IMG/VR virus record: IMGVR_UViG_3300037484_000435 | Location: 416,001-480,000 of that record | Direction: 5' to 3' (one strand) | Length of the DNA stretch: 64,000 nt | Origin: a virus | Taxonomy: Duplodnaviria > Caudoviricetes | Part shown: positions 1-64,000 of the stretch, piece by piece | Layout of the letters: every line of letters begins with the position of its first letter | Position numbering within the stretch: the stretch's first letter is position 1 | The notes under the pieces: generated by a model | Told to the model about the DNA's origin: nothing | The model's input: the letters and a program-made list of their open reading frames with translations, nothing else | Databases searched by the model: none | Made by a program: the position numbers and the translations under genes

Positions 1-500
1 TGGTCCAGACAGAACCAGTGCCCACATAGTGGATTTTGGGAAGCGACTTTACCCGATATCTGTCATACACAAAGAGGGTATGTTAGAGGTGATTATAACA
101 GGAGATTGCCCTTCCTTTATTATTTATCGGGATTCAGAAACTCAGCAAGCTGTAACATTAGACATACACGTAGCCCCAGCCCATGACCACAGACGTATCG
201 ATCAGGGTGGCCCTGCGGTGGGCGTTTTTGATTCTTTTCAAGTATGAGGTAAAATATGAAAGAACTTAATGATGAAATAATTATATTTCCGAGTGCTTTT
301 CGAAAAATCAAAAAGGATGAGGATTTGGATGATATTCCAAAGACGTCTTTCGGGGACGTTCTCGCAAGCGTAAAACCAGAGAACCCCGAAGACCTATCTG
401 CTGATGAATTAGAAAATGCTTTCGATAGATACGGTATACCACTAAGGGTAGAACGTGCTAAGAAGCACTTTGAAAAAAATAAAAAAGGAAAAGGCAGACT

Positions 501-905
501 ATGAAGAGACGAGATTTTGTAAAACTTTCAGCGGCGGGGCTTTTAGCCTTGGCTATGCCCTTTACTTTACCACAAACAGCTACGGTACAAAACACTTTGG
601 AAGGTATGGGCTTCACGAAAAGCTATGATTTATTGAAAGTGCAGATAGGTTCTTTTAAAGGAAGCGATTTAGAACGGTCTTTTGAAGTAAACCAAGGTTA
701 TCATAACAAAAAAGGGTGGCTTCGTTTGATGAAGTACACTGAGGGAAGACAAGCAAATATCTACGGAAAAGATTACGGTTGGTTAGTTGAGTGGCGACCT
801 TATGAAAAGCACTCTCAGCTTAATTGTAAGGATGTTGATATCTACGCAAATAGTGAATTGGGACTAATTAAGAATTTAAAGAAAAATGAGTGGGAGATGA
901 TATAA
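501..905 (+). CDS. Protein with twin-arginine (Tat)-like signal peptide
   Basis: N-terminus MKRRDFVKLSAAGLLALA matches the RRxFxK consensus followed by a hydrophobic stretch. Confidence 0.65.
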   Translation: MKRRDFVKLSAAGLLALAMPFTLPQTATVQNTLEGMGFTKSYDLLKVQIGSFKGSDLERSFEVNQGYHNKKGWLRLMKYTEGRQANIYGKDYGWLVEWRPYEKHSQLNCKDVDIYANSELGLIKNLKKNEWEMI

Positions 906-1553
906 TGATACAACTAGGAACATATAAGCCTGAAGGAGGTTGGTGGTGTGCTCTGTGTTATCCCGATGCGGGAGAGCAGGGTGAGTGGTTTTGTAATGTA
1001 ACAGATGGAAAGGGGCGGTCTTCGTCCTTCATTTGTGACAAACACAAACATTTAACACTTGGTGAATTGGTGGAGCAGTTGAATAAGAGGCAGGACGAGA
1101 TGGATAAACCAGCTAAATTCGAGTTCATACGTTCTGATGGTGGTTCTCTGAGTGATGGGTGGAGGTTAGCAGAATGATTGAGTTGTTTCGTATTTTAGAG
1201 AGTAATGGGTGGTCTTGTGAACCCCATAATTTAGAACCTATTGACAATGTGAATCAGTGGAAAATTCAGCATGATAAATCCCAAGAAATTGCTAGGTTAT
1301 GGGAAGTCAAAGTTGACAACATAACCCGTTACATCGTGTTTTGGGGGCACGCCACCAAGGTAGTCACTGAATCTCCCGCCAAGGGGATCGCGAAGTCGGT
1401 CGAGTATAAACTCTTGATAGATTACGCGGATGACACTGAAGAATTGAGCAGGATGTTAAAGACAACACTCTCTAGGCTCCACCCCAAAATGGAGTCTAGC
1501 TTAGTAAAAGCAAAGCTGGTTCCTGGGTTCGATATGCTAGGAGGAGATGAATA

Positions 1554-2027
1554 ATGAAAAGAAGAGATTTTATAAAGACAGCAGGAATAGCCACAGTTAC
1601 CGGCCTGGGTGTGGCTGGGCTATCTTCCGCAGGAGTAAAAAACGAGGAACATATTCCTTGGGAGGAGATAGACCATGTAATTAAAGATTGTGGGTTTCCT
1701 AGAAATATTTATTCCAACACTACAAAAGAATCTTTGGGTGACATGGCAATAGATATAAAAACCCAGCCAGATGACATTAGAAGATTCTATAACAAATTTT
1801 TGTCAAACGGAAGTCAGTATCACCTGAACTTTGAGAGGATAGAAAATGTAAACGGAGAAAACAAATTAACTTTCGTTTATTTGGCCTTTCAAGAAATTCT
1901 TGGGGATGGGTCTAGGGGTATGTGGACTGAGCACCCTATAAAAAGGTTTTATCTGGACCCTCAAAACTGGGAGGCAGAACTTCGGGAAGTTATTACTTTA
2001 GGATTATCTAAAAAATTTAATTCTTAA
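1554..2027 (+). CDS. Protein with twin-arginine (Tat)-like signal peptide
   Basis: N-terminus MKRRDFIKTAGIATVTGLGVAGLSSA. Confidence 0.65.
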   Translation: MKRRDFIKTAGIATVTGLGVAGLSSAGVKNEEHIPWEEIDHVIKDCGFPRNIYSNTTKESLGDMAIDIKTQPDDIRRFYNKFLSNGSQYHLNFERIENVNGENKLTFVYLAFQEILGDGSRGMWTEHPIKRFYLDPQNWEAELREVITLGLSKKFNS

Positions 2028-2159
2028 TTGTCTTGGGGGATGGGGTGCTTCTCTACTATAATATTATAATTTGTTTTCGTGTTGAAACACTAATTTTATT
2101 AGACACACGAAAAAGGGTAAAGTTCCCCATCCTAAAAAATATTTTTAAAGGAAATAAAA

Positions 2160-2990
2160 ATGGAATGGCTTATTGAAGTAGACCGCTTTGATGAGGGTTA
2201 TATGAAATCAGTAATAACCGAGTTACAACGGATGGGTGTAAAATACCATATAGTAAAATACATCCCCATCAGTAATGGTTACGTTGTGTATGAAGGTCAA
2301 AAGAAGCATGTGAGTGATGTAATGGCCTTATCAAATGGTCCCCTGCTGGCCTACGGCTCTATAAATTTGATGCAAAAGATAAGTCCTTATAAGTGGTGTA
2401 GACCAGGACCGGGGGTAACTTGGGATAATTATAAGTGTTCTAATTATTATCCCTATTACTCTGAATACCTTTTTAACAATTTCGGGGATTGGTACCCCTT
2501 GCAATGGTTAGCCAAAAAATTTGATGATTTGGTTCCTTACGAAGCCTTTATTAGGCCCGACGATAGCACCAAATCTTTTAAAGGTGGGCGTTACACGAAG
2601 GAAACTTTTCTAGAAGCAATTGAAAATATAGACGAAAATATCTGGGTATATGTGGATACAGTCCCGAATGAAGAATGTTTATTAGAAGAAGAGTATAGAC
2701 TATTTTGTATCAATGGTAAAGTTATTACTGGGTCACAATATAGACAACGTGAAAAGAAAAACACTAGTCCAGAGGTTCCTACTGATGCAGTGGAGTATGT
2801 GGAATCAATGATACAATCTGTAGGTTATATGCCTGATGACGTGTTCGCAGTGGACATTGTTAAGTCGGACAGGCAATATTACTTATTAGAATTAAGTCCT
2901 TGGGCGTGTGCTGGTTTTTATGATTGTGACATACCCAAATTGGTAACAGAAATCCACAAATATTATACTGATTTAGGAAGGCCACAATGA
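2160..2990 (+). CDS. ATP-grasp domain protein (DUF4343/R2K-like)
   Basis: Motifs FIRPDDSTKSFKG, EYRLFCINGKVITGSQY and FAVDIV..YYLLELSPWACAGFY. Confidence 0.75.
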   Translation: MEWLIEVDRFDEGYMKSVITELQRMGVKYHIVKYIPISNGYVVYEGQKKHVSDVMALSNGPLLAYGSINLMQKISPYKWCRPGPGVTWDNYKCSNYYPYYSEYLFNNFGDWYPLQWLAKKFDDLVPYEAFIRPDDSTKSFKGGRYTKETFLEAIENIDENIWVYVDTVPNEECLLEEEYRLFCINGKVITGSQYRQREKKNTSPEVPTDAVEYVESMIQSVGYMPDDVFAVDIVKSDRQYYLLELSPWACAGFYDCDIPKLVTEIHKYYTDLGRPQ

Positions 2991-3355
2991 GAATAGCCCG
3001 CGGAGCCACCCGCGAAGTAATTTTAACTAAACACTACGCACTTAAAGTACCTTCTATTAGGTCATGGGAATTGTTCTTATGCGGACTACTCGCCAATACG
3101 AGCGAAAAGGTTTGGTCCGGATTCAGCCAACATTTGTGCCCTGTTTTATGGTCATTACCAGGTGGATTTTTGAGTGTGATGCCCCGTATCGACACCTTTG
3201 ACGACCACCTAGATGATGACCTTTATGAAGAGATATTCGGGGAGAAGGAAGGCTATACACTAGAATTTGTGGAGAATAAGCCGAATCATTTTGGTTACTA
3301 TCACGGGCACATTGTCGCGGTAGACTATGGCCAAGTATTTAGGAATTGGAGATGA
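2987..3355 (+). CDS. Small phage kinase-like protein
   Basis: GATREV..YALKVP N-lobe-like segment and C-terminal N.FG..HGHIVAVDYG; overlaps the ATP-grasp gene stop. Confidence 0.4.
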   Translation: MRIARGATREVILTKHYALKVPSIRSWELFLCGLLANTSEKVWSGFSQHLCPVLWSLPGGFLSVMPRIDTFDDHLDDDLYEEIFGEKEGYTLEFVENKPNHFGYYHGHIVAVDYGQVFRNWR

Positions 3356-3996
3356 CCTACGCAGAATTAGAAGACAAATTTGGCAAACGTAATATGAATA
3401 AATGTACAGAGCTCTACCGTAAGTATGTGATTGACCCAATACCAAAAGGACGCAAAGCAGTGTTGGTAGGTTTAGATACCTACTTATCCCGTATCAACCC
3501 TATTCTAGGTGGTGGGGTCAATACCAAAGAACTCTTGGAAGACCTAACGGAGTATGGTTTTTGGGACCAAGTGGTGGTCTTATCTTGGTATGTTGGTCGT
3601 ATGAAAAAAACAAAGAGGAAAAAAGACAATGAATGAGCATACTATTGCACAGAAGTTAAATGAAATTAGAAACTTGCTGTTGGAGTTACTTGAGAAAAAC
3701 GAATGTGATTCCTCCCCGCAACAACCAGTTTCACCCGAAGCGGTGCAGGGCGGAATAAGTGTGGCCGAACTTAGAGAGCGTCTGGCCGACACTACGCTGG
3801 ACCCTGAAGCACGTTTTGTGTTCTGTTCCTACGATGGTAAATTTATGCAGCCTATCGGATGGACAGATAAGAACTGGGTTGGGGACTCTAAAATCATTTA
3901 TCTTGTAGGCTATAATAATCTAAATCAGTGGTAAATAATTTACCTACTACCTCTATTATATGCCCTAAAGGGGCCGATTACAGGAGGTGATGCCAT

Positions 3997-4053
3997 ATGA
4001 TTAGATTCAAATGTAAAGGTGGTGGCAAAGGGGGAAAGGGCGGTAGAAAGTAA
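3997..4053 (+). CDS. 18-aa Gly/Lys-rich micropeptide MIRFKCKGGGKGGKGGRK
   Basis: Strong SD AGGAGGTGA upstream of ATG 3997; followed by a terminator; below the ORF-track length cutoff. Confidence 0.55.
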   Translation: MIRFKCKGGGKGGKGGRK

Positions 4054-4078
4054 TCCCCCAACCTCAAACTAAGTTAAG

Positions 4079-4105
4079 AAGCCATAGCATAGTCTATGGC
4101 TTTTT
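4079..4105 (+). terminator. Rho-independent terminator
   Basis: AAGCCATAG-catagt-CTATGGCTT followed by a T run. Confidence 0.75.
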
Positions 4106-4801
4106 ACTGTACAGTAGAGTTGGATTTGTGTACTAGTTATATAGTAGATACCCTGTCACAAAGGTAATTCAATGACAAAAAATTACAAAAAATATCTTAT
4201 TAAAAGGACACTTAGAAACGTCTTTCTGGTATTACTTTATTTTACTGGATGTATAGGTCTATTAGTAATTCTTACCTATTTATTCTCAATTTCAGTGATC
4301 GCATTTAGCATAGTTCTTGGTGCCATACTCTTAGGAACAGCACTACTTCTAGCTTATGATGAGGCTAAAGACTCTTACTGTGAACAATTATTAAGAGAAA
4401 TGGAGTGGAATGATGAACGAAGAATATGATGAAACGTTAGAGGACCAAGTAAACAGAATTCGTTTTGCTATGGATGAAATAGAGACCTCAGAATATCTCC
4501 CCAAAGAGTATTGGATTCCTGTATTTCAGGCTGTCTTGGGTTGGATGAACCAAATACAAGAAATGTCCAACGAACTGCATAATCATCGATACGAGATGGT
4601 GATGCGGAAAAACGAGGGGTTTACCAGAGATGGTATTTTGGGTGGAGATTTACAAAGTAGGATTTGGTGTATGAATTATATTGTAAATACCCTCAAAGAC
4701 CACGGATTAGATTGCACGCAAACGTGTTTAAACGAAAATATTCGTAAGGTGTATGAAACTACGGAAGAATTCAAGCGGACCAAGGATTTGGGAGCAGGAA
4801 T

Positions 4802-5389
4802 ATGAAACCTATTACCATATGGCAGTTTTGTGCGTGGTGCGGAAAAATAGCCAATTATAGAAGTGCACCAAGAGAATTATACGGGACGGATTGTGCGGAC
4901 CCTACCATTACATTCTGTAGCACGAAATGTGAAGATAAGTATGAAGAGTATAGGAGCAGTCTAAAAAAAGTATTTCCTGTAGAAGCAGCACACACTGAAG
5001 AGGTTGAACTAGATATTTCTTCTATGCGGTTGCCAGCAAACAGGCCCACACCTAAGAGGTCTATAATAGAAGTTGATAGTAATATTACGTTGGAAGATTT
5101 GATAAAAGTATTAGAAGAAAACCAAGTGGATGTCCCGCCTGGAGGCTACCACAACTATATTAAATCTGAGCAGTGGGCCCGCAAGAGTCAAGCAATGCGT
5201 AAGTATTTTAAGACATGTGCTATCTGTGATTCGGGTATCAAGCTGTGCGTGCACCACAAACACTATGAAACGGTGGGGCGAGAACGGCTTAAGGACCTGA
5301 CCGTGCTCTGCGGGGACCATCACTGGGAACATGAGGAAAAGAGGATAAAGGAGAAAAAGAAGAAGGAGGACGACAATGATAGGTCATGA
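4802..5389 (+). CDS. HNH endonuclease-like protein with N-terminal Cys motif
   Basis: CAWC..FCSTKC at the N-terminus; CAIC..VHHKHY..DLTVLCGDHH at the C-terminus. Confidence 0.7.
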   Translation: MKPITIWQFCAWCGKIANYRSAPRELYGTDCADPTITFCSTKCEDKYEEYRSSLKKVFPVEAAHTEEVELDISSMRLPANRPTPKRSIIEVDSNITLEDLIKVLEENQVDVPPGGYHNYIKSEQWARKSQAMRKYFKTCAICDSGIKLCVHHKHYETVGRERLKDLTVLCGDHHWEHEEKRIKEKKKKEDDNDRS

Positions 5390-6916
5390 GGTAGAAGAGT
5401 GGATTGATACTTGGAATCAAAAATACGAGAATCTAGAAGAGATGTATGATTTCGACTTTGCTTGGGACCTTTATGAACACACAAAAATAGCTAGGGTAAT
5501 GTTGGATGAATTAGACCATAATCTAGAGATATATACGCATATGACATTCGCTATGCTAGAAGATATGCACCCCACCCTAACCCCAGAACAAAAAGCTGAT
5601 ATACACAAGATGTATTTTAGAAACGCAGTAAACATAATAAAAGAGAGTAGGAATGGAACCAAAACTAAGAGTTGAAGTCCATGATATGTGGACAGGAGAA
5701 TTTTTACTTAGCCACCATGCTAAAGGTGGGATGACTATGTTAAAGATTAAGCAGGGCGATTACCCCGAAAGAATTATTGAAGCCCTAGAGAATGCTTTAG
5801 AATATGCTCGGGCCGAACTGTGCACAGAGGATACCAGTGAAAGTATTCAATAAAAACATGGTCTTGATTTACGAGAACAACCTAACGGGGGAGAATCTCA
5901 GAAAGCATTGGGCTACTGAATTAGGGCTGGGATACGCCCAAACTGAAGAGGGAAACTTTATACTGGCGTCCGGTAGTTTAATACAGGCTGTGGGATTAAG
6001 GGATTTGGCCAGTAAACACCAAGATGTTAGTTATGTAATTGAGCTCGCCGCCCGACGGTATGGTTACACCGAGCCTATGAGAGTTAAACCTTACGAGATT
6101 ATATGGGGAGAAGGTATAATGTTTACTGAACTAGAATTGGGAGAAGAAACGAATGTGGAATAAAGAAGAAGCTCAAAAGGCTATGGAAAAGTTAATAGAT
6201 GAAACAAATCGTGGTATTATTAAATGGCGTAGGTGGGGTTCTACAGACCCATCAGAATATACTCCCCCAGAAGAGGGGCATCAATTACACCTTACAATCC
6301 CTAACTGGACCGTTTACTACACAAAATTGGTTGGAACCCATGTAACTGTAGAAAACCATCTAGGTAATAAGTCGTTTCAAATTTATTGGGGTGCACCCGT
6401 TGGGCGGGGCGGTTCAATTATGGACATGGAAAAAGAATTACCTTTGATGGATGAATTGCTTATTACCATTCGTAATTCTAACCCTGAGTCTCTGCCTAAG
6501 TGGCGTTTTGCGTGGAAAGAAGAGAACAAGGGACCAGAATGCTGGTGGATGAAACAAGAGCATATATGGCACACAGTACGTGATACTTTGGACATTTATT
6601 TGAAGGGTGAAATTCCACATTACGCAGGGGAAAGTGTGGAAGAAACCATTTCTGAAGAAACCCTTGAAGCCCAGAAGAAAGAGAGTGAAGACCATGCCTA
6701 TGGGAGGGTGCCCCGTATACGGGAACGTTACGCTATAAACATTTGGGAACAGTTGGAACCTAAATTCGAGATTACACGTTATCAAGTTATGCACGACCTT
6801 TACAATCATGGTATGGATGAACTTGGCTCACGACAAACCTTAGAAGAATGTTATGTTGTAATAAGACAACACCACGAATATTATAATTCTCCTTACGACA
6901 AGGATAAAGTTAAAGA

Positions 6917-7699
6917 GTGGGAGAAATAAACCACATGAACATAAAATTTAATGTAATGGTGTCGACGGTACCAAAGTGCGGGACTTATTTGGGTGCAGCT
7001 TTGTTGCGGTCCATAGGGTTCATAGACCAGGAACTCCACGTGTATAATGCTGCTGCGGAAAATTATCGTGGGTTGGCGGAAGATGAGAAGATTAAGGAGC
7101 CAGTAAACACCTTCGATTTTAACTTGGTCCATCACCTACGGTGGTCACGTCCAGGCACTTTCGTAGTTGGACATCCTGGACTTGTTAAAGACTTAGTGGA
7201 CTACCTACAGACAGAAGATACCACTAAGGTAATTTACATCACACGTGATTTACGTTTGGCAGCTATTTCCCAAATGCGATTCTTAGCACGAGCCCAAGAT
7301 ATACACGCTTACGTTAAGGAAGAACCCTTTTGGACCATGAGTTTATGCCCAGAAAAAATACTTTCCTTCTTGTGCAGCAGAGCATTTCATGAATGGCTTA
7401 AATATGCACATACTCAGAAATATTGGTTAGGGGCTGAATCCTTGGATAATGTATATATAGCTAAATTTCAAGACTTAAGAAACGGGTCTAACCTTGAACC
7501 TCTGGCAGATTTTCTGGAACATAGAATAGAACCGAACTATCATGGCTTACCAACCAGAACTTATTCATCGATAAAATCGGAAGAGATTTTTGATAAATTC
7601 TGGACAGACGAACACCAGAGAATGTGGGAAACAACGGGGGCTAGTAGTCTTAACCGGACTTACGAGAGCCCGTTAGAAATTAAACGGCGGGTGGCGTGA
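6917..7699 (+). CDS. PAPS-dependent sulfotransferase-family protein
   Basis: 5'-PSB-like STVPKCGTYL and 3'-PB-like VIYITRDLR..AIS motifs. Confidence 0.7.
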   Translation: MGEINHMNIKFNVMVSTVPKCGTYLGAALLRSIGFIDQELHVYNAAAENYRGLAEDEKIKEPVNTFDFNLVHHLRWSRPGTFVVGHPGLVKDLVDYLQTEDTTKVIYITRDLRLAAISQMRFLARAQDIHAYVKEEPFWTMSLCPEKILSFLCSRAFHEWLKYAHTQKYWLGAESLDNVYIAKFQDLRNGSNLEPLADFLEHRIEPNYHGLPTRTYSSIKSEEIFDKFWTDEHQRMWETTGASSLNRTYESPLEIKRRVA

Positions 7700-10600
7700 A
7701 TGAAAACTAATAAATCCCCGATGGTGCCTTTTTGGCTCCGCGTCTTTATGATGGTTACTTACCCATTCATATGGGCGGGCCAAAAGATAAAGAAATTGTT
7801 TGAGGTCTAAATGTTAACTTACAGACGAAAATGTAAGTCCTCTCCCTGTTTTTGGGAAGACGACGTCGACCGTAAATTTGAAGAAAATCCAATAGACTAC
7901 AGGAAAGATTCTACCTATGAGTGTCCTGAGTGTGGAAAGATAAATCTAGAGATTGAATTGAAAGACGAAGGAAAAATCTGGCAAATATGGACACCAAAAG
8001 GTTGTGCTACTTTTGACCCTCGATTCTGGGACACAATTATAGATAAGTATAAAGAGGAACCCGATGATAAAACAGCTAAAGTTTAAAATATACCGCCATG
8101 AATGTTATGATTGCGGGCACACTACCTGTAGAGATTTCGTGGTAGAACAGCCAATATGCGTAGAATGTAAGTCCACCACTCCTCCAATAGTTACGGAAGA
8201 AGAGCTAATAAGGGAGATAGAACTATATGATACCTACACACCCGAAGATTATGAGCGAGCCAAAAAAGTTGCCGAGGATATTTTAGCGGGGGTGCCCTTG
8301 GAAGAAATAGATGAACTTGAGTTAGGGGACAATATAAAAGATTCACGAATACCTGCTCTCTTTATGCGAGCTTGTCTTCTATCTGGTGGCGGTGCTGTTC
8401 TAGGAGAAAAGGCGTTTACAGAATGTTCGGTTGTGGTGCTTAAAGATACCAATGACAAAACAATTAAATCGGAACGAGGAAGGTATTACTAAAATGACTC
8501 ATGAAGAAAAGGTTAAGATATTAGAAATATTTAACAGAACCACGGACACTCCTTGGACTGATGAGGAAAAACGCCAACTCATGTATAATTATAGAGTTTG
8601 GGCTGCTGCTCTAACAGGCCCAATTGTTAAACGAATAGATGAATCTGGGTTGCGAAAGTCAATCAAAGTTGTTAAGCTTAATAGGATAAAAAAGGTAAAC
8701 GGTGTGGCGGAAGCTAATCCACTGGTAGTAAAACCCGGGACCCGCTGTTGGAACGGATCGGGTTATAAGCCTTACATAGTTAAGAAGGACGGGTTAGTTA
8801 AAAGTGTCACAGCACAAGCTGCGGGGAGCTTAAGGTTAGGAAGAGTTACCCCCCGAAAATATTGATAAAATGGTAAAAAAGGTAGCTAGTGCTATAATCG
8901 ACTGTGAGGCTGGGGCGATTCTGGATTTAAGGTATCAAGACAAAAATGCTAGCATTACACTTTATGTATTCAGAGACTTCGAGGCCCACGATGACCCCAG
9001 CTTAGTAAGACAGCAGAAGATAGGAATCTTCGGATGGCAAGAATTCGCAGTGGTAGCGGAGTAAGGAGGTAAAGGTGGATAAGATAGACGTAGATGTAGT
9101 TCCTGAAAATAGGTCTATAGCTGATTGGGAATGGCACGAAGCTCACGGGGATAAACAAGCAATCGAGTATATGAATGCTTATCGAAAAGCACTATATGAT
9201 GAAAAGGACCCATGTCATAGTTTTGCAAAACGTGGCGTTGCTATGACAGCAAATTTTTTAAAATGTTATGGAAGGACCAAGGAAAGAAAAGATATGGATA
9301 CTAAATTTTTCTCCGCTAATGGAGAAGTAAATGTAGAAGAAATTTTAGAAAAAGGAAGGACTTACTACTTTCATTACCAAGGCCCCGGCCAACAAGTAGA
9401 ATCTGTAACTAAAACAAGATTATCTGGGGCCACCTATCCAATAACTACACAGAGCCTTAACGCCTTGATAGACAAAATAAACGAACTAGAAGACCGTTTA
9501 GAGAAAATAGAGCAACCGAGTTAGTAATGGGGTCAGCAAATGATAGAGAAGAAAGTAGACGTCGAATGTTGGGATTGTATGGAATTAGATGGCGAAGGGG
9601 AAAAACCTAATTTTAAGCTAATCTGTCTCAAAGGACGTGACCTATATAAAAAGGAAGGCGATCGTTGTCCTGATTATGACTGGAACGAAGTAAATGATCG
9701 CCCATGGTATGAAACGAATGAGTAGATTTTATGTGGTAGAAAACCCACTCAAAATGAAAGCAATACGAAGTGTAAAAAAAGAAAAAGATGGTAAACCTTA
9801 CTATCCTTTCAGATATTGGCCCCGCGGCGACTCAGCCTCAATGCGTGCAGTATGCAACATGTCACGTCGGTGGGAACGTTACTCAATAGCCCGTGACCTG
9901 TTATGGGATAAGGGTCTAGAGGTGCCTGCAAAAGTAAACGATATGATAGACAAGTCAGAAAAATGGTTAGAAGGTTGGGGATTTCTCTGTATGCAGGATA
10001 TGCCACCTGATTTTCAAAAAGTGCTGAATGAACATTTTTGGGAGTTAATTTAATGCTCGACATACTAACTATCAAAAGAGCTCGGCAAGTTCTAGAAGAA
10101 ATAAAAGATTGGGCCCTCTGCCCCATATGCCAAGGCAAGGTGCAGGATGTTTTTGATTTGGAGACACCTGTATGCAAGGTGTGCCATGGGTGGGGCCGAG
10201 TAGCCCCAAAGGAGAATATTCAAGATGGCTAAATTAATTTGTTCTAAGTGTGGGAGTAAAAAATTTGAACCGTGGTCCAGCTCAACCCTAATGATAGGGC
10301 CAAATAAGCACACTTATACTTGTGCTCAATGCGGAAACCAAGAAGAGGTATGGGATAGTGGGGAGGCTTTCCAGCCCATGGAAGTTAACATTAGTCCTAA
10401 GGACAGAGTAGTAAAGAGGTAAAATTATGACAAACATAGTAGCAGGAAAAGTAGAGTTTTGTGACTCCAAAAAGGTTTTGGACATTCTGTATAACGAAAA
10501 TTTGGGCCATGTTTTAGTGGGTAATTATGTTCGTTTTGATGTGATAGTTAAGTACGGAAATTCACTATTAAATAGTGTGCCCATGAAGATTAAACTTAGT

Positions 10601-11525
10601 GTAGCAAACAGCCACATTAAAGTATCTATAGACCCATTTACCAATGAGGGTCGTACCGTAGCGTGCGTTGTATTAGATTCCGACGCTTCTGGCTGTAGTA
10701 ACATAATACCCTATGTGGACATAAATTATCTGCAGGAAAATGGTTATGGGTATGTAAGAAAAAACTACGGGGAGTGTGTGAGTTTAATAGATTACGCTGT
10801 TGCCACTAAGCAGGTATATACCACTATGCTTGATAGATACAGAGACAGAGATAAGCAAGGTATGCTGGAACTTATAGATAAGATTGAAAAAGACCTTGAT
10901 CGACTAAGGTGTTTAGCAACAGGTACATGAGTATGAAGACTGTTGAAGACCTAATAGCAATATTACAAACGTTACCTCCTAAATCCCGAGTGATTGTGGG
11001 GGATGATGATGAAGGAACTATAAAAGAAGTAGCCGACTTGGTGGTAAGCGATTCTAAATACTATAAGCGGTATGAAAGGAATGACTCTCCAGTTGTTGAG
11101 TTAACTGTAGAAAAGATGGACGAGTTTTGGGATAGTTGGGTAGAAGAGTTTGGTGAGGACCCTAGGGAAAAGAGGATGCCCAAAGAGTTTAAACCCAAAG
11201 TAGAAAAAATTCCCAGAGAAATTGGATTTTATACTAATGAAAAAACGCCCGCCGAGGTAAAAGAAATATATGAATTCATGCACCAAAAAGGTTATGTTAT
11301 TATAGGGGCGGAAGTTAACGGAGAATTTGACCAACGAGACTACCTAAAAGGTACTAGAAAAATATCTGTAAAATACTTCTACAGGTTGCAGGATGCGGAC
11401 TTCATGGAAGAGCCCGTTTACCGCTGTGTAATTACTGCCCCAGGTGCCCACGGCAGTGTGTGGATACTAGGAGAAGACCCCGTTACAAAATACTTAGAGC
11501 GGGTGGCTTATTAGGGGAGGGGAAA

Positions 11526-11885
11526 ATGAATCTAAAAGACGTTTGTAATGAAGATGAGCTTATAACTCGTGTGTTTCATTTTCACCAACAACCTCTAAGT
11601 CTAACGTTAATGGGAGATGAATGGTATATTTACCCACGTGAGTGGTGTGAACGTATAGGTTTACAATGGCAACCACAAAGCAAGAAGTTTCGACGGAGTG
11701 CAGAATTAGGTTGCCAACAAATAGAGGTTTTGGGTAAAGATGGGAAAGTAAGATTAGAATTCTATTTGCCACTGGCACGAGCACGACAATGGTTAGAAAG
11801 TATGCAACCTAAACGTCTTAGCGAATATGTCCAAGAACGGTTGGCACAATATCAATATGAATTACTGGACTTATTGGGGCAGTAA
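11526..11885 (+). CDS. Phage antirepressor N-terminal domain protein (P22 Ant-like)
   Basis: CERIGLQWQPQSKK..GKDGK..YLPL..ARQWL pattern; ATG 11526 with GGGAGG RBS preferred over GTG 11460. Confidence 0.6.
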   Translation: MNLKDVCNEDELITRVFHFHQQPLSLTLMGDEWYIYPREWCERIGLQWQPQSKKFRRSAELGCQQIEVLGKDGKVRLEFYLPLARARQWLESMQPKRLSEYVQERLAQYQYELLDLLGQ

Positions 11886-12329
11886 ATGAAACGACAACTT
11901 AGAGACCTACAAAAGTTGTATAAGTTTGCTAATGACCGTAATATAGTGATTGAGGAAGTATCAAAATTCGAGAATGAATACGCAATAGGACAGTACTTAG
12001 GACGTTTTGATTTTACTCTAGGCGACGATCCTGATTATCTACAAAATATACATGTGCGAATCAAATCGGGTTTAAATCCTGTACTGCGTTTGTCTACTAT
12101 TGCACACGAAATAGGTCACGACAAACATGCGTTCGAGATGAGCAGCTCGTTAAAAAGTGAGATGTTGGCGTGGGATGAGGGGGAGAAGTTGTTGCAGCAA
12201 TTAAAAATCCGGATACCCCAAGGCTTCTATCGGGCTTGGCAAAACCATAAAGAATCCATTCTGTTTCTACAGAAAATGCATCGTTTAGTGAGAATAATCG
12301 AAAAGGAGAAAAATGACTTGGTATCCTAA
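11886..12329 (+). CDS. ImmA/IrrE-like zinc metallopeptidase
   Basis: TIAHEIGH (HExxH) followed by E.LAWDEG. Confidence 0.6.
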   Translation: MKRQLRDLQKLYKFANDRNIVIEEVSKFENEYAIGQYLGRFDFTLGDDPDYLQNIHVRIKSGLNPVLRLSTIAHEIGHDKHAFEMSSSLKSEMLAWDEGEKLLQQLKIRIPQGFYRAWQNHKESILFLQKMHRLVRIIEKEKNDLVS

Positions 12330-13502
12330 ACATCTACATTGCTCTAATTGTGGAGAATACACAGTAGAGTATGGCCCTGTGCAACCTTGGGGGGAACGTT
12401 CCCGTTGGTGTCCTGATTGTGCTGAGGAAGGTCTACGAAATTTGAAAAACAAAAGAGAACGCGTTGCTAAAGAATTAGAAGACTTGGATAAACATATTTT
12501 GGATTCCCAAGAAAGTATGATTAGAACGCAAGAATTAACTAAACAAGCTAAATATGAAAAGGCAAGACGATGATTGACAACACATTCAAAGACCTAAATG
12601 AGTGGTATGAGAATCTAAATAGAAGACTAGCTGGTGAACTTTACGGGGCAGTAGTAAGAAAATTTGATGAATTCTTTGTGGGAACTGATTGGTCAAACGC
12701 CCATTATTCCGCGGAAATATCTTCTCTAGATGAGGATACCGCCGGTATATTAGTTACTTTTGACTACCAACACCCAGATTTAATCCTACGTTGCGGCCTA
12801 TCTGTATGTAAAAATTGGCGGGGCTTTGTGTCGTCAATGCTAACAACCGATTTTGAAAAGCCATCTGGCTCATGTGGAATGCGGGCTCATTTTCGAGGAT
12901 TAGATGAGTTCTGGGAGGAGTGGCCAGAATACTCTCGTAAGGCTCTAGAGGGTAACTATTTAGTTGAGGTGACCTATGGTAAATGCTATTGGAGTGAACA
13001 GAAGGAATACCTTTCTAATTATAGCGTTACTATATCTCCCACATCAGACCCACCAGATATAATAGTAGATGGGGTAAAACATTACCGAGTAGCCAGTAAG
13101 AACATGGAAGAACGTAATATAGATTTTTGGGCCGAAAAAGCACGGATGGGCGGGATAATGGCTATTGATGATTATTTTGGGAGGACCAAATGAACGACAA
13201 AATGTTTGATGTGTTGTGGCTTTGTATCACGATATATTTCTTATGCACCATGATAAGCATGAGTATGATGGAAAGCCGCATTATGAGTCATATAGATGTG
13301 CTACAACAACAGGTATTAAGCGTAATAAAAGAAGTAAGGAAATGAAAACAGAAATTATCATACTTGCTATTGTAATGGTTATCATGATGGTCGTATCGTC
13401 AGTTACTTTCTTTTCGACAACATATCAGATTAGAAAGTTACGAACCGAACTACACCAGCTTACCGAGACTGTGCGGCAGCAACTACCGGCGAGGCCAGAA
13501 AA

Positions 13503-13994
13503 ATGAATCACAAATTAGACACCGACACACATGTATTTTTCTATGAGCAAGAATTTTATGTTCTTTCTAATTTTTCTCCCTTTAGGATTATATGGAGAGG
13601 TCTTGATTTTGATACGTCAGAACACGTTTATCATTGGGAGAAATTTCCAGATTTTACAGAAATACAGAATGCTATTTTACTAGCCCGTTCCGCCCACCGT
13701 GCCTTTAAGACTGCGGAATACTATAAAGACTTAATAAGGCTAGATTGGCATGAAGTAAAGGTTAGCGTTATGAAAGAGATATTGCTCGCCAAGATAAAGC
13801 AACACAAATATGTGGAAAAGAAACTGATGGACACAGGTGACCGCTGGTTAGTAGAAGACTCTTGGCGGGACGATTTTTGGGGCTGGGGTGAAGACGGGAA
13901 AGGACAAAATATGTTAGGTCGTTTGTGGATGGAAATCCGAGACGAGCTCAGGAGCAGAAATGATAGAGAAGATAAACCCACAAACAGCGTATAA
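13503..13994 (+). CDS. NADAR (YbiA-like) family protein
   Basis: LSNFSP, TSEHVYHWEKF, DWHEVK..MKEILLAKIKQH, LVEDSWRDDFWG, GQNMLGRLWMEIR. Confidence 0.9.
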   Translation: MNHKLDTDTHVFFYEQEFYVLSNFSPFRIIWRGLDFDTSEHVYHWEKFPDFTEIQNAILLARSAHRAFKTAEYYKDLIRLDWHEVKVSVMKEILLAKIKQHKYVEKKLMDTGDRWLVEDSWRDDFWGWGEDGKGQNMLGRLWMEIRDELRSRNDREDKPTNSV

Positions 13995-16640
13995 GTGGAT
14001 GGAACACAAACAATTAATAGATAAGATTAACGAGCTGGTGGAAGAGGTCAACCGCTTAGGCCGAGAACCCGTACCACATTATCACAGGGAGGCGGGCAAA
14101 GGAGAGCCGAATTCAGACCTTAACTGGGACCACTATGAGAGAAAGGACAAATGATAAAGAAAATAAATTACAGTGCTCATGACCGCCCGCCATCTACAGT
14201 AGAGTTAGTAGAAAAAATGGACGAGATAATAGACACCATAAATCTATTGATGGAACACGCACTCACACATCCAGTCGATTCTGGTAAACTAATGGCCAGA
14301 ACCCAACAGAAGAATGGAGAACCAAAATGACCCATAAAGAAAATGCTCTAAATAGCTTAACTTCGGCTATGCGGTTTCTAATGAAAGCCGAGACCAAGAA
14401 AGAGGGGGATGAAGCTTACGCACTGGTGCAATATGCCCTCAAAAAGTATTACGACACTATGTGGGTGCATAAAGACGGAGACCAGCGTGATTTCACGCAA
14501 GGCGGGGGCCCTCTAGTGGGTACTTACGACCAATTTCAGGAGTAATAAATGACAACTTCAGAAAAAATGCAACGGCTGTTAGATTTACCTAACAACCCTA
14601 AGCTTGAATTCATGTGTTGTGAAAATAACAACGGGTATGTCGCGATTTTTCGCATAACGTGGGAAGACCAATCTAAGGATGTCTTTATGACCTACGACCA
14701 TACCTTTACGGAAGACGGTAAAGTCGATACAACGTTTGGGCAGTCTACTATAGACGACGCGGTTGATGTGATTTTTGAAAAGGTATCGGCGGGGGTACAA
14801 CAACGCATACAAAGACACAAAGACACCGTTGTAGCCTTCTCGCGGGTAATCGACCGGATGGGCGACGGGAAATAAGAATGAAAATGTGTCTAAAAATAAG
14901 TGTTTTGCTTTTGTGGCTGTTTACTGTCCCATCCTTAGGGGCGGGCGTTGATTGTGAATATTTAGCGAGCGACACGCGGGCTCTGTGTCAACGTTTACAA
15001 GCGATAGAAGCGAAGCAAGACCAGATATTACAAAACCAAACAAAGATAAAGAAAGCCCTGATGTTGATGTCCCGCGGTATTGGCTATGCTGACGGAGATA
15101 ATACGGTAGAGAAAGTATTAAAAGAGAGGTAATTATGGGAACAACACTTAAACAAGAAACAAACCAAGACCTATTGCGGGCACTGCGGGAACATGGGTAT
15201 ACTTTGGTAAGCGTAAGGCATGAACACGACGGAAATCGTATGAGTCACTATCGCGTGGTCCACCCCGACCTACAGGGACACTTTACTATCGTAGACCGAT
15301 ATGATTACTTTGAGAACTTAGGGCAATATGGAAGATTCGATTGTAGATTTTGGGTAAATTCGGACTACGAGAAAGCAGACCGCCGCTCCGATGGGTATAC
15401 TGTACACCATGAAATTGCCCAAGAACCCGAAGAGTGCCTCACCAAAATAGACGCGTGGGCAGAGCATATAAAATCCGGTGAGGAAAAATGGATAATTGGG
15501 GAATGGCGCGAACCCGTAAGATATATCCACCCCATGAGTTTGTGTGACTTTACGTTAGCGTCTGGAGTGGAAATATGGAAGCCAGTAAAAGAGGCAGAAA
15601 TAAATGATTGAAAATATAAGAGGTAAATATGTATACTGGTCTATGAAGGTGTATGTGTGGATAACTACCCTATGGTGGAACCACATTACGAGGCAAAAAG
15701 ACATTCATTGGGATAATATGGACCCCGAACTTCGTAGACAAGTAGAGTGGCATATAAAAAGGGAATTGTAAGGAGGACCTGTATGATAGAAATAAATGGA
15801 AATCGATATGTATTTGCGCCCGAATATACGCCTTATGGCGACGGCTATACAACGAAAGATAGGTATCTAGTCGAAACGGACACGCCCCAAGAATTTTGTG
15901 ATAAGATTGCAGAAGCAGGTAGTGTTTCTAGCTGTTATCGGGTAGAAGACCACGAAGACCACATCTATTTCAATACTAACGTGAAGTCGCGGAAGGAAAT
16001 TTTTATACCTCTGGCAGAACGATATCACATTGCCCCCGAGGAATACGGCTTTGCTTGGTTTCTGATGCCATGGGGAACGGTATATGTTCACTCCTGCGGG
16101 TCAGGACCAAACGATAGTTTTTACCATTCGTATACGTGGTCTAAAGTAAAGGGCTTAACGGAACTAAAACAGACTCTATTTGGAGAGGAAGCATGAGTAT
16201 GGCATGGTTAGCCGAGCATTTTGCAGGCAAAGAAGTTACCTATACAGTGTACACTCTGAAAGGAGGAACTAAAGTATTCCCTTCCTACGTTGACTGGATT
16301 TGGGAAGTGCGTTGTAGAAAATGTGGCGAGGAAGTATTGTTAGCCCGACAAGGGTGTTTAGTTTGTGCCCTGCCTTATTATGGAGAATGCACCGAAGAAG
16401 TGCCTGGTGAAATTAAAAACAATTACCGTTGTGATCGTTGGGCACACGAATGTGGTTGGCCTTACTTCGAGCCTGATGCTTGTGAAAAAAAGAAAAGAAA
16501 ACAAGGCGTAGGGTCTTATGAGATTACATATTATGGTCCCACACCAAAGGAAGACAAATAAAAAGGAATAACCAAGGACCTTCTTTGAATTTCGAGTGTC
16601 TTATTAGATATGGTTACGATTGTTATGGAGGAGTATCAAC

Positions 16641-16760
16641 ATGTCTAAAAAGAAACCAGTGGACGACCCTGTATTGGAGCCTATAGCCCCAGTAGTGCCG
16701 GTTCCCGTGCCAGAACCTTTGGTGCCGCCCCCGAAGAAGCCTAAGCCCAAGGCAAAGTAA
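16641..16760 (+). CDS. 39-aa Pro/Lys-rich peptide
   Basis: SD GGAGGAG then ATG; MSKKKPVDDPVLEPIAPVVPVPVPEPLVPPPKKPKPKAK; fills the gap between + genes. Confidence 0.55.
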   Translation: MSKKKPVDDPVLEPIAPVVPVPVPEPLVPPPKKPKPKAK

Positions 16761-17431
16761 ATAAACGCGTTTCTTTTTCCCCCAAACAAATTAGAGAACT
16801 GTGTGGTAACAAAATCGTAGTTGACCTGCAAAAGTATTCGGTGTGTGCATAGCCATGGCCGACGACTTTTACGCAAAACTAGTTGAACAAAAAAATGAAC
16901 TCATCAAACATAGAAGAGAGCTGGAGATTTTACGGGAAGAAAAAGACGCCCAACTAAAACACGATCTCCGAGAAGTCGATAGTAAGATTAGAGATTGTGT
17001 AGAACGGATAGAAGAAGCTCAGCTAATTTATCACCAAGAACTAAAACATAAAGAACCCATAGCCGCGGGATATTATTGGGGACGAAATAAATGGCGTAAA
17101 AATCCTGAGGATTACGATATGATTATCTTGGTAACAAAACCTAATCGTAATGGTGTGCAAGAATGGTATATGATGTCCCGAGAGTTGATTGGGTGGAATG
17201 AACGAAAGGACTACGAATATACATTGGGGGAATTCATAGGGGAAGAAAGGTGAGACGCGAGACCGTAGGAGAGGCTTATGTCCGTGTCCGCCGTGTTTAC
17301 GACCGACTTAGCTGTATGATTGAACAAGACGATGGACATAACCCTGAAAGAACCCGAAGATTAAAAGCTGCCTTAGAAAGAATTGACGGAGCCCTAGATG
17401 GTATAGAATCATATTGGGAATGTTATGACTA

Positions 17432-17803
17432 ATGCCAGCAAAAAAGTATTACAGACAAAGTATAGGGAAGGGTTTGTGTTCTATTTGCGGAAAGCCCGCA
17501 CCATATGGAACTAAGTGTGGGGATTGCCAAGAACGACACAATGCCTACAAAAGAGCGAGACGACAACAGATAAAAATAAGAGCTGTAGAATATAAAGGTG
17601 GAAAATGTGAAAAATGTGGCCGAATATTCCACCCTGATGTTTATGACTTTCACCACCGAGACCCTAAAACGAAAGAGAATATAATTACACAAGTGATGGA
17701 TCGTGGATGGCCACAGACGAAAAGAGAAATAGACATGTGTGCTCTCCTATGTGCAAACTGCCATAGGATAGAGCATATAGAAATGAGAGAATCACATCCT
17801 TAG
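17432..17803 (+). CDS. HNH endonuclease
   Basis: GGKCEKCG..YDFHHRDP..LLCANCHRIEH. Confidence 0.8.
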   Translation: MPAKKYYRQSIGKGLCSICGKPAPYGTKCGDCQERHNAYKRARRQQIKIRAVEYKGGKCEKCGRIFHPDVYDFHHRDPKTKENIITQVMDRGWPQTKREIDMCALLCANCHRIEHIEMRESHP

Positions 17804-18013
17804 GTATCCTATCGGGCCGAACATGAAGAGAGGGTGGACCCCCTCCCCTAAGGCATTTTGGGAATTCAAAAGAGTATAGGGCCACCCCCTCGGTCCTATA
17901 CTTTCCTTCCTATTTATTAATTTATCCCTTCTTATATAATATTTTATCATTTCTTTTATACATTCCCCCACTTTATTACGTTCAGAACCGTAAATAAAAA
18001 GCCTTTTGTTTGT

Positions 18014-18048
18014 GGATAAAGAAAGCCTTTGGGACTTTCTTTATTTCC
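18014..18048 (-). terminator. Terminator-like hairpin at the convergence of the + and - gene blocks
   Basis: GGATAAAGAAAG..CTTTCTTTATTTCC inverted repeat; plausible in both directions. Confidence 0.6.
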
Positions 18049-18049
18049 T

Positions 18050-18620
18050 GTCACGTAGAGCAAGAGTGAGTATGACTCTTGCTCCAGTGTTTAGTCTTGT
18101 TCACGATCTACCCCACAGGAGAGGGGTTCCCTCTGCGTCCTCCTTCGAGGTTAACCACATCCCGCGTTTGAGTTACCTCTCTCGCTTTCAATGGCTACGC
18201 TTTGGCATTGAGTCAACATTACCTCCAATAGGACTCCAATCCTACCAGAGGTAATACCAACTCAAGGCAGAGATGGTGGCAAACCACCTCTGCGTTTTTG
18301 GTCTTGAGTCCCATAGACATGAGACGCCGACCTCCCTTACGCTGCCAACGTAAGGCTTTTCTGTCCCCTCTAGCATTGGCTTTGACCTGCCGTTGCTAAA
18401 GGGTTAGTCCCACGTATCTGAGTTGTCACCCCAGAGTTGCGGACAAGAAAGACCTAGCCCGAAAGCTAGTCCACCGTTCAGTGGAACAAATATCTCCAAC
18501 GTCAGGGGAATCCCCAACTGGCTCACTGCTTTTGACCAAAGGCCTACTACCCACAATGGGCAGCGGTGTCCAGTCTACTAACAGATTGCCAGAAGGTTCA
18601 GAGCCCTTCAGTTAGAGAGA
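18050..18620 (-). ncRNA. Large (~570 nt) structured ncRNA candidate, family uncertain (ROOL-class size)
   Basis: No credible ORF; stems at 18058-67/18075-84, 18218-25/18248-55, 18260-66/18303-09 enclosing 18267-72/18288-93, 18335-41/18349-55, 18454-58/18465-69, 18578-82/18611-15; bounded by a promoter-like site and a terminator. Confidence 0.65.
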
Positions 18621-18639
18621 GATTTGTTTCTTTCTCTAT

Positions 18640-18685
18640 TATTACTATTAATATATTATACGCGCGAGGAATAAAAAACCTTTCC
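18640..18685 (-). promoter_or_regulatory. Promoter-like element upstream of the large RNA
   Basis: On -: GGTTTTTTATTCCTCGCGCGTATAATATATTAAT; the same GGTT(C/T)TTT..C(C/T)CGCG..TATA pattern recurs near 21690, 22225, 23385, 23855 and 36265. Confidence 0.5.
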
Positions 18686-18723
18686 GATGTATAAGGCTTC
18701 TTATGTATTCGCGCGGGGAGTAA

Positions 18724-18765
18724 AAGAGCGTTAAAAGGTTTTCACCTCCTTTCTTTAACGCTCTT
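18724..18765 (-). terminator. Terminator insulating the large RNA unit from upstream genes
   Basis: 12-bp perfect stem AAGAGCGTTAAA/TTTAACGCTCTT, followed on - by a U run. Confidence 0.7.
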
Positions 18766-19084
18766 ATACATATGCTAGTAGTTGTATTTCTCTCTCAGGT
18801 CATCGAACATCCCAGCGTATGGGTCATCCGTTTTCCTGAACAGATCATCGTAAGCCTTCTTGTCTTTGGCTTCTCTCTCCAGTTTGTCAATCCTACCAGA
18901 ATTCCAAACAACACCAGCAGCCGCCAACAGTGTCAATGTAACTGGGTCCATAACACACCTCTCGTGTGGAATATGCGTATTACGTATTTTATAGAGGTGT
19001 CTCCCTCTACTCTTACTTAAATAACTATGACGCGCGGGGTTAGCGTAAACACGAGATGTACAGTCTCATGTTATACGCTATCCA

Positions 19085-19358
19085 TTAACTGATGTCCTTG
19101 AGGAATCTATGCAAGCCCTTCCTCATGTCTTCCCCAAGATGCCTCATATCTCGGAGAAACTTTTCATCTGCTGTTTCGGGCTCAGGTTCGGTTGCCCGTT
19201 TGATTTCGGTAACCTTATCCTCAACCTTCCTGACCACAGCTTTAATCTCGCCCCGCACAAAACGCGCGGCTTGATTGAACTGCTCAGCTTTAGACTCCCC
19301 CGCATTACTACGGCGGGCAAGTCCTTATAAGCCCATCTAGTCTTTCCAAAAACGACAT
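19085..19358 (-). pseudogene. Frameshifted hypothetical gene
   Basis: SD+ATG 19358 gives MSFLERLDGLI; a +1 shift near 19326 continues GLARRSNAGESKAEQ..FLKDIS to the stop at 19085. Confidence 0.45.
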
Positions 19359-22300
19359 TGCTATTCTCCCCTTACCCGATTTGAACTCGGGGGATCTGGA
19401 TATTGTCGATAGGCAAACCAAGTTGCTTACACTCGGACATGAGTTTCAGCAACTCTTGTTTATCTAGGGTTAGCTCTTGGGCGAGCCTGTTTATAACCAT
19501 GACCTTCTTCAAGTAGCTCTCAGTCATCTTGTTAAGTTTCTGGAGCTTTCCCCTTTTTGTTATGGCTATTCCAAACATGACACCCTCCTTCTGGGTATTG
19601 CGTTCTTTACATATTAACATTTTATATACCACACGTATACGTTCTAAATACACGCGGGTATAAGAGAGACGTTAATTAATCGCCTCCTTTCTTGTCTCTC
19701 TTATAGGTAAACTACTTGGTCTTTTCATTTACCTGCTTCTTCAGTTCCTTTGCTTTCTTGTCGACCCAGTCGGACGTTCGCTTGACGTCCTTGTTGTCGT
19801 CCTTTATCTGGGCCCATCTCGTCTCGACCTTGTTGGCCCAATCAACCAAGGCCCCTGCATGGGCGTTTACCGAGATGAAACAAAACAACACGGCCAGCAT
19901 AACGACTACTCTTTTCATTTCCCTCTCCTTTTATACCCAACGTGCATGACGCACATCAGGCGGAAGATCTAGAGGAGAACCCAAGAGAGGTTCCCTATCC
20001 AGAGTTATTACTTCAACAGGCCTGCCATACAGCATTGCTGCGATGCTGGCCTTCTCTTCGGACCCTGTTACGGCGAGGGGCTTCTCCTCACCGTGGATAG
20101 CATAGAGTGTATACATAACACACCCCTTTATCAAAACAAGGTTACGGTAGCCTTTCACTACAACTTGGAGAATACTATGTTCTCTATTATTACATAAATA
20201 TATATACGCACGTGCGTATAGAAGTACCCTTCAAGGGTTAGGGGGAAAGAAAAGAATGGTACAAGAAAAGAAATATGGCTTTATACACGCGTGGGCGGGG
20301 CTATGTTTAAAAAAGTTAGTCACTTTTTCCATAGAAGAAGTTCTCAGTGTTGTATGTAGGGTAATCTGTACAAAGCTAACGCTATTAATCTGCCTGTAAC
20401 AAGACAAACTAATAGTGTATGGGCACAAGGACGTGCCCGATAGGTACAATTGGAAGTGCGAAAGGGGTTGGATAACCAGTGTCTTAATGCTTTATTATAG
20501 TGAACGTAAAGACACACAACATATTCACTTTTATTTCTCTTGCCGCATCTTATTTTATTCTCTCTTCGACGGCTCCAACAATTTAGGAACGGAATACTAG
20601 GAAAATAAAACTAGAAGAGATACCTTTTATTATTACAGGGAGGCGTTACACGTTCACTCACACACATAATTAAATAGAAAAGCATCTATTATTTTTATCA
20701 GGGTAGTTAAATACGAGCGGTAACGAGCAACAAGATAAGAGAAAAGGCCAAAAAGAGAAAATAAAGACGAAAAAACTTAAAAAGGCTTAAATAGAGGGTT
20801 ACGAAAATTGAAAAACCGAACAAAGTGAATACAAAATCAATAAAAGAGGGAGATGGAGGAAATAAAACACAAATAATTGAAAATAAAGTGGAATTAGGGC
20901 AGCAAAATGGGAGCAAAGAGGTCCGAGAGGGGGAGGGCGCGCATCTTATATAAAAAACAGGTGGGGGATAGGATGGGAAAAGAAAACCCTTAATTTATTA
21001 TTATGTATGTACCTATATGTTTATTGTTTTTCTGTTTATCTCCCTATCGATATGCGTATGTATAATCACTACCTTTTCCATTAGTAAGTGGTAAGTAAAA
21101 TAAAAAAGCTTTTGTTTAGCTAATTATCTGTTTCGTTCCTTGTACGTGTGGGTATCAATTATGCAGTATAATCTTTAGTTTCTTTTTCCTGTTATATCCA
21201 ACAGTTGGGTATCTTGTTTTAATTGCTTATCGGGTACCTATCGGAAAAGCCTCTCTAATCAATTCTAGTCCCTTCTTATGTTCAAGTAGGTGTAGAATTG
21301 TCTTAAAGGTTTGCATCGTTCTATACCGCTTATATTAATTCTGAGGGCATATATCTATGCATATCACGGAGAACAGAAAAACCCTAAATAGAGTTAATCT
21401 GTCTATTCCACCATCCATCTCCTTTCTTCCCACATACGAGCAACTGCTTCCCAGTCACCTCGCATTATAGCTTTGGCCATGGGCAACCGAAGCTCTTGAT
21501 AGATGTAAGCCTCATAAGCTGCGTATCCCTTAAAGGCTTCCATCCTCTTCATTTTTCTTTTAGCACATTCTAGTTTCTCTTCTAGTGTGCCATACCGATT
21601 ACACTGTGTGCAATCGTGCATACGGGTCCTCCTTTCTCTCTACCTTAACATACGTGCACGTATGTTATTATTCTTTTACTCTATAATTATAAATGCGTAT
21701 GTGCGGGGACCAAAAGAACCTTAAATTATAGGTAGTCCTTTTGGTTTAGTAATTGTTCTGGTAATAATTGAGCAAAGTTATTAGGTGTTGGTCTGTAGTA
21801 CTTCTGTTGACCATCACCTGTTTCATGATTTGTTCTCCGTCAAACCATTGGGGGATTTCTCCCTTATGTGTAAACCCAAGTCTAGCAAGTTGTTTTGCCA
21901 AGTTCTCAGGTACACACACTACGAAAGGAGTATCACTAGCATATGCCTCTATTAACAGGGCCACTCCTTCTTTCCTATTCTTTGGGGCAAAGTGACTAAC
22001 CACGAATACCCCTTCAATCCACTGCCCTACCAGACAAGAGTCCATCTGATAGGGGCGATATACTATGCCACAGCCCCGCCCCAAGTGGCTAGCGAGGTCA
22101 CAGCAATAAGAAGACCCTCTCGATATGGCCTTCTCGTACCAGTCCGCTATGGAGCTGGCTTCTTCTTCTGTCTCAACAACAAAGAATCTTGTATTGTCCA
22201 TAACGGACCCCCTTTATATCCTACATGTGCGCGAGGGTGAAAAGAACCTTTCTGGAATCCGAATTAACGGTCCCCAAGGTTCTTTTCCAAATTGTGTTGG

Positions 22301-23296
22301 TCTCTAGACGTGCATTGTGCAATCGATGAAGTTCTCTCCCTCAATTGCCTGTCTCGCCATACGTTCTCGTGCGATAAGTCTTTGACGAGCGATCTGGTTC
22401 TTTCTTTGTTCTTCCGCAAGCAACTCGGCCTCATAAAGCTTTTTTGCCCGAAGTTCTTGTTGCCGAGCAACTTCCCTTTCTTCATTGACCATTCGACGCC
22501 TCTCGGCTTTGATTGCTCGGGCGTCTCTTATTTCGTCCACGCGATCCGCGATCTTCTCGTTAAGGTCGATGGCCTTGGTTACGGCCGAGTCCTTTACAAC
22601 CTTAAGCCCGTCAACAGCCTTTTCCGCCACGTATTGCACTGGAGCAACTGCGGCAAGGTCAACTATCCCAGCAGCGACCTTGACAGTCGACCCAGTGACT
22701 TTGGCTGAAGTTTCAAGGACATCCGCTACCAGATTCGCAATAAAGCTCATCGGTTTGTAGAATCTTCTCATGACATTACTCCTTCTAAAACGAACCAATC
22801 GAGATACCAGCAAAACTGGCTAGACGCACATACGCCTATTTAATTCTCTATTATCATATCAATATATTATTACGCTATACACACGCGATGTTAGGGAAAG
22901 CATTTAATTGCTAACCCATGGACATGATCGTCGTGCATGCCCCATCACCACCCAAGTTTTACTGTCATTAGGTGGACGCCCCGATCGCGCTTTTACGATC
23001 CAATCGGGAAGATCCTTGTAGATTACCAACAGGCTTCAACAACTAGAACTTTAAGCCCCCATCTACGGGCTTCAACTTCTGCCTCTAATTGCCCCAGATA
23101 GTCACGCATTTCATTTTCTGTGTAATCAAGTCCGCAGTTATTGCAAACCCAGACTTCTCCCTTTCTCTCCAATATGCCATTACGGCACCTCGGGCATTTC
23201 ATCATGTACCCCCATGTTGATCTTTTTCTATTTTGTCCTTCATTAATTATAACATGCAGGTACACGAAACCTTTTCTTTGGTCATTTTCTTTTAGT

Positions 23297-23359
23297 ACCC
23301 GATTACTATCTAACTATAGATCCTATGAAGGGTTAGTGGGATACTAACTAGGATCTATA
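23297..23359. repeat. Dispersed hairpin element, copy 1
   Basis: ACCC..TATAGATCCTA-tgaagg-GTTAG-tgggata-CTAAC-TAGGATCTATA. Confidence 0.7.
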
Positions 23360-24375
23360 TATTATATGCGACAAGTATACGTTCCGCGGGTGTGAAAAGA
23401 ACCTTTCTGAACTCCAAACAAATGGGCTCCAAAGTTCTTCTCTTGATTTGTTGTATGATCATTTGTTGTAGTATAAGCCCAATATCTGCGAATCATACCA
23501 CAGTTGTACTTCTGGACTTTGGAATCTTTCGTCTCCAAATTCATCCAAAAGGTCTTCTTTACTCGTTCTTTGAGCTTGTAAGCACAGTTGCTCAGCACGT
23601 AACGCCTCTCTTCGCCTTAACGTTAAGGCAGGAACCAAATACATCATAACACCCTCCCTTGTCATGCACGCAATAAACAATTTGTTTTGGGGCATAATCC
23701 CTCCCAATAGTTCCTTTCCCCACAAAAGGTTTACTCATTGGGGCCACCTCAGGTCTTATTGTTTGCCTAAGGCTGATACTCACACATTAATATGTTCCCG
23801 CTCCTATACAGGATTAATTTGTAATGTGCTTTCTCTATTTAAATAATAAATATATGCGCGGGTATATAAAAAACCAATCTCGTGACCACTGGGAGGGAGG
23901 GTCGGAAGGTGAGATTGGTTTTTTGGCTTTTGGTGGTAGGGACCGAGAAATTCTCGATCCCCAATGTAGCAACAATTTACAAAACAAAGGAGTTGTCATG
24001 GCAGAGACTGGGGGATCCCCTAACATCTCTACTATTTAGTATATATACCCTCAGGGTTAGTGGGAAGAAAAGAAGGTACAAGAAAAGAAAGGTTTGGGTT
24101 GTGGAGGGCCACCAGCGTGACCCTCTCCGCAGTCATGGTTTGGACTCAGGTTGGGAAAGCATGCCCCACAGGAGTAACAGTATCACCCCTAACAGCAGGA
24201 TGCCACCAATGCCATCATCCGTGGTTTCTTCGTCGTGTTCCTTCATATTCACCTCCAAGATGCCAGATGCAAAGCCCACCTACATACGCATGCATTTTTC
24301 AGGAGGGGGCGTTGCGGTCTTTTTTCTGTTGGTCGCTGGCAAATTTGTAAGGGCCTTGGTTAAGTTGTCTATTTA

Positions 24376-24870
24376 TTACTCAGGTAACCCAATATGGTCA
24401 ATGATTCCCTTCTCCTTAGCTTCTTCAGCCAAGAAATAGGTATCGGTTCTTAGCCATTCGTGGGTTTCTTCCCCAAGGCAATCACTATGGGCGACGTAGA
24501 AATCCTCGAACCTTTCGATATTTCGTTTCACGCGTTCTAAGGTTGAGGGTGCAGCATCACCATTGATATGCACGTTGTACGTGCCTCTATGTATCATTAC
24601 TTCTGCATCTGAGGACATATAGCGTCTGCCCTTGGTCCCCAGCATCAGTAGCATGGCTGCTGCACTGAACGCATAGCCTAAGCACACAGTTGTTACCGTG
24701 TGCTTCTTTGCCTCAAGCCTACGAATCAAAGGCATTGTGGCTAGAATAGCTTCACCATCTCCCCCGCCACTATTGATGATGATCGTGACATCCTCGTTTG
24801 CCTCCCATAACTTGGAAAGCAATTCCTTTTCTACATCTGTCGTGATTTCGCCTGTAATGGTGATTAACAT
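24376..24870 (-). CDS. clpP: ClpP-like protease
   Basis: IIINSGGGD, GYAFSAAAMLL (catalytic Ser), VMIHR (His), DTYFLAEEAKEKGIIDHI. Confidence 0.85.
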   Translation of the reverse strand: MLITITGEITTDVEKELLSKLWEANEDVTIIINSGGGDGEAILATMPLIRRLEAKKHTVTTVCLGYAFSAAAMLLMLGTKGRRYMSSDAEVMIHRGTYNVHINGDAAPSTLERVKRNIERFEDFYVAHSDCLGEETHEWLRTDTYFLAEEAKEKGIIDHIGLPE

Positions 24871-25519
24871 GGCTTACTCCTGCACGAAATGTGGACAGCG
24901 ACAGTGATACTCCGTCGCCTTTCTGCAGGCTGAGTCAATGGCCTCTTGAATAAAGTCAGGGGGCTGACTACCCCATTCCCCACGGCTGAACTCGTGTTCT
25001 ACCGTAGAGAGGATCTCGTCAGGATCGAGTTTAGAGAAACCACAGAACTTTCTAACGAGAATCTCAAATTCTCCCCGCCAATGTTCCACACCAATCATCC
25101 ACATCCCCACACGAACAGGGATGAGAGCATGACGGCCACAGGACAGATGCCCGCCACGAGGAATGTAAATAGCCTTGGGTTTACTACCATCCTCGTTGAC
25201 GATAACGACAGCATTTCCTGTGTTGGTTGCCGATCCTCCCTCCTCCCACATACATGGGAGTCCAGTTTTGCTTCTTTCAATGTTCTTCATGTCCGTGTCC
25301 TTTCTTAGACGTGAACTGGAATAGCACCATTTTTTGTTATAGAGTCGTGCTTCTCTATTACTTGTTAAGTATATATTGCTCGTCCATGGGTGCGCATGTA
25401 ACTCCAATTAAAGGGTCCTTGCCACATAACCTATCATTGGTTGTGTTCAGGATTGCCTCCACCCCTCTATTAAGACCAGAGGGGAATCCTCGTGTTGAGG
25501 ACTCCCCTATTGAACTACT

Positions 25520-26794
25520 TTACCTTACTATGTCTTTGTTCGTGATATAGAGGCCCATGAACTTTTTGAGGGGAAACTTTGAGCCCTCAACCACCCTTAT
25601 GAATGCGTGGGCCATAACGAATTCACCTCTCACTACCGCTACCCTGAAGCACTTCTGTTCTTTGGACCCATTAAACCAGAACTCCAGACAGTCATGTTTT
25701 AGTTCCCACGATATCGCGAGTTCAGGGAGCACTAGCACCACCGTGCCAATGGGCATGTATTTCTGGCTCATGAAATGCTTCCTCAGGTCGTGCGTGTTTA
25801 GAAGCTCATGAAGAGGCCGACTCAACACACAACTAGGGGCAGGGACACCAGAATCTTTGTCGGGCACGTCCTCCTTTACTCCCTCAGAGCTAACTAGAAA
25901 GTCCTCTGCTACAGAGACGCTGTTCTCTACTTCCGCTGGCGGTGGATCTTCCTCTGCGCGAACGTCCCTTGTGTGGGGGTGTATTTCGGAACAAATATTT
26001 ACGAGTTGTTCCTCTATTTTCCTAAGAAGCAGTGTGTGCTCTCCCCCCACCTTTAGGCGGTCCACCTCACGAGAAAGACTCTCGATTATGGACTCTGCCA
26101 AACGTAGTTCACTTTGGGCCTCAATGTCTTTTTCGACAAACGATCCCACTACCTCCTCAAGACTGAGGCAGTAATCTCTCATATCATTGAGTAGGTCTAG
26201 TTGTTTGAACATCCCTAGTGGGCCAATTTCTGAGGGGGATGTGGATGTTGTGTGTGGAATCGGGACCATTTGATAGGGTTGCTGGTAGATTTTGCTTCCG
26301 CACCCCTCACTTGCAGAATACGGCTTAACAACCCTGCTTGTATAAACTTTAGTACCGTTACCCCGCCACAGAAAATCCCAATCAAGGGGCCTCTTCCAGC
26401 CCTTGTCTCCTACAACCTCTCGGAAATACATAGCCTGTTTCATTCCAGCGTGGAATTCCTCTGGGGTTCTCCACATTACTGGATCCAAGGTGTAATCCTC
26501 AAGATTTGTTGTGGGCTCGTTAACAATAAAATTCATAACTCTTCTGGTGGCTGGATGTCCCGACTTTTTGACGATGGCTTCTCTCAGCAGGGAGAGTCCG
26601 GGGTCGATACACCACTTCCCCTGCGTAGTAGCTAACACCTTCTGGGCCAACACACAGGCACCCCAGATTTTGCTGGTTTTAAGTGCCTCAGCAACTTGGG
26701 GCCCCGCACTAACCGAACCAATCACCTGTTGAATAAAAGCAGGTGTGGTGTGGACAGTCCTACCATCCACTTGTCTAACCATTGTGCGAGACAT
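25520..26794 (-). CDS. Hypothetical protein, 424 aa, central coiled coil
   Basis: Long ORF with AGGAAGGAG RBS; no family recognised. Confidence 0.75.
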   Translation of the reverse strand: MSRTMVRQVDGRTVHTTPAFIQQVIGSVSAGPQVAEALKTSKIWGACVLAQKVLATTQGKWCIDPGLSLLREAIVKKSGHPATRRVMNFIVNEPTTNLEDYTLDPVMWRTPEEFHAGMKQAMYFREVVGDKGWKRPLDWDFLWRGNGTKVYTSRVVKPYSASEGCGSKIYQQPYQMVPIPHTTSTSPSEIGPLGMFKQLDLLNDMRDYCLSLEEVVGSFVEKDIEAQSELRLAESIIESLSREVDRLKVGGEHTLLLRKIEEQLVNICSEIHPHTRDVRAEEDPPPAEVENSVSVAEDFLVSSEGVKEDVPDKDSGVPAPSCVLSRPLHELLNTHDLRKHFMSQKYMPIGTVVLVLPELAISWELKHDCLEFWFNGSKEQKCFRVAVVRGEFVMAHAFIRVVEGSKFPLKKFMGLYITNKDIVR

Positions 26795-28562
26795 TCTACT
26801 TCTCCTTCCTGTTAGTTTCCCTGAAGTCTCCTTAAAAAATGCAAGAAGCTATTCCAAGGAACAGGGAATCTGGTGGTTTCCATGTTGACCCATCTCATCT
26901 GAAACAGGTCGTGACGATTGTGGAGTCTCTCAACTCCATCTGTTGTGGCCCGCCAGACATACTCCTCGTTTGGGCAAGGAAACTGTGATATCCTCACCTT
27001 CACTCTGTTGCCTCCTTCTCTGTTATCCAAGGAGGGAGAGGCTTGTCGGGATAAAACCTTTTCCACTCCTTGAGGAATTTATCTTTGGGGAGCCACAACC
27101 AATAGGCTACCCTAGCCTCATATCCGCAGGACTCACACGTGGATATGGAACTGGGGTGCGAGTTCAGATTCCCACATGTTGGACAATAAAGTGGCATGTT
27201 CCTCTTTTCTATTGGTGGATCTGTGACCCCTTCTTAGTGAAGGTTATTGTTGTTGGTTCAGGTTCAGGGCGTGTGGCTACCCAATATATGACTCCCACTG
27301 CTGCAACAACTAATAAACCTATCCCAATTACAGGCCAGAAGCTGGAGCTGGGGTTGTGGATTATAGGAGTGAATGCACGCATTGCTGTATCCACACCCTT
27401 GGGGATTTCACTTCCTTCCAGCATTTCTAAGCCATATCCACCGATGACCTCTCGGAACTTCGCTATTCCCCATGGATCTATCTCTGACAGATCCCAAGCT
27501 GGGTCTATCCAAATCCAGTTTGCCATAGTTACATCACCTCTCTCAGATACCAGATTAGTTGCACATGTGACTGTGCAATTATTTTAAATGGGTTCATGAT
27601 AAGTTCACAGCGGGACCGTGTAAAAGCGGTCATGTGTTGTGTTCCTATTTTTCCCCACAGTTTCTTGGTCAATAATAACTGAACCGCCACCAACCACAAA
27701 GAGGCTACCCTTTATTTGAATCCCTTTGCTAGGAAACATTGTTTCTAACTCTGTGATCTTGCTCTTCATGTCAAGGCACTGCCAGCATGTCAGTAATAAC
27801 CTCAATGCTGTTTCTGGAACCTTGTCACCTTTATAAATCCAAACCTTCACGTCAAACCTCCTGTTTCATCTTGGCAAGAAGAAACCTGAAACGCAAGGGA
27901 TCGGACCTTGGCGCTCCAAGGATTGTAGTTGATGTGGTCAAGGGGTATGGAAGGAAACTGGGTCTTTTCCCATGATTTTCAGGCCCCTGTTCCCCCATAT
28001 CTCCTCGCATTGTTGCCTAGACGGGTGTTGCTCTATCGCCATGTTACGATGAGTTCCCCACCTTACCTGCTCATCACCGTCACGGTAATCTAGTATTTCC
28101 ACGTAGCCCTTAGTAGCAGGTTCCGTGTAAACCAATACAGTGAATCGGGCCATAGTTCCTTCTCCTCACTTAGGAAAGCAGGGAGCCTCACCTTCACAGT
28201 GGCCCCCCTCTTTGAGACAATTCTCGATGGGTATGATTCCGTGATAGAATCTCTTCCCGTTGCTCAAATAAGATATGCACCTACAGCACACCATGCTACA
28301 GAGCATTACCTCATTACCGTCTTTGGGGGTAACGTCTATGTCTACCCCCCACATGGGTATTAGTATGAGCAAGACAACAAAAGCCCACGCAACATACTTC
28401 TTCATATTGTTACTCCTATTTGCGGATGAACCAGTTGAATCTCCAAACTCGGTGTACACAGAGGGTAGTGAGTTGATGACGATTTAGTTCGGGACAGTAG
28501 AAGACCAGCTACTACGCCGCTCATAAATACCACCAAGAAAGTTACCACAACACTCACCCTTC

Positions 28563-28991
28563 TCATCTTTTGCCTCCTCGAATAACATGAAACCAAACCT
28601 CGTCCAACTTGCCCACGTGATGGATAGACCGAGATCCCTTGTGGTCCCCATCTAAGAGAATACCGGGCGATTCAATAACGGTTGACCTAACCGAGTCGAT
28701 GACAACAGTCACCCCTATTGGGTAACCATTATACGTAACAGCCTCGTAGACCTCTCCCACGCGATATTTACCGTACTCATCCTCGATACGAAGTGACAAC
28801 CTTTTTCGCCCAGAGCTGAGGTCTTTATCAAAACCGACAGGGAAGGGCATCTTATTCATCGAAGGTGTCTTCTCCTCTCGGCATGAACAACTACAGGCTG
28901 TATACTTTGGTAGACCTGTGCATGGTGAGTTGGACACAATGGGTCCTCTTCCTCTGAAAAATACTGGACCGGTTTCCCACATACTTGGCAC
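28563..28991 (-). CDS. Possible ASCH-like domain protein
   Basis: SGRKRLSLR..YRVGEVY..VTVVIDSV loosely resembles the ASCH GxKxxTxR pattern. Confidence 0.3.
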   Translation of the reverse strand: MPSMWETGPVFFRGRGPIVSNSPCTGLPKYTACSCSCREEKTPSMNKMPFPVGFDKDLSSGRKRLSLRIEDEYGKYRVGEVYEAVTYNGYPIGVTVVIDSVRSTVIESPGILLDGDHKGSRSIHHVGKLDEVWFHVIRGGKR

Positions 28992-29528
28992 TTCCCGTGC
29001 GATCTTTCTCGCAACACCACCTTCTTATCGTCTCTCATCCCAAGAACTCCTTTCATGGGTGAACATCAAGAGAACACCTATGTTCTTTGATAGTCAAGTA
29101 GATATCCTTGGCCACCTCCCCTGTTATTAAGCGAGCCTTTTGATTTTCCAGTTGCCTGCGGATACTCCTGATCTGTGCACATGCGTGAAAAAATGAGATG
29201 GGAACCCAATAGATTTCCAACACCCTATCCGGTTCTCCATCCAACACCACACTGTAGCATCTGGATCCTCTATGGTATATCCTCATCCTGTTCTCCAAAG
29301 AGAATTCTCCGATAGGGTACGCCCACCACCTCTTCTAGTCCATCCCACGTTTCTGCCGACTCTATTCTTTTAATCTTAGCAGCAGTCTCCGTCTGGATTT
29401 GTGAGATGGACTCTAGGGCTGATCTTTCAAACTCTTCCAGCTCCTTTTCTAAAGTTTTATCAGCCTCACTAATTTTTTCCATCAAGGCATTAATGCGGAA
29501 CCTCCCACTATCCATCCCTTACTCCTCA

Positions 29529-29909
29529 TTACCGCGGGGGAGTTGCTTTCACACCGGTATTTATCAGCGTACTCCCCATTGTAGACCACAGATCGGCCAA
29601 CCAAGACCTCTCTTTAGGTGATCGTTTACGAGAAACAATCCGTTTGCCACTATGTACAGCCAAATGCTTCCGCTGGGTAAGCCGCTCCAAATTTGTGGGG
29701 CCGTCGTTTAATCGGTTATGGTCCCGATGGTGTATCTCCTCCCCTTTTTGGAGCGGGCCCTCAGAGGGATTGGCCAGATGGTACACAAGAGTCGCACGCG
29801 TAAAGTATTGGTCGTTATAACATACTCTATAACGCCCATCTTTTTTAGAGATGAAATGCGTTCCTTCTTCCAACACCCTCTTGTAGAAATCCAGTTTAGT
29901 TTCTTCCAC
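29529..29909 (-). CDS. HNH homing-type endonuclease
   Basis: LVYHLAN..EIHHRDHNRLND..NLERLTQRKH. Confidence 0.75.
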   Translation of the reverse strand: MEETKLDFYKRVLEEGTHFISKKDGRYRVCYNDQYFTRATLVYHLANPSEGPLQKGEEIHHRDHNRLNDGPTNLERLTQRKHLAVHSGKRIVSRKRSPKERSWLADLWSTMGSTLINTGVKATPPR

Positions 29910-30792
29910 GTATTCCTCCTGTTATCCAACCCCACAACTTCGTGATTGGGTTCGTTGGTTGTTGTTTGTTTAAAGACTTGTTTAACAAATCCGCAATTGC
30001 TCTGGGGTCAACTTTTGAAGAACTTGTAGCTGGTGCAGTTCGTGTCCCGCGGGCCGTAAGGAACCCAGCCGAATGTACAAACCATTCACTCCTTTCTTCT
30101 TTGGGAACCGCTTCTAGAACAATACTAGTAGGTATTCTGATGCCATCGCGACGGGAAACCCCGACATTGTGACCATCCACATACACAATGAATTTAGCGC
30201 CCCTATCCATGAGGACGCCGTTGGTTGCTCTGTGTTGGGTATTTCTGGTGATGGCTACTTCCCCTATTATTTCTTGCGCATCTGCCTCTCTTTCAGCAAG
30301 GGTTCGTGATTGCCAGTTCTTTGCCAAGCCATCTAGTATAACAAACATTTGCTGGCATACCCAAGAATCGTCCCTATTTAATGCTTGGAAACCCCGAAGA
30401 ATCGCATGCAATCCAGTAGAAGTTAGGGCTAACAACGTCTCGTCAGGTAGCGATTTACCGAGGAGTTTCCTAGCACCTAAACCATAGGTATCCACGGTGT
30501 CTACCAACTTAACAAGCGATCTCAAATTTTTGATTATAACAGGGTCCCCATGCTGCTTTACCAAAAAAGCAAAACAGGAATGGACTCTCCCATTATTGTC
30601 TTTTTCCCCTTTGATCCCGCACTCTATGTCTAGAGCGATCTCATTGTCTGAGATATCTTCGGACTTTGAGTTCGCAGATACGAACCGCAACTTCGCTTGT
30701 GGGTTCGCATACGTCCTGTAAAACCAAGCGGATGTGACCGCGTCCACATCAACATTTACGTGAGTTACCACGTCTTTATGTTTCAACATCAT
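29896..30792 (-). CDS. DHH/MYG1-like phosphoesterase-fold protein
   Basis: VVTHVNVDVDAVTSAW and ALDIECG resemble DHH-superfamily N-terminal motifs; WFVHSAGF near the C-terminus. Confidence 0.4.
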   Translation of the reverse strand: MMLKHKDVVTHVNVDVDAVTSAWFYRTYANPQAKLRFVSANSKSEDISDNEIALDIECGIKGEKDNNGRVHSCFAFLVKQHGDPVIIKNLRSLVKLVDTVDTYGLGARKLLGKSLPDETLLALTSTGLHAILRGFQALNRDDSWVCQQMFVILDGLAKNWQSRTLAEREADAQEIIGEVAITRNTQHRATNGVLMDRGAKFIVYVDGHNVGVSRRDGIRIPTSIVLEAVPKEERSEWFVHSAGFLTARGTRTAPATSSSKVDPRAIADLLNKSLNKQQPTNPITKLWGWITGGIRGRN

Positions 30793-30796
30793 TCTT

Positions 30797-31393
30797 TTAT
30801 TCCTCCGATACCGCCACGGCTAGAAAGAGTTCAAAGACATCTGTGTAAAGATGACTACCAACAGGGAAAAACTGAACTAGTCCTTTTGTTGATTTGTTTT
30901 TTACACCATTTATGAGCATTTCGAAAAGCTCCGATGTTGCCCTTTCCAAATCATGCTCTTCCTCTTCAGTCCACTCCCACTCCTCATCATCTCCGTCCAC
31001 ATGCCATAGGGTTTTGACTCCTTTGAGTGTTTCTTGTATGATCCGCCCCCAAGGGCTTAAACCTTCTTTGGGAGATGGCCCATCCAAGATGGCTGCGTCT
31101 GCATTCAACTCAGGATAAGTTACTCCTAGGGCTTTCATTGTTGCTAAGAGACCATCAGCGTCTTTGTCAGCCACGATGACATCAACCCAGTCGAACTCCC
31201 CCGCCTGAAGCATCGACGAACACGAGGGATTCTTCTCTCTCGTTGAGTAGCGTGCTCTGTCACCAATGAGACGACGCACATACTCATTGCCAGGATGTTC
31301 GTGGTGATCCACCACATATACCTCTACGCCTCGCCTGTGTAACTCTGTCACGGTTCCTGTCATCTGCTTGGTAGCGGGCGTGTCGATGAACAA
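30797..31393 (-). CDS. DHH-motif protein, possibly the C-terminal part of a frameshifted gene starting at 31541
   Basis: YVVDHHEHP, ADKDADG; weak TTG start with an in-frame TAA just upstream; the RBS lies before ORF 31541. Confidence 0.5.
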   Translation of the reverse strand: MFIDTPATKQMTGTVTELHRRGVEVYVVDHHEHPGNEYVRRLIGDRARYSTREKNPSCSSMLQAGEFDWVDVIVADKDADGLLATMKALGVTYPELNADAAILDGPSPKEGLSPWGRIIQETLKGVKTLWHVDGDDEEWEWTEEEEHDLERATSELFEMLINGVKNKSTKGLVQFFPVGSHLYTDVFELFLAVAVSEE

Positions 31394-31576
31394 AACGTTG
31401 CTTGGGTTTTACCCTTTCTATTGTTTTCCTGAATGATTTAGAATACTCGGGTTCAGGTTTCATATAACTGTAGAAGAAGGACCACTTTCCTAGTGACAGC
31501 CCAAAATCCTTAGTTCGACGAAAACCCACCATCTTTTCCACCTTTTTCCTTTCTTTTGATTCATTTTTCTTTATTA

Positions 31577-31629
31577 ACCCTATCTAACCCTTAGATCCTT
31601 ATTGAGGTAAGTGGGTACTTATCAAAAGG
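31577..31629. repeat. Dispersed hairpin element, copy 2
   Basis: ACCC..TAGAT-CCTT-attgagg-TAAG-tgggta-CTTA-tcaa-AAGG. Confidence 0.7.
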
Positions 31630-32684
31630 CTCTAATGAATTATTCGTGCAGGCGGACAGGGGAATAGATTCATTGTCTTATTATTAATATATTAGACGCG
31701 TGTGCCCTCCCACGTGAGACTGCTATCCCTTAGGACTGAGTATCACGTGGAAGTACACGAGACGGGAATCCTAACCAACAGGAGGATCTAGTCCCTCACT
31801 TCTTGTTGGCGTCTGTCCTCTTCAGATACTCCTCTGCCCGCCTTAGGGTATCCGAGCTACTTCGCAGGGCGTCTTGTGCACACTTACCTGTGCATAAACT
31901 TTCCGCCCTGTACCTATCCATCAGTGGGTTTTGCCTGAGCAAGTCCTTGGTGCATTGATCTACACAAGGTTCGGCCCATATCACACTGGGCAGTAACGCA
32001 AGGATAAATGCAAAAACCAAACCAACACTAACAACCTTCTTCATTCTTCTTCACCTCTTTCGATTTAACCTCCTACCTTTATAAAAATCTTAGGTGGAGG
32101 AGTTGGGAAGTAGGCACGAAGGGCTGAACATAGCCAACCTGTCATACCTGTTTCCTTGTGGAAGTAAGTCCTCTCCCCGATAGCTTCAAGCTCTGCGTCT
32201 ACGCCAGGGAAGGGCTTATCAGAAAAAGTTAGAGCAAACGACTGTTGTGGTGGCAACCCCTTGATACCCAAGATGTAGTTGATCATCTTAGGAGTACCTC
32301 CTAGAAACAGCTCCCTGTAAATACTCCGAGGGGGGGGTCATCGAATAGCCATCCGAAGCCTTTCTCGTAATAAGGCCTAATGGTGTACATGGCGACCTCT
32401 CCCTAGGCTTGTGCCTGATAATCTACTAGACTCGGTGACACGGCGATCAAGGTTTTATCGAAGAGCTCCCTCTCCACCCTCTCCTGCCTCTGAAGTTGTG
32501 CGAGAATGTGCTCCAATACCGTTGTGATTCGATCCAGTCTCTCCGCAATAGGAAATAAAATCCTTTTGCTGTCCTCGCCTTGTTGAGTGGTCTCTGTGGA
32601 CATCGCCTTCCTCCTGTTATTTTCTAAAAGATTGCTTAATCCCAGAGTTTGACGTTCTGAAATTCAGCAATACCTCAGAAAAAT

Positions 32685-33083
32685 AAGTCTTGGTAAATAA
32701 GTATCTGGTATGTTGCTGATATAGTAAGATGTCTTCCCCAAGACACCGCAACAAGGCTAGATACTCAACCGTTGGTGTGTGCGGGAAGCACCACCAAGGA
32801 CCGAAGACTTAGACTACTTTTAACGTAGACCAAAATTAATATGAAAGATTGCGAACTACTGTGTCTACGTTGGGGTCTCGGGACCGCCGACCGATGTTAC
32901 CAACCATCAGCAGAGTGGCAAAACCGTTCCCTGCCTAGTTAGTAATACTACCCGCTTAGTGTGGGGCTAACACTTCTTCACAGTTAGTCTTAGTGTTCTG
33001 TCCTGCAAAGATGACATTGAACACATCACCTAATTGATATAGCTCAATTTAGGAAAACTTAGTTTAGAACCAAGAGTCTAAAC
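32685..33083 (-). ncRNA. Structured ~400-nt intergenic RNA candidate
   Basis: Nested stems 32685-91/32804-10, 32699-706/32759-66, 32711-16/32748-53, 32728-35/32740-47; also 32822-30/32863-71, 33029-53, 33062-83; no ORF. Confidence 0.55.
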
Positions 33084-33091
33084 GTTTCTCT

Positions 33092-33526
33092 TTATCGAAC
33101 GGGAACCACGTTCGCTTCGGCTTCACTGTCCATCCAAGAGGCAAACCAAGAAACCGCCCCAAGGATAAGAGCAAGACCGATAACGATCGTGATGGCCCAG
33201 AACACTACTTTAACCGCTACGAACAAAGCTCCTGCAACCACCAAGATCGCTCCTACGAGGAAAGCACTGAGGGCAGAAACTGCAGCGGTAATGTTTCCTA
33301 CCAACCCTGCCAAGCTCAGCTTTCCAAGCCAAGCAACGGCGGCGGGGAAGATGTGAAACAGAGTGAAGAAGCCGATAGCAAACGCGAAGCCTGCTGCGAT
33401 GTGGTCACCCATAGCAACCACAACCGAACTAACCCAACGGCCACCCGCCTTGGCGGTTTCCCACACTCTGGCGATAAGGCCTTTGGTGGCGTCTTTCACA
33501 CCACCGAGATCGATTTTGTCCAACAT
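33092..33526 (-). CDS. Multi-pass membrane protein
   Basis: 3-4 hydrophobic Ala/Gly/Val-rich segments; GGAGG RBS. Confidence 0.7.
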   Translation of the reverse strand: MLDKIDLGGVKDATKGLIARVWETAKAGGRWVSSVVVAMGDHIAAGFAFAIGFFTLFHIFPAAVAWLGKLSLAGLVGNITAAVSALSAFLVGAILVVAGALFVAVKVVFWAITIVIGLALILGAVSWFASWMDSEAEANVVPVR

Positions 33527-33765
33527 AGGACACCTCCGAAAACTTTTTTAAAAGAGCGATGCTCTGTTTTGTCTTTGTTGTCATCTCCTTGCTATTGCAC
33601 CAGAGATTTACATTTGTCCTAACACACTCACTGTCTCCGTCGAGATTCAGTTCCTGTGTTGTTTTTAAACCTAGAAGAGTATTGATGGTGGGGCCATCTG
33701 AGATATTTTGGGGTAAACATTTTGTGACGACGTTTCCCTTACGTGACACATGAATAATAGTATTT

Positions 33766-33828
33766 ACCCAAATACTCTTCATTAAACTATAAATCCCTTT
33801 ATAGGGTAAGTGGGACTTACTATAAAGG
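33766..33828. repeat. Dispersed hairpin element, copy 3
   Basis: ACCC..TATAAAT-CCCTTTATAGG-GTAAG-tggga-CTTAC-TATAAAGG. Confidence 0.75.
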
Positions 33829-34199
33829 TATTGATATTAGAAAGCACGCAGAGGCGATGGGCGGTGGAGAAGTCGGGTTACCTATCCCTAGGTGCCTGCT
33901 TCTCCCCGATCCCCATTTAACAACTTTGCCAAAAGCTGTAAGGCTTATCGCGATAGCCTAGTAGTTTTTTGGCCGAGGTAACTACCAGACCTCATTTGGG
34001 GCCAAGAACATCCAAAAATTTTTTAAACACAGGGGCCATAATACCAAGGACTTGTACCCCCGACTCAATCTTTTGTGTGATTGAAGTATTTGAGTCAGAG
34101 CAATCCATATCTGCAGCACTAAGTATTATCCTGTTTGTATCTGATAATAAATTACGTTCAATTTTGTTTTTGTCCATGTTTGTTTATTTAACTCCTGAT

Positions 34200-34680
34200 T
34201 TTTTGGGGAGGTGGAGTTAGTGGTCCTCGTCTTATCTACCTCCCCTACGCGCGGTGGAATGTTGCTGTGACTTGCTTTCCTCCCATCACAGGGTTCTTAG
34301 CCCACAGCAGAGCACCCTAAAAATGCGTGGCTTATTGCTAACACCCCAAACGATTTAACTGCTTCCATCGTTGGGTGCCACCACCAAGAAAAGTTGGAGC
34401 AGCGGGAATCGAACCCACTAGTTACGGTGTTCCACCATTAACACCGAGAATTTGCTCCGCTTCAAAGTCCAATCCAATCGAGACGCCCAGTGGTCGACTT
34501 CACTAGGCGTGGTGGGACTCCTCTAAGTGCTCCTCCCATGCACGACGGCGATGCTGGGTGTGGCTATCTGCCAGACCTCTAGAGCCGTTTCAAGGGAGGG
34601 GGTCGAGAGGAGTCCCGAGTTCTCAGTAACTATACTATCCCGACTATCCGGTGGGATCCAGAGAGGTAAGGGTCTGAGAA
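34200..34680 (-). ncRNA. Structured RNA region containing a tRNA-like module
   Basis: 11-bp perfect stem 34514-24/34606-16, stem 34621-26/34674-79, several further hairpins in 34205-34380 and 34483-34510. Confidence 0.5.
34394..34459 (-). ncRNA. tRNA-like element lacking an anticodon arm (66 nt)
   Basis: CGGAGCA/TGCTCCA acceptor stem (C:A at first pair), one 7-bp arm CGGTGTT-AATGGTGG-AACACCG, canonical T arm GTGGG-TTCGATT-CCCGC; CCA not encoded. Confidence 0.6.
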
Positions 34681-34861
34681 AACCTAACCTCAATGGTCCT
34701 CCGCCGATTAGGGGAGGATTTAGCATAGCCTTTAGAACCGGCGCTGTTAAAGTTTGTTGTTTTTTCATTAGAGTATTTACTTAGGGCCAGTCCATTTTAT
34801 AACTCCTTTCGTTTATGCGTAAACGGTGGGACTACCCACCTACCAAATCAAAAGGTAAAGA

Positions 34862-34919
34862 TCCTAATACTTATCATTTGTACTATAAATCCATTGGGTT
34901 AGAGGGTACTAACCAAAGG
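34862..34919. repeat. Dispersed hairpin element, copy 4
   Basis: TATAAAT-CCATTG-GGTTAG-agggta-CTAACC-AAAGG. Confidence 0.7.
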
Positions 34920-35054
34920 ATTGTATAGACTGCACATGGCACGCACGTAAAAAAAATAAACGCGCGTATTAAACCATTATTCCTTAAATATAACGGGTGA
35001 CACGTGCGTGCGTCACCCGTTATAGTAACACAAGCTGGGGGAGGGAGGGACCAA

Positions 35055-35213
35055 TTAGAGATACCTCAACTCAGCAAGAGATTCGATCCTGTCCGGATGA
35101 AAATCTTCCAAGTCACTACGTTCCTGAGAACCAAAGAAATCGTAATCCTCGCTGGAGATTGTGCGACACTTCTCTTCGTTCTCTGCCAACTCTAATTGGT
35201 CTCGATAGTACAT
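35055..35213 (-). CDS. 52-aa acidic peptide
   Basis: AGGAG RBS, ATG 35213, MYYRDQLELAENEEK..LAELRYL; not in the ORF track. Confidence 0.55.
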   Translation of the reverse strand: MYYRDQLELAENEEKCRTISSEDYDFFGSQERSDLEDFHPDRIESLAELRYL

Positions 35214-35253
35214 GTTTTGTCTCCTATGCTTTAAACGTTAACATATGGGAACC

Positions 35254-35511
35254 CTATACCGAACTACTCTCACCTTTCTGAAAATGGTCCCGATAAGCCG
35301 GCACAAAGTCCCGCACGAAATCCAATCCAAGCCTACGGCAGATAGACTTCACAAATTTGCGAGACAGGGTGGGGTCGTTATTGTGAATACGTAACTTTGC
35401 CACTCTCGTCCCGATGCTTAGTTTCTCGTGCCCAGACTTGGATGGACCATTATTACAACCCAAACCTTTGAAAATACTAATCGCAAGATTAGTTGGGATC
35501 TCCTTAGGCAT
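35254..35511 (-). CDS. HicA-like mRNA interferase candidate
   Basis: FKGLG..SKSGHEKL..VAKLRIHNND.TL...VKSICRRLGL fits the HicA G(S)H..H..l...sI..aGl pattern; no HicB seen nearby. Confidence 0.5.
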   Translation of the reverse strand: MPKEIPTNLAISIFKGLGCNNGPSKSGHEKLSIGTRVAKLRIHNNDPTLSRKFVKSICRRLGLDFVRDFVPAYRDHFQKGESSSV

Positions 35512-35561
35512 AGGTTTAATGATAACCCTTTTGCAAACTCCACAAAGCGGAGTCGCAGGAC

Positions 35562-36203
35562 TTATTCGAAAGGGGAGTCCAGAGACTCACTAACCTCCTT
35601 CTCAGCCGACGGCTGCTCGTTGTGGGCTTCCTCCTCAGTGGAAGATTCACTGGGTTGAGGTAGTAGAATGTCGAGACCCTCCAAAGCCTTTCTTAGACTC
35701 TGGCGACCTTCACACAAGGAAAGCACTATTTCATCCATCTTGCCGAACTCCTCTTCTCGGCGCTCGTAGTGCTCCACCTTAGCGTTTAGTTTTTCAACTT
35801 GGACACTTCGGTCAGCCAGTAGGCTCTCCGCCTGCTCCATTCTGGTTTTGTAAAGGAGAGCTTCCGCTTGGAATCTATCCGCAGATTTCTCAAGCCGGGA
35901 AATGATTTGGATCACTTCTTGGGTGGCCCTCCCCGGGAACTCCTCAGGTTTTTCTTCTTGAACAGGAAGTCTCATTCCTTGCAAGATACTGTTCTGCTTT
36001 GCCGTGTAGAGACCCTTTTCAACACGCTGAATCAACCCAGCGTGGTACATTTTTGGGAGAAGGGTGGCCAACGATGTTAGCCCACCAAATCCTTCATCCT
36101 TCCCCAAAGCTAGCCACAAATCTGCTGTTCTGAATTGGGTTTCGGGGTGTTGATCAATAAATCGCTTGATCTTGGTTTTCTGATCAATAGAAACGTTTTC
36201 CAT
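35562..36203 (-). CDS. Winged-helix plus coiled-coil protein
   Basis: ATG 36203 with GGAGAAGAGG RBS; IKRFI..FRTADL..LPKMYHAGLIQRVEKGLY wHTH-like, then heptad repeats. Confidence 0.6.
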   Translation of the reverse strand: MENVSIDQKTKIKRFIDQHPETQFRTADLWLALGKDEGFGGLTSLATLLPKMYHAGLIQRVEKGLYTAKQNSILQGMRLPVQEEKPEEFPGRATQEVIQIISRLEKSADRFQAEALLYKTRMEQAESLLADRSVQVEKLNAKVEHYERREEEFGKMDEIVLSLCEGRQSLRKALEGLDILLPQPSESSTEEEAHNEQPSAEKEVSESLDSPFE

Positions 36204-36454
36204 AACCTCTTCTCCTTTCCTCATACGTGCGGGTTGATAAACAACCTTTCTTATCTTATATTTACCGCGGGTACACACGAAACTTTCTTTTGTATTCATA
36301 TTTTCTTTGTACCCGATTGTACTTCAATCGCCTAGATTCTATATTACCCTCTATTGAAGGGATAGAGGGATATATAACTAGGCTCCTTGCCGCATTGGCG
36401 CGGACGCCTACTCGACGCTGCCAGTGGTTACTCTTAACTGAAAATTTCAAATAA

Positions 36455-37050
36455 TACATCACCACCTTTGGAACACCAAAGGGGAAGTGTCCAGTTCAAG
36501 CATCGAGAGAAGCTGTAATCTTCTCAAAATACATATCGGGTGAACTAGAAAATACCCGTCCTGTTTCACAGGCTTAGAGCTTTTGTTATGGCCAAGCCCA
36601 AGACCTTTTTCGCTAACTGTAATAATTAAGCGATGGTTAAGGGTTTTCTCCAGTTGAATTCTTCCTGTCTTATGATCACTCAAAAACCAAGGTTTCCAAT
36701 TCAGGGCTACCCTAGGTAGAGTAGCCCCTCCCATAATCACGACATCTGCTCCTCTTGTCATTGAGTCTGTCTCCCTTTCAGAGTGTGACTCAACCTTCTT
36801 GGGGAGGGAGGGGTAGCAGATCGCTGTCACTGATTGAACCTGACTCGGTTTGCTCGGATTTCTCTCCGAACAATTTAACGTCTGACCGAACCCTTTTACT
36901 TCTACTGTCATGGCCCTTCCTTTTCTCTGATGCTTCGGGTAGGCACCAAAGCAATGTTGAGATGTTTTGTGATGAAACTTCAACCTAGGCAACAACGAGA
37001 CAACCATACTACAATTGTCAAGTCTTACCACCTCTTTAGCTCTAAACAAA
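36455..37050 (-). ncRNA. OLE-like large ornate RNA candidate (~600 nt)
   Basis: Many stems (36465-82, 36507-25, 36537-58, 36560-72, 36704-27, 36762-92); RNA-sense blocks AAGAGGUGGUAAGAC, UAGUAUGGUU, UAGGUUGAAGUU, CUCAACAUUGCU, CAGUGACAG, AAGGUUGAGUC and UUGGAAACCUU in an order resembling OLE RNA as I recall it. Confidence 0.6.
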
Positions 37051-37198
37051 TTAAACACGACAGTCAAACCAACCTCCTTCTTAGTCTACTCGAAGAAGCG
37101 ACCCAACGGGTCATTAAGAAAAAAGAAATATTAAACACCAATAACCTATATATACAACGGGACTCACACCCGTTTTGATTTGGTCTTATTAGAATATT

Positions 37199-37272
37199 AC
37201 CCGAATATTCTTATGAGACCTATAAACCTTAATATTTAATTAGGGTAAGTGGGACTTACAATTAAATAAAGG
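37199..37272. repeat. Dispersed hairpin element, copy 5
   Basis: ACCC..TATAAA-CCTT-aatATTTAATTagg-GTAAG-tggga-CTTAC-AATTAAATa-AAGG. Confidence 0.75.
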
Positions 37273-37340
37273 CTTATAGTTCTTTGAAAGCGTGAACACG
37301 TAACCCTCGCGTGTCAAAACATTAGTCTTTTTTTCTATAA

Positions 37341-37399
37341 ACCCAATTAGTCTTTAAATATATAAACCTAAAATGGGTAACGAGGGTTACCATTTAAGG
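37341..37399. repeat. Dispersed hairpin element, copy 6
   Basis: ACCC..TATAAA-CCT-AAAATGG-GTAAC-gagg-GTTAC-CATTT-AAGG. Confidence 0.75.
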
Positions 37400-39384
37400 A
37401 TTGATATACAAAGAGGGGAGCTGGAACGTAAGAAAGTGGGAAGCAAATGGAAAATTTACCTAAACAGACGGATTTTACACCGTCTGTAGGTAAATTTGTA
37501 GCTGGATTTACTTAGGAAGCAAATAAGGGTTGTGTTTGAAAGCCAACGATAGGATTCCCTTTACAACCATGCCTGTAATTTGCACTCCTGCTCCGCACAT
37601 CCTTGCTACTGACCTCTCATCTGCTCTAAAATAAGTTCTTTGGTAACTATTCTTGATTGATCCGTCTCTACGATAAGTCCTCCTTTGCGTGTTGTAGTAC
37701 TCTACCATTCTTGGTAAGTACCTCCTAGTATTTTTGCCAACAAACACAATTGAATCTTAGGATTAACCTAATCACATTTTGAACAATCATTGTTGGCTTC
37801 AACTATAAATCACAAACAATCTGCCAAAAGATTCCTTGTTGGTCAACAACCATTATCAATCAACTTTCATTACGAAAGAACGATGAGAGTTCCTATGAAC
37901 TGGACCGTTGTGTTTTGAGACGTCTATCCTCTTCCATCCGCCTACGTCTTTCTCTCTCAGCCTTCAGCTCCTGCCGTTTAGCATACTTCTTAACGGCCCG
38001 CTCCCTAGCTTTTCTCAACAACTCTGAACCAGCAACGTTCTTACCGTCTACGTAAGTGATACCTTCCGACAGTTTGTTGAGCGAGAAGATCAGCCCGTTA
38101 CGATGCTTTCGAGCATGCAGTTTCTTGGCATGTTCGGCCAACAATTTGGCATGCTCCGCGTTTTCACACTGAAACGTAGCGGTTGTCTTGTCTGCTGGGA
38201 GATCCAACGTGGTAGGAGTTCCACCTACCATCTTCCGAGCATTGAATTTACACTCCACTACATCGCCCCGCACAGTAGCCTCAATCACTTTCACCCCTTT
38301 ATAAGGGGCACTGAAGCGACCACTCTTACCTGAACCACCCTCAGAACTTTTCTTTCCCATTGTCAAACCTCCTTTTGGTTTACCTTTCGGATATGGGATT
38401 TGTAGCCCCAGAACGTAAGCCTATGGAACAAAATAACATTCGGGGCTATATTAAACGTTATTTTTGTGCGAAATCAAGCCATCTGAGCGAATTTCGCATT
38501 TGCGGCCCGCAAAGACCCCCATAAGCATATCAGGCAGTTACATATGGCATCCTTAGTGTTACCAAGGAGCCGAAAATAAACGCCTAACTAGAGAAATAGC
38601 AACCTACGAAACCATCGGTGGTTTCTGTGGCCTCCTCGGGTTCGTGGCCCAGATGGTCACACAATAGAGCACCACAGTCACTATGTAGCCCGTGAAAGTA
38701 AACGTCTACGTCTTCATTGTAGGGCAGACAGACATCAATGAACTGCATCTCTATTATATTGGACCAATACACCTCTTGGTCAGGGTGCCCCAAAGGCTCA
38801 AATAAAGACCTTTGTAGGTCTTGTAATTCCAGTAACTCCGTATCTGTCATTCTTTAACCTCTATGGTATCGCACCTTTCGGGGATTACAAATGCCACAAA
38901 TTCACTCCCCGCACCGTCTTTTGGTCGCGCTCTCAACGCATTTATGAGGGAAGAATTCGTAAATCCCAAAGGGATAGCACTGCTACTTATTTGGGCGTTA
39001 AGACCATCTTCCAAATAACGGCCCCAGCACTTACCACAACCACAATAACGGATGTGATAGGTAAGTTTGATTACGTCTTGGCATTCTTGGCAGAAAATGA
39101 GCTTCATATTCTTCCACTCCTAAAACGTAAAACCCCTAGATTTATCTAGGGGCTTCACGGCCTTGTGGGTTATCAACAAGCCAGAGACCTCAAAACCCGG
39201 TTGAGCGTCTCAGGATCGAGAATCTTGTAAGGTTCTCTCTCGTTCTTGTTGGGCTCGATGACACACCGCCCCTCAACGATGAGGGACACCCTTGGGGGAC
39301 GACCCGTAATTGTATCAACGCGGTCGACGATCGGATTGAGCCTCTGGTCCTGTTCCATTTAATGCTTCCTTTCTGTCTGGATAT

Positions 39385-40197
39385 TCACACACTGGTTATA
39401 CAGTTTGCTCTGAATCTACATTTTTTGTTATTGATAGCTTTTTTACTTCGTCGGGGTAAAAGTCGCTGAAGATCCTCAGAAGATAGATTAAAGTTTGTTA
39501 GAAGAATAAATTCCTCTGATATGCCCCAATGGGTTTCGTGTTTGACTTGGTCTGGGTTTAATAAAAACTTTTCAACAAGATCATATTTACGTTTCATGAA
39601 GAGTTCAGCATCTGTGTAAATCCACCTACAAAAGTCAATTGCCACAGAACCTCCATAATGCAGACGATAACAATTGTAACCTTTGTCTTTAAAGACACTC
39701 ACCTCGTTGTTATTTATTTCTCGGAAATGAGCTGCGACCCACTCCAACACCCATCTCGTGCTGGTAATACAAAGATGAAGGTCTCTTTGTCGGCAGGAAT
39801 CATCCACATTGCTTAATCCCCCATCACCATCAAAATAACCACGAATAAAATGTTTTATCATATCTGGTGGTAAATTTTTTGGTGGCTTAAGAGAAAGACT
39901 TTTGTTATTGTGTATACCAAAAGCGTTCAGTTGCTCGCACAGCTTCCTACTGTTAAAGGATACATGAGCAAAATCAAACGATTTTATCCCCGCATTGCCC
40001 CAAGTTTTGCGTTGTGTGTATTTAGTAATAGGTCGAGATGGTTGAATCTGATCCCTAATTACCCTAACTGTGTTTCTGTCCTTCGCTGATAGGTAAACTG
40101 AAACAGAACGATTATACTTATCTATAGACCCATCCGCGGCCAAAAAACCAAGTAGGTAGGCTTTATTTTGATGATCAATCTTACTGAAATCTAACAT
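39385..40197 (-). CDS. Free-standing LAGLIDADG homing endonuclease
   Basis: Two motifs, YLLGFLAADGSI and FIRGYFDGDGG. Confidence 0.9.
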   Translation of the reverse strand: MLDFSKIDHQNKAYLLGFLAADGSIDKYNRSVSVYLSAKDRNTVRVIRDQIQPSRPITKYTQRKTWGNAGIKSFDFAHVSFNSRKLCEQLNAFGIHNNKSLSLKPPKNLPPDMIKHFIRGYFDGDGGLSNVDDSCRQRDLHLCITSTRWVLEWVAAHFREINNNEVSVFKDKGYNCYRLHYGGSVAIDFCRWIYTDAELFMKRKYDLVEKFLLNPDQVKHETHWGISEEFILLTNFNLSSEDLQRLLPRRSKKAINNKKCRFRANCITSV

Positions 40198-40306
40198 TTT
40201 CTAGTCCCCTCCTTTTATAACAGGCAGGAGACTAGTTAAATTGTAGTTGTATGGGTACCCCAGTTTTTCGAAAGCCTACTAGTATACGTTCCGAGCAGTT
40301 TTTCAC

Positions 40307-40906
40307 CTATGTACACGCAAATACATGCTCTCTGGGAGGCCACAAACAAGAGCGTAGATACTCTGACGCACTCATATGTTCGTGTTTAGGTGCCACCTTA
40401 AGGTTCTCTTCGGCTTCTCTGGCTTTCTCTCTTATCCTATGTCCATTTTCTTGGCAGAATTCTTGTTCAGATAAACGCAGGGAATACACACGGAGAGATT
40501 CGTCATTACCGAGACTCATCAAGTAATGCAGATCATCGCGCCGAGATAATTGGTCTGCTACCCGATTACGGCGTCTTTTCACCCATTCCAGTTTCCATTG
40601 TCCATTCTTTGGAAATGATTTTCTTAGGGTTGTCAGCATCTGGTAACGATAAGAACCAGCAGAAGCCTTTAAACTCGCGCCTTGCTTAACCCCCGCCAAA
40701 ATACTTTTGCAGTCAGTATAAAAGGTAGTAGGCAAGTCCTGTTCTGAGTTCAACAGGCTGGTCGCTAATACCAAAACCTGTAGCTCCCTGTCAATAGAGT
40801 CATCACTAATATCCTTTCGATGACTAAATGCCAGACAATCCGGCCTCATTACTATGCCCAGACCCTTCCCAGAGGCATCCACCCACACTTTCCTTTGAAC
40901 CAACAT
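40307..40906 (-). CDS. RNase HI-like protein
   Basis: WVDASG, ELQVL, FYTDCK, LEWVKR..NRVADQLSR carry the D-E-D-D pattern. Confidence 0.7.
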   Translation of the reverse strand: MLVQRKVWVDASGKGLGIVMRPDCLAFSHRKDISDDSIDRELQVLVLATSLLNSEQDLPTTFYTDCKSILAGVKQGASLKASAGSYRYQMLTTLRKSFPKNGQWKLEWVKRRRNRVADQLSRRDDLHYLMSLGNDESLRVYSLRLSEQEFCQENGHRIREKAREAEENLKVAPKHEHMSASEYLRSCLWPPREHVFACT

Positions 40907-43619
40907 TGTTCTACTTCTTTCTTAGGAGGAGCCCCCACCATCGGATGAGGGCTCCCGCGGGCGGATTAGTTATGGAAAAAGGGACATGAGTTCTTTCTCT
41001 GAACGAACTGTCCCTCGAATGGGCTGTTCTTCTCGTTACACTTCAACCCATGACGAATCGGGCTCGGAGCCCCCTTGCAATTCTGGCAAAAGCCGTATTC
41101 GGTTTCAGGATGCTTATCAGTGTATTTGCGGGCCTTCGCGTTGTCCTGACGAGTTTCTTTGGACCTCTTGAAATTTGCTCTTTTCATTGTAAATTCCTCC
41201 GCTTTCTTTTTATAGGAAGTTTCTTAGGAAAGGACAAAGAGGGAAACCTTCTTCCCGCTAATTATTTTTAGAGTTCTCTAGGGAGCACCCTCTCTGTCTT
41301 AATTATCAGTCTGCACCAACTCGCTCATTCTCGTTGGCCATCTGGAATTGTTGAACAGCCCGCCACGCGTAACCTTTATCATCTACGGCGGATAACTTAA
41401 CTTCGGGATGCTGGGGATGCGAAACAGTACCTGCACTACTGTAGCCACCACTCCAAACATGGCGACTACCCCGCAGGGCGTTCATGTTATGGTTCCACAA
41501 CCTTTGCTGGATGAAATACATATCACCCTGTCGATGTACCGTCTTCCCCGCTCGCTGTGCTTTCTTTACCACAGCAGGCACCAACCAGTCCAGAGCTTTT
41601 GCCACGGTCTGGATAGTTCCGGGTATGCGAACCGCCCAGTCTTGTCCATCGGACCTACCACACAGAAATGAGGCGTAGGTTCTTCGTGTGCGTGATCGTG
41701 CGGACCAAAAGTCCTGATATGGCCCAGTTTTCCACTTGTAGTTTACTACCCACATGTGTGGATTTACAGCACGATCCACAAGCATCTTCACCATTTCGGT
41801 GTGTCCCTCAAAAAAGTCGCGAGGAACTTGGATACGTCTTGCTTGGATCTGTGCTTCAGCACGCTTGAAGAGGATTTCTTTCACATGGTCATTCAAATCC
41901 TGTTCTTCGCACTCCAAGTTTTCAATGTCCTGTTGCAGAACCACTGAATCCTCTTTCATAGCGTTTAAGGCACTTTGCAGATTGGTGAAGCCACGAGTGT
42001 CAAAGCCAAATTGGGACTTCCATTCTTTTTCGATGCTCTCCAAAACCCGTTGTGTGGCATCCACAAATGATTTCTGTGCCATCAGGGTAACTTGCTCCGC
42101 GTTCATCTTTCTTTCCTCCGCTTTTGAAAAGTTTCTTTGGAATGCCTATTCAACAGTCCAAGTTGCCTTTGCTCGGCCAATAGGTTCAATATCCGTTATC
42201 ATGGCCGTGAAACAACCACTTTGATAAAAGTTCACTCTTGTGTGGTCATGCCCCACTTTGTGGCAAAAGACATGATGACCACTGGGATAGACGTCATGAG
42301 GACCATGACCTGTTCCCCCGCCATCAGTGGTAGTTTTGTCTACGATGTATTTTCCAGTCAGGAAAAGAGTTGAAAGACCACCACATACATCTCCAATGGT
42401 AATATCTGTCTCATCAGATTCTTTGAAGTTTCCCTCATTGTTCTCATAGATGCAATGATGGGGCAACGTTGTGTAGACTCGGTGCCCCTTAACCAACTCA
42501 ATCACATCACCTTCTTTTAGCATTTTACTCTCCTAACTGCTGATGAAAACAGAATCCTCACGACCACGTATTTTCAACCGCAGACCTACTGACCTAATAG
42601 TTGCTGGCAAACCAACGACTTCTATCTCTTCGAGGTCACCACAATTTAGGTCACCAAGACGGAAGTCTTCGTGCTCTGAAGACAAGTTAAAATCTACAAG
42701 TTCTTGCGCTTGGCGACTAATCTGTCCCTCAGGAACAAGCGGGCACCACACTTTGTGAAATACCCGCAAACTCTGTTTAGGGTCTGTGATTTCCTCAAAG
42801 AAGTCCAAGGAATTGAGTGCCCCCGCACCGTATCCAAGATGTGTAAAGGCATCTTCGGGACTGGTCCCCTCACCTTCACAAGTTTCCCCTGTAAGCCAGT
42901 GAAACCTAAAGCGTTTCATGCTTTTCCTCCCTCAACACCCTTGTGGTGTAATCGTAGAACGGGCGTCCCCGATCATCCACTCGGTGGCACTCCGGAAGAG
43001 CAGGTCTCTTACCATCTGGTGTTTTGACCCAAATGTCCGCCCTGTGGGCCCTCTCATCGGCGGGGGGAATCTCCTCAAACGCGTCCAGAATGAGATCCGC
43101 GAGTGAAACTGTCGGATCTTTCTCCTTTTTCCATGCACGGATCCTATCCTGGATGCCAGGATCCGCATCACCAATTATCCTTGCGGGAGGCAAGTCTTTT
43201 GGCATTTGCTTCTTCTCCTTTTGTTTTGTTAGGTCAGTTCAACTGGTTTACCACAACCGTAGCAATATGTGGCAACCCACTCTAATCCTGGTCCATCCCA
43301 ACCCAACACTGGTCGGGCTGAAGTGTGTTCGAGTTTGGTTTTTGCATAACGGGAGATGTGACCACATCCGCCCTTCTCCTTGTCACAGTGAAAGAAATGG
43401 TCGCCTTTTGCCTTCATATCCACAGGCCCAGCTAACAGAGACATTACTTATCCTCTCTTTCTTCACAAAGAATCTTTCGGAGTTCTTCAGTAAACTTACG
43501 ATCGGCTGTGGGAAGATACGCACCACGGAATATCCGATCAATCTCTTTGGCCCGTTCAATTTCCTCAGGTGTTGGAGGTTTTTCGTAGAATTTTCCATTC
43601 AACAGAAAAGTTGGTGGCA

Positions 43620-44129
43620 TTAACTTTCTCCCTTGATTGCCGATATACTTTTGCCTTCTACTGCGTTGGCCACAACAATCTCGTCCCAACCCTCTGAGAA
43701 CATTGGTTCCTCGTCGTTCAAGAACATGCGGGCCACTACTTCAGGAGGAACACTTGCGTCTCTTTTCGCGTTGCGTTCCAATAGAGTCTGCAGACCCTCA
43801 ACACAGTAAATGCAAACCACTGTATAGCCAAAGGCCTTCGCAATGTTGATGATGGGACCTCGCACTACTCGATTGGGCAATGTCGCTTCAAAGACGAAGT
43901 CTGTACCTTTCTGCAAACGAATAGCGAATTGTTTCCAAGCCCAAGACCAAGCCAACCCTATACGTTCCGCGTAGGTTTCTCCAGATCCCCCAGCCCACCA
44001 ACGGTCTCCGAGTTTTAAACTACCATAGAGGTCAGGGGAAACGACAGGAAGTTCTGGGAAATGTTTTTCTCGATGACTCGTCTTACCACTGGCTGGCGGG
44101 CCAACCATCACATAAAGTGTTGGCATCAA
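43620..44129 (-). CDS. P-loop kinase (AAA_33 / polynucleotide kinase-like)
   Basis: LYVMVGPPASGKT Walker A, FVFEATL, LLERNAKR lid. Confidence 0.8.
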   Translation of the reverse strand: MMPTLYVMVGPPASGKTSHREKHFPELPVVSPDLYGSLKLGDRWWAGGSGETYAERIGLAWSWAWKQFAIRLQKGTDFVFEATLPNRVVRGPIINIAKAFGYTVVCIYCVEGLQTLLERNAKRDASVPPEVVARMFLNDEEPMFSEGWDEIVVANAVEGKSISAIKGES

Positions 44130-45461
44130 GCACCTCCTGCCCCTTCAAAGTATTTCTCCGGATGAGCACAGATATCATCCACCAGATTATGACGCCTGTC
44201 TGCCTCGATAAAGGCTTCCCATTCACGGGTTTCTACGAGGAAAGTCCTCAGAATGGTCCACAACTCTCTGGACTCCTTTGTTGCTGGGACTCTCTCTCGG
44301 ATTACGAGTTGGGCAATGAACCCGTCGCGAGTTTCTGGCAGATACTTGAATTTTATATTACCTATTTGAGCAACATAAATGTTCTCGTCCTTTACCCACT
44401 TCCCCACAGTGATTCCCTTGATCATTTCAATCGCCCACTGTTCCATGGTCATTCCTTTCCGAGTGGATCCGTCCATTCAGGCTGTTTTCGTATTTCCAAA
44501 ACTTGGTCAAATGTTAGATTTGCCATGTCCCAACCCTTTTCTGCACAGTAGTTCTTAGAGAACTCTCCACGCATTTCAAGGACCTTCCTTGTGTCTTCGT
44601 CGATGGAATTGTTCACATCAACCAAAACGTTGTCACCCATTTTGAGATGCCACATATTGTCTTCCTTCCCGCCGTTTTACCTACGTTAACCCTTCACACA
44701 AAGAAATGAACTACCCACCCGATGCAAAGAAGTAGAATTAGGATGAGGAATTGGAAAAGCATCCTAGTCAAGGCGATCTTATAAGTGTCGTCACTAACAG
44801 CGTTGTCTATGTCTTCGTTTCGTACACGGTGTGTTAGTAGTGACGCTATTACCGAAATGCCTATAGCTACGGGGATAGATATCACAGGGAGTCCAAAGGT
44901 TGTAACTATAAACCAAGCCCAGAGAAGTGAGAATATAATTCCCTCAGCCACCAGATTTATAATCATGATTGCCGTTAACAAGAGAGCCATTTACGTTTTT
45001 CCTTTCTTTGTCATTACTGCTAACTCGACCGATTTTCTCCTTAAAACGTTTGTCCTACTGCCACGACAAACCAAATGGACACAGTAGGACAAACTCGGGG
45101 CAACTGACTAGTCAGCCGCCATTACGAATTCCAAAGGACCCTCGTCCTCGGCAGGGGCCACATAGCCAGGAAGGAACTTGTCCAACCCATCGTGACCCGC
45201 CTTGATTGCGGCCCGCACACCACGAATGAATCCGCGATGGGTGAGCTTCCCACCCGACAACGCGATTATCACTCGCTCGATCTGGGCGGGGTCAGTCAAG
45301 GTTGTGCCCTTACCGTCCTTGGCCTTCTTGCCCTTCATCCACTCCAGATTGGGTGTGATTGCCGACTCGGTCCTGTTCCACACCCCGCCTTTTACGGAGC
45401 ACTGCCTTACCTTACCATCGTTGCGTTTCATAGTTTCCTCCACGCTTTTTGGTTGTGACCA

Positions 45462-46025
45462 TTAAATGGTCTGAATCCACCTTCCGAACGCCTCTCCGAG
45501 CATCTGAGTAAACTCAGACTTTGAGATGTCCAACGGAACGAAATCATTGTTGTGGTCATAAATGCAGATGGTATCGAAACCCTGCACTGTAGAGATTCTC
45601 TGTTCCAGAGCCCCGAAGACCAAACGATCTACGAACTTCTGGATGCTTCGTTTCGTTGCCCGTTGCTCGAAATCATCATAGAGTTCGTCCATCTGGTCAA
45701 CAACTTCCTCTGACACTTCAGCACGGAAGGTGTTCCACAAGGCCTCAAAGTCAATCCTCACATCTTCCGCTGGAAGCGGGAACCTTTCAGGGTCTGCTTG
45801 ATGAAGTGCCCGAAGGACTATTTCCTCATTGGATGTTGAGTCATCGAGAGTTTCCGCAACTTCCTCTATGGCATCTTTGGCCTCTTTAAGACCAATATTG
45901 CCCCTCATGCGAATCTTCTTTATCAGTTGGATTTTTCCGTCTTCTCCAGAACGGTCCTGCCATCTTATAGGCATTTTATCCTCCACTTTTTGTAAGTTTC
46001 TTTGGAAATAAGGATGGGGCGACAT
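45462..46025 (-). CDS. Protein containing a ribosomal L7/L12 C-terminal-like domain
   Basis: KIQLIKKIRMRGNIGLKEAKDAIEE matches the L7/L12 KI.VIK.VR..TGLGLKEAK..VE motif. Confidence 0.65.
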   Translation of the reverse strand: MSPHPYFQRNLQKVEDKMPIRWQDRSGEDGKIQLIKKIRMRGNIGLKEAKDAIEEVAETLDDSTSNEEIVLRALHQADPERFPLPAEDVRIDFEALWNTFRAEVSEEVVDQMDELYDDFEQRATKRSIQKFVDRLVFGALEQRISTVQGFDTICIYDHNNDFVPLDISKSEFTQMLGEAFGRWIQTI

Positions 46026-46929
46026 GTGGTTGCATATCGCCCGTTAGGGATTAGCTGAAATTGTAGTGACTCGAATCACAATCCAGACAATCCCTAGCCC
46101 CCGACGAACAACGAATACAGGGTTTAGCACCCGTGTTATATCCGTAGCCGAGGTCATCCAAGACGTTTACGGACCTTTCTGCGAGGAACTCTTCGTCCTC
46201 GCGAATTGTCCGCTTCTCTGTCCGACGATCCACCTTTCGGCCCATCCTCAACTCCTTTCGAAAGAAAAAAGGCACACAGGTAATTACCTGCATGCCTGTT
46301 GGGTTCGGGGATTACCGTTTTCCAAAAGAGGTTCCAAGGTTTTCCTTCAGGAGGGCACCGAGGCTGGAAGCGGGTTGCTCCTCTTCTTCGGTGTACGGAA
46401 CAGGATTATCTGGGCACTGACAACAATGGTCGTCATACCCAAAATTGTCCTTATACTTCCTGCACACCGTCTGGCAATACTCCTCCTGTTCCTCTTTGGT
46501 CACCTCGTGGCGATTGAAGACCACTTTAGAGCCTGAGATATTGATGTCGTTACTTGTCAGACGACGCCCATCAATAGACCAAGCCTCTATCTCGATCTTC
46601 ACCCTGCAACACGAACTGTGAATCAGTGCTCGAAAGTCTGGATGGTCCACGATCTTTCTCCACAAATAATCGATGTCTGTAGCAGACATAGGTATTGTGA
46701 GTCGATCGTTGGTTATGATGGTAACCAAATAGACCTTCCACGCTTCCGACTCCCAGCGGGCGGGCCTGATGAAGGTCCAAACCGCAATGGCCATTGCTGT
46801 GGTGTAATCGATCCAATTCCGGATCTGACCATCAACCACAAAAAGAGTTTCCTTGGTTTCTCGGTTGTTTGACATGATCGACCTCCGCTCTTTTGGTTGG
46901 CGTGCGATGCACGCAGGCTATCTTTTATA

Positions 46930-46980
46930 ACCCATTTATCATTTAATATACCTTGGGAAAGAGGGTACTTTCCTTTAAGG
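46930..46980. repeat. Dispersed hairpin element, copy 7
   Basis: ACCC..TATA-CCTTG-GGAAAG-agggta-CTTTCC-TTTAAGG. Confidence 0.75.
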
Positions 46981-47012
46981 TAAATTAGAAAAACATGTGA
47001 GTAGGTGTATGT

Positions 47013-48204
47013 AAAATTTTTTAACTAACTTAGTTTTTAGAGTAAGAAGTTAAAAATTTTAATGATGAGGTGATCTCAATTTGTTAACCTACAAATTCAG
47101 AATGTATCCAACAAAAATACAACAGGCAAAGCTCTGGAAACATGCAAATTTGTTGAATCGGCTTTACAATTACTTCCTAAAACAACGTTTAGAAGCATTT
47201 GAAAAGAATGAGCCAAGAATTTATCGCTATCAGCAACAGGCTGAATTGGTTCAATTAAAAAAGGATATCCCAGAGATTAAAGAGATCCATGCTCAAGTTT
47301 TACAACAAGTTCCGTTAAGATTGGATAATGCTTATACCGCGTTTCTTAAGAGAATCAAATTAAAACAAGGAAAGCCTTGCTATAGGAGTTGCCACAATTT
47401 CTTTGGAATTACTTATCCTCAGAGCGGGTACAAAATAACTAAAACAAGTCTCTGCACAAAAGCATATGGAAAAATAAAACTTTTCCAGCACCGAGGAGTT
47501 ATTGGAGAAATAAAACAAATCAAAATAATTTGCAAAAATGAGAAGTGGTTCGTATGTGTAACAACTGACCACAGGTTACCAACTTCTACCTCTGGGTCTA
47601 GAATGATTGGTTTAGATTTAGGTATTGCTAACTTGGTAGCAACCTCCGAAGGGGAAATTATACCCAATAGAAGTCACGCACGTTACTTTAATAAACAAAT
47701 CAACAAACTGAGATCACATCAGGATAAAAAATGCAAAAAAAACTCAAGGAGGCATAAATTTCTTTCTAGGTCTATTAGTAAGTTGTATGGTGCAAAAGTT
47801 AGAAAAACAAATGATTTTTTGCACAAGGTGTCTAGACGCCTAACCCTAAAATATGATACAATTGTTATTGAAGACCTTACACTGAAGAAGATGTCGGAAT
47901 CTAATATTAGAGGGTTAAACCGCGAATTGCGGAACAGTTGCTTAGCACGATTTATATATTACTTAAGTTACAAAGCCGAACGTTTAATAAAGGTTAATCC
48001 TATGAATACTTCCAAGATGTGTAATCGTTGTGGCCGTATTCATGATATGCCTTTATCAAAACGTACATTGGTTTGTGAGTGTGGAAATGTTGTAGATCGA
48101 GATGTTAATGCAGCTCAAAACATACTTTGCTTGGGACGAGCCTATTTATTAAATTTAATAGATAGTACTGCGATACTAACGCAGGAAGTGCTTGCACAGT
48201 TCAC
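47013..48204 (+). mobile_element. Non-autonomous IS200/IS605-type element carrying tnpB
   Basis: Left hairpin 47013-26/47048-60; right-end-like CAGGAAG..GTTCAC ending at 48204; opposite strand to its neighbours; no tnpA; left boundary approximate. Confidence 0.6.
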
Positions 48205-48244
48205 TAACCCTTCTTTCATGAAATATAACCTTAAAGTAGGGTAA
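47081..48244 (+). CDS. tnpB: RNA-guided endonuclease TnpB
   Basis: YKFRMYPT HTH, RuvC-I IGLDLG, RuvC-II VIEDL, zinc finger CNRCG..CECG, RuvC-III DRDVNAAQNI; catalytic residues intact. Confidence 0.95.
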   Translation: MLTYKFRMYPTKIQQAKLWKHANLLNRLYNYFLKQRLEAFEKNEPRIYRYQQQAELVQLKKDIPEIKEIHAQVLQQVPLRLDNAYTAFLKRIKLKQGKPCYRSCHNFFGITYPQSGYKITKTSLCTKAYGKIKLFQHRGVIGEIKQIKIICKNEKWFVCVTTDHRLPTSTSGSRMIGLDLGIANLVATSEGEIIPNRSHARYFNKQINKLRSHQDKKCKKNSRRHKFLSRSISKLYGAKVRKTNDFLHKVSRRLTLKYDTIVIEDLTLKKMSESNIRGLNRELRNSCLARFIYYLSYKAERLIKVNPMNTSKMCNRCGRIHDMPLSKRTLVCECGNVVDRDVNAAQNILCLGRAYLLNLIDSTAILTQEVLAQFTNPSFMKYNLKVG

Positions 48245-48264
48245 GAGGGTACCCTAATTGAAGG
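48207..48264. repeat. Dispersed hairpin element, copy 8 (overlaps the tnpB stop)
   Basis: ACCC..TATAA-CCTT-aaag-TAGGGTA-agaggg-TACCCTA-attg-AAGG. Confidence 0.7.
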
Positions 48265-48312
48265 ATATATAGAAGAGGTAGGTAAGCATACACGTACATG
48301 CCCATTTTTATA

Positions 48313-48362
48313 ACCCTTCAGTCTTTGAATATACTTCTGGGTTAGAGGGTCTAACTTGAAGG
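48313..48362. repeat. Dispersed hairpin element, copy 9
   Basis: ACCC..TATA-CTTC-tgg-GTTAG-agggt-CTAAC-tt-GAAGG. Confidence 0.7.
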
Positions 48363-48798
48363 TACATTGACTTTTGTATTGTCTTAGTCTTTGTTTGATT
48401 GATTAGGCATATAAGCCCCTACATGAGGGACTTATACACCTTTAGCTGGATTCTATGTCCGAATTGTCTTTTCGGGATAGAGGGAAATCTCCCATTGAAT
48501 AGCAAGAATTTGATTGGAGCGACTACCGATGTTGTGGCGACTCACAACTTCAAGACCCAGATCGCCATAATCACCACCAGTCTGCATCAACGAGGTGTGA
48601 ACAAAAAGCCAGAGATAAGTCATTTGGATTCCTCCTGTTTACGAGCATGGAGCAGACATGCAAGAGTTTGTTCTGCATTTGAATAAGCCATTTGTAACCA
48701 AACCTTGGTTTTCTCGTTACTATATTCTCCCTGAGCCTTTTCTACATCTCGTCGAAGCATTTCCGCATCTTCAATAAGGTCAAGTAGGGGAGTTACAC

Positions 48799-49296
48799 TC
48801 ATGGAGCTTTCCTTTCTCGTTTTTGTAGATTACTTCTAATTTTTGTCAACCGAGAACAAAACTCTTGAGTAGTGAGTATTGTTTGTCGAGGGTCGTTTTT
48901 GCCGATGGTGTGAGTAAGAACTGCATCTCGTGATGCTAAGAGGGCACGTCGGGCGGAATCATTCTGAATGAACATTGCATTGTAAGCACGATCCAACAGC
49001 TCTTGGTATTCTTTTGAGAACCTATCGATTTCTTTCCCACGCCACCATATCTTTCCGTCTCTTTGCCACTTCTTGCCCTTACCCTTGAACTTAGCCTTTC
49101 TCCCCACCAGACGGCAAACTTCTATCTGCATATCAGGATTGGAGAACTTCAAACTTTGTAAGAAGCCTTCCATCGATGCTATGTTTATGCCGTCCAGAAC
49201 GAAAGGATGTGGGGAAAAGTTTGATAAGGCATCCGCTGGGCAGGCTTTTCCGCTTCCTATATCCATAACTATCACCTCGAAAGTTTTCTCCTCCAC
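48799..49296 (-). CDS. T4 gp30.3-like (NADAR-superfamily) protein
   Basis: ALSNFSPHPFVLDG..ASMEGFLQSLKF..IWWRGKEIDR..FIQNDSARRALL. Confidence 0.7.
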   Translation of the reverse strand: MEEKTFEVIVMDIGSGKACPADALSNFSPHPFVLDGINIASMEGFLQSLKFSNPDMQIEVCRLVGRKAKFKGKGKKWQRDGKIWWRGKEIDRFSKEYQELLDRAYNAMFIQNDSARRALLASRDAVLTHTIGKNDPRQTILTTQEFCSRLTKIRSNLQKRERKAP

Positions 49297-49756
49297 AATG
49301 ATGACTGAAGGCTGTTGTCGCTCCTTTCATGCTGGCGCATCCCCTCTACCAAGATTTCATATTGACCCTCACTAGGCCAAGAAGGTTTCCAAGATAAAGG
49401 TGGAATAAAATTAGTCACGAATTCCCACCCAGCATTTTCCAAAGTTTGTATTTCTTTTGATGATAGAATCATTCCTCTCATCCTTACCTCCCCTTTAAGA
49501 TTTTTTTATTCCCCGCCCGCTTAATCACAGGGTATGTGTGTTATTGAGACAGCATATGGAGTTGTCAGCATCGCATAACATTTACCATCCTTCTTCACGT
49601 AACGAATTCTATTGGTGAGTTGTTCTGTTGGTGATCGTGTCTCTACAGGAACTTGATGAGTAACAGCAAAGTAAACGACTGAAGAGTAGAATACAAACGC
49701 CATCAGAACGACAATCACAATATCTTTTGTAGTCCCACGGACTAACATCCGTTGCC

Positions 49757-49975
49757 TCACGTACTTCCTCCTGTTACTGGTGTGGGTTTAGGGTCTTTCT
49801 TGGCGGGATTATACCACCCCTCGGGATTTCCCTTCAACAGGAACGTACACCCGCTAATTATTCTGTATGCGGTATTCCCGCATTTACATGGAATTTTCTC
49901 TTCAGCGTCTTTCATCGAAATAAACACTTCTGTTTTTTCGTTGCATACTGAACAATAATACTCGTAAATTGGCAC
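49757..49975 (-). CDS. FmdB-family zinc-ribbon protein
   Basis: MPIYEYYCSVC..CKCG..RIIS..GWY. Confidence 0.85.
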   Translation of the reverse strand: MPIYEYYCSVCNEKTEVFISMKDAEEKIPCKCGNTAYRIISGCTFLLKGNPEGWYNPAKKDPKPTPVTGGST

Positions 49976-50290
49976 ACTTATCCTCCTATTCTCATTTAAT
50001 ACTTTATGTTTTGTCCCCGCGGTCCTTCTTCATGGGTCCACTGGCCTCCCCCGAAAAGGGTGAGGGGTATTCCTCGCCATCCAGTATTAGACTATCATCT
50101 TTAAGCCACTGTTGCAAACGAGGAATGAGCTGTTCAACTTGGTCCTGTGTTAACTGGAAGTAAGCTCCCTTACAGAATATCGTGAGCCTATTAAAGTCAT
50201 CGCCCAACAATGAACACTCATTACCGTTGGCATCCACAAACTCATAGTGGGTGTATCCATTACCATCAGCCCACCCGTAATTTGTTTTCT

Positions 50291-50920
50291 TCATGCTACC
50301 CTCGTATCAAAAACTTTTTCATCTGGTTTAGGGCATATACCCTTACCATGATTAACGGGTTCTTCACAAGCATAGGGGTTAAATTTTTTTCCGCGTGCGT
50401 CCTCGGTATATTGGGATATTCCTACCCCAAACCCGCTTCCTCTACCTGCTTGAGATATGCGGTCAATTAGTTCTATCTGCCTCTCCCCCGGGGGCTTGCT
50501 ACTCCAGCCACGAATAAGGGCCCTAGAAAGGTCATCAGCAGGATTTGCACGTGACCCTATCCATTCAACCTTCCACCAGCGAAAACGCGACAGTTCGGCC
50601 CATATGGCTCTCTGGTAGAATTTGTATTTTCTCTTCTTAGACGGTGGCTGGTCTATAGATTTAGTTACGCTATCGTTGTCTCCCATTGCTTTTATCATAG
50701 GCACACCCCTGTTAGCGGTATGCTTGAGGAGCCACAAAAGAGCCATGTATTCTCCCTCTTGTGTATCCCCAATCTCGGGAACCACGATAGAATCCACATG
50801 TACCACCTGTTGGTATGGGTTTACCACTACTATTCCTAATCCTGTGATGTGTTCCTCAACACAAGTCACAGCATCAAAATAGCCTTGGTAAAACCAATCT
50901 TTTATTCCACTCTCTTTCAC
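50291..50920 (-). CDS. Second RNase HI-like protein
   Basis: GYFDA, GEYMALL, MGDNDSV, KVEWIGSRANPADDLSR. Confidence 0.65.
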   Translation of the reverse strand: MKESGIKDWFYQGYFDAVTCVEEHITGLGIVVVNPYQQVVHVDSIVVPEIGDTQEGEYMALLWLLKHTANRGVPMIKAMGDNDSVTKSIDQPPSKKRKYKFYQRAIWAELSRFRWWKVEWIGSRANPADDLSRALIRGWSSKPPGERQIELIDRISQAGRGSGFGVGISQYTEDARGKKFNPYACEEPVNHGKGICPKPDEKVFDTRVA

Positions 50921-51284
50921 TTCACTTTTTTAACCTCCGTAATTTATGGGTAGGTGACGAAGCACCTACCCGTGAATACATTTAAACCTCTAGTCTATCC
51001 AGAGCATTAGCCACAAGTTGGCTGAGAGATTCCAGCTCAGCACATATAACATTAATCCGCTCGGCATACTCAGGAGTCTCATTTACTGCTCTCAGCATTG
51101 CCTTCACATTCTCAGCCACAGGCAGGACTGGTCTTGATACAGGGTCCAACCTTTTAATTAGTTTTTCTATGTTCTCTCTGAGGACGACTGATTCAGACTC
51201 TAAGTGTCCAATACCAGTAGGAATTTGTTTTGACTCTGTTATAATACTACCTGTTTGTGTTTGTGTTCTTTCCATTTCTTTTCC

Positions 51285-52235
51285 TTATTTCTTTGACTTT
51301 ACTGTCGCTACACCCTCATACTTAGGAAACTGAAAGTCATCGGGGTCGTCCATGTCATTCCACGATGGGTGTGAACCATTAGCTTCCTTTATATCGAGTA
51401 GGTTAGAGAGAAGACACTCTTTGAATTCCATAATCTGTTTAACCTTAGCTGGGCTAGTATAGTTCCACACCGCAATAACATTCCTAGGTGCGGCGGTCGT
51501 TACGCCCATGGCCATGAGCTTTGGATAGTTGAGCTTAACCATCTTATAGGGTTCACCCAATTTCTTTACGTAAGCGTCATCTAGGCTTGCTAAGGTAAAC
51601 ACGGAAGGGTCTAGATTATCAACCCATTCAATGGGCCAACCCGCCGTAGCAAAGACTGCAACTGCTTCACCACTTTTTAACATGTTGGTGGCTTCTGCAG
51701 GAGTCTTAGTTCGGACCAAGACCAAACCCGCTTGGAGTCTCTCATTCAGAAACTCACCAGTAACGATGGCACTACCAAAACAAGCAATCTTCTTACCTTT
51801 GAGGTCCCGCAAGTCTTGTATAACCATCTTCTCTTCTTTGCCCATGCCCAATTTACTTAACCAACCCCCGCTACTCTTAGACGCACTGCCGTCTTTCAGT
51901 ACAATTATGTGCAGGGAGTTAAAATGCATACCAACTAAACCACGCACATTCTTTAATACATTCGGGTCTGTGCGTTTAGCCATTTCGAGGACGTCTTCAG
52001 GAACCACACCCATATTAACTTTCCTAGTTAAGATGAGGTCTAGGTTATCAAACCCACCTGTGGTTTCTGTGTATTCCTTAACCATGGTGCACGCGGGCAC
52101 TATATTCTTGAACATCATAGAATAAGTCGATTTAGCATTTCCTGTAGCCAATGTCAATTCCTGTGCATATGATGGGGCAATTATAACCATCATTAATAAA
52201 ATTGTCAATACGAACATTTTCAATTTTGTAAGCAT
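51285..52235 (-). CDS. Secreted TAXI/TRAP solute-binding-like protein
   Basis: Signal peptide; LATG..KSTYS, TTGGFDNL..L...VNMGVV..D, LHIIV, DLRDLKGKKIA. Confidence 0.7.
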   Translation of the reverse strand: MLTKLKMFVLTILLMMVIIAPSYAQELTLATGNAKSTYSMMFKNIVPACTMVKEYTETTGGFDNLDLILTRKVNMGVVPEDVLEMAKRTDPNVLKNVRGLVGMHFNSLHIIVLKDGSASKSSGGWLSKLGMGKEEKMVIQDLRDLKGKKIACFGSAIVTGEFLNERLQAGLVLVRTKTPAEATNMLKSGEAVAVFATAGWPIEWVDNLDPSVFTLASLDDAYVKKLGEPYKMVKLNYPKLMAMGVTTAAPRNVIAVWNYTSPAKVKQIMEFKECLLSNLLDIKEANGSHPSWNDMDDPDDFQFPKYEGVATVKSKK

Positions 52236-52256
52236 AACTTTCGAATCTACCTTTTA

Positions 52257-52391
52257 CTATTTCCTAAACATTGAAGGTGGATTATCCACCGGGGTTGTAG
52301 TAGTTGTGGTTGTTGATGTATTCATCGCGAGTAACACCAGAATAATCAACAACACGAAAACACATATCCGCCTGAACCATGTCCAAAACAT
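52257..52391 (-). CDS. 44-aa single-TM peptide
   Basis: MFWTWFRRICVFVLLIILVLLAMNTSTTTTTTTPVDNPPSMFRK, with GGGGA RBS. Confidence 0.5.
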   Translation of the reverse strand: MFWTWFRRICVFVLLIILVLLAMNTSTTTTTTTPVDNPPSMFRK

Positions 52392-52393
52392 TT

Positions 52394-53164
52394 TTATTCC
52401 CCTAGTTGACGTACGCTGGGGGCAGTTGCGGGGGTGTACTCCGGTATACTTTCCAGATGTGCCGCTTGGTCAAGAACAGTCTGTACTTCCAGCTCGCCAA
52501 AGACTTGGTCAAACTGAGCTTCAACTTCCTTGAATGCCTCATCAGTAAGAAGTTTATTGACTATATCCTTTTCTCCGTCTGCTGCATTCATAGACTGCAT
52601 TGCTGCCTTTCCAGTTTTGGCAAACTCCCATTCGAATGATTTACGTTTGATTTCTTTTTCGTATTCTTGCACAGCCTTCTTAGCCAACTTTAATTTGTCC
52701 AAGTGCTTATTATAGAAAGCAACCATGGCTGACAAGGATTTGTTGGGGCCAGAGAGGTCGTGGTCAGGGTCGAGTTTAGCTTCTTCTTCAATCATACGTC
52801 GCATGTTACTCACATGCCCCGATATTGTAGCCAAAGCTTTTTCGAACTGAGTTAATTGAGTAACCCTCTCTATTAATCTATTTTGCATCTGTTCGATAGG
52901 GTTTTGCCTAGCTTCTGCCTTTCTCCAAGAAAGTATTCTGTTCTCCAACTTCTGACCTACGAGAGGCAAGGCATAAATCATGCCCGCCCCCGCAGCACCT
53001 ACAATACCTAGGCCTAAGAGACCGAGACCGGCCAAAAAAGCACTGTAGATAATCGGTAAAGCTAGTGCTAAGCCGACAGCGGATGCCACAATAACACCAC
53101 CACGGATAACCCAGACTTGTTGATTTTGTTTTATCCCTGGTATTAGGGACGCCGCATCTCCCAT
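52394..53164 (-). CDS. Membrane-anchored coiled-coil protein
   Basis: Two N-terminal Gly/Ala-rich TM segments followed by long heptad repeats. Confidence 0.7.
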   Translation of the reverse strand: MGDAASLIPGIKQNQQVWVIRGGVIVASAVGLALALPIIYSAFLAGLGLLGLGIVGAAGAGMIYALPLVGQKLENRILSWRKAEARQNPIEQMQNRLIERVTQLTQFEKALATISGHVSNMRRMIEEEAKLDPDHDLSGPNKSLSAMVAFYNKHLDKLKLAKKAVQEYEKEIKRKSFEWEFAKTGKAAMQSMNAADGEKDIVNKLLTDEAFKEVEAQFDQVFGELEVQTVLDQAAHLESIPEYTPATAPSVRQLGE

Positions 53165-53185
53165 CCACTTTTCTCCTTTTTACTT

Positions 53186-54280
53186 TTAAGCAAACTCTGT
53201 TCCTTTCCCCTTCGCGTGTCGGTCCTCATACGCATCGGATTTGTATTTCAAAATGACACGCCCAAATGCTGGGTCGTATCTTTCTTCCTGGGGTCTTATA
53301 ATTACACCCTCACTCATATGAGCGGATTCGGGTGGCATTAGTTGGGTGTTCTGGTTTGCACACTCCTTCATCCCTTCTTCGCTATAAGGTCCCACATAAA
53401 CGATTGGAACAAACTCTACATTGTGTTTGCGACACCAATCTTCAGCTTCTTGCCAGTTTAGGAATTTCCCATCCACACTAATATCGAACGCTCGATAGGC
53501 TAGTTCATTGTTGCGTCCGTATTTAAGGTCCTGCACACGACCAAATATTTCACCATAAACTATGACCGCATGTGCATGATAGGTAATCCTAATTTCCTCT
53601 AACATAGGCTCGACCAACTTAAGCGGGTATTGATAGAGGCTCAACTTCTTTGGGTCACCTTCTACAGGGTCCACATATTTCTTTCGTGTGTTGTGGGAAC
53701 CAATCATGTATATTAGGTCATCCCCGTCTTGAATCAAACCTACCTTTGAATTCGTGCCATGAATTTTTTCTTCGTAGCATACTAGTTCACCCCGTGTGAA
53801 TAAGTCAGGATAATTCCTCCAGTTCTCAACATGAGAGTAGTTAGTAAACAAAGGGTGGTCTTGTTCTTGGTCCCCAGAGTTTGGGACTAGTGGTTGTACA
53901 TATTTTGTTATGCCCAACTGTTCGGAAACTTCTTGTCCTACTTCAAAGTCCCAAACATTTGAGGCCGCTATCCCAAAGCTGAACTCTTGACGAAGTTTCA
54001 CCTGCCCAACACGGTTCCCCTTCTTCAAGTATTTTACAACATCGAGTTGCTCAGCCAATTCTTGCGGGAGAACAGCGTCAGGTGGAATAAAAACCCTTAA
54101 TTCACCTACCTGTGGATTCGTATCTTTATGTGTGCATACCTGCCAGCCCATAATTTCAATTAACAATAAGTTATCTGCATTTGGGTGCGGTTTTACTTCC
54201 TTTATAGGCACACAACGAACAATTAGACTACTTGGCATATATACTCCTTGAGAGGTAGGTCCCCCATAACGAGGGACCAC
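53186..54280 (-). CDS. ATP-dependent RNA ligase, DRB0094/Rnl2-like
   Basis: HPNADNL N-domain; motif I EEKIHGTN, VYGEIFG, YRAFDI, EGVIIR, ILKYKS. Confidence 0.9.
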   Translation of the reverse strand: MVPRYGGPTSQGVYMPSSLIVRCVPIKEVKPHPNADNLLLIEIMGWQVCTHKDTNPQVGELRVFIPPDAVLPQELAEQLDVVKYLKKGNRVGQVKLRQEFSFGIAASNVWDFEVGQEVSEQLGITKYVQPLVPNSGDQEQDHPLFTNYSHVENWRNYPDLFTRGELVCYEEKIHGTNSKVGLIQDGDDLIYMIGSHNTRKKYVDPVEGDPKKLSLYQYPLKLVEPMLEEIRITYHAHAVIVYGEIFGRVQDLKYGRNNELAYRAFDISVDGKFLNWQEAEDWCRKHNVEFVPIVYVGPYSEEGMKECANQNTQLMPPESAHMSEGVIIRPQEERYDPAFGRVILKYKSDAYEDRHAKGKGTEFA

Positions 54281-54295
54281 ACCTGTAAATCCGAC

Positions 54296-54622
54296 TTAGG
54301 CCTTTTTGGCTTTCTTAGCCGCCTTAGCAGGCTTCAGTGAGGCCTTCACTGTGTCCTTCACAGTAGAAGCGAACTTGAATGTGGGGGCCACGGTAGCGGG
54401 AATCTTAATCTTTTCGCCCGTCTTGGGGTTCACACCATTTCTAGCTGCACGCTGGGCAACCTTGAATGTACCCAAGCCAGCGATTCGTACTTGGCCGCCA
54501 CTTGCCAACACTGCGTTAATCTGGTCAACCAACAAATTGATTGTAGCCGCCGCACCCTTCTTGGTGCCACCTGTAAGTTCGGCCAACCTAGAGGCCAATT
54601 CCGTCTTGTTTACTGCTTCCAT
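54296..54622 (-). CDS. hup: HU family DNA-binding protein with Lys/Ala tail
   Basis: NKTEL..V.IAGLGTFKV..RAARNGVNPKTGEKIKIPA..PTFK. Confidence 0.95.
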   Translation of the reverse strand: MEAVNKTELASRLAELTGGTKKGAAATINLLVDQINAVLASGGQVRIAGLGTFKVAQRAARNGVNPKTGEKIKIPATVAPTFKFASTVKDTVKASLKPAKAAKKAKKA

Positions 54623-54975
54623 AATATCTTCCTTTTCCTTTTTCTAATCCTCTCCATGTTTTTTCTTTGTATTTGGAGAGAACGCTTTGTTTGGGGTCTC
54701 CGGGACCCATGTTCCGTTGGTAATCTACCTATCCTTTAAAGACAGGTGCTTTCATTCCTCATCATCGTCTTCATTAAATTTTCCGTCCAGCACATCCTGC
54801 AACGTGCCTTCCATCTCCCACGTGTGGTGACAGCATGTGCACCAGAACTCGACCAAGGGCATTATGACCTTGGGCCTGTGCTCAAGCCATACACCCTGTA
54901 CTTGAAAATAAGTGGGGGATGCGACATCCACGTTATGAACACCCAACAAGTTGGAGCCACATTGTCCGCAATGAA

Positions 54976-55995
54976 TCATGACGGTACCCCGATCCACGAC
55001 CAGCGCCAACTTGAGTATGTTTTGAAATTACAGTCATTTGGTTTAATCTTTTGACTCAGGCGCTTGCCTGTTTTTAAATCGTGTAAACTCAATCGATCCC
55101 CCTTATACCCCCCAATATAAGTTAATTGATATGTAGGGTGTTTAATTATACTACCACGCTTAAATCCCAAACTCATCGTGCTCCCGTAACGTTCGGGATT
55201 GCCTCCCTTCTTTAAATGAAATCGATGAAGTTGCCTGCGGTGAAATCGTAAAAATTCAACTCTTAGAATTCTTGTCATTGGGTTTAAATTCTTACTAAAG
55301 AAAAGTTCTGTTAAACAATGAGAGTCGACATTATGGGCTTCCCAAGACTCTTCTAACTTGTTTGTGGCCTTTCTAAATTCTCTTTTTTCGCGATGTTTCT
55401 TTGTGGCAGATCCAAGTATTTTATAAAAACCAAACCTTTCTGTAAAAAATTCATATAACCAAGTTTTACCAACCTCCAAGTTACTAAAAGCATCATTCCA
55501 TTTCGAATGTCCTTTCTTAGTGAAAGCTTTAATATCTTCAATGATAATATCCGTGATTGGTAAAATCTTGTTAAGCCAACTCACTAAACGAATCTTTGTT
55601 TGCCATCTGGCTTTTATTGAGGGTGGCAAAAAAGCCTTGTTTTTTCCCTTGTAGGGATTAGGTTTTCTACAAGGTGTTTTACGTGAACGTCTGGCTTTAC
55701 GCATGTCTCGTCGTGTAGACATAGACTCACTCACCCAATCAGGGGTATTAGTGAGAATGTTTAGCACTACTTGTTTTTCTGTTGCAACCGTATAGGCCTC
55801 CCGCTTGGATCCTGTATCTATCCCAACTACAACTTTCTGTTTTTTATCGTCAGATGGTTCAGTATTGAGCCTTACACAGAATATTCCTCTCTTCCAAAAC
55901 GGAGTTGCTTTACCTAATTTAATCCATCGTCTGGCCCTAGAAGGAGTTGTAGGCATTAAAGGGTTTTGCTCTTTGTCAATTACTGGAACTAACAT
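54976..55995 (-). CDS. isrB: IsrB (HNH-less IscB-family OMEGA nickase)
   Basis: PLMP domain, RuvC-I GIDTGSK, bridge helix RRDMRKARRSR, RuvC-II IIIED, RuvC-III HNVDS; no HNH insert; 339 aa. Confidence 0.85.
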   Translation of the reverse strand: MLVPVIDKEQNPLMPTTPSRARRWIKLGKATPFWKRGIFCVRLNTEPSDDKKQKVVVGIDTGSKREAYTVATEKQVVLNILTNTPDWVSESMSTRRDMRKARRSRKTPCRKPNPYKGKNKAFLPPSIKARWQTKIRLVSWLNKILPITDIIIEDIKAFTKKGHSKWNDAFSNLEVGKTWLYEFFTERFGFYKILGSATKKHREKREFRKATNKLEESWEAHNVDSHCLTELFFSKNLNPMTRILRVEFLRFHRRQLHRFHLKKGGNPERYGSTMSLGFKRGSIIKHPTYQLTYIGGYKGDRLSLHDLKTGKRLSQKIKPNDCNFKTYSSWRWSWIGVPS

Positions 55996-56182
55996 ATTTT
56001 ATTTGTTTTAAACCTCTTTCGAGTATATACTTCCCTTCGAGACTGACCTCAGTGTTAGTAGGCTAGGGAGGCACCAGTAACACCCTTTAATGAAATTCAG
56101 TTGTCTTCAAACGTCCTTTTCAGAACTAGACCACTCTAATCTCCTCTTACGTTGCCTGAGCAAACCCCAAAGGGCAGTTAAC
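55996..56182 (-). ncRNA. omega RNA scaffold of isrB
   Basis: Begins GTTAACTGCCC (cf. typical GTCAACTACCC), contains CTCCCTAGCC and TCGAAGGGA blocks, directly upstream of the PLMP ORF. Confidence 0.75.
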
Positions 56183-56627
56183 CGCCTGCATCTTGTTTTG
56201 ATGATGCAAATGCTTGCAGGAGCTGTTTCACTTTATCACCTGTTGCTCGTCCTGCGAATTGAAGCATTATTGGCTTCATTGCTTGCATAACATTTTTATA
56301 TAGTGATAAATCTATATTTGTTTGTATCCACGCTAACACTTCAGCATCGGATACACTCGGGACGTCATCTGTTGCGGGCAGATAGGATTCCAAGAGTTCA
56401 ACTGTGCGGGCGTCAGGACTTGCTAAACTTTGCTCCTTTTTAAGAGTTTTCCTGATAATTGAGACAACTCTCTCGTCTGGAAGTTTCTTGTCGGGATACT
56501 TTAACAGTTCCTCGTCACTGAGGCGGGAGAACTCACCTACAATAAAACGTAGGATACCCAGTTTCTCCTTATCTGTCCCCCCGATTCCTTCACGCATGTC
56601 TTGTGTTATTTTTTCTTGTAAGCTCAT
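56178..56627 (-). CDS. GatB/YqeY-like protein
   Basis: LQEKITQDMRE..KEKLGILRFI..E, VVSIIRK, LESYLP, MKPIM..GRATGDKVKQLL. Confidence 0.75.
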   Translation of the reverse strand: MSLQEKITQDMREGIGGTDKEKLGILRFIVGEFSRLSDEELLKYPDKKLPDERVVSIIRKTLKKEQSLASPDARTVELLESYLPATDDVPSVSDAEVLAWIQTNIDLSLYKNVMQAMKPIMLQFAGRATGDKVKQLLQAFASSKQDAGG

Positions 56628-57413
56628 TCTGTTTCCTTAAAAATCACTGGAATCCAAAACCAATATTTGCTCACCGCCCCTTACATCTTCGAACTTAAGG
56701 GCGTCAATTTCTCCCCACCCAAATTCTGAATCCATGATATAAGGACGAATGTCTGGGTGCAAGTCATGAACCTTTTGTAGCCTCTCGATCAGTTCTGGGA
56801 TTGTCATAGTTTCATCCATCCTTGCGGTGTAAGTTTCTCAATTTTGGCTCCCCACTTAAGATAGCGGGAAATCACATTGATGATGTTATTATTTTCTTCA
56901 TGAACGATTTTTCTGGCGATGGGAGCACAGTCTACTACACGCATATCTGACGGATCCGTCTCAATGCCAAAGCAGGCTATGCCCCCATTCCTAAATGTTA
57001 TGTCTATACTATATAGCACGTTTAATCCTCAGGCACTCCACTTTATTACAATAGGATCGGCATCTGGGGTGCATAGATTCATTTGGTAGGCTCTCACCAC
57101 AAAGTTTGCAATGACGGCGATGTTTCGATGAAGTTCCTCATCCCCTATCATATCTCTATGCACGAGGAGATCAATAATGTTGTCTAGTGCTTCGTCCCAG
57201 TTGATCTTAACGATGCCCTCGGGTTGTGAGCAGGCTTCCAAGCCCAGTAATGCGGGAAGATCTTTTGCACTCCCACGTATATTGTAAGTAAGATTGAGCA
57301 ATTCCTTATTCAAATGACGATATTCAGGGTGTAGGTAACGCAAATAGCCCCAACAGCTGGCCAATATACCCCCTTTCGTAATCTGATAAGCCTCTATGTC
57401 AACGCCCATGTTA

Positions 57414-57791
57414 TTATCTCCATTCTTGTATTTGGAAAGTGTTGAACTTTGGGTCTGACCTACACATCAGACGGGCTTGGCCCACACCCATATGTCCCTT
57501 ACGCATCTTGATTTCAATCGGGTGTATGAACGCACGAACTGTTTTTGTTCTATGCATTTCCCGATGTTCTTCCATTTTCATCTTCACTAGGTTAAGTGGA
57601 TTATTGTTACCACTTCTACGGTCCCAATGATGAAGGTCCTCGTCAGGAGCAATAGGGTCGTCGGGATACATCAAAGTCCATATGAGAGTATGGTAACGCA
57701 TCCAACAACCCTTGTACTCGATAGATACTCTTCCATCTCGTTGGTGGTGGATTGTGCCATATCGGAAGAGCTTTTCAAGAGGAATAGCCAT
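57414..57791 (-). CDS. HNH homing-type endonuclease
   Basis: YHTLIW..DLHHWDRRSGNNNPLNLVKMKMEEHREMH. Confidence 0.7.
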   Translation of the reverse strand: MAIPLEKLFRYGTIHHQRDGRVSIEYKGCWMRYHTLIWTLMYPDDPIAPDEDLHHWDRRSGNNNPLNLVKMKMEEHREMHRTKTVRAFIHPIEIKMRKGHMGVGQARLMCRSDPKFNTFQIQEWR

Positions 57792-57973
57792 CTCGAAATC
57801 CTTTCGTCCTGATTAGGTAGGTGGCCAAAGCCACGCCACAATATCAACGGAGAACCACCCCACCAATAGGCTTATCACAACGACTAGCCACACGGGTGTT
57901 GCGACATATCCAATAAACGTACCCCAAATAACAGCAAGTAAGGTAGCTACAAGAAGCTCTTTATAAATCTGTT

Positions 57974-59131
57974 TCATCCTTTAACTACTCCTATCGGTGT
58001 TAACTTGGTCACAATCTTAACAAGGTCCTTTTGGTTTTCCATCACAGACTCAATATCCTTGTAAGCACCAGCAGCCTCGTCTAAGTCTTTCTCGTGGCGA
58101 ATCCCATGAACAACACCCAGATCATCCAGACGTTTAATTTCGTCCGCAAGATTTAAATTCTTTTTAGCCTGATTACGTCCCATCTTGCGTCCCGCACCGT
58201 GGCTACAACTATAAAAACTGTCGGGATTACCTAATCCCTCTACAATGTAGCTCGATGTCCCTTGGGAGCCTGGGATGATGCCAGCCTGTTTCTCTCGGGC
58301 AGAGGTCGCCCCCTTGCGATGTATATAAAGTTCCTTTCCGCCTATCTTTTCCAGCGATGCATAGTTATGTGCTATGTTGATGGGTTCTTGGAACTTCACC
58401 GGAGCGATTACTTCGAGAATGGCTGCCTCTACTTGATCTGCCATGACCTGTCGGTTCTGAAGGGCAAAGTCCACAGCATACTGCATTTCCAGAAGATACA
58501 GGTCGAAGTTAGGGTCTCCTTGCTCGAAGAATGCAAGGTCCCAACTTGGAGGTATGGGGTAGCCAGCCTTTTGGTTCTGGTCTTTAGCAATCTTATTATA
58601 GTGATCTGCGATCTGTTTTCCAAGATTTCGAGAACCTGAGTGGATCATATACCAGACATAACCATCTGAATCTACTTGTAATTCGAGGAAGTGGTTTCCA
58701 CCGCCTAAAGTACCTAATTGCACAGTAGCCTTTGGAAGCTCATGCTTGATAACAGGTAACTTATCAGGTGGTTTGTTTAACGGAGCAACACTGCTTTTGT
58801 GCCAATTGAATCCTACGGGCACACGCTGGCGAATGTTACCCATGACCGCTTTTACCTGATCACGTGTTATCTCTGTTATGCCTGTCTTGCACGCAAGCAT
58901 TCCACATCCAATATCAACCCCCACGGCATTCGGAATTACGACATTATCTAAAGCAATAACTCCACCTATTGGCATCCCAAAACCTTGGTGGGCATCGCTC
59001 ATGACCGCCACATGGTCAAATGCGAAGGGCAATTGGGCGAGGTTATCCACTTGAGTTCTGGCTCCTAGTTCTAGGTCAGGGCACCAACTGAAAACGGGAA
59101 CCCGATAAGTTTCTTTCTTGAATATATCCAC
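57974..59131 (-). CDS. rtcB: RNA-splicing/repair ligase RtcB
   Basis: MSDAHQGFGMPIGG, NAVGVDIGCG, GTLGGGNHF, HSGSRNLG, HRKGAT, SCSHGAGR. Confidence 0.97.
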   Translation of the reverse strand: MDIFKKETYRVPVFSWCPDLELGARTQVDNLAQLPFAFDHVAVMSDAHQGFGMPIGGVIALDNVVIPNAVGVDIGCGMLACKTGITEITRDQVKAVMGNIRQRVPVGFNWHKSSVAPLNKPPDKLPVIKHELPKATVQLGTLGGGNHFLELQVDSDGYVWYMIHSGSRNLGKQIADHYNKIAKDQNQKAGYPIPPSWDLAFFEQGDPNFDLYLLEMQYAVDFALQNRQVMADQVEAAILEVIAPVKFQEPINIAHNYASLEKIGGKELYIHRKGATSAREKQAGIIPGSQGTSSYIVEGLGNPDSFYSCSHGAGRKMGRNQAKKNLNLADEIKRLDDLGVVHGIRHEKDLDEAAGAYKDIESVMENQKDLVKIVTKLTPIGVVKG

Positions 59132-59141
59132 TATAACTCCT

Positions 59142-59894
59142 TTATAGACAGCAAGTTTCCCAATTAAGCATACGATCTAGTTTACAGAGTATCTCATCTG
59201 GAGAATTCTTATACTCTTCCTCCCAAACAATATACACACTATGCCCTAGCTCGTAAAGTTTATGCAACCTCTTTTCATCTCTTTGCCATATATCCTTAGC
59301 AAGGGTATTGTGGCCAGCGATATCGTTGGGCCCGTACATTCGTGGGTTCGCATGCCAAAAGTTTCCATAGAACTCTACGACAACGAGGTCATCCACAGTG
59401 ATAATATCAGGGAACAGCCACGCGTTTTTGTATCTGAGCGTTTTTTGCGTGATGTCTGGGTATAGGGCCGAGAGCTCGTCAAAGAACTTTTGTTCTATTT
59501 TGCTCCGATTACAAGAATAACTGTTTTTTGTTATTACCCCATCTTTCCAGTTTTTTGCCATACTTATACTACGAATGTCACGTTGTTCTGGATTCTGAGC
59601 ATACCATTCCTTAATCCTTTCTGACTGCTCTTCTTTAAACTTTTGCGGTCGCGGTTTAGAAACTGCATTTATCGTATAGGCACGATAGTCTGGATCCTGC
59701 CATCGCTGAGCTGTAGCTTTTCGCCTCCCCTCGTTTCCCTTCTCTATGTTTTCTTTAATGTGATGTTTCCCGTAAAAGGGATTATTTGCACCAGTACGGT
59801 CACGGTGGAGGTTACAATAACCTGATTTATTTTTATCTGACACACGTGCACCACATACTGGGCACGCCCTTCCTAATTTAAATGTTAATGTCAT
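59142..59894 (-). CDS. NUMOD3 plus Vsr/DUF559-like endonuclease (homing-type)
   Basis: GANNPFYGKHH; PDI..VVEFYGNFWHANP..WQRDEKR..YIVWEEE. Confidence 0.8.
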   Translation of the reverse strand: MTLTFKLGRACPVCGARVSDKNKSGYCNLHRDRTGANNPFYGKHHIKENIEKGNEGRRKATAQRWQDPDYRAYTINAVSKPRPQKFKEEQSERIKEWYAQNPEQRDIRSISMAKNWKDGVITKNSYSCNRSKIEQKFFDELSALYPDITQKTLRYKNAWLFPDIITVDDLVVVEFYGNFWHANPRMYGPNDIAGHNTLAKDIWQRDEKRLHKLYELGHSVYIVWEEEYKNSPDEILCKLDRMLNWETCCL

Positions 59895-62830
59895 TGTCTT
59901 TACTTATAAATTACCTCATACCTGACTCTCCTTTCTTTGAGTCTGAATTTTTATACATATGCAACCACTACATTATGTAGATGGCTACCCAATTTTTGTT
60001 TGAAATCACTCAAACACAGGGGTCTTCCTGACCTCATCCCGTGTTTTGTTGGTGTGTTCTCGCTTGCCACATAATTTGCATTTCCGATACCACCCACCAA
60101 AGGCACTGTCGGTATCACGGGAGGGGTCTAACCAACGGTGATTACACCTATTATGCATTTCCTCTTTGTCATACACAACCTCAGCCCAACCGTGTTCTGG
60201 GTCCCACGTGTGCCACGTAACATCTAGACGCATTTGCAAGAGATACTCAGGCATGTCTTCTTTCTTTTCATATACACTCTCAACATTCCACCCATCTAGC
60301 TCTCGAATAAAATCTTCGAAGCCTTCTTTGGTATAGTTGCGGAATGTTGTTGTATCGTAGACTTCCCAAGACTCGTCGCGGTGGTAGTAGTCGTCATAAG
60401 GATTGTAGATGACTATATACATGACCTACGTTCCCTCACTGAATGCTTCCTCGTGTTGTTTGAACCAAGCAATATCCGCCGCAAGTACACGGACGGTTTC
60501 TTCATGTAGCCAAACGATGGCAGAGTACTCGGTGGTAAATTGCTCGTTTATGTTAAAGTGTGGAGTATGTATTAGGATGGTGTTGTCTTTCTCAACCACC
60601 CTAAGAGGGATACTGGTCAAGAGTGTGTAGGCAGAAGCGAGTCTGCCTATGCGTGCATGGTCTGTAATTAACATGTGATAGGGCGGGCAGGCATCCGTAG
60701 ACGCCCACCCTTTCCTTTCTTAAGACTTGTATTTCTTGAGTTCGGTCTTCAGCCACTCATACAGTTCTTTGAACTCATCTGTGGCACAAGACATTGTTGT
60801 TCTGACACGAACCTCTTCTCGTAGCTCTTCAAGTTGTTCTAGTTCTGGATAGAGCAGTTTCTTCGCTTCTATCCTCGCTTTCTCCAAAGCGGTTCCGTGT
60901 CGACTTTCATAGTAATAGTGATCACGTGAGCACTTATTACCGTTGTAAGGGGCCATCTTGGCGTCAATATCTTCCAATTCTTTTTCGAGACGCACTTTCT
61001 TATCATAGAGGTCAACGGCCCCTAAAAGTTTCCAAGCTTCTCGCTCTTGTGCAACTCGGTCTACATTGGATTGGGCCTCATCAATGTGCTTGCCCACCAT
61101 ACGGACCAACATCTCTCGTTGCTCCTCCATGTACTTTACGCCAAACGATCTCTTCGACACTGTAACATTAGTTGTGCTATCCGCCATAATTCCCTTGCTT
61201 TGATGCGTAACGCATCTCCCTGTAGTAATCAAAGAACGCTTCTGCGTCCTCATGTTTCGCTGGGGCGGCATCGCCCCGATAAAGGGCTCCTGCCCCTTGG
61301 CACACTTCACATACTCCACCTTTAGGGTCCCACCCACTGCCGCGACATACTGTGCATACTCTAATCTTGTCGTACATTGGTTTTTCTCCTTTTTCTTTCG
61401 GTTGAGTAGGTTAAATTAACACCATAACGAGGCCAGCCACCAATTGGCTTCCTCCTTCTCCAGTCCCATATAAACTTTTGCTTTTTGTAGTTTTTCAGCC
61501 CACGCGGGCGTTACTTCCAGTGAGGTAATAATCTCGGGGCCACCTCTGTATGCAGTTGTTACTGAATCCTTTATTGCCAGTATATACATTGCGTAATCAC
61601 ACGAGCAATGAATTTCTAAGGTGCACCCAAATTTTTCTTCCAGCATATCTATGAGTGCATACTTATCAAAGTAACCATCTCCATCAATATGTTCTGGGAA
61701 CCTACTTTTGTAGTCAAAGTCTTCGTCCATGGATATGCCATAACAAAGTATAGCGTCTGTTGATTGGCCCATTTTACTCCTGTGTTGCGTAATTAACTAC
61801 AATACCCATAGGACCATCCTCAAATTTGCAGAACCAGAACCCCTTTATCTCGTGGTCTGGGGGACACCCGAATTCGGTATTAAGGAGTTGTGCTCCCAAC
61901 CAAGACTCGAACGTGATAATGCTTCTCTCGGTCTGTAATTTGCTGTAATCATCAACCCACGGTTTAAAGCAATCAGAGCAAATACGTTTACCCTTCTTTA
62001 CTTCATTGTCTAAACGAATGACTACTGGATGGCCCCCCACTATTTGTTTCTTGCACAGAGGACACCTCGTGTTATAATCACCTATATATTTCACTTACCA
62101 TCCTCGTAGTCGTCGTCTTCAAAATCCTCAGAGTCGATGTTCTCCATGTTTTCCTGTAGCTCTTCAAGTCTTTCAATTAAGCGACTACCAGCTTCTTGCA
62201 ATTCCACGCCCGCATCCTCAATCTCATCCAGTTTACGGACGTAGTCTTCCAGACTGTCTAGGTCGTCGCCTCCTATGTGGTATGCATCCAATTCACCACT
62301 TAATTCAATTATTCGTTCCTGCAGTTTATCCAATTGTTTTAACATATATCATATTGCTCCTTCAATACACGCCTCGCTTTCCTACAAGCTTTACGGCTGA
62401 TTTCTTTGCGTGCATCACCGTGGCTACCAGGTTTGCAATGCAATATCATCTGCTCCACTACATAGGCACGCGTTTTAACTTTTTTCCTTTTCTTGGCTCT
62501 CATTACGTCCTCCCGCATGCCCACATTAGTAGGGCAGTTAAATTGAAATTTTCATACTACTGAGGCAGGGTCTAAGTTCGTCTGCCTTTACTCTGACCGC
62601 ACACACAAAAGCAACAACATCATCTTGGTAGTCCATGTCTGGGTCATAGTGGTTAAAGTCAACATTTGTCTCATAGATAGCTTGGCTTATTTCAGGAGAA
62701 AAAATCATTTCATACTTTGTTTTCCATGAGGCGTCTGACTCGAAAATTATAACAGCCTTGTCCACAAGGCTAACAAACTTTTGAAACCTTTCCACAGCTC
62801 TGTTCCTTTCGTGAATTTCTTAGTGTTTCA

Positions 62831-63832
62831 TCAATCCAATACTCGGTCTGCCATTTCCAAAACACTTTCTTTAGTCTTCGCTCGTGCTTGAAAGCGGGCA
62901 CGATGACAAAAAACAGCGTCAGGTAGACCAGTAATCCTTGCAAACTCTGGACCTTCTTTGCCCGCCCAATCAACGGGGAGCAATTTCTTTGATGCAAACC
63001 TATCCCCTGACTCAGGAACAGATTGAATAACCCAGTTGTTTGCGGATTCATCAAAGAATACTACAAACAGAATTTCTGGGTATCTAGCAACAGTTTCCCC
63101 CCACATAGCATGTCGCTTAAGTATAAGTAATCTTGGGTCATTTTGCCTAGATGTCTCAATAGCACGCATTACTAGGTCTTGGTCAGTAACCCAGTAACGG
63201 GCCTTCTCAATCTCCCGAGTTAATATGCCTTGAGCTTGTTCTACTGTTTCCATAAATTGTTTATAGAGTATAGCGTCTATCTCGTTTTGAGATTTTCCTA
63301 CAAATGAAGCAGAGGGTGAGATGAACCCTGCGATAAAAGATTGCAGGTCGTATACTCGGTAAGGGGTGTGCGGTGTGTAAGTATCGGTTCCACAGTCAAC
63401 CGCGTCGATACTAGATAGAAGCTTATCATCTATCCTATTGAAAATTTTTTCATCCCCCACAAATTCTGGCCAGAAATGCTTCCCGACCAAGCCTACAGAG
63501 GCGTAAGGCCTACCGTCAGGGCGGGCCAAAGTAAAGTCGGGCATGTGATGATCGAAATCGGTTGGTGGGGCATATTTCATCCCTACATCTACTCGTATAT
63601 CGGCTGTCTGTAATAATTCTTTATCCCGAGTACGAATAACATCAGATTGCGGGTGCACTAGCAAAATTATAGCAACCGCAAAAATATCATCGGCGTGTGG
63701 TGTGCCGTTATGTGTAGCAATTAAAGTCAAAGGTGTATCCATCTGTTTAAATTTGGCTAAAGCTAGTCCTAATACAAGACCGATCCCGATTAGGACTAGC
63801 ACCGACGTAATCTTCTCAATTGTTTGTTTCAT
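62831..63832 (-). CDS. MYG1-family exonuclease with N-terminal hydrophobic anchor
   Basis: THNGTPHADD, RTRD..RVDVG, FDHH, YASVGLV, AVFCHRARF. Confidence 0.88.
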   Translation of the reverse strand: MKQTIEKITSVLVLIGIGLVLGLALAKFKQMDTPLTLIATHNGTPHADDIFAVAIILLVHPQSDVIRTRDKELLQTADIRVDVGMKYAPPTDFDHHMPDFTLARPDGRPYASVGLVGKHFWPEFVGDEKIFNRIDDKLLSSIDAVDCGTDTYTPHTPYRVYDLQSFIAGFISPSASFVGKSQNEIDAILYKQFMETVEQAQGILTREIEKARYWVTDQDLVMRAIETSRQNDPRLLILKRHAMWGETVARYPEILFVVFFDESANNWVIQSVPESGDRFASKKLLPVDWAGKEGPEFARITGLPDAVFCHRARFQARAKTKESVLEMADRVLD

Positions 63833-64000
63833 TACTCCTCTGGGAGGTTTAGAAGGGTTTCTTGGTTGTCCATCACGTAACGTTCTAGCACTTCAGGGTC
63901 ATTCTCAATAACCTCGCCGGTCACTAGATCGAATAAGTGGTTCAAAACCTTTCCAACCGTTCGGCTAGGCTTGACACTTAACAGTCGCATAACGTCATGC

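Follow-up and report, generated by a model that had tools for sequence, protein, structure and literature searches.

How many large structured RNAs are encoded in an arm of this phage genome where open reading frames (ORFs) repeatedly give way to ORF-free DNA? The window (the whole 64,000-nt stretch that was analysed) comes from an uncultured phage with a 545-kb genome and a GC-content of 0.42; from 17.8 to 38.8 kb, ORF-free intervals are approximately 3.7-fold enriched. The initial annotation picked out seven intervals, four of them large (R1 to R4) and three smaller (S1 to S3), and read them as a cluster of several different ornate RNAs alongside an RNA-repair toolkit. All seven are present (Table 1), but their structural quality is far from uniform, with z values that differ widely. 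As far as the sequence allows us to judge, the flagged stretches hold one new large RNA (R1, predicted), not four, and a cluster of four ornate RNAs is not supported.

The joint explanation that we favor, and consider rather probable, is an accessory arm of cassettes in which R1 is an RNA gene, R3 probably a second RNA, R2 a spacer or leader and R4 a protein gene. Such an arm would consist of successive short promoter-to-terminator units, one or two of which encode RNA and the majority small orphan proteins.

Table 1. Positions of features discussed in the text; z values compare folding with shuffled sequence.
Feature	Position	Strand	Basis or setting
Conserved block just downstream of R1	17940..18012	.	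where two gene arms converge
R1, stand-alone large structured non-coding RNA (predicted), about 590-620 nt	18030..18650	-	folding z, no ORF, no Rfam match
R1 promoter region (T-run, CGCGCG box, AT-rich box, AATAGAG-type start)	18641..18700	-	sequence reading
S1, short unstructured spacer	22915..23015	-	z = -0.5 (-), +0.9 (+)
R2, 488-nt non-coding spacer	32604..33091	-	between 144-aa and 66-aa genes
S2, single strong hairpin	33855..33935	.	between 61-aa gene and next promoter element; z = -3.1 (-), -6.7 (+)
R3, probably a composite structured RNA, or a long leader	34200..34800	-	5' GC-rich domain, tRNA-like module, 3' GC-rich domain
tRNA-like module in R3	34394..34459	-	sequence and predicted fold
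Dispersed hairpin-plus-TTTATAG promoter-like element, one copy	34860..34930	-	upstream of R3
R4, 202-codon protein-coding gene (putative)	36459..37067	-	frame statistics, ribosome-binding site, terminator
Two hairpin promoter-like elements	37137..37450	-	upstream of R4 gene
S3, leader of 155-aa gene (37893-38360)	38367..38583	-	weakly structured, z = -2.5
RNA ligase	53186-54280		in window
RtcB	57974-59131		in window
MYG1-type exonuclease	62831-63832		in window

R1, a folding outlier where two gene arms meet

R1 is a convincing predicted gene for a new, tightly folded non-coding RNA of approximately 600 bases. The minimum free energy of its minus strand (18050-18620) is -244 kcal/mol, compared to -189 +/- 6.8 kcal/mol in 60 dinucleotide shuffles (z = -8.1); the opposite strand likewise folds better than chance (z = -4.7). 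The predicted fold comprises 208 pairs, 28 of them G-U, and 16 hairpins, including one of 27 bp at 18208-18265, and no other ORF-free interval in the 545-kb genome is as strong a folding outlier as R1. For coding controls drawn from this window, z was mostly between +1 and -2, with the clpP mRNA at -6.9 and the 144-aa gene at -4.4. Because the controls extend this far, the values for R2, R3 and R4 are not distinctive; of the four large intervals said to be packed with stems, only R1 stands out clearly, and its excess folding is strand-specific.

The description of the four as ORF-poor fares better. The longest stop-free frames of R1 (71 codons), R2 (63 codons) and R3 (85 codons) are typical of shuffles (P = 0.5-0.8), a result unchanged when TAG, TGA or TAA is read through; R4 is the exception, with its ORF of 202 codons. 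JGI's gene caller placed no gene within R1. A cmscan of R1, R2 and R3 against Rfam, a comparison proposed at the outset, matched no known family, and R1 searched alone gave no match at E <= 10. R1 is single-copy in the genome, and blastn against 50,697 phage records detected no likeness to it.

The location of R1 is the meeting point of plus-strand and minus-strand genes, where the cumulative GC skew turns. Its promoter region carries the same type of motif as small genes nearby and is 71% identical over 52 nt (E = 0.001) to the region upstream of an RNA in G007, a related phage of 259 kb (TerL 61% identical). The block just downstream of R1 aligns with G007:188853-188925 at 73% identity over 73 nt (E = 2e-7), and its 24-nt core is confined to the present genome and G007. 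Between the homologous promoter and downstream flank, G007 holds a different 381-nt ORF-free RNA (predicted), with a z of -6.9 on the sense strand, as against -2.2 on the other, and 26 G-U pairs. The bodies of the two RNAs show no sequence likeness above chance; the two may be unrelated cargoes of a common cassette instead of a single evolving family. The pRNA of the phi29 family offers a parallel: its gene stays at one locus in the phage genome, and the RNA remains folded in relatives whose pRNA sequences are no longer recognizably alike. For R1 and the G007 RNA the comparison is one of locus and foldedness, not of a common fold; moreover, pRNA is 120-174 nt long and lies at the genome end, whereas R1 has neither an Rfam match nor a packaging link.

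Contigs 92-99% identical to R1 were found in six foreign metagenomes (wetland, freshwater, bog and biogas), covering nearly all of 17996-18691. From the rest of the 20-kb region the same metagenomes yielded only a few pieces of <=111 nt (81-92% identical) and a single 43-nt element. The foreign copies are known as difference lists, and the 15 visible difference calls (at 13 positions) speak neither for nor against the predicted pairing: 6 keep predicted pairs, 7 lie at pairs that are not kept and 2 are unpaired. In the source run the contig with R1 has a word depth of 8.3, compared to approximately 4.7 in neighboring contigs, with divergence between contigs at 17942 and 18668. Depth and divergence suggest that several genotypes share R1.

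The remaining intervals

R4 is, to judge from its reading frame and signals, a fast-evolving protein gene. Its stop-free frame of 208 codons was reached in 0 of 3000 shuffles, and the syntenic interval of G007, where the flanks are conserved, contains a frame of 206 codons that was likewise reached in 0 of 3000. The start codon, TTG, lies 5 nt past a strong ribosome-binding site (AAGGAGG), the stop codon is overlain by a hairpin plus U-run terminator, and the two promoter-like elements upstream match G007:175992-176326 (nhmmer E = 1.7e-16). The weak points of the coding evidence are a codon score of 0.046 and an ESM Atlas model with a pLDDT of 0.31, a predicted fold that is not confident; a search for protein homologues found none. 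Folding is unexceptional (z = -2.6 on the minus strand, -1.1 on the plus). An OLE-like RNA (RF01071) was rejected for this interval, which is filled by an ORF open far beyond chance, and the OLE model had no match in the window at the gathering threshold or in 17500-39500 at E <= 1.

Nothing sets R2 apart from a long spacer or leader. Its GC-content (0.42) is ordinary and its z is -4.2 on both strands, that is, without strand preference. The sole clearly structured part is the 3' 197 nt (32604-32800) beside the downstream ribosome-binding site (z = -5.1, compared to -3.8 on the plus strand); over the rest of R2, z is -2.5. Searched alone against Rfam (E <= 10), R2 had no match, and no relatives were found.

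R3, by its sequence, is probably a second RNA, which runs into a 61-aa gene at 33992-34177. Upstream lies a dispersed promoter-like element with sister copies at 37200-37440 that are conserved in G007. R3 does not surpass coding controls in folding (z = -2.3 on the minus strand, -4.0 on the plus). Its GC-content of 0.51-0.54 is the highest among ORF-free intervals (genome 0.42), on par with tRNA-bearing ones. No relatives were found, and R3 searched alone matched no Rfam family, with nothing for GOLLD or ROOL even at E <= 10; the best hit was a sub-threshold tRNA-Sec.

In the tRNA-like module of R3, the acceptor stem has 6 bp (7 if a C-A mismatch is counted), a 7-bp arm bears an 8-nt loop that contains GG, and the 5-bp T stem is closed by the T loop UUCGAUU; an anticodon arm and an encoded CCA are both absent. 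All three helices are recovered in the predicted fold, and the three marks of a tRNA elbow were found, namely an acceptor on a 5-bp T stem, a 7-nt UUCRANY loop and a GG loop. Five other T-arm elements lie outside called tRNAs in the genome. A tRNA proper was rejected: the anticodon arm is lacking, ARAGORN made no call by default and only poor calls at relaxed settings, and the tRNA-Sec match reaches 15.7 bits against a cut-off of 47 bits. The acceptor stem, T arm and GG-bearing D-like loop are features in common with tRNA mimics such as the tmRNA domain, YrlA and mascRNA. The module departs from tmRNA in its third acceptor pair (A-U, not G3-U70), in adjacent halves without a tag region or tag frame, in the lack of CCA and in the absence of an Rfam match or of a default ARAGORN call. 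In YrlA the order is permuted (T, closed acceptor-like stem, D), with a Ro60-binding stem formed from the RNA ends (PMC4201824), whereas the arms of the module follow the normal tRNA order (acceptor 5', D-like, T, acceptor 3'), with open ends, no Ro-binding stem and no Rfam match to Y RNAs.

The mimic keeps the elbow-forming nucleotides together with a tRNA-like acceptor stem, and would for that reason be recognized by RNase P, RNase Z and the CCA-adding enzyme; RNase P cleaves Mycobacterium smegmatis YrlA when the acceptor stem is 7 bp (PMC4201824). Such processing would split the R3 transcript three ways, yielding a 5' RNA, a mini-tRNA and a 3' piece that includes the 61-aa gene. The layout of domain, tRNA-like element and domain recalls GOLLD, some members of which carry a tRNA in the linker (PMC12286853).

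R2 and R3 could instead be decayed gene remnants or mere long untranslated leaders, with the tRNA-like piece a functionless, degenerate tRNA pseudogene. The lack of relatives and of excess folding, the average GC-content of R2, the failure of the module against every tRNA model and the absence from G007 of the entire 28.5-36.3 kb block that holds both intervals are as such a history would predict. We nevertheless regard it as somewhat unlikely: the GC-content of R3 (0.53), at the top of the ORF-free intervals, is unlike that of decaying phage DNA, the module retains its helices, T-loop and GG elbow nucleotides, and there are the five extra T-arm elements elsewhere in the genome.

Among the three smaller intervals, all of which had been described as structured, the description suits S2, one hairpin and probably a terminator, but not S1 (z = -0.5), and only weakly S3 (z = -2.5), two blocks of which are kept upstream of the G007 homologue of the 155-aa gene (nhmmer E = 3.7e-4).

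Possible modes of action of R1

Judging by the promoter motif and its conservation, R1 would be a minus-strand transcript whose promoter is of the type used by its neighbors. The product would be a stable RNA of approximately 600 nt, with approximately 16 hairpins in two domains closed by long-range pairing. A motif spotted post hoc, CA(3-5)(C)GC, occurs 5 times in R1 (0.27 expected), and in the predicted fold its copies are unpaired joints between helices. The five joints would suit repeated protein binding or tertiary A-minor contacts, and R1 would either bind and retain a host or phage protein in several copies or self-assemble. The likeliest mode of action would be that of a trans-acting scaffold, given the extreme conservation in close relatives, the folded RNA at the locus of the distant relative and the five unpaired joints.

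R1 may be a working analogue of GOLLD and ROOL, outside both families. Both occur in phages and prophages, form nanocages and have no known function (PMC12286853); R1, at 0.6 kb, is likewise phage-encoded, helix-dense and without a partner gene nearby. The differences are that neither R1 nor R3 matches the covariance models, and that R1 lies approximately 40 kb from the nearest called tRNA, and not beside a tRNA island. GOLLD (RF01998) and ROOL (RF03087) were sought by cmscan in the window (gathering threshold), in 22 kb (E <= 1) and in R1, R2 and R3 alone (E <= 10), with no match to either. That R1 is itself an RNA-only homo-oligomer, forming a cage or ring as ROOL and GOLLD do, and not a protein-binding scaffold, would agree with its size class, extreme helix content, phage origin and lack of a nearby partner gene. 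It is unlikely, with neither covariance model matched and no self-complementary palindromic loop among the predicted hairpin loops.

Still less probable is a role in cis at the junction of the convergent arms, as a bidirectional hairpin array that stops read-through or as a DNA-level signal for replication or packaging. The site, exactly at the meeting of plus and minus genes and at the turn in GC skew, would suit such an element, as would the better-than-chance folding of the plus strand, the conserved block that follows R1 and the retention by the distant relative of a structured interval but not of its sequence. Against this stand the strong strand asymmetry and many G-U pairs in both phages, a conserved promoter of its own, the scarcity of hairpins with U-tails, and conservation of 92-99% over approximately 700 nt, which exceeds the need of a terminator array. 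Group I and group II introns were also rejected: the flanking ORFs are separate genes, each with its own start and stop, and no Rfam intron model matched the window or R1, R2 and R3.

Very improbable is the claim that four or more different ornate RNAs form one functional island with RNA-repair enzymes, an RNA-based host-takeover or RNP-scaffold module: R1 and possibly R3 may be real RNAs 16 kb apart, ORF-free intervals are enriched, 40 tRNAs lie elsewhere in the genome, and the window does encode an RNA ligase, RtcB and a MYG1-type exonuclease, but R4 appears to be coding, R2 to R4 fold no better than mRNAs, the intervals have no common motif or paralogy, G007 lacks the block with R2 and R3, and the repair genes, rather than sitting beside the flagged RNAs, are 16-45 kb away, scattered in G007 and without any link to the RNAs that we could find.

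A possible folded RNA gene of a phage clade

A wider reading, which is quite possible and which we advance tentatively, is that huge phages of wetlands and sediments form a clade in which a highly folded RNA gene at the arm junction is obligatory (approximately 600 nt here, approximately 380 nt in G007). Its sequence would be near-frozen in close relatives and unrecognizable between distant ones, and the present phage would add a GOLLD-like composite, R3. If true, these RNAs would constitute a new class of large phage RNA, and the anticodon-less tRNA mimic of R3 would be a built-in module for processing or docking.

Folding and coding capacity of the flagged intervals

The initial annotation had proposed an island of at least four ORF-poor, stem-packed minus-strand intervals (here R1 to R4), with three smaller structured intervals (S1 to S3) nearby, as a set of large RNAs linked to RNA repair. 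Folding energies of the seven intervals, taken at the exact coordinates of that annotation, were compared with those of 60 dinucleotide shuffles per strand (z; negative values denote better folding than chance). Most coding controls of like length gave z values of +1 to -2, with -4.4 for a 144-aa gene and -6.9 for the clpP mRNA, so that in this phage a value of -2 to -4 cannot tell RNA genes from mRNAs. The proposed excess of folding is borne out for R1 (-8.1), is within the range of the mRNA controls for R2 to R4 (-2.3 to -4.2) and is missing from S1 (-0.5), which is unstructured. S2 is a lone strong hairpin 3' of a gene, and S3 is the leader of a 155-aa gene, with two blocks kept upstream of the homologue in G007, a related IMG/VR phage contig.

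A genome-wide scan of all intervals lacking a stop-free frame of 90 codons placed R1 as the clear extreme (-0.35 to -0.39 kcal/mol per nt; minus-strand z of -6 to -10) and R2 and R3 as unremarkable. The longest stop-free frames of R1, R2 and R3 (71, 63 and 85 codons) are as in shuffles (P = 0.5-0.8), and reading TAG, TGA or TAA as sense gained no credible frame in any of the three. R4 has a 208-codon stop-free frame, matched in none of 3000 shuffles, and is thus not ORF-poor. Comparison with Rfam, as the initial annotation had proposed, gave chance-level matches only, in wide searches of the window and likewise for R1, R2 and R3 taken singly and for the G007 RNA (the folded interval of that contig described below). 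We find no support for a four-RNA island linked to RNA repair.

Features of the window and their coordinates (window positions unless marked as genome; z against dinucleotide shuffles, calculated for 18050-18620 in R1, 32685-33083 in R2, 34200-34680 in R3 and 36455-37050 in R4)
Feature	Coordinates	z minus	z plus	Remark
R1	18030-18650 (-)	-8.1	-4.7	z for 18050-18620
R2	32604-33091 (-)	-4.2	-4.2	
R3	34200-34800 (-)	-2.3	-4.0	
R4	36459-37067 (-)	-2.6	-1.1	
S1	22915-23015	-0.5	+0.9	
S2	33855-33935	-3.1	-6.7	
S3	38385-38575	-2.5	-1.5	
tRNA-like unit in R3	34394-34459			
Extra T-arm motifs	genome 62034, 66730, 89224, 516375, 516511			all outside the window
Dispersed hairpin element, copies	33790-33850, 34860-34930, 36340-36400, 37200-37290, 37340-37440			always upstream of minus-strand units
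ClpP protease	24376-24870			
LAGLIDADG endonuclease	39385-40197			
Protein with L7/L12 C-terminal domain	45462-46025			
TnpB (IS605 OrfB)	47081-48244			
RNA ligase	53186-54280			
RtcB	57974-59131			
MYG1-type exonuclease	62831-63832			
R1 piece, run X8 (biogas)	17996-18143			3 differences, 3 gaps
R1 piece, run X2	18118-18268			5 differences
R1 piece, run X3	18303-18489			5 differences
R1 piece, run X7 (bog)	18318-18566			19 differences
R1 piece, run X4	18448-18598			3 differences
R1 piece, run X2	18509-18659			8 differences
R1 piece, run X5	18547-18691			1 difference

The virus record holding the window is 545,322 bp long with 41.9% GC and carries 40 tRNA genes, one with a CUA anticodon (genome 47126-47202). 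Genes lie on the plus strand up to 17.8 kb of the window and on the minus strand thereafter, so that the flagged region starts at the junction of two converging gene arms. Genes around the flagged intervals are mostly small orphans, which limits the reach of comparative work: the sole match of a 245-aa gene (35562-36299) among 5.8 billion proteins was itself, and a search for relatives of a 424-aa protein found none.

A scan for sigma-70 promoters returned 29 sites against 29.4 expected. A dispersed element consists of a small hairpin with a CCC loop set within an AT-rich stem, with (G/A)TTTATAG after it. Two of its copies are kept in G007, and it probably represents a promoter class specific to the phage and different from the CGCGCG type found near R1. 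Immediately 3' of one such element lies a 117-codon ORF (33429-33782). Its codon score is very weak (0.051), and about 100 nt of it overlap the start of the 144-aa gene; it may be a leader, not a gene. A 43-nt element (36377-36419), placed between the terminator of R4 and the promoter hairpin that follows, has a 98% identical copy in a foreign wetland run, where the adjacent hairpin element is recognisable too; the 43-nt element is also partly kept in G007. On the minus strand at 46000-46600, several successive 200-nt windows have z of -4 to -6 against shuffles; overlapping ORFs on both strands span this region. The 1.2 kb at 20160-21400 are ORF-poor (GC 0.35), pyrimidine-rich on the minus strand and unstructured; parts recur in G007 (nhmmer E = 1.5e-7) and, at 84-88% identity, in a bog metagenome. 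A second strain, present in the source run (that of the probable source sediment), has dozens of substitutions here together with gaps of 360 nt and 185 nt. This stretch may have a role in regulation or replication.

R1 is a conserved, non-coding unit with extreme strand-specific folding potential

R1 is non-coding, has extreme and strand-specific folding potential, is strongly conserved, and has a conserved promoter and flank. A terminator hairpin precedes the unit, as does a promoter-like motif made up of a T-run, a CGCGCG box, an AT-rich box and an AATAGAG start; the motif is also found upstream of neighbouring small genes. The unit ends in a 12-bp hairpin followed by a weaker terminal hairpin. 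JGI's gene caller placed no gene in R1. The predicted fold comprises 208 pairs (28 of them G-U), with 67% of bases paired, in 16 hairpins, one an unbroken hairpin of 27 bp. The motif CA(3-5)(C)GC, picked out post hoc, is present five times (0.27 in shuffles; genome rate 0.42 per kb), each time with the A-run unpaired between helices. R1 is single-copy, with no paralogue in the genome, and taken alone has no match in Rfam 15 even at E <= 10.

Words of R1 are shared by the probable source sediment sample and by seven runs from other studies, the contigs of which were placed on 20 kb of the window (17900-37899). Six of the seven foreign runs (X2-X5, X7 and X8) yielded pieces of R1, together spanning nearly the entire RNA at 92-99% identity; 15 of the difference calls in foreign contigs, at 13 positions, are uninformative as to covariation. 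For the rest of the 20 kb these runs gave only a handful of pieces, none longer than 111 nt (81-92% identity), and the one 43-nt element, a disparity in which there is some built-in bias because the runs were picked for holding R1. In X2, half of R1 is covered, with nothing comparable across the remaining 19 kb. This conservation, as it appears from contig placement, is the strongest evidence in support of R1.

Within the source run, word depth is 8.3 for the R1 contig against about 4.7 in neighbouring contigs, and there are contigs that diverge, at 17942 and at 18668, as though a single R1 were common to several genotypes. One source-run contig fuses the R1 promoter region (18668) to 22832, omitting 4163 bp of small genes, which suggests a co-occurring genotype that is without those cassettes and retains R1.

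Searches for relatives elsewhere were negative. There was no blastn match to R1, R2, R3 or the G007 RNA among 50,697 phage records, none in IMG/VR to exact patterns (three R1 words and the tRNA-like 3' end), and none to one or two of these patterns in JGI metagenomes and GTDB genomes. Chance ORFs inside R1, used as queries, met no called 'proteins' on other contigs, and a search with RtcB returned only unrelated phages of 43-129 kb, all without R1. Exact look-up of a 58-aa neighbour gave two contigs, one from JGI that matches the window at 100% identity and one from Logan.

A search with TerL (G000:369358-371130, in the whole virus record) gave four related IMG/VR contigs, in all of which R1, R2 and R3 are absent by nhmmer. 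The best, G007 (259,732 bp; 61% identity), has many proteins in common with the window (30-69% identity), few of them in 18-37 kb. Its most stable ORF-free interval (188478-188843) adjoins homologues of window 20.2-21.0 kb, and the sequences bordering R1 recur there: the promoter region at 71% identity over 52 nt (E = 0.001) and the block 3' of the terminator at 73% over 73 nt (E = 2e-7). Between these R1-type flanks lies the G007 RNA, an ORF-free interval of 381 nt on the plus strand (G007:188505-188885, equivalent to L030:8505-8885), with a sense-strand z of -6.9 (opposite strand -2.2) and 26 G-U pairs. The bodies of R1 and the G007 RNA cannot be aligned, similarity being at chance level by nhmmer, blastn, MAFFT and shared-word counts. 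Matching flanks around unalignable bodies imply conservation of the locus and of its encoding of an RNA with strong, strand-specific folding, rather than of the sequence; the bodies may have diverged fast, or cargo may have been swapped inside a conserved cassette. Further very stable ORF-free intervals of G007 lie at 143310-143667 and 154189-154581.

R2, R3 and R4

R3, 601 nt of non-coding sequence upstream of a 61-aa gene (33992-34177), has a GC-content of 0.51-0.54, the highest among ORF-free intervals and equalled only by those bearing tRNAs (genome 0.42; median of ORF-free intervals 0.41). Long intergenic regions rich in GC are an established sign of structured RNA, as used in the approach of PMC6429828. 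R3 contains a tRNA-like unit, the acceptor stem of which has 6 bp (7 bp if a C-A mismatch is counted). A 7-bp arm carries GG within its 8-nt loop, and the T stem of 5 bp is capped by a UUCGAUU loop; the unit is without an anticodon arm and without an encoded CCA. The unit fails ARAGORN and the Rfam models of tRNA, tmRNA and Y-RNA, and its arm order is unlike the permuted design of YrlA (PMC4201824). Five further T-arm motifs (GGTTCGAWTCC type) occur in the genome outside ARAGORN tRNA calls. No relative of R3 was found in the four related contigs or the phage records, nor, by exact pattern, in IMG/VR and GTDB genomes. We infer that the module is a processing or docking signal; as a tRNA mimic, it would be another instance of phages using the tRNA shape outside decoding.

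R2 is a non-coding spacer of 488 nt and average GC, with no relatives and no Rfam match. Good folding is limited to the 197 nt beside the downstream ribosome-binding site (z of -5.1 against -3.8 on the other strand; -2.5 for the remainder), and the simplest reading is that R2 is a long leader.

R4 is a fast-evolving protein gene. Upstream are two hairpin promoter-like elements (37137-37450); a TTG start at 37067, with an AAGGAGG site 5 nt before it, opens an ORF of 202 codons, and a hairpin and U-run terminator lies across the stop codon. Both flanks are kept in G007 (nhmmer E = 1.7e-16 and 0.0012), where they enclose an unalignable body with a 201-codon ORF inside a 206-codon stop-free frame. 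The open frames of the two phages each exceed all 3000 shuffles. Against coding stand a weak codon score in both phages (0.046-0.047), the absence of homologues from a set of 1.84 billion representatives and a pLDDT of 0.31 for the ESM Atlas model; the preservation of an open frame in two phages outweighs these signs. On this weighing R4 is not an OLE-like RNA, which removes a false lead.

Possible mode of action of R1

The features of R1 suggest that it is transcribed as a stable RNA, which would act in trans as a scaffold; its CA(3-5)(C)GC joints, being repeated, would be suited to binding protein at several sites or to making A-minor tertiary contacts. A live alternative is that R1 forms an RNA-only assembly, as do ROOL and GOLLD (PMC12286853). 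A purely cis role at the junction of the gene arms is less likely, because of the strand asymmetry of R1 folding, its dedicated promoter and its degree of conservation.

In its manner of working a trans-acting R1 would be closest to the large ornate phage RNAs. By the covariance-model test, R1 does not belong to GOLLD, ROOL or OLE.

Large, intricately folded RNAs of bacteria and phages are rare, and each of the classes OLE, GOLLD, ROOL and raiA brought an unexpected RNA architecture. R1 is a well-defined, testable candidate for a new large RNA, clean and compact, with defined ends, extreme folding, conservation across six independent environments and a positional counterpart in a relative, amenable to in vitro transcription, chemical probing or cryo-EM without culture of the phage.

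What the first reader, a model, noticed from the sequence alone, without database searches (positions are those of the whole stretch)
18050..18620. Stand-alone ~570-nt structured RNA unit at the convergence of the two gene blocks
The unit is insulated by an upstream 12-bp terminator (18724-65), a promoter-like site (18640-85) and a downstream terminator (18014-48), and has no credible ORF. It has at least eight stems, including a nested domain (18260-66/18303-09 around 18267-93) and a 10-bp perfect hairpin near the 3' end. The size matches the ROOL class, and the 5' UGAAGGGC..UGAAC..UAGUAG is faintly reminiscent of it, but I cannot assign the family. It may be new.
Basis: partly seen in the sequence, partly recalled or inferred. 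Interest (0 to 1): 0.8.

Follow-up and report, generated by a model that had tools for sequence, protein, structure and literature searches.

The report
Orphan 600-nt structured RNA, megaphage
A 545-kb uncultured sediment phage has a gene-free stretch of about 600 bases that very probably makes a tightly folded non-coding RNA from its own phage-type promoter. It matches no known RNA family, and I found it only in near-identical copies of this phage, so neither its reality as an RNA nor its function is proven.

Summary
Window 18040-18637 (minus strand) has no credible ORF under any genetic code. It folds far better than shuffled sequence: -250.7 vs -190.5 +/- 6.3 kcal/mol, z = -9.6. It folds 46 kcal/mol better on the minus strand than on the plus strand, with 31 G-U pairs. 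Per base it is the most stable of the 35 ORF-free gaps of at least 300 nt in the genome.

It follows a promoter-like cassette (GC box, A/T-rich box, TAATAGAGAA). Four neighbouring minus-strand units carry the same cassette.

The ROOL hint is not supported. No Rfam family reaches its gathering score in the window, and nothing credible appears at E <= 10 in 17700-19000.

I found no homologue. The syntenic regions of the 647-kb and 658-kb relatives lack it, and so do 59 IMG/VR records. All k-mer scans gave only chance hits. Only identical or 95-97% identical copies exist, in sediment, wetland and freshwater metagenomes. Their substitutions neither support nor reject the fold, apart from one possible U-A to C-G exchange seen across two different runs.

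Verdict: a probable lineage-restricted large structured ncRNA gene of a new family, with the mechanism inferred only.

This scan had already noted the same stretch in an overlapping window (e1-5381370). It has found no look-alike on other DNA.

The parts
18724..18765 (-). Terminator-type hairpin that ends the upstream 58-aa gene (18775-18951). Stem of 12 or more bp, loop GAAAGGAGGUGAAAAC, followed by UUUUAC. It insulates the RNA unit from upstream transcription.
   Evidence: -21.2 kcal/mol, z = -5.2. Sequence read.
18632..18669 (-). Promoter-like cassette: GC box CCTCGCGCG (18661-18669), TATAAT/ATATATT (18650-18660) and the conserved decamer TAATAGAGAA (18632-18641). The transcription start is not mapped; it probably lies between 18648 and 18630.
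   Evidence: The same cassette lies ahead of four other minus-strand units (20189, 22853, 23840, 25360). The decamer is enriched: 17 found against 5.8 +/- 2.0 expected.
18040..18637 (-). Body of the predicted structured non-coding RNA, about 600 nt. Allowing for unmapped ends, the length could be 580-650 nt.
   Evidence: z = -9.56. Minus strand -250.7 vs plus strand -204.6 kcal/mol. It is the most stable ORF-free gap in the genome per nt. No ORF. No Rfam match.
18454..18627 (-). 5' domain. A multibranch fold is closed by long-range helices 18622-18627/18486-18491 and 18611-18618/18493-18500. It encloses a small hairpin, a long interrupted arm and a 7-bp hairpin. Two further hairpins follow, one capped by UUCG.
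   Evidence: helix probabilities 0.80-0.98. Used for model R1. The pair 18622:18491 shows a possible compensatory change across runs X2 and X3.
18267..18403 (-). Central row of four stable hairpins: 10+3 bp, 9 bp, 4+7 bp and 11 bp. They are separated by A-rich single-stranded linkers.
   Evidence: probabilities 0.94-1.00.
18208..18265 (-). 27-bp uninterrupted hairpin with G-U pairs and apical loop UGGA. It is the longest duplex in the RNA and a candidate site for RNase III or another dsRNA-binding protein (inferred).
   Evidence: mean probability 0.96; the 200-nt window 18201-18400, which includes it, is the most structured in the 64-kb window (z = -9.0 on the minus strand).
18044..18197 (-). 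3' domain. It holds a three-level arm capped by a GUAA (GNRA) tetraloop, small hairpins, and a perfect 12-bp hairpin (18056-18086).
   Evidence: Used for model R2.
18014..18048 (-). A/U-rich 11-bp hairpin, a possible 3'-end or terminator element. It is weak, with no U-run directly after it. A GGCUUUUUAUUU tract follows at about 17995-18006.
   Evidence: the 66-nt piece folds at -14.4 kcal/mol, z = -2.3. Not called by the terminator scan.

Best explanation
This is a stand-alone gene for a non-coding RNA of about 600 nt (580-650) that is highly base-paired. It is transcribed on the minus strand from a phage-specific promoter cassette, which it shares with four neighbouring small accessory genes. 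It ends at the point where the plus- and minus-strand gene blocks converge. It belongs to no described RNA family. It is confined to one megaphage lineage and sits inside a lineage-specific island of orphan genes.

Shown here: there is no ORF; the thermodynamic structure is extreme and strand-specific; the promoter-like cassette recurs; the unit is single-copy; and near-identical copies occur in several metagenomes.

Inferred mechanism: the RNA acts through its fold rather than by base-pairing to a target, because I found no antisense target in the phage genome. It most likely serves as a stable protein-binding scaffold or decoy during infection, for example by holding a host RNA-binding, nuclease or defence protein. 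The 27-bp duplex is a likely site for RNase III or another dsRNA-binding protein. The 5' and 3' hairpins would protect the ends. I give about 0.6 to 'real structured ncRNA gene' and about 0.2 to the specific scaffold/decoy mechanism.
For: Thermodynamics and strand: z = -9.56 for 591 nt. The minus strand folds at -250.7 kcal/mol with 31 G-U pairs, the plus strand at -204.6. It is the most stable of the 35 ORF-free gaps of at least 300 nt in the 545-kb genome, at -0.398 kcal/mol/nt. The genome is 92% covered by ORFs of 70 aa or more. Most helices have pair probability above 0.9, and the fold includes UUCG and GUAA tetraloops.

Coding: no ORF under the standard code or with any single stop reassigned.

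Promoter: the cassette is shared with four adjacent minus-strand units and is enriched over chance. A strong terminator hairpin lies upstream.

Copy number: single copy in its genome.

Other samples: a second JGI sample holds a 100% identical copy. Unitigs 95-97% identical over the RNA occur in the three other metagenomes that were laid (two wetland, one freshwater), while the flanks gave only short partial matches.

Variation: both G-to-A changes in those variants fall on G-U pairs. U-to-C at 18622 (run X2) and A-to-G at 18491 (run X3) are predicted partners.

Targets: no antisense complementarity of 17 nt or more to the rest of the phage genome.
Against: No homologue more divergent than about 95%, so there is no real covariation test.

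Of 12 in-helix substitutions in close relatives, 7 keep pairing, 1 may be compensated and 4 break pairs. That is about what transitions give by chance.

The two 'compensatory' changes come from different runs and may not lie on one molecule.

The 3' terminator is weak.

Relatives with 64-69% identical neighbour proteins lack any RNA-sized gap at the same place. The element is therefore evolutionarily young or dispensable.

The fold is a row of hairpins with only two deeply nested domains, and I found no pseudoknot or loop-loop contact.
Confidence: 0.6

Rival explanations
1. It is a transcription buffer at a convergent junction. The hairpin-dense spacer exists to stop or slow RNA polymerases arriving from both gene blocks, and any RNA made from it is a by-product with no function of its own.
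For: It lies exactly where the plus block (ending at 17803) meets the minus block, and where GC skew changes sign. The plus strand is also more structured than shuffles, with z about -4 to -5 in 200-nt windows. The fold is largely a row of independent hairpins. The element is absent from relatives.
Against: A promoter cassette of the local family points into the region, which a buffer would not need. The 46 kcal/mol strand asymmetry and 31 G-U pairs indicate selection on one transcript. Long-range helices close a 140-nt domain. Other ORF-free gaps in this genome show nothing comparable. 600 nt is far more than termination requires.
Confidence: 0.15
2. It is a precursor that is cut (for example by RNase III at the 27-bp duplex) into several smaller stable RNAs, and those are the active species.
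For: A 27-bp uninterrupted duplex sits about two thirds of the way along. The domains on either side fold independently, and A-rich linkers separate the hairpins.
Against: There are no repeated units, no tRNA-like or CRISPR-like elements, and no targets for small products in the phage genome. There are no processing data.
Confidence: 0.08
3. It is a very diverged member of the phage 'ornate' RNAs (ROOL or GOLLD type) that self-assembles into an RNA-only multimer.
For: The size (about 600 nt), the phage origin, the stand-alone gene and the lack of a protein partner gene resemble ROOL and GOLLD as described in PMC12286853.
Against: No hit to any Rfam model, even at E <= 10. No tRNA island nearby. 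No predicted pseudoknots, palindromic loops or complementary loops. The family is not widespread: nothing turned up in 59 IMG/VR records or in the k-mer scans.
Confidence: 0.04
4. It is a DNA-level element (a replication, packaging or recombination site) whose hairpins act in DNA rather than in RNA.
For: It sits at a strand-block switch with a local GC-skew extreme. It contains many inverted repeats.
Against: The skew extreme here is local. The global extremes lie at about 120 kb and 380 kb, and the skew follows gene orientation. Many helices depend on G-U pairs that would be A-C mismatches on the other strand. A promoter cassette precedes the region.
Confidence: 0.05
5. It is a remnant of a mobile RNA element (an intron-like or ribozyme element) that moved together with the adjacent HNH endonuclease gene.
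For: An HNH endonuclease gene (17432-17803, +) lies 230 nt from the RNA's 3' end. An 86%-identical HNH in another metagenome keeps the same upstream gene order, and its contig ends just before the RNA position.
Against: No group I or II intron or small-ribozyme model matches. No gene is interrupted. The HNH gene is on the opposite strand and is translationally coupled to the plus operon. Neither nhmmer with the whole RNA nor model R1 (5' domain) finds anything within 3 kb of 80 HNH homologues.
Confidence: 0.04

Closest known systems
ROOL RNA (Rfam accession RF03087, recalled from memory), a large ornate phage/prophage RNA
   Same: About 600 nt, encoded by phages, a stand-alone non-coding gene, extensive secondary structure, function unknown (PMC12286853).
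   Different: No match to the covariance model at any threshold tried. Not near tRNAs. No predicted pseudoknots or kissing loops. ROOL is widespread, whereas this RNA is confined to one phage lineage.
GOLLD RNA (Rfam accession RF01998, recalled from memory)
   Same: A large structured RNA of phages and prophages, expressed during lytic growth, with no known partner (PMC12286853).
   Different: GOLLD is about 800 nt or more, has a conserved 3' core and usually lies in tRNA arrays. Here there is no model match.
OLE RNA (Rfam RF01071)
   Same: Similar length (about 600 nt) and the same character as a stand-alone, highly structured ncRNA.
   Different: OLE is a chromosomal RNA of Bacillota that forms a membrane RNP with dedicated partner proteins. 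Here there is no model match, and this is a phage RNA with no partner gene.
phi29 pRNA and other phage-encoded structural RNAs (own knowledge)
   Same: A phage-encoded, own-promoter, non-coding RNA that acts through its fold as part of a protein machine.
   Different: pRNA is about 170 nt, sits at a genome end and forms rings through loop-loop pairing. None of this is seen here.
A 1-kb structured megaphage RNA reported earlier in this scan (e1-5364320, another genome)
   Same: The same kind of object: a stand-alone, ORF-free, densely structured RNA gene of a giant phage with no Rfam family.
   Different: The sequence is unrelated, with no look-alike in the scan's index. That RNA was reported with conserved helices and RNA-survey support, both of which are missing here.

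Membership tests
ROOL | Match to the Rfam covariance model | tested here: not met
   No hit at gathering score in the whole window. No hit at E <= 10 in 17700-19000.
ROOL | Phage or prophage location, usually beside tRNA islands (PMC12286853) | tested here: not met
   The origin is a phage, but there is no tRNA in the 64-kb window. The nearest of the genome's 40 tRNAs is about 40 kb away.
ROOL | Conserved pseudoknots and kissing loops; homo-oligomeric nanocage | tested here: inconclusive
   No Watson-Crick complementarity of 5 nt or more between unpaired segments of the MFE fold. This is a weak test. Multimerisation cannot be tested with these tools.
GOLLD | Match to the Rfam covariance model (conserved 3' core) | tested here: not met
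   no hit.
OLE | Match to the Rfam covariance model; Bacillota chromosome beside the ole-associated protein genes | tested here: not met
   no hit. The context is a phage island of orphan genes.
Group I / group II introns | Match to the intron core models, and interruption of a host gene | tested here: not met
   No model hit. The flanks are a terminator hairpin and a convergent HNH gene, not exon halves.
OMEGA guide RNAs (HEARO / IscB, IsrB, TnpB omega-RNA) | Lies directly beside its nuclease gene on the same strand; match to the HEARO model | tested here: not met
   The nearest TnpB (47081-48244) and RRXRR protein (54976-55995) are 28-37 kb away. No model hit.
Y RNA / YrlA (Ro60 ligands) | Lies beside the Ro60 (rsr) gene; Ro-binding stem plus tRNA-like module; about 100-200 nt | tested here: not met
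   The phage does encode a TROVE/Ro60 ORF, but at genome 67.3-68.0 kb, about 366 kb away. No tRNA-like module and no Rfam hit.
Generic stand-alone structured ncRNA gene | ORF-free, with a fold significantly more stable than shuffles on one strand | tested here: met
   (no ORF). (z = -9.56; 46 kcal/mol strand asymmetry; top of 35 gaps).
Generic stand-alone structured ncRNA gene | Own promoter and terminator | tested here: inconclusive
   The promoter-like cassette is shared with four neighbouring units and is enriched. The 3' terminator is weak. The ends are not mapped.
Generic stand-alone structured ncRNA gene | Compensatory base changes among homologues | tested here: inconclusive
   Only 95-100% identical copies are available. 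There is one candidate U-A to C-G exchange, split over two runs. The other changes are uninformative.
Generic stand-alone structured ncRNA gene | Detected as a discrete transcript | not testable with these tools
   No RNA holder was listed.

The most novel reading that the evidence does not exclude
The RNA is the founding member of a new class of large phage RNAs that work as an architectural RNP or RNA-only assembly. It might, for example, be a substrate, partner or decoy tied to this megaphage's unusually rich RNA toolkit: Ro60/TROVE, RtcB, RNA ligases, MYG1 exonuclease, 40 tRNAs and several other structured RNA candidates. If so, giant phages would invent their own large structured RNAs lineage by lineage.
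Probability: 0.1. Interest if true: 0.8.

Novelty: new variant of a known kind. Interest (0 to 1): 0.5.

Why it matters
Large structured RNAs of unknown function (ROOL, GOLLD, OLE) are among the least understood bacterial and phage gene products, and only a few classes are known. If this is a real 600-nt structured RNA unique to one megaphage lineage, such RNAs can arise as young, lineage-specific accessory genes. That would contrast with the view that they exist only as ancient, widespread families. It would also give a compact, well-delimited test object (promoter, about 35 helices, a 27-bp duplex) for structure and partner-finding experiments.

Its value is limited for now. There is neither covariation nor expression evidence, and the host is unknown.

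Tried and rejected
Family searches
- Rfam at gathering score over the whole window: 0 hits.
- Rfam at E <= 10 over 17700-19000: only chance-level hits (Giardia U6 at 21.6 bits against a cut-off of 100, two microRNAs, sraL).
- GenBank phages, blastn 'distant' mode: no match.

Neighbour proteins
- The 136-aa, 93-aa and 424-aa neighbours have no close relatives in viral contigs.
- The 424-aa neighbour is an orphan among 5.8 billion proteins.

K-mer scans
- CTGTTAGTAGACTGG in viral contigs: 13 hits, all chance by nhmmer.
- A 19-mer in metagenome contigs: 0 hits.
- GAGAGGTAACTCAAACG in metagenome contigs: 26 hits, all chance. L122 and L130 looked similar over three blocks, but they lie antisense inside a 1153-aa repeat-protein ORF, and nhmmer gave only E = 0.18.
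- The same 17-mer in viral contigs: 0 hits.
- CAAAAACGCAGAGGTG in viral contigs: 11 chance hits.
- A 17-mer in genome contigs: 1 chance hit, in a Syntrophomonadaceae MAG.

Walking the relatives
- I followed the 647-kb and 658-kb relatives through the look-up of encoding contigs (L017-L025, L106-L108). Synteny holds up to window gene 16193-16561 and then ends.
- nhmmer --max and model R1 find nothing in those loci. The records themselves are not held for whole-record search.

Covariance models
- R1 (5' domain): 0 hits at E <= 1 in 33 IMG/VR records and 0 near 80 HNH homologues. It finds only itself in its own genome.
- R2 (3' domain): 2 weak partial hits (15.6 and 13.8 bits) in 48 records. Both lack the 3' 67 model positions, and this is the number expected by chance.

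Other sources
- Exact-protein look-ups gave only a 100% identical contig (L110), plus contigs without DNA or contigs that end before the RNA.
- Earlier scan notes: no look-alike in other genomes.
- Expression: no RNA holder was listed.
- Coverage: the absence of contig cover on the flanks is only a weak hint, because the runs were chosen through the RNA itself.

Analyses that led nowhere
- Antisense targets in the phage genome: none of 17 nt or more.
- K-mer enrichment within the RNA: nothing striking.
- The first full z-scan script timed out.

Full report
WHERE IT IS. The window is bases 416001-480000 of a single 545,322-bp IMG/VR virus record, judged complete by CheckV. It is a sediment megaphage with 40 tRNAs. 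The finding lies on the minus strand, where a plus-strand gene block ending at 17803 meets a minus-strand block. GC skew changes sign at this point. The change is one of four block switches in the genome and is not the global skew extreme.

THE OBSERVATION
- Coding. The stretch 18040-18637 has no credible ORF. The longest minus-strand ORF is 50 aa. Reassigning TAA, TAG or TGA opens no frame across it. I checked this because the genome carries a CUA suppressor tRNA.
- Stability. The minus-strand RNA of 18040-18630 folds at -250.7 kcal/mol, against -190.5 +/- 6.3 for dinucleotide shuffles (z = -9.56, 0 of 100 shuffles as good).
- Strand. The plus strand reaches only -204.6 kcal/mol, and the minus-strand fold uses 31 G-U pairs. 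The structure is therefore read on the minus-strand transcript and not in duplex DNA.
- Ranking within the window. In a 200-nt sliding scan of the 64-kb window, 18201-18400 (-) is the most structured segment (z = -9.0).
- Ranking within the genome. ORFs of 70 aa or more cover 92% of the genome. Among its 35 ORF-free gaps of at least 300 nt, this one is the most stable per nucleotide (-0.398 kcal/mol/nt) and has the lowest z. It is not simply how spacers look in this phage.

ANATOMY (RNA 5' to 3' runs from high to low window coordinates)
- 5' domain (18627-18454). Two long-range helices close it: 18622-27/18486-91 and 18611-18/18493-500. They enclose a 5-bp hairpin, a long interrupted arm (helices of 4, 5, 7, 2 and 8 bp) and a 7-bp hairpin. 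Two further hairpins follow, one capped by UUCG.
- A small branched element (18410-18442).
- Four stable hairpins (18403-18267) separated by A-rich linkers.
- A 27-bp uninterrupted hairpin (18265-18208).
- 3' domain (18197-18044), with a GUAA-capped arm and a perfect 12-bp hairpin (18086-18056; the 46-nt piece folds at -20.6 kcal/mol).
- Most helices have ensemble probabilities above 0.9.
ACUCAA occurs three times and could support alternative pairings.
- I found no loop-loop complementarity of 5 nt or more.

TRANSCRIPTION SIGNALS
- Upstream terminator. The 58-aa gene (18775-18951) ends in a strong hairpin at 18724-18765 (-21.2 kcal/mol, z = -5.2), followed by UUUUAC.
- Promoter-like cassette. 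Next come a GC box (18661-18669), TATAAT/ATATATT (18650-18660) and TAATAGAGAA (18632-18641).
- Recurrence. The same three-part cassette stands before four other minus-strand units, at 20189, 22853, 23840 and 25360. At least two of these lead straight into small protein genes.
- Enrichment. The decamer with up to 1 mismatch occurs 17 times in the window, against 5.8 +/- 2.0 expected.
- 5' stem-loop. In several copies the TAGAG of the decamer pairs with a CUCUA a few bases downstream. That suggests a 5' stem-loop on the transcripts.
- Timing and start. The RNA thus appears to belong to one local transcription class along with accessory genes. The start site is not mapped (18648-18630).
- 3' end. 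It is less clear. The hairpin at 18014-18048 is A/U-rich and has no U-run directly after it, and the terminator scan did not call it.

WHAT IT IS NOT
- No Rfam 15 family reaches its gathering score anywhere in the window.
- At E <= 10 over 17700-19000, only chance hits appear. ROOL, GOLLD, OLE, HEARO, introns, RNase P, tmRNA, 6S, Y RNAs and the small ribozymes are therefore excluded as far as their models can see.
- ARAGORN finds no tRNA or tmRNA in the window.
- ROOL and GOLLD are described as phage and prophage RNAs that often lie near tRNA islands and have conserved pseudoknots and kissing loops (PMC12286853). None of these features is present here.

SEARCH FOR RELATIVES
- The RNA is single-copy in its own genome. 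It has no match in GenBank phages.
- Its immediate neighbours are orphans or nearly so.
- A capsid-like paralogue 21 kb away led me to relatives on contigs of 647 kb and 658 kb. I walked along them.
- Gene order is shared up to window gene 16193-16561 (67% identity) and then diverges. Neither nhmmer nor a covariance model of the 5' domain finds the RNA there.
- Contigs with 64-69% identical copies of the 136-aa neighbour continue with plus-strand genes and leave no RNA-sized gap.
- An 86%-identical HNH gene in JGI sample 3300075153 keeps the local gene order. Its contig ends 100 nt past the HNH gene, and no DNA was available.
- Single-sequence covariance models of the 5' and 3' domains found nothing credible in 59 IMG/VR records or beside 80 HNH homologues.
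- Six k-mer scans of the viral, metagenome and genome collections returned only chance matches.

CLOSE COPIES
- A contig from a second JGI sample is 100% identical over 3,646 nt, including the whole RNA.
- Seven further metagenomes (wetland, freshwater, bog, biogas) hold 5-21% of the RNA's 31-mers.
- In three of them, short unitigs 95-97% identical cover 18118-18268, 18303-18489, 18448-18598 and 18509-18659. The coding flanks gave only short partial matches. This is a weak hint of higher conservation, because the runs were selected through the RNA itself.
- I mapped 14 variant positions onto the fold. Of the 12 that fall in helices, 7 keep pairing through wobble or improve it, and 4 break pairs (3 of these at helix ends). 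This is roughly what transitions do by chance.
- Two details lean towards constraint. Both G-to-A changes hit G-U pairs. Also, U-to-C at 18622 (run X2) and A-to-G at 18491 (run X3) are predicted partners in the closing helix of the 5' domain. Together they would turn U-A into C-G. They come from different samples, so linkage is not shown.

INTERPRETATION
The best-supported reading is a genuine stand-alone gene for a large structured ncRNA. It is young and lineage-restricted, and it sits in an island of orphan accessory genes with which it shares a promoter type. Three observations point to an RNA that acts through its shape: it has no antisense target in the phage genome, it has no repeats, and it has no partner gene. 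I therefore favour a stable protein-binding scaffold or decoy. In that picture the 27-bp duplex is a likely site for RNase III or another dsRNA-binding protein, and terminal hairpins stabilise the ends. This mechanism is inference only.

The main rival is a hairpin-rich buffer between convergent transcription units. It is disfavoured by the inward-pointing promoter cassette, the strand asymmetry, the long-range helices and the ordinariness of the other spacers. The other rivals are a processed multi-RNA precursor, a diverged ROOL/GOLLD-type assembly, a DNA-level site and an HNH-linked mobile remnant. Each has specific evidence against it, given under rival explanations.

LIMITS
I obtained no usable covariation, and the host is unknown. 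The call of 'new family' therefore rests on three things: thermodynamics, gene-structure logic, and the absence of any match.

VERDICT
The ROOL idea is rejected. In kind, this resembles the large structured phage RNAs, but it is a member of none of them. Interest is moderate (0.5).

Noticed in passing
window 18632-25360, minus strand (sites ending at 18641, 20189, 22853, 23840, 25360): A local family of five promoter-like cassettes: GC box, then an A/T-rich TATAAT-like box, then TAATAGAGAA 14-18 nt further on. The TAGAG often pairs with a downstream CUCUA to form a 5' hairpin. This is probably a phage-specific promoter or leader class for this accessory arm.
   Followed up: partly
G000:C1:67310-68026 (+), outside the window: The phage encodes a Ro60/TROVE-domain protein (538-aa open frame; 59 bits, or 80 bits when neighbouring matches are added). 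Just upstream, at 56-67 kb, is a cluster of six ORF-free gaps of 330-1115 nt interspersed with tRNAs. This is a candidate region for Y-RNA-like partners.
   Followed up: partly
G000:C1:47126-47202: One of the 40 phage tRNAs has a CUA anticodon (ARAGORN calls it 'tRNA-Pyl'). It is an amber suppressor, which suggests that TAG is read through or recoded in some phage genes.
   Followed up: no
window 47081-63832: A dense set of RNA-handling and OMEGA-type genes: TnpB (47081-48244, +), RNA ligase (53186-54280, -), an RRXRR (IscB/IsrB-like) protein (54976-55995, -), RtcB (57974-59131, -) and a MYG1 exonuclease (62831-63832, -). No HEARO or omega-RNA model hit accompanies them.
   Followed up: no
window 17850-17990, minus strand: Directly after the RNA comes an A/T-rich tract with a looser copy of the cassette (TAAATAGGAAGGAAAG), then an 8-bp hairpin followed by CUUUUGAAUU. 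It may be a second tiny transcription unit or a back-up terminator. Its fold is not better than shuffles (z = -0.1). A metagenome unitig matched only 17831-17888, with unrelated flanks.
   Followed up: partly
window 18724-18765: The terminator hairpin of the upstream gene displays GAAAGGAGGUGA, an extended Shine-Dalgarno-like sequence, in its loop, with no start codon after it.
   Followed up: no
window 8701-8900 (-), 36301-36500 (+), 37401-37600 (-), 46901-47100 (-), 50801-51000 (+): Other 200-nt windows with z <= -6.5 in the coarse fold scan (only 14 shuffles each, so the values are noisy). 46901-47100 abuts the start of the TnpB gene.
   Followed up: no
window 17432-17803 (+): A 123-aa stand-alone HNH endonuclease (PHROG 2255) is translationally coupled to the preceding gene and is the last gene of the plus block. 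An 86%-identical copy with the same upstream gene order is in JGI sample 3300075153.
   Followed up: yes

What the first reader, a model, noticed from the sequence alone, without database searches (positions are those of the whole stretch)
32685..33083. ~400-nt deeply nested structured RNA between two genes
A four-level nested domain (7, 8, 6 and 8 bp, including G-U pairs that work in the - sense) plus further hairpins, and a long-range AGACUA/UAGUCU helix next to a 9-bp stem. That arrangement superficially recalls the P7/P8 region of group I introns, but no gene is interrupted. It may be a new ncRNA, a ribozyme-like relic or a long regulatory leader of ORF 32403-32603.
Basis: partly seen in the sequence, partly recalled or inferred. 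Interest (0 to 1): 0.62.

Follow-up and report, generated by a model that had tools for sequence, protein, structure and literature searches.

The report
Hairpin-rich non-coding spacer in megaphage operon
A 488-base gene-free stretch between two orphan genes of a 545-kb uncultured phage folds, in the sense of those genes, into a string of stable RNA hairpins; it is most likely a structured spacer or leader of the messenger RNA, it shows no sign of being an intron or ribozyme, and no relative was found to test it further.

Summary
The window is part of a 545,322-bp IMG/VR phage record. The stretch 32604-33091 is non-coding: all six frames are closed by mixed stop codons. It lies between two minus-strand orphan genes of 144 aa and 66 aa.

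It has 21 G-U pairs, against 9 on the plus strand. Most of the excess lies in the 3' 197 nt (z -5.13).

The "P7/P8-like" multibranch core is no better than chance as a fold (z -1.36). Its closing 17/20 complementarity is nevertheless statistically unusual, and so is a second 16/20 one that reaches into the 66-aa gene.

No Rfam family matches, group I included. I found no paralog in the genome and no homologue in five related phages or the public collections, so covariation cannot be tested. Neighbouring coding sequence can also reach z -3.4.

Best reading: a structured intercistronic leader for processing, stability or translation control. An orphan ncRNA gene is not excluded. This scan has already noted similar orphan structured stretches in the same genome.

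The parts
32604..33091 (-). Whole non-coding spacer (488 nt) between the stop of the 144-aa ORF and the start of the 66-aa ORF
   Evidence: All six frames closed by mixed stops. MFE -157.3, z -5.76 on the minus strand. Codon-usage score negative in all frames over 33100-32741.
33062..33083 (-). Hairpin 1: AU-rich stem, 7 bp in the MFE, just after the stop codon of the 144-aa ORF
   Evidence: Mean pair probability 0.84. Not a canonical terminator.
32985..33004 (-).
   Evidence: 20-nt arms, 85% complementary, to 32797-32816. A 17/20 long-range complement was seen in 0 of 300 shuffles. It is in the MFE or centroid of the isolated spacer but below 0.5 probability in the extended context.
32897..32945 (-). 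Three-part hairpin (10 + 7 + 3 bp) inside the core
   Evidence: Pair probabilities 0.90-0.97 and the lowest positional entropy of the core.
32872..32888 (-). Short G+C-rich hairpin GGCGGUC-CCGA-GACCCC
   Evidence: Pair probability 0.93. In shape it recalls the hairpin of the promoter-like motif found elsewhere, but the motif search did not match it.
32822..32871 (-). 9-bp perfect stem with a 32-nt A+U-rich loop
   Evidence: Inverted repeat I7, 100% complementary. Pair probability only 0.52. The loop holds a weak sigma-70-like match, TAGACA-18-CATATT.
32797..32816 (-). 3' arm of I2. Positions 32804-32811 can pair instead with 32684-32691 (8/8) to close the nested domain.
   Evidence: The two pairings exclude each other. 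A perfect 8-mer complement is expected by chance in a stretch of this size (my estimate).
32772..32797 (-). Hairpin A: 10-bp stem with loop UUCCC
   Evidence: Pair probability 0.95.
32698..32767 (-).
   Evidence: Pair probabilities 0.97, 0.99 and 0.93. Part of the 197-nt segment with z -5.13.
32621..32681 (-). Hairpin C: 24 bp in two 26-nt arms with two 1x1 mismatches and a 9-nt loop, ending about 6 nt before the Shine-Dalgarno sequence. It is a candidate RNase III-type site.
   Evidence: Pair probability 0.91. Five of its pairs are G-U, counted by hand from the arm sequences printed, and become A-C on the plus strand. Its upstream-hairpin stability ranks 43 of 735 genes.
32601..32614 (-). Shine-Dalgarno GGAGGAAGG and the ATG of the 66-aa ORF
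   Evidence: Read from the sequence. SD bases have unpaired probabilities of 0.10-0.31, but no single partner exceeds 0.47.
32574..32593 (-). 3' arm of the long-range complementarity I3, inside codons 4-10 of the 66-aa ORF. It pairs with 32741-32760, the 5' arm of hairpin B, so it excludes hairpin B.
   Evidence: 16/20 complementary with 9 contiguous pairs. The two long-range complements together occurred in 0 of 300 shuffles.

Best explanation
The stretch is a non-coding, minus-sense, hairpin-rich intercistronic spacer that also serves as the 5' leader of the 66-aa ORF. It lies inside a phage transcription unit of small orphan genes.

Shown: it has no open frame. It holds about six local hairpins, three of them very well defined. 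One is a 24-bp hairpin ending a few bases before the ribosome binding site. There are two statistically unusual long-range complementarities: one closes a 170-nt core, and the other links hairpin B to the first codons of the downstream ORF.

Inferred: the RNA is co-transcribed with the flanking genes. The long duplex acts as a processing or stabilising site, cut by a host RNase III-type enzyme as in phage T7 polycistronic mRNA. The competing pairings (hairpin B against I3; I2 against the 8-bp closing helix) set how much of the 66-aa protein is made.

It is not a group I intron or any other catalogued RNA.
For: The stretch is non-coding. The minus strand has excess stability and 21 G-U pairs against 9, and both flanking genes are on that strand.

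The signal is concentrated just upstream of the 66-aa ORF (z -5.13), while the ORF itself has z 0.02. Hairpins A, B and C have pair probabilities of 0.91-0.99.

Hairpin C has 24 bp. An idealised E. coli RNase III substrate has 22 bp, and T7 carries five such signals in its polycistronic early mRNA (PMC3867540, read).

The long-range complements of 17/20 and 16/20 are not seen together in any of 300 shuffles. The second one overlaps codons 4-10 of the ORF.

The promoter-like hairpin motif of this genome arm occurs at 33803-33820 and 31605-31622 but not inside the stretch. No intrinsic terminator lies in it. This fits read-through from the 144-aa gene. The leader of the 144-aa gene is also structured (z -3.87), so structured leaders recur here.
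Against: No transcript data exist, so co-transcription, processing and the RNA ends are all inferred. No homologue exists, so no helix has covariation support.

The global fold is ill defined (ensemble diversity 120), and the long-range helices have probabilities below 0.5. The core is no more stable than shuffles.

A neighbouring coding region reaches z -3.42, and one of 60 coding windows reaches z -6.3, so the z-scores alone are not proof.

The phage encodes no RNase III and its host is unknown. The promoter motif is itself unverified. At 488 nt the stretch is long for a mere spacer.
Confidence: 0.5

Rival explanations
1. It is a stand-alone gene for a stable non-coding RNA of 400-490 nt of a new, so far single-member class. 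The RNA could be a scaffold, a decoy or a ribozyme, with its own promoter and a non-canonical 3' end.
For: The stretch is long, ORF-free and structured with minus-strand asymmetry. An unusual 17/20 helix closes a 170-nt multi-hairpin domain. The genome is rich in RNA biology: 40 tRNAs and RtcB, an RNA ligase and MYG1 in the same window. Earlier notes of this scan record other orphan structured RNAs, Y RNAs and a tmRNA in the genome (unchecked by me). There are weak sigma-70-like matches inside the stretch.
Against: Promoter-like and terminator-like matches are no more frequent than in shuffles. The phage's own promoter-like motif is absent. There is no Rfam match. Models R1 and R2 find no structural paralog in the genome and no homologue in five relatives. 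The core domain has z -1.36. The best-defined structure abuts the ribosome binding site of the next gene, as leaders do.
Confidence: 0.2
2. It is a functionally neutral remnant, such as a decayed orphan gene or a recombination scar in a fast-changing accessory region. Its hairpins and inverted repeats would be historical accidents or leftovers of a small mobile element with 20-bp inverted ends.
For: Both flanking genes are orphans known only from this contig. No neighbour is syntenic in any relative. The adjacent DUF6717 gene is itself frameshifted, so decay does occur here. The I2 arms look like terminal inverted repeats around a 210-bp unit. A coding region next door also reaches z -3.4.
Against: No frame keeps a codon-usage signal over most of the stretch. 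There is no other copy of the putative element in 545 kb, and I see no target-site duplication at the I2 ends (read). A neutral sequence would not be expected to show z -5.1 together with a G-U asymmetry that favours the transcribed strand.
Confidence: 0.2
3. It acts at the DNA level. The palindromes would be protein-binding operators or a replication or recombination site rather than RNA helices.
For: The plus strand also folds better than shuffles (z -3.41). The long complements are Watson-Crick at the DNA level.
Against: There are 21 G-U pairs on the minus strand against 9 on the plus strand. Five G-U pairs in hairpin C would be A-C mismatches in a DNA cruciform or on the plus strand (arm sequences). 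There are no iterons or tandem repeats. The GC-skew turn of the window lies near 18 kb, not here.
Confidence: 0.07
4. The 3' third encodes a small protein. The candidate is the 45-aa ORF 32617-32754 with a TTG start, whose stop lies 13 nt before the next ATG.
For: An open stretch of 63 codons lies in that frame. Its codon score of about +0.1 is similar to that of the 66-aa ORF. Its spacing to the next gene is operon-like.
Against: It has only a TTG start with a poor ribosome binding site. The collection that holds both neighbours does not hold it as a called gene. It would be almost entirely buried in hairpins B and C, the most stable structures of the region.
Confidence: 0.03

Closest known systems
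RNase III processing hairpins between cistrons of phage T7 early mRNA (five signals in the ~7000-nt precursor; Nicholson review, PMC3867540)
   Same: Hairpin C is a long, slightly imperfect RNA duplex of 24 bp, close to the two helical turns of an ideal substrate. It lies between same-strand phage genes, directly upstream of the next gene's ribosome binding site.
   Different: Cleavage is untested and the host is unknown. The phage has no RNase III gene of its own. Here the hairpin is only one of about six in a 488-nt spacer, far longer than a T7 site.
Group I self-splicing introns (Rfam RF00028)
   Same: Only a superficial likeness: a multibranch domain closed by a long-range helix next to a 9-bp stem, in a phage.
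   Different: The covariance model does not match even at E <= 10. No gene is interrupted. The core is no more stable than shuffles. I saw no guanosine-binding P7 or P3-P8 pseudoknot.
Large ornate phage and prophage RNAs: GOLLD (RF01998) and ROOL (RF03087); accessions as given in earlier notes of this scan and from my own knowledge
   Same: A phage-borne, ORF-free structured stretch of several hundred nucleotides with no known function.
   Different: No match to any Rfam model. It is shorter and has no conserved family. Its architecture is dominated by independent hairpins rather than a defined multi-domain fold.
Structured translational leaders of bacterial and phage mRNAs, in which alternative pairings mask the ribosome binding site or the first codons (general knowledge)
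   Same: Well-defined hairpins lie directly upstream of the SD. A 16/20 complement links the leader to codons 4-10 and competes with hairpin B. The SD is mostly paired in the ensemble.
   Different: No ligand, protein or sRNA partner is known. No single SD partner dominates. At about 490 nt the leader is unusually long. Regulation is untested.
Promoter-stem-loop-flanked orphan cassettes of T4-like hyperplastic regions
   Same: Small orphan genes in a fast-changing phage region, with a recurring hairpin-plus-TATA motif upstream of genes.
   Different: The target stretch itself carries no copy of that motif.

Membership tests
Group I intron (RF00028) | Match to the family covariance model (conserved P3-P8 core with P7) | tested here: not met
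   No hit at gathering score in the window. No hit at E <= 10 in 32550-33150. The genome-wide search finds only an 18.7-bit hit at another place, while the control genomes respond.
Group I intron (RF00028) | Interrupts a gene whose exons join into one product | tested here: not met
   The upstream ORF ends in a stop codon. The downstream ORF has its own GGAGG and ATG. Both are orphans, so no uninterrupted homologue exists to compare.
Group I intron (RF00028) | Guanosine-dependent self-splicing | not testable with these tools
   Needs in vitro transcription and a GTP assay.
GOLLD, ROOL, HEARO, OLE and all other Rfam 15 families | Match to the family covariance model | tested here: not met
   The best hits are miRNA or sRNA models at E 0.3-7, far below their gathering scores.
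RNase III processing site of a phage polycistronic mRNA | Roughly two helical turns (about 22 bp) of near-continuous dsRNA | tested here: met
   Hairpin C at 32621-32681 has 24 bp with two 1x1 mismatches and pair probability 0.91. The criterion is taken from PMC3867540.
RNase III processing site of a phage polycistronic mRNA | Lies inside a co-transcribed unit between cistrons | tested here: inconclusive
   The flanking genes are on the same strand. There is no terminator and no copy of the promoter-like motif inside the stretch. There are no transcript data.
RNase III processing site of a phage polycistronic mRNA | Cleavage by RNase III | not testable with these tools
   Needs an enzyme assay or RNA-end mapping. 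No phage RNase III gene was found.
Translational leader with masking of the initiation region | A defined alternative pairing that covers the SD, start codon or early codons | tested here: inconclusive
   A 16/20 complement to codons 4-10 competes with hairpin B. SD unpaired probabilities are 0.10-0.31, but the best partner has only 0.47.
Miniature inverted-repeat element | Terminal inverted repeats plus a target-site duplication plus further copies | tested here: not met
   The inverted ends are present (17/20). I see no duplication at the ends. There is no second copy in the genome by blastn, nhmmer or model R2.

The most novel reading that the evidence does not exclude
The stretch is a gene for a stable, stand-alone RNA of a new class. 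A 170-nt multi-hairpin domain closed by the 20-nt helix and a three-hairpin 3' domain would act together as a scaffold, decoy or catalyst during infection by a megaphage that also carries many other unusual RNAs.
Probability: 0.12. Interest if true: 0.6.

Novelty: new member of a known kind. Interest (0 to 1): 0.3.

Why it matters
If the reading is right, this is one more example of how very large phages use long, folded stretches of messenger RNA between small accessory genes to control processing and translation. That is useful for annotating megaphage genomes but is not a new principle.

It would matter more if transcript mapping showed a discrete stable RNA. It would then join several other orphan structured RNAs noted in this same genome, and together they would suggest an unexplored RNA repertoire in this phage clade. 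The report also removes a tempting but unsupported intron or ribozyme label.

Tried and rejected
**Rfam.** A gathering-threshold scan of the whole window and an E <= 10 scan of the stretch gave nothing usable. RF00028 genome-wide gave only an unrelated 18.7-bit hit.

**Coding.** Six-frame stops, alternative stop reassignment, short ORFs, codon-usage scan and exact look-up of the 45-aa ORF gave no support for a gene.

**Paralogs.** Sensitive blastn, nhmmer and single-sequence covariance models R1 (3' domain) and R2 (core) found only the stretch itself in the 545-kb genome.

**Homologues.**
- INPHARED phages by blastn: none.
- Flanking proteins: the 144-aa and 66-aa proteins exist only on this contig and gave no related viral loci.
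- The 298-aa neighbour has 41-45% relatives on contigs with no shared synteny.
- DUF6717 relatives lie on tiny contigs.
- Terminase-based relatives have 47-61% identity and contigs of at most 260 kb. Five of them contain neither the 298-aa neighbour nor matches to R1 or R2.
- Exact 19-20-mers: none in metagenome or viral contigs. Eight hits in genome contigs are about the chance number for 596 Gb (my estimate) and do not match R2.

**Sequencing runs.** No RNA holder is listed. Four freshwater DNA runs hold only near-identical 151-nt pieces, with no usable variants in the stretch.

**Other checks.** Promoter and terminator scans were no better than shuffles. No phage RNase III was found. Pfam, PHROGs and the Atlas say nothing about the flanking ORFs. 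Two genome-wide local-fold scans timed out. The window-wide scan shows that the individual hairpins are not among the 25 most stable local structures in absolute energy. Mirroring the minus-strand structure onto the plus strand gave an energy I do not trust, because of the non-canonical pairs.

Full report
**Where the window lies.** The window is bases 416001-480000 of a single 545,322-bp IMG/VR virus record. Its GC content is 0.42, and it carries 40 tRNA genes including one with a CUA anticodon. The target lies in an arm where almost all genes are on the minus strand. On that strand the order is:
- a 144-aa membrane-like ORF (33526-33092);
- the 488-nt gap (33091-32604);
- a 66-aa ORF with a GGAGG ribosome binding site (32603-32403);
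- a DUF6717 gene;
- an 82-aa ORF.

**Is it non-coding?** Every frame of both strands is closed several times, always by a mix of TAA, TAG and TGA, so no single stop reassignment opens it. The short ORFs inside have no convincing ribosome binding site. A codon-usage scan is negative in all frames over 33100-32741. It is only marginally positive (+0.1 per codon) over the 45-aa TTG ORF 32617-32754. The collection that holds both neighbouring proteins does not hold that ORF.

**Is it more structured than chance?**
- The whole gap as minus-strand RNA folds to -157.3 kcal/mol, against -123.3 +/- 5.9 for dinucleotide shuffles (z -5.76, 0/100).
- The plus strand gives z -3.41.
- The minus-strand MFE has 21 G-U pairs and the plus-strand MFE has 9. 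Hairpin C alone has five, by my count from the arm sequences. This favours an RNA in the sense of the flanking genes.

Cutting the gap into parts changes the picture:
- 5' 101 nt: z -1.9;
- multibranch core 32790-33010, the part that recalled P7/P8: z -1.36, with 22 of 200 shuffles as good;
- 3' 197 nt: z -5.13, 0/200.

Controls from the same genome:
- the 66-aa ORF has z 0.02;
- the 144-aa ORF has z -3.42;
- sixty 200-nt coding windows have mean -0.56, sd 1.42, and minimum values of -6.3 and -3.9;
- among 45 ORF-free gaps (central 400 nt, 8 shuffles each, so noisy) about ten exceed shuffles by 0.04 kcal/mol per nt or more on at least one strand, and this gap is one of them.

The excess structure is therefore real and localised, but it is not unique in this genome.

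**Anatomy.** I computed a partition function over 33100-32560, which includes 40 nt of the downstream ORF. It gives well-defined local hairpins:

| Element | Coordinates | Helices | Pair probability |
|---|---|---|---|
| Core hairpin | 32897-32945 | 10 + 7 + 3 bp | 0.90-0.97 |
| G+C-rich hairpin | 32872-32888 | 6 bp | 0.93 |
| Hairpin A | 32772-32797 | 10 bp | 0.95 |
| Hairpin B | 32698-32767 | 9 + 6 + 8 bp | 0.93-0.99 |
| Hairpin C | 32621-32681 | 24 bp | 0.91 |
| Hairpin 1 | 33062-33083 | 7 bp in the MFE | 0.84 |

Hairpin C ends a few bases before the Shine-Dalgarno sequence.

The global architecture is not defined. Ensemble diversity is 120. The 9-bp stem has probability 0.52. The long-range helix that closes the core in the isolated gap drops below 0.5.

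Two long-range Watson-Crick complementarities are nevertheless statistically unusual. One is 32796-32815 with 32986-33005 (17/20). The other is 32574-32593 with 32741-32760 (16/20). In 300 dinucleotide shuffles the mean number of such pairs was 0.03; none had two, and none had a 17/20 pair (arms first listed).

The second complement links the 5' arm of hairpin B to codons 4-10 of the 66-aa ORF, so it excludes hairpin B. The 3' arm of the first can pair instead with 32684-32691 (8/8) to close hairpins A and B. These are candidate alternative states, but nothing shows that they are used.

**Transcription context.** A hairpin-plus-TATA motif noted earlier in this scan recurs upstream of minus-strand genes. 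I found it at 31605, 33803, 34896, 37242 and 46955: five matches against 0.86 expected, with 0/100 shuffles reaching five. None lies in the gap. Sigma-70-like and terminator-like matches are no more frequent than in shuffles.

This fits read-through from a start near 33800 through the 144-aa gene and the gap into the 66-aa gene. It is inference only: no RNA run is listed. The leader of the 144-aa gene is also structured (z -3.87).

**Known families.** No Rfam 15 model matches the window at gathering score. In a 601-nt search at E <= 10 the only hits are four junk matches to miRNA and sRNA models. RF00028 over the whole genome gives one 18.7-bit hit elsewhere, while the control genomes respond. 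ARAGORN finds nothing in the window. The group I reading therefore fails its main test, and no gene is interrupted.

**Relatives and covariation.** The stretch has no paralog in the genome by blastn, nhmmer or covariance models R1 and R2. There is no match in INPHARED phages. Both flanking proteins exist only on this contig.

Neighbouring proteins gave either no related viral loci or 41-45% relatives without shared synteny. The closest phages found through the terminase have 47-61% identity. Five of them hold neither the 298-aa neighbour nor any match to R1 or R2.

Exact-word scans found nothing beyond chance. The freshwater runs hold only near-identical 151-nt pieces. Half of the refutation criterion (MFE comparable to shuffles) is not met for the whole stretch but is met for its core.

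**Mechanism.** The best-supported reading is a structured intercistronic spacer and leader. Hairpin C has the size of an RNase III substrate: an ideal one has 22 bp, and T7 uses five such signals in its polycistronic early mRNA (PMC3867540). It sits where cleavage would separate the two cistrons and leave a stable end. The phage has no RNase III of its own, so a host enzyme would be needed. The hairpin B/I3 competition could tune translation of the 66-aa ORF.

Rivals are an orphan ncRNA gene, a neutral remnant in a decaying and fast-changing region, a DNA-level element, and a small ORF. I give them about 0.2, 0.2, 0.07 and 0.03.

**Verdict.** The hairpins, the nested domain, the strand asymmetry and the long-range complement are real. 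The compact ribozyme-like fold is not supported. The feature is an ordinary kind of thing, a structured phage mRNA leader or spacer, in an unusual genome. It is without relatives, and this scan has already noted similar orphan structured stretches at 18.0-18.6 kb and 34.2-34.8 kb of this window. Interest 0.3.

Noticed in passing
window 32065-32390, minus strand (homopolymer at 32333-32340): The DUF6717 gene just downstream of the 66-aa ORF is split by a frameshift. The N-terminal part (MYTIRPYYEKGFGWLFDDP...) and the 73-aa C-terminal ORF lie in different frames, which meet at a run of eight C (minus strand). Homologues of 113-135 aa align across both parts. This could be a homopolymer assembly error, a pseudogene or slippage.
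   Followed up: partly
window 33527-33830, minus strand: The leader of the 144-aa ORF is also more structured than shuffles (z -3.87, 0/100). It begins with the hairpin-plus-TATA motif at 33803-33820.
   Followed up: partly
window 31605, 33803, 34896, 37242, 46955 (minus strand): The motif GTAAGTMCCMYYTWACCC recurs upstream of minus-strand genes: five matches against 0.86 expected. It is a candidate phage-specific promoter or cassette boundary.
   Followed up: partly
genome 288395-332530 (outside the window), minus strand: A single open reading frame of 14,711 codons, with neighbours of 5,054, 3,403, 2,539 and 2,161 codons.
   Followed up: no
window 39385-40197, 47081-48244, 53186-54280, 54976-55995, 57974-59131, 62831-63832: The same arm encodes a LAGLIDADG-like protein, a TnpB-type (OrfB_IS605) protein on the opposite strand, an RNA ligase, an RRXRR protein, RtcB and a MYG1-family exonuclease. 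This is a cluster of RNA repair and mobile-element genes.
   Followed up: no
genome 47126-47202 (outside the window): ARAGORN calls a tRNA with anticodon CUA, a reader of TAG, among the 40 tRNAs. TAG ends 67 of 406 long ORFs, so recoding is not obvious.
   Followed up: no
genome 220939-221078 (locus L037): The only genome-wide match to the group I intron model is 18.7 bits at E 0.005, below the cut-off. It lies inside a 658-codon ORF and is probably chance.
   Followed up: no
window 32740-32747 (loop GGGG), 32783-32787 (loop UUCCC), about 32960-32966 (loop AGCCCCA): The GGGG apical loop of hairpin B is complementary to the C-rich loops of hairpin A and of a core hairpin, so loop-loop contacts are possible. 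I read this from the sequence only and did not test it statistically.
   Followed up: no

Follow-up and report, generated by a model that had tools for sequence, protein, structure and literature searches.

The minimal substrate of RNase P, RNase Z and the CCA-adding enzyme consists of an acceptor stem stacked on a T arm, the T loop and the elbow. For mascRNA at the 3′ end of MALAT1 and for the tRNA-like/pre-miRNA units of murine gammaherpesvirus 68, the flanking RNAs obtain their ends through cleavage by RNase P or RNase Z. YrlA RNA combines a Ro60-binding helix with a tRNA-like domain in circularly permuted order. Good documentation of tRNA-shaped cut marks comes mainly from organelles, with a few transcripts of eukaryotes and herpesviruses besides. 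The t-elements of plant mitochondria are derived from tRNAs, carry the motif GGTTCRANYCC as defined by Forner et al. 2007 (PMC1920247) and have no encoded CCA; they are cut by RNase P and RNase Z and tailed with CCA, and they are not aminoacylated (PMC1920247, PMC11658184).

We found a 66-nt element of comparable anatomy in a megaphage. Like the t-elements, it has a non-canonical cloverleaf that appears to be tRNA-derived, carries the GGTTCRANYCC motif in its T arm, lacks an encoded CCA, is unusable for decoding, and lies next to an mRNA within what we infer to be a longer transcript. The t-elements are encoded by organelles and their RNA ends have been mapped, whereas the phage element is a singleton known from its sequence, and the two share no sequence homology. 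Both mascRNA and the gammaherpesvirus units are likewise tRNA-like modules of a longer non-coding transcript (a putative one in the phage), but they come from eukaryotes and an animal virus and retain an anticodon stem, albeit a short one. The phage element is probably either a cut-here signal or a tRNA mimic. We favor the reading that it is a tRNA-derived, cis-acting processing signal for RNase P and RNase Z, to which we assign a probability of roughly 40%.

Genome context of the element

The stretch of DNA analyzed here, referred to as the window, comprises 64,000 nt (positions 416001-480000) of the 545,322-bp IMG/VR virus record IMGVR_UViG_3300037484_000435, a phage from sediment. All coordinates are those of the window unless given as genome positions. 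The GC content of the megaphage is 42%, and the standard genetic code fits its ORF statistics. ARAGORN finds 40 tRNA genes in the 545-kb genome, clustered at 0-82 kb and 515-545 kb with a single one at 394 kb. The element maps to 450.4 kb of the genome. Like the surrounding genes it is on the minus strand, and ARAGORN with default settings calls no tRNA or tmRNA inside the window. The initial annotation had expected a tRNA caller to fail at the element, which is what happened.

Around the element lies an orphan-rich region, followed in the window by a set of RNA-repair and tRNA-maturation genes (Table 1). Just beyond the window end, at genome 480.9 kb (480894-481271, minus strand), a 531-codon frame with a PolyA_pol/CCA-adding domain (91 bits) encodes an enzyme of the CCA-adding type. 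By our own count, an encoded CCA is absent from about 14 of the 40 phage tRNA genes. Both the enzyme gene and these CCA-less tRNA genes argue for the processing signal.

A tRNA of the amber suppressor type with a CUA anticodon is encoded at genome 47126-47202 on the plus strand and is labeled 'Pyl' by ARAGORN. Stop-codon recoding, which this tRNA suggested, was rejected as the ORF statistics give no TAG-specific sign. The genome also contains a single ORF of about 14,600 codons (288395-332293, minus strand), the neighbors of which have 5,054, 3,403, 2,539 and 2,161 codons.

Table 1. Positions of the tRNA-like element, its parts and the features around it (window coordinates unless stated otherwise)
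Feature	Position	Strand	Basis or remark
Three-armed tRNA-like module, 66 nt	34394-34459	-	Sequence, local fold, descriptor against shuffled genomes
C1	34459	-	Opposite A72 (34395); mismatch
Acceptor 5′ strand, GGAGCA	34458-34453	-	Pairs with UGCUCC (34401-34396); 6-bp helix
Linker AAUUCU	34452-34447	-	Between acceptor and D-like arm
Extended D-like arm	34425-34446	-	CGGUGUU (34446-34440), loop AAUGGUGG (34439-34432), AACACCG (34431-34425); perfect 7-bp stem, 8-nt loop
Linker UAACUA	34424-34419	-	Between D-like and T arms
Canonical T arm	34402-34418	-	GUGGG (34418-34414), UUCGAUU (34413-34407), CCCGC (34402-34406); 5-bp stem, G53:C61
Discriminator A	34394	-	Followed by CUUUUC; no encoded CCA
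Strongly folding upstream RNA domain	34466-34700	-	z = -4.17; centroid structures; no coding signal
Downstream hairpins	34200-34392	-	About 34379-34341, 34308-34264, and 34245-34238 with 34212-34205; z = -1.51, moderate; precede ribosome-binding site of 61-codon gene
Four-codon mini-ORF (M-D-W-P-stop)	34781-34795	-	Behind strong AAAGGAG; head of the non-coding stretch
Promoter-like element	34882-34917	-	Hairpin GGTTAG...CTAACC, then GGATTTATAGT from 34892; genome motif scan; direct repeats D4, D6
52-codon ORF	35213-35055	-	Upstream; strong hairpin after it
61-codon orphan gene P0003	33992-34177	-	AGGAG at 34196-34192; coding score 0.21
LAGLIDADG homing-endonuclease-like gene	39385-40197	-	Same orphan-rich region as the element
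TnpB (IS605 OrfB) gene	47081-48244	+	Same orphan-rich region as the element
RNA ligase	53186-54280	-	RNA-repair/tRNA-maturation gene set
RRXRR/HNH protein	54976-55995	-	RNA-repair/tRNA-maturation gene set
RtcB	57974-59131	-	RNA-repair/tRNA-maturation gene set
MYG1-type exonuclease	62831-63832	-	RNA-repair/tRNA-maturation gene set
Second unannotated tRNA-like element, 64 nt	Genome 34088-34151 (L034:389-452)	+	Outside the window; found by descriptor

Anatomy of the tRNA-like element

The initial annotation had described an acceptor stem in which C1 and A72 are mismatched, followed by a D-like arm and then a canonical T arm, with neither an anticodon arm nor an encoded CCA, and both the sequence and RNAfold confirm this anatomy. 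All 18 modeled pairs are intact, 17 of them Watson-Crick and one G-U. In one respect the element agrees with a canonical tRNA: the acceptor is stacked on the T arm, the T loop conforms to T54-Psi55-C56-R57-A58, and the G53:C61 pair is present. The loop AAUGGUGG of the D-like arm carries the GG that is expected to dock on the T loop. A canonical tRNA would have an anticodon arm with a 7-nt loop between its D arm and variable region, whereas here acceptor and T arm are separated by a single hairpin, the 8-nt loop of which has no U33. The score of the element also stays below the gathering threshold of the RF00005 clan.

In an RNAfold prediction of the 81-nt neighborhood, the three-way junction is both the minimum free energy and the centroid structure (-25.4 kcal/mol, z = -2.55). 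These three intact helices, the canonical T loop and the presence of a remodeled 7-bp arm rather than a simple deletion argue for the processing signal, as does the fit of the whole anatomy to a minimal substrate of RNase P, RNase Z and the CCA enzyme. The T arm keeps a pair probability of 0.99 even when 698 nt are folded together. In the same fold the value drops to about 0.21 for the acceptor and D-like stems, but bona fide phage tRNAs span 0.00-0.91 in this test, which is therefore not discriminating. The low value arises because UUCUCGGU (34450-34443) can pair with ACUGAGAA (34627-34620) in a competing long-range helix of 8 bp that cannot coexist with the D-like arm and that prevails in the ensemble predicted for the 698-nt transcript. 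It counts against the processing signal, although less so in view of the range seen for genuine tRNAs.

Comparison with known RNA families

At the Rfam gathering thresholds, no match is found in the window. When the region 33800-35200 was searched permissively (E up to 10), the best match on the element, and the only one, was tRNA-Sec with 15.7 bits and E = 7.5, against a gathering score of 47, and no match was returned for tmRNA, YrlA, mascRNA, GOLLD (RF01998), ROOL (RF03087), RNase P or intron models. A comparison with the YrlA and tmRNA covariance models had been proposed in the initial annotation; neither model matches the element.

Several candidate assignments were rejected. The element is not a tmRNA, as it is contiguous, has G3:C70 rather than G3:U70, and receives no tmRNA call from ARAGORN or Rfam; a tmRNA builds its tRNA-like domain from its 5′ and 3′ ends and has an internal tag reading frame and pseudoknots. 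The models RF01998 and RF03087 give no match, which dismisses the large phage RNAs GOLLD and ROOL. At an 80% threshold ARAGORN proposes a tRNA-Leu(UAA), a strained solution with mismatched stems in a different register.

YrlA (RF02553), like the element, has a tRNA-like domain with T and D arms that does not serve decoding. While YrlA is permuted and bears the Ro60-binding helix, the arms of the element follow in normal order and its acceptor end is open. The phage does possess a Ro60 (TROVE) gene, at genome 67.3-68.0 kb, with YrlA-like RNAs just upstream of it (65.6-66.3 kb; sub-threshold, 38 bits). The element is about 380 kb away from both, is not permuted and has no YrlA match at E up to 1, so that the Y-RNA-like role considered in the initial annotation loses ground and an assignment to YrlA or another bacterial Y RNA was rejected.

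Relation to tRNA-Gln

None of the 40 tRNAs of the phage itself is a clear parent of the element. A relaxed pattern of the T loop and the 3′ strand of the acceptor finds four loci in 185,579 species genomes, and the sole annotated tRNA among them is a tRNA-Gln(UUG) of a Bacteroidaceae genome. In a permissive blastn search against phages, the tRNA-Gln of T5-like phages is among the top three partial matches, with a non-significant E = 6. We aligned the element to the Bacteroidaceae gene (L032 788-861) and to gene t005 of the T5-like phage BSP22A.

Acceptor positions 2-5 are shared with both genes; in the Bacteroidaceae gene the agreement extends to positions 2-7. The weak 1:72 position, the UAAUGG core of the D loop, the CCGU-UAA junction and the UUCGAUU T loop are further points of likeness, and in both alignments the loop AAUGGUGG falls on the D loop. 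Compared with tRNA-Gln, about 14 nt are gone from the element, comprising the 3′ part of the D stem, position 26, the 5′ part of the anticodon stem and the anticodon loop. Seven extra nucleotides precede the D loop, and it is from these that the outer portion of the 7-bp arm is built. The change is a remodeling of the arm and not a simple deletion. The discriminator is A instead of G, and the element has no encoded CCA. From this sequence comparison, a tRNA-Gln-like origin followed by remodeling is suggested, and the isotype assignment is tentative.

Three bacterial MAG loci carry the same T-loop and UGCUCCA motif: L030:5476-5552 (Faecousia), L031:76-150 on the minus strand (Terracidiphilus) and L033:7560-7640 (a verrucomicrobium). 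ARAGORN calls no tRNA at any of the three motif loci, and a terminator hairpin follows the motif in Faecousia. They may be tRNA-like RNAs or pseudogenes.

Distribution and the second short element

Among the collections searched, the element is known from near-identical copies of the megaphage only. A blastn search with 34150-34850 against 50,697 phage records gave no match, nor did exact and gapped patterns of the element in viral contigs or two patterns of it in metagenome contigs. The exact 24-mer is absent from 185,579 species genomes, and therefore no attP copy of a host tRNA end was found. The closest large relative found by DNA polymerase (IMGVR_UViG_3300029286_000009; 259 kb, 52% identity) shows no BLAST match to the RNA and no covariance-model match to the element; it has no tRNA genes, and at 215104-215621 it encodes a 518-nt tmRNA with a 21-residue tag.

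The near-identical copies come from three sources. A 916-nt JGI contig from another sample (L029) contains the same RNA with one SNP in a loop, and a sediment DNA run contains the sequence at 100% identity. From an RNA-seq library of a different study, a 155-nt contig over 34260-34414 is about 95% identical; five bases are substituted and three are missing. As an assembled sequence, this contig shows no RNA ends, may derive from DNA and does not prove transcription; neither its stop at 34414 nor the uncovered parts in the DNA run carry evidential weight. The T loop and the 3′ strand of the acceptor are identical in it. Five of its changes cluster at 34281-34291, where the hairpin tip CCC-UGUGAU-GGG becomes CCUC-GUGA-GGGG, that is, a 4-bp stem with a GUGA loop. 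Such changes would fit a structured RNA whose hairpin tip is free to vary, for which they are thin evidence. Together with the precedent of the plant mitochondrial t-elements, the RNA-library contig speaks for the processing signal.

A second short element was found elsewhere in the genome (Table 1). Its acceptor, UGGUAAG/CUUACCA, is a perfect 7-bp helix, its T arm reads GAGGG-UUCGAGC-CCUUC, and again no CCA is encoded. Between acceptor and T arm there are 33 nt, not enough to hold a D arm as well as an anticodon arm. Neither ARAGORN nor Rfam (E up to 1) calls this element, and it occupies a 95-nt gap between two ORFs of the same strand, a punctuation-like position. As the two independent elements both have the enzyme-facing half of a tRNA and lack the decoding half, they constitute a weak argument for selection on that architecture.

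The main competitor of the processing signal is a dead tRNA gene, that is, a tRNA-Gln-like copy which lost its anticodon arm by rearrangement and survives without function in a fast-changing region of orphan genes. The element would then be nothing more than a leftover of the normal gain and loss of tRNA genes in a phage rich in them, for which 40 tRNA genes and the YrlA-like RNAs by Ro60 offer plentiful raw material for duplicates. That the element is a singleton with no conservation detected beyond near-identical strains, that both neighboring genes are orphans, and that its 3′ half resembles tRNA-Gln would all be expected of such a relic. However, all the modeled pairs of the element are intact and its T loop is fully canonical, and the arm that replaces the D and anticodon arms is a new perfect helix without a scar. 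The second element likewise keeps a perfect acceptor and T arm with too little between them for the two missing arms. On these grounds a dead gene appears somewhat unlikely, though it is a serious rival.

The leader and its coding neighbors

The element is part of a 603-nt stretch (34780-34178, minus strand) between the four-codon mini-ORF and the AGGAG/ATG of the 61-codon gene P0003. The ORFs in 34200-34800 have dicodon coding scores of -0.04, -0.16 and -0.09, compared to 0.21-0.42 for P0003, P0001, the 52-codon ORF and RtcB, and none of these spurious ORFs is on record as a gene. The 621-nt region as a whole has a fold z of -4.4, and the genome background has a mean of -0.52, a standard deviation of 1.17 and a minimum of -2.97. 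In the initial annotation the element was said to be embedded in a larger structured RNA. This holds on the upstream side, where 34466-34700 folds unusually strongly (z = -4.17), whereas the downstream side (34200-34392) is weak (z = -1.51). Within the upstream domain, a perfect 11-bp helix (34616-34606 with 34524-34514) closes a rod, and there is also a hairpin of 10 bp (34510-34483).

Ahead of the mini-ORF stand a hairpin and a strong AAAGGAG site. Further upstream, the promoter-like element consists of a GTTAGT...ACTAAC-type hairpin followed by GGAT(T/C)TATAGT, and the same arrangement recurs at window position 33796 (33786-33830) and near 23323 on the minus strand, ahead of minus-strand cassettes. 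These recurring units are likely a family of phage promoters. A simple scan found no minus-strand terminator in the leader from the promoter-like element to the 61-codon gene, and the leader probably forms one transcription unit with P0003, which would be its coding part. The non-coding surroundings, the strongly folding upstream domain, the promoter-like element and the lack of a terminator hit before the 61-codon gene together argue for the processing signal.

No homolog of P0003 is found among 5.8 billion proteins, and no relatives were found for the neighbor protein P0001 either; both are orphans. The mini-ORF and the 61-codon gene, 600 nt apart, both start with ATGGAC after AGGAGTTA. This shared start prompted us to consider a group I intron or mobile insertion that splits the 61-codon gene. 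The idea was rejected, as there is no match to an intron model, the direct repeats are weak, and the splice rules do not fit.

Proposed processing and other possible roles

A possible pathway is as follows. A leader or non-coding RNA of about 0.7 kb would start at the promoter-like element near 34880 and run into the 61-codon gene. Within it, a tRNA-derived mimic whose nearest relatives are tRNA-Gln would keep the parts read by tRNA-processing enzymes, that is, the 12-bp coaxial stack of acceptor and T arm, the T loop and, for the elbow, a D-like loop that could take part in it, having lost the decoding arm. RNase P might cut between 34460 and 34459, and RNase Z or 3′ trimming might remove the single-stranded, U-rich, CCA-less trailer that follows the discriminator at 34394. 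The released 66-nt RNA, unable to decode, could then be tailed by the CCA-adding enzyme of the phage itself. As a result, both neighbors would gain defined ends, the strongly folded upstream RNA at its 3′ side and the small downstream mRNA at its 5′ side.

Some observations count against this pathway. The RNA-library contig spans the predicted 3′ cut, though with only about 20 nt on the upstream side. The homologs are limited to near-identical strains and hence offer no covariation or proof of selection. In addition, a G stands before the predicted RNase P site and a C at position 1, a combination not known to be preferred by bacterial RNase P.

If the processing signal is real, large phages would organize non-coding and coding RNAs by tRNA-shaped cut marks. 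The element would also be another phage RNA design in which the enzyme-facing half of a tRNA is kept and the decoding half is dropped. Defined ends would moreover provide a handle on the function of the unexplained folded RNA of about 400 nt that adjoins the element. A wider proposal, which we regard as doubtful, is that the megaphage uses anticodon-less, three-arm tRNA-derived modules as RNase P/RNase Z punctuation, here freeing the strongly folded non-coding RNA and setting the 5′ end of a small early mRNA, with the CCA-tailed 66-mer possibly serving also as a tRNA-Gln-like decoy. The locus would then be a bacterial-virus counterpart of the plant mitochondrial t-elements and of the MALAT1/mascRNA arrangement.

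A trans-acting role of this kind has to be weighed in its own right. As a mimic or decoy, the freed 66-nt RNA would bind a reader of the elbow or the acceptor, such as a tRNA-targeting defense nuclease of the host, a modification enzyme or a synthetase, and would present no anticodon loop to cleave or use. It is compatible with the processing signal and not exclusive of it. The element does retain elbow-forming loops and an acceptor end with the anticodon arm gone; G2:C71, G3:C70 and the weak 1:72 pair resemble tRNA-Gln; and the phage is rich in tRNA and RNA-repair functions, among them RtcB, the RNA ligase, the CCA-adding enzyme and Ro60 with its YrlA-like RNAs. Yet no partner gene is adjacent, and the element is present in a single copy, where one would look for many copies or an array in the case of a decoy, which makes this role unlikely. 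The idea that LeuRS might charge the element as a minihelix, in view of A73 and the intact elbow, was set aside.

Since the tRNA-like fold and the helix 34627-34620/34450-34443 are mutually exclusive in the modeled ensemble, the leader might instead be a cis-regulatory switch that controls translation or stability of the 61-codon gene or the mini-ORF. The strong ribosome-binding site of the mini-ORF would suit such a switch, and so would the several GGAGG/CCUCC pairings in the leader, one of which lies just ahead of the ribosome-binding site of the 61-codon gene. But the alternative helix is a thermodynamic prediction, real tRNAs show similar competition, and no known riboswitch, T-box or ligand features were found by Rfam (E up to 10, 33800-35200). 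The switch appears quite improbable.

Search descriptors and chance occurrence

Three descriptors of different stringency were used to search the genome and locally shuffled versions of it. The descriptors were composed after the element had been seen, which makes them somewhat circular and the resulting numbers somewhat generous. The full descriptor demands that the T loop read TTCRANN, that the T stem have 5 bp including G53:C61, and that the acceptor stack directly on it; the total length must be 45-70, and there must be a hairpin with 6 or more base pairs and GG in its loop. In the 545-kb genome it matches this site only. In the simpler descriptor, every acceptor pair from position 2 to 7 must be Watson-Crick, the T arm must be canonical with a TTCRANN loop, and the length must be 45-70; it finds two genome sites, namely this element and the second one, and two sites occur in none of 100 shuffled genomes. 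The loose descriptor (TTYRANN loop, 5-bp T stem, acceptor of 6-7 bp) recovers most of the phage tRNAs and two unannotated short elements.

A mere chance resemblance is very unlikely, even allowing for the later construction of the descriptors: the loosest of them does yield about 0.65 short matches per shuffled genome, but the full descriptor yields 0 in 100 locally shuffled genomes and the simpler one a mean of 0.02 per shuffled genome, and the element lies on the sense strand of a non-coding region. The single genome match against none in the shuffled genomes, along with the second element in its punctuation-like gap, also argues for the processing signal. A covariance model built from the sequence of the element alone finds the element itself as the sole match in the genome, with 110 bits.

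The T-loop motif GGTTCGA(A/T)TCC occurs at two more sites outside annotated tRNAs, at genome 89224 and 516511 on the plus strand. The motif at 89224 has a good T stem and is preceded by GGGGAC, which recalls the 3′ end of a tmRNA.

Follow-up and report, generated by a model that had tools for sequence, protein, structure and literature searches.

TnpB7 of Sulfolobus islandicus (SisTnpB, here SisTnpB7) belongs to IS605-type elements that end in TTCAC, and its guide follows directly after this end. TTTAA is both the insertion site and the TAM (functionally NTTAA). Its own TTCAC-flanked site escapes cleavage, a single change at TAM position -2 produces a weak TAM, and weak TAMs demand a full guide match (PMC11043419). 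ISDra2 of Deinococcus radiodurans (structures 8H1J and 8EXA) is complete with tnpA and both end hairpins and has the TAM TTGAT. Its guide of about 16 nt is copied from the flank, positions -6 to -1 of its omega-RNA read GUUCAC, the UUC of this motif takes part in a pseudoknot and the WED domain holds the guide-proximal stem 4 (PMC8612924, PMC10097598). IS608 recognizes its cleavage sites through base pairing, the partner being the 4 nt directly 5' of each subterminal hairpin (PMC3201880).

The locus analyzed here resembles each of these systems in part. With SisTnpB7 it shares the TTCAC end, a predicted guide right after it and a predicted TTTAA insertion site and TAM; unlike SisTnpB7, it lies in a phage, has neither tnpA nor a left hairpin, and its terminal omega-RNA hairpin is truncated. 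With ISDra2 it shares the domain order and the RuvC triad of the protein (E 5e-23), the layout of the omega-RNA end and the pseudoknot-forming UUC, although identity between the two is low and the TAM and completeness of ISDra2 differ. The covariation seen in its family matches the cleavage-site pairing of IS608; unlike IS608, this copy keeps the right-end 4-nt sequences and has lost the hairpins that TnpA binds. Like T4-type free-standing homing endonucleases, or TnpB in 'non-restorative' homing, it is a nuclease gene without mobility machinery between conserved phage genes and would cut only the allele that lacks its own gene (PMC13565253); unlike the T4-type enzymes, it would recognize its target through an RNA guide, and its homing is inferred. 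The hairpin elements beside it might be compared with T4-type promoter-stem-loop cassettes, whose mark is a repeated promoter-like box and stem-loop upstream of genes; here there are about 13-15 copies of fixed orientation, each upstream of a gene.

We consider it highly probable that the locus is a stranded IS605-type TnpB element at the edge of a tandem phage control element and that, if active, it cuts only the insertion-free allele. The element itself is ordinary, one more of a known kind.

The tnpB gene and its phage setting

The window, a stretch of 64,000 nucleotides, corresponds to positions 416001-480000 of a 545,322-bp IMG/VR virus record that is rated complete. The genes around tnpB are all on the minus strand and tnpB itself is on the plus strand. 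The gene lies in an AT-rich island (about 46880-48420) with a GC content of 0.30-0.38, compared with 0.45-0.50 in the flanks.

The tnpB ORF (47081-48244, plus strand) encodes 387 aa and starts with TTG, ahead of which a Shine-Dalgarno-like site is found at 47067-47074. Its product matched three Pfam domains, HTH_OrfB_IS605 (E = 4e-8), OrfB_IS605, the RuvC domain (3.5e-17), and Cas12f1-like_TNB, the zinc ribbon (1.5e-16), all of them passing the curated cut-offs. The RuvC triad (D179, E264 and D341) and the zinc-finger cysteines of the CxxC...CxC motif (C314, C317, C332 and C334) were invariant in an alignment of 20 sequences and also aligned with ISDra2-type structures. Since domains, triad and cysteines are in place and agree with these structures, the protein is, as judged from its sequence, intact with its catalytic residues present. 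The initial annotation, which had described an intact TnpB lying antisense between copies of a hairpin element, was right on both counts.

A search of a large protein collection returned 736 TnpB homologues, the best of them with identities of 74, 65, 65 and 63%. No cluster mate at 90% identity or above was present, and close TnpB relatives were not found in IMG/VR. Relatives at 74% identity or less are too distant to date the insertion or to reveal selection on the ORF. The homologues are usually 371-374 aa long, against 387 aa here. Homology of the ORF to its relatives stops near 48204, and the remaining 48205-48244 forms a tail of 13 codons. The relatives have a TAG stop codon 5 nt ahead of the element end; in the window copy it reads CAG, and translation therefore reads through into the adjoining hairpin element.

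A profile search recovered a loose family of about 13-15 hairpin elements, located between 23291 and 48365 of the window and at 55, 59, 84, 127 and 514 kb of the genome. Nine members lie inside the window, in keeping with the copy numbering used previously. Strict copies, defined by pattern and HMM, numbered only three in the 545-kb genome: copy 7 (46923-46990), copy 8 (48205-48270) and copy 9 (48306-48365). A gene follows each element, whose plus-strand form has the orientation opposite to that gene; copy 7, for instance, is about 45 nt upstream of the start of the minus-strand gene at 46312-46875. It is probably on the sense strand of these genes that the elements act, reading there as a hairpin followed by an AT-rich box, and we infer that they are promoter-like control elements. 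The conserved hairpin loop and AT-rich box do not match a sense-strand sigma-70 promoter.

The spacers between copies 7 and 8 and between copies 8 and 9 can be aligned, and both are closed by a T-run followed by A. The stretch to the left of the insertion (46991-47019), made up of the copy 7/8 phage spacer and the T-run of copy 8, aligns with the copy 8/9 spacer. This alignment places the insertion inside the tandem, with copy 8 split between its T-run and its TAACCC box, so that the portion at 48205-48270 is cut off from its own T-run. The hairpins of copies 7 and 8 were considered as possible end hairpins of the transposon and rejected: copy 8 lies beyond the conserved right end, and members of the family occur elsewhere without a TnpB.

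Ends of the element, omega-RNA and loss of mobility

Scans of IMG/VR and of metagenomes, queried with the protein alignment, yielded about 45 related loci with 46-63% identity, several of them on phage contigs of 90-394 kb. Among 35 non-redundant relatives the DNA could be aligned up to ...AGTTCA(C/T) and diverged immediately afterwards. In the window this terminus ends at 48204. The comparison of relatives thus confirmed the right end that had been proposed from the GTTCAC motif, and with it the start of the guide template at 48205. The terminus (48185-48204, plus strand) consists of GAAG (48185-48188), a hairpin remnant (48189-48196), a linker (48197-48200) and the TCAC cleavage site (48201-48204).

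RNAalifold analysis of 36 sequences predicted four omega-RNA helices, in which 17 of 21 pairs showed compensatory changes. Three of these helices are kept in the window on the plus strand (48129-48141, 48142-48165 and 48168-48184). The fourth, the terminal hairpin or stem 4, is formed between GAAG and the last eight bases, with about 8-9 bp and a 4-nt loop, in every one of the 35 relatives. Of the 36 family members compared, the window copy is the only one in which it is cut to 3-4 bp, and 48189-48196 is all that is left of a right-end hairpin of about 20 nt. The predicted scaffold in the window thus comprises the three covarying helices, the terminal GAAG...TTCAC with the pseudoknot-forming UUC, and a guide-proximal hairpin of 3-4 bp. 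An Rfam scan of 46500-48800 gave no match. One relative (L044:2430-2669) carries the terminal right-end hairpin in two tandem copies.

Twelve independent left ends of relatives shared the order (T/A/G)TTAA, CC, an A-rich stretch, GAAAT and an 8-bp hairpin, with GAAAT and the hairpin 8-13 nt inside the end. Upstream of tnpB in the window the only such motif is TTTAA at 47020-47024 on the plus strand. The right ends of loci L004-L088 supplied a second line of evidence, since the base next to the hairpin and the final base of the element covaried perfectly: the pairs were G and C in the TCAC group (GAAG/TCAC), A and T in the TCAT group (GAAA/TCAT), and T and A in the one element that has TCAA (GAAT/TCAA). 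At the left end the base beside the hairpin is T, and by the same pairing rule the cleavage site there should have A as its last base, which gives TTAA. The left flanks of relatives, the pairing rule and the SisTnpB7 data agree on (N)TTAA as the TAM, which is thereby shown at sequence level for the family, and TTTAA at 47020-47024 is the predicted TAM and left cleavage site of this copy; the TTTTA given in the initial annotation is not supported. TTAAC was also considered as TAM and was disfavored by both the pairing rule and the SisTnpB7 data.

The left boundary would accordingly fall at about 47024/47025, to within about 1 nt. Joining the flanks at this boundary restores an element start like that of the sibling copies, with no target duplication; a junction after 47023 gives a slightly better match to these copies. 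By homology of its ends to those of relatives, the TnpB-only IS605-family element occupies approximately 47025-48204 on the plus strand (about 1180 bp) and is AT-rich.

In many relatives tnpB directly follows a Y1 tnpA; others have only remnants or nothing. A search for Y1 tnpA (PF01797) gave no match in the complete 545-kb record, with control genomes scoring positive. The degenerate left end and tnpB leader (47025-47080, plus strand), the 56 nt from the boundary to the start codon, contain no left hairpin of the family type. A pairwise alignment had suggested a tnpA remnant upstream of tnpB, which was discarded when an nhmmer profile of 22 tnpA 3' ends gave no match. Lacking tnpA and the left hairpin, and with a mere vestige of the right one, the element could not be moved by the IS200/IS605 mechanism even if a host TnpA were present, and on these features we conclude that it cannot transpose. 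Four of eight related viral loci (L004, L005, L008 and L009, on contigs of 10-394 kb) keep tnpB and the full right end, whereas their left hairpin is gone and so is most or all of tnpA; copies carried by phages seem to lose the transposase side repeatedly.

These features suggest the following course of events. An IS605-family element of the IS200/IS605 superfamily would have inserted 3' of TTTAA, separating the T-run of the middle control element from the TAACCC box, and a TnpB-only derivative of the insertion would be what remains. The omega-RNA would be templated by the 3' end of tnpB and run across the right end; because it crosses that end, its guide would be by construction the first 16-20 nt of copy 8. 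If nuclease and shortened omega-RNA work, the sole sequence that they could cut would be the uninterrupted allele, TTTAA joined to the start of copy 8. Such a target, in a sibling phage or in a repaired genome, would lead to homing or to retention of the element. The RNA-protein complex may already be disabled by the shortening of stem 4, which would leave no present function.

Carried further, this last point makes the locus a decaying remnant without function, a recent private accident in which the shortening of stem 4 and the loss of the stop codon mark the onset of decay and the complex no longer forms or cuts. We take this seriously, while judging it somewhat unlikely. It would explain why the terminal hairpin is reduced here and in none of the other 35 family members, at a stem whose ISDra2 equivalent is held by the WED domain, and it agrees with the lost stop codon, the degenerate left end and an AT content unlike that of the phage. 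A full-length ORF with all catalytic and zinc-binding residues, the retention of the three other omega-RNA helices and the pseudoknot UUC, and the tolerance of the ISDra2 C-terminal region to changes are harder to reconcile with it.

An origin by cassette shuffling appears improbable. Under this explanation the block of copy 7, tnpB and copy 8 arrived by recombination between hairpin elements, as proposed for the T4-type promoter-stem-loop cassettes, which would account for the direct element repeats flanking tnpB and for the AT-richness of the entire island. Against it, the transposon ends exactly at a family-type TTTAA and a conserved TTCAC inside the island, the left flank is a normal inter-copy spacer, and no other hairpin-element member in the 545-kb genome adjoins a TnpB.

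The guide and its possible targets

For a stranded TnpB element of the kind preferred here, the targets follow from the predicted 16-nt guide, templated by the first flank bases past the conserved right end (48205-48220, plus strand; to 48224 for 20 nt). This sequence covers the conserved 5' box and the spacer of copy 8, not the left arm of the hairpin as had been annotated. That the guide comes from a hairpin element holds in so far as it is the start of copy 8; it is nothing special, since TnpB guides are always copied from the flank. The guide thus matches the adjacent DNA for a trivial reason, and the locus as found is of small importance.

When the 545-kb genome was searched with the 16-nt guide at up to 2 mismatches, a single site was found, its own template. 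The initial annotation had pointed to a 9-nt match in copy 9 (at 48311) and to TAACCC in copy 7 (at 46928), both preceded by TTTTA, and these sequence facts are correct. Over the 16 nt, copies 7 and 9 each have 4 mismatches, the first at guide positions 7 and 10, respectively. The combination of a weak TAM and several mismatches predicts no cleavage, by analogy with SisTnpB7, and on this ground the sibling copies are not targets of the TnpB. A look-alike of TAM and guide start at 8781-8801 of the window (minus strand) was also dismissed, as it is no element copy and has 4 mismatches.

A wider action, in which the nuclease binds or cuts the hairpin-element family of this phage or of competing phages beyond the empty allele, had been put forward in the initial annotation and is very improbable. 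Its attraction is that the first 9 bases of the guide are the best-conserved box of the family and that TTTTA is one position off TTTAA, the -2 change that leaves a weak TAM in SisTnpB7. With such TAMs SisTnpB7 needs a full match, so the mismatches in copies 7 and 9 tell against it, and the lack of a proper TAM beside the element copies is what the annotation itself had named as speaking against its proposal. Nor do other sequences supply a target. Besides the genome result given above, the only exact matches to the 20-mer guide in IMG/VR fall within a 314-aa ORF of an AT-rich, unrelated virus (L030:537-556 and L031:5183-5202), where ACATT stands upstream in place of a TAM, and this match is taken as chance.

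A domesticated RNA-guided repressor of the TldR type that binds the promoter-like element, as a guide lying in such an element and the immobility of the locus might recall, is scarcely credible, given that the inactivated RuvC site of that class is absent and the triad intact, that TTCAC, a flank not accepted by the homologous SisTnpB7, stands before the genomic target, and that there is no other matching site.

Insertion-free alleles and related phages

Homing into empty alleles, the ordinary role mentioned in the initial annotation, would be a reasonable one for a stranded TnpB element. A search of metagenome contigs for the empty allele with a 26-mer found nothing. In IMG/VR the protein encoded to the left had no close relatives and the small protein to the right only a distant match. 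Exact-protein look-ups over 44694-51275 of the window gave a hint. Two contigs are on record for each of the flanking proteins P0121, P0122, P0127, P0128 and P0131, which are encoded on both sides of tnpB; for TnpB and one small neighbour there is one contig. A 56-aa neighbour of TnpB occurs in two variants with at least 90% identity, on short contigs. P0125 and P0126 are found on contigs of 2.4 and 5.3 kb. The look-ups suggest that a closely related phage population is present in the same data. The contig counts hint at siblings without the insertion, and differences in assembly or gene calling would explain them equally well.

A broader extension of the preferred reading is that in very large phages IS605 elements repeatedly lose the transposase and the left end and keep tnpB and the omega-RNA, as four of the eight viral loci and the present one have done, and that the survivors are free-standing RNA-guided homing endonucleases. 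This copy would then enter insertion-free siblings during co-infection by cutting the TTTAA-flanked middle element, and the contig counts would be a presence/absence polymorphism. We think this unlikely to hold as a whole. If an insertion-free sibling phage does exist, the pair would make a simple test system for RNA-guided homing between phages.

Two points have a use of their own. The covariation of the family right ends cleanly bears out the IS608 pairing rule in natural sequences and makes the TAM predictable from sequence alone. Stem 4 of the omega-RNA is also naturally shortened at this locus, which could reveal whether the stem is needed.

Two further tnpB genes are present in the genome outside the window (482380-483042 and 493365-494465). 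They are unrelated to the one described here, and each is about 30% identical to it; one has an internal TAA, and neither adjoins a hairpin-element copy. Comparison of the region with a GenBank phage collection returned just a short match to an unrelated conserved gene. The 165-aa neighbour gene at 48799-49296 of the window (minus strand) matched phrog_652 (E = 2e-48); within the region, DNA similarity to T4-like phages is confined to it.
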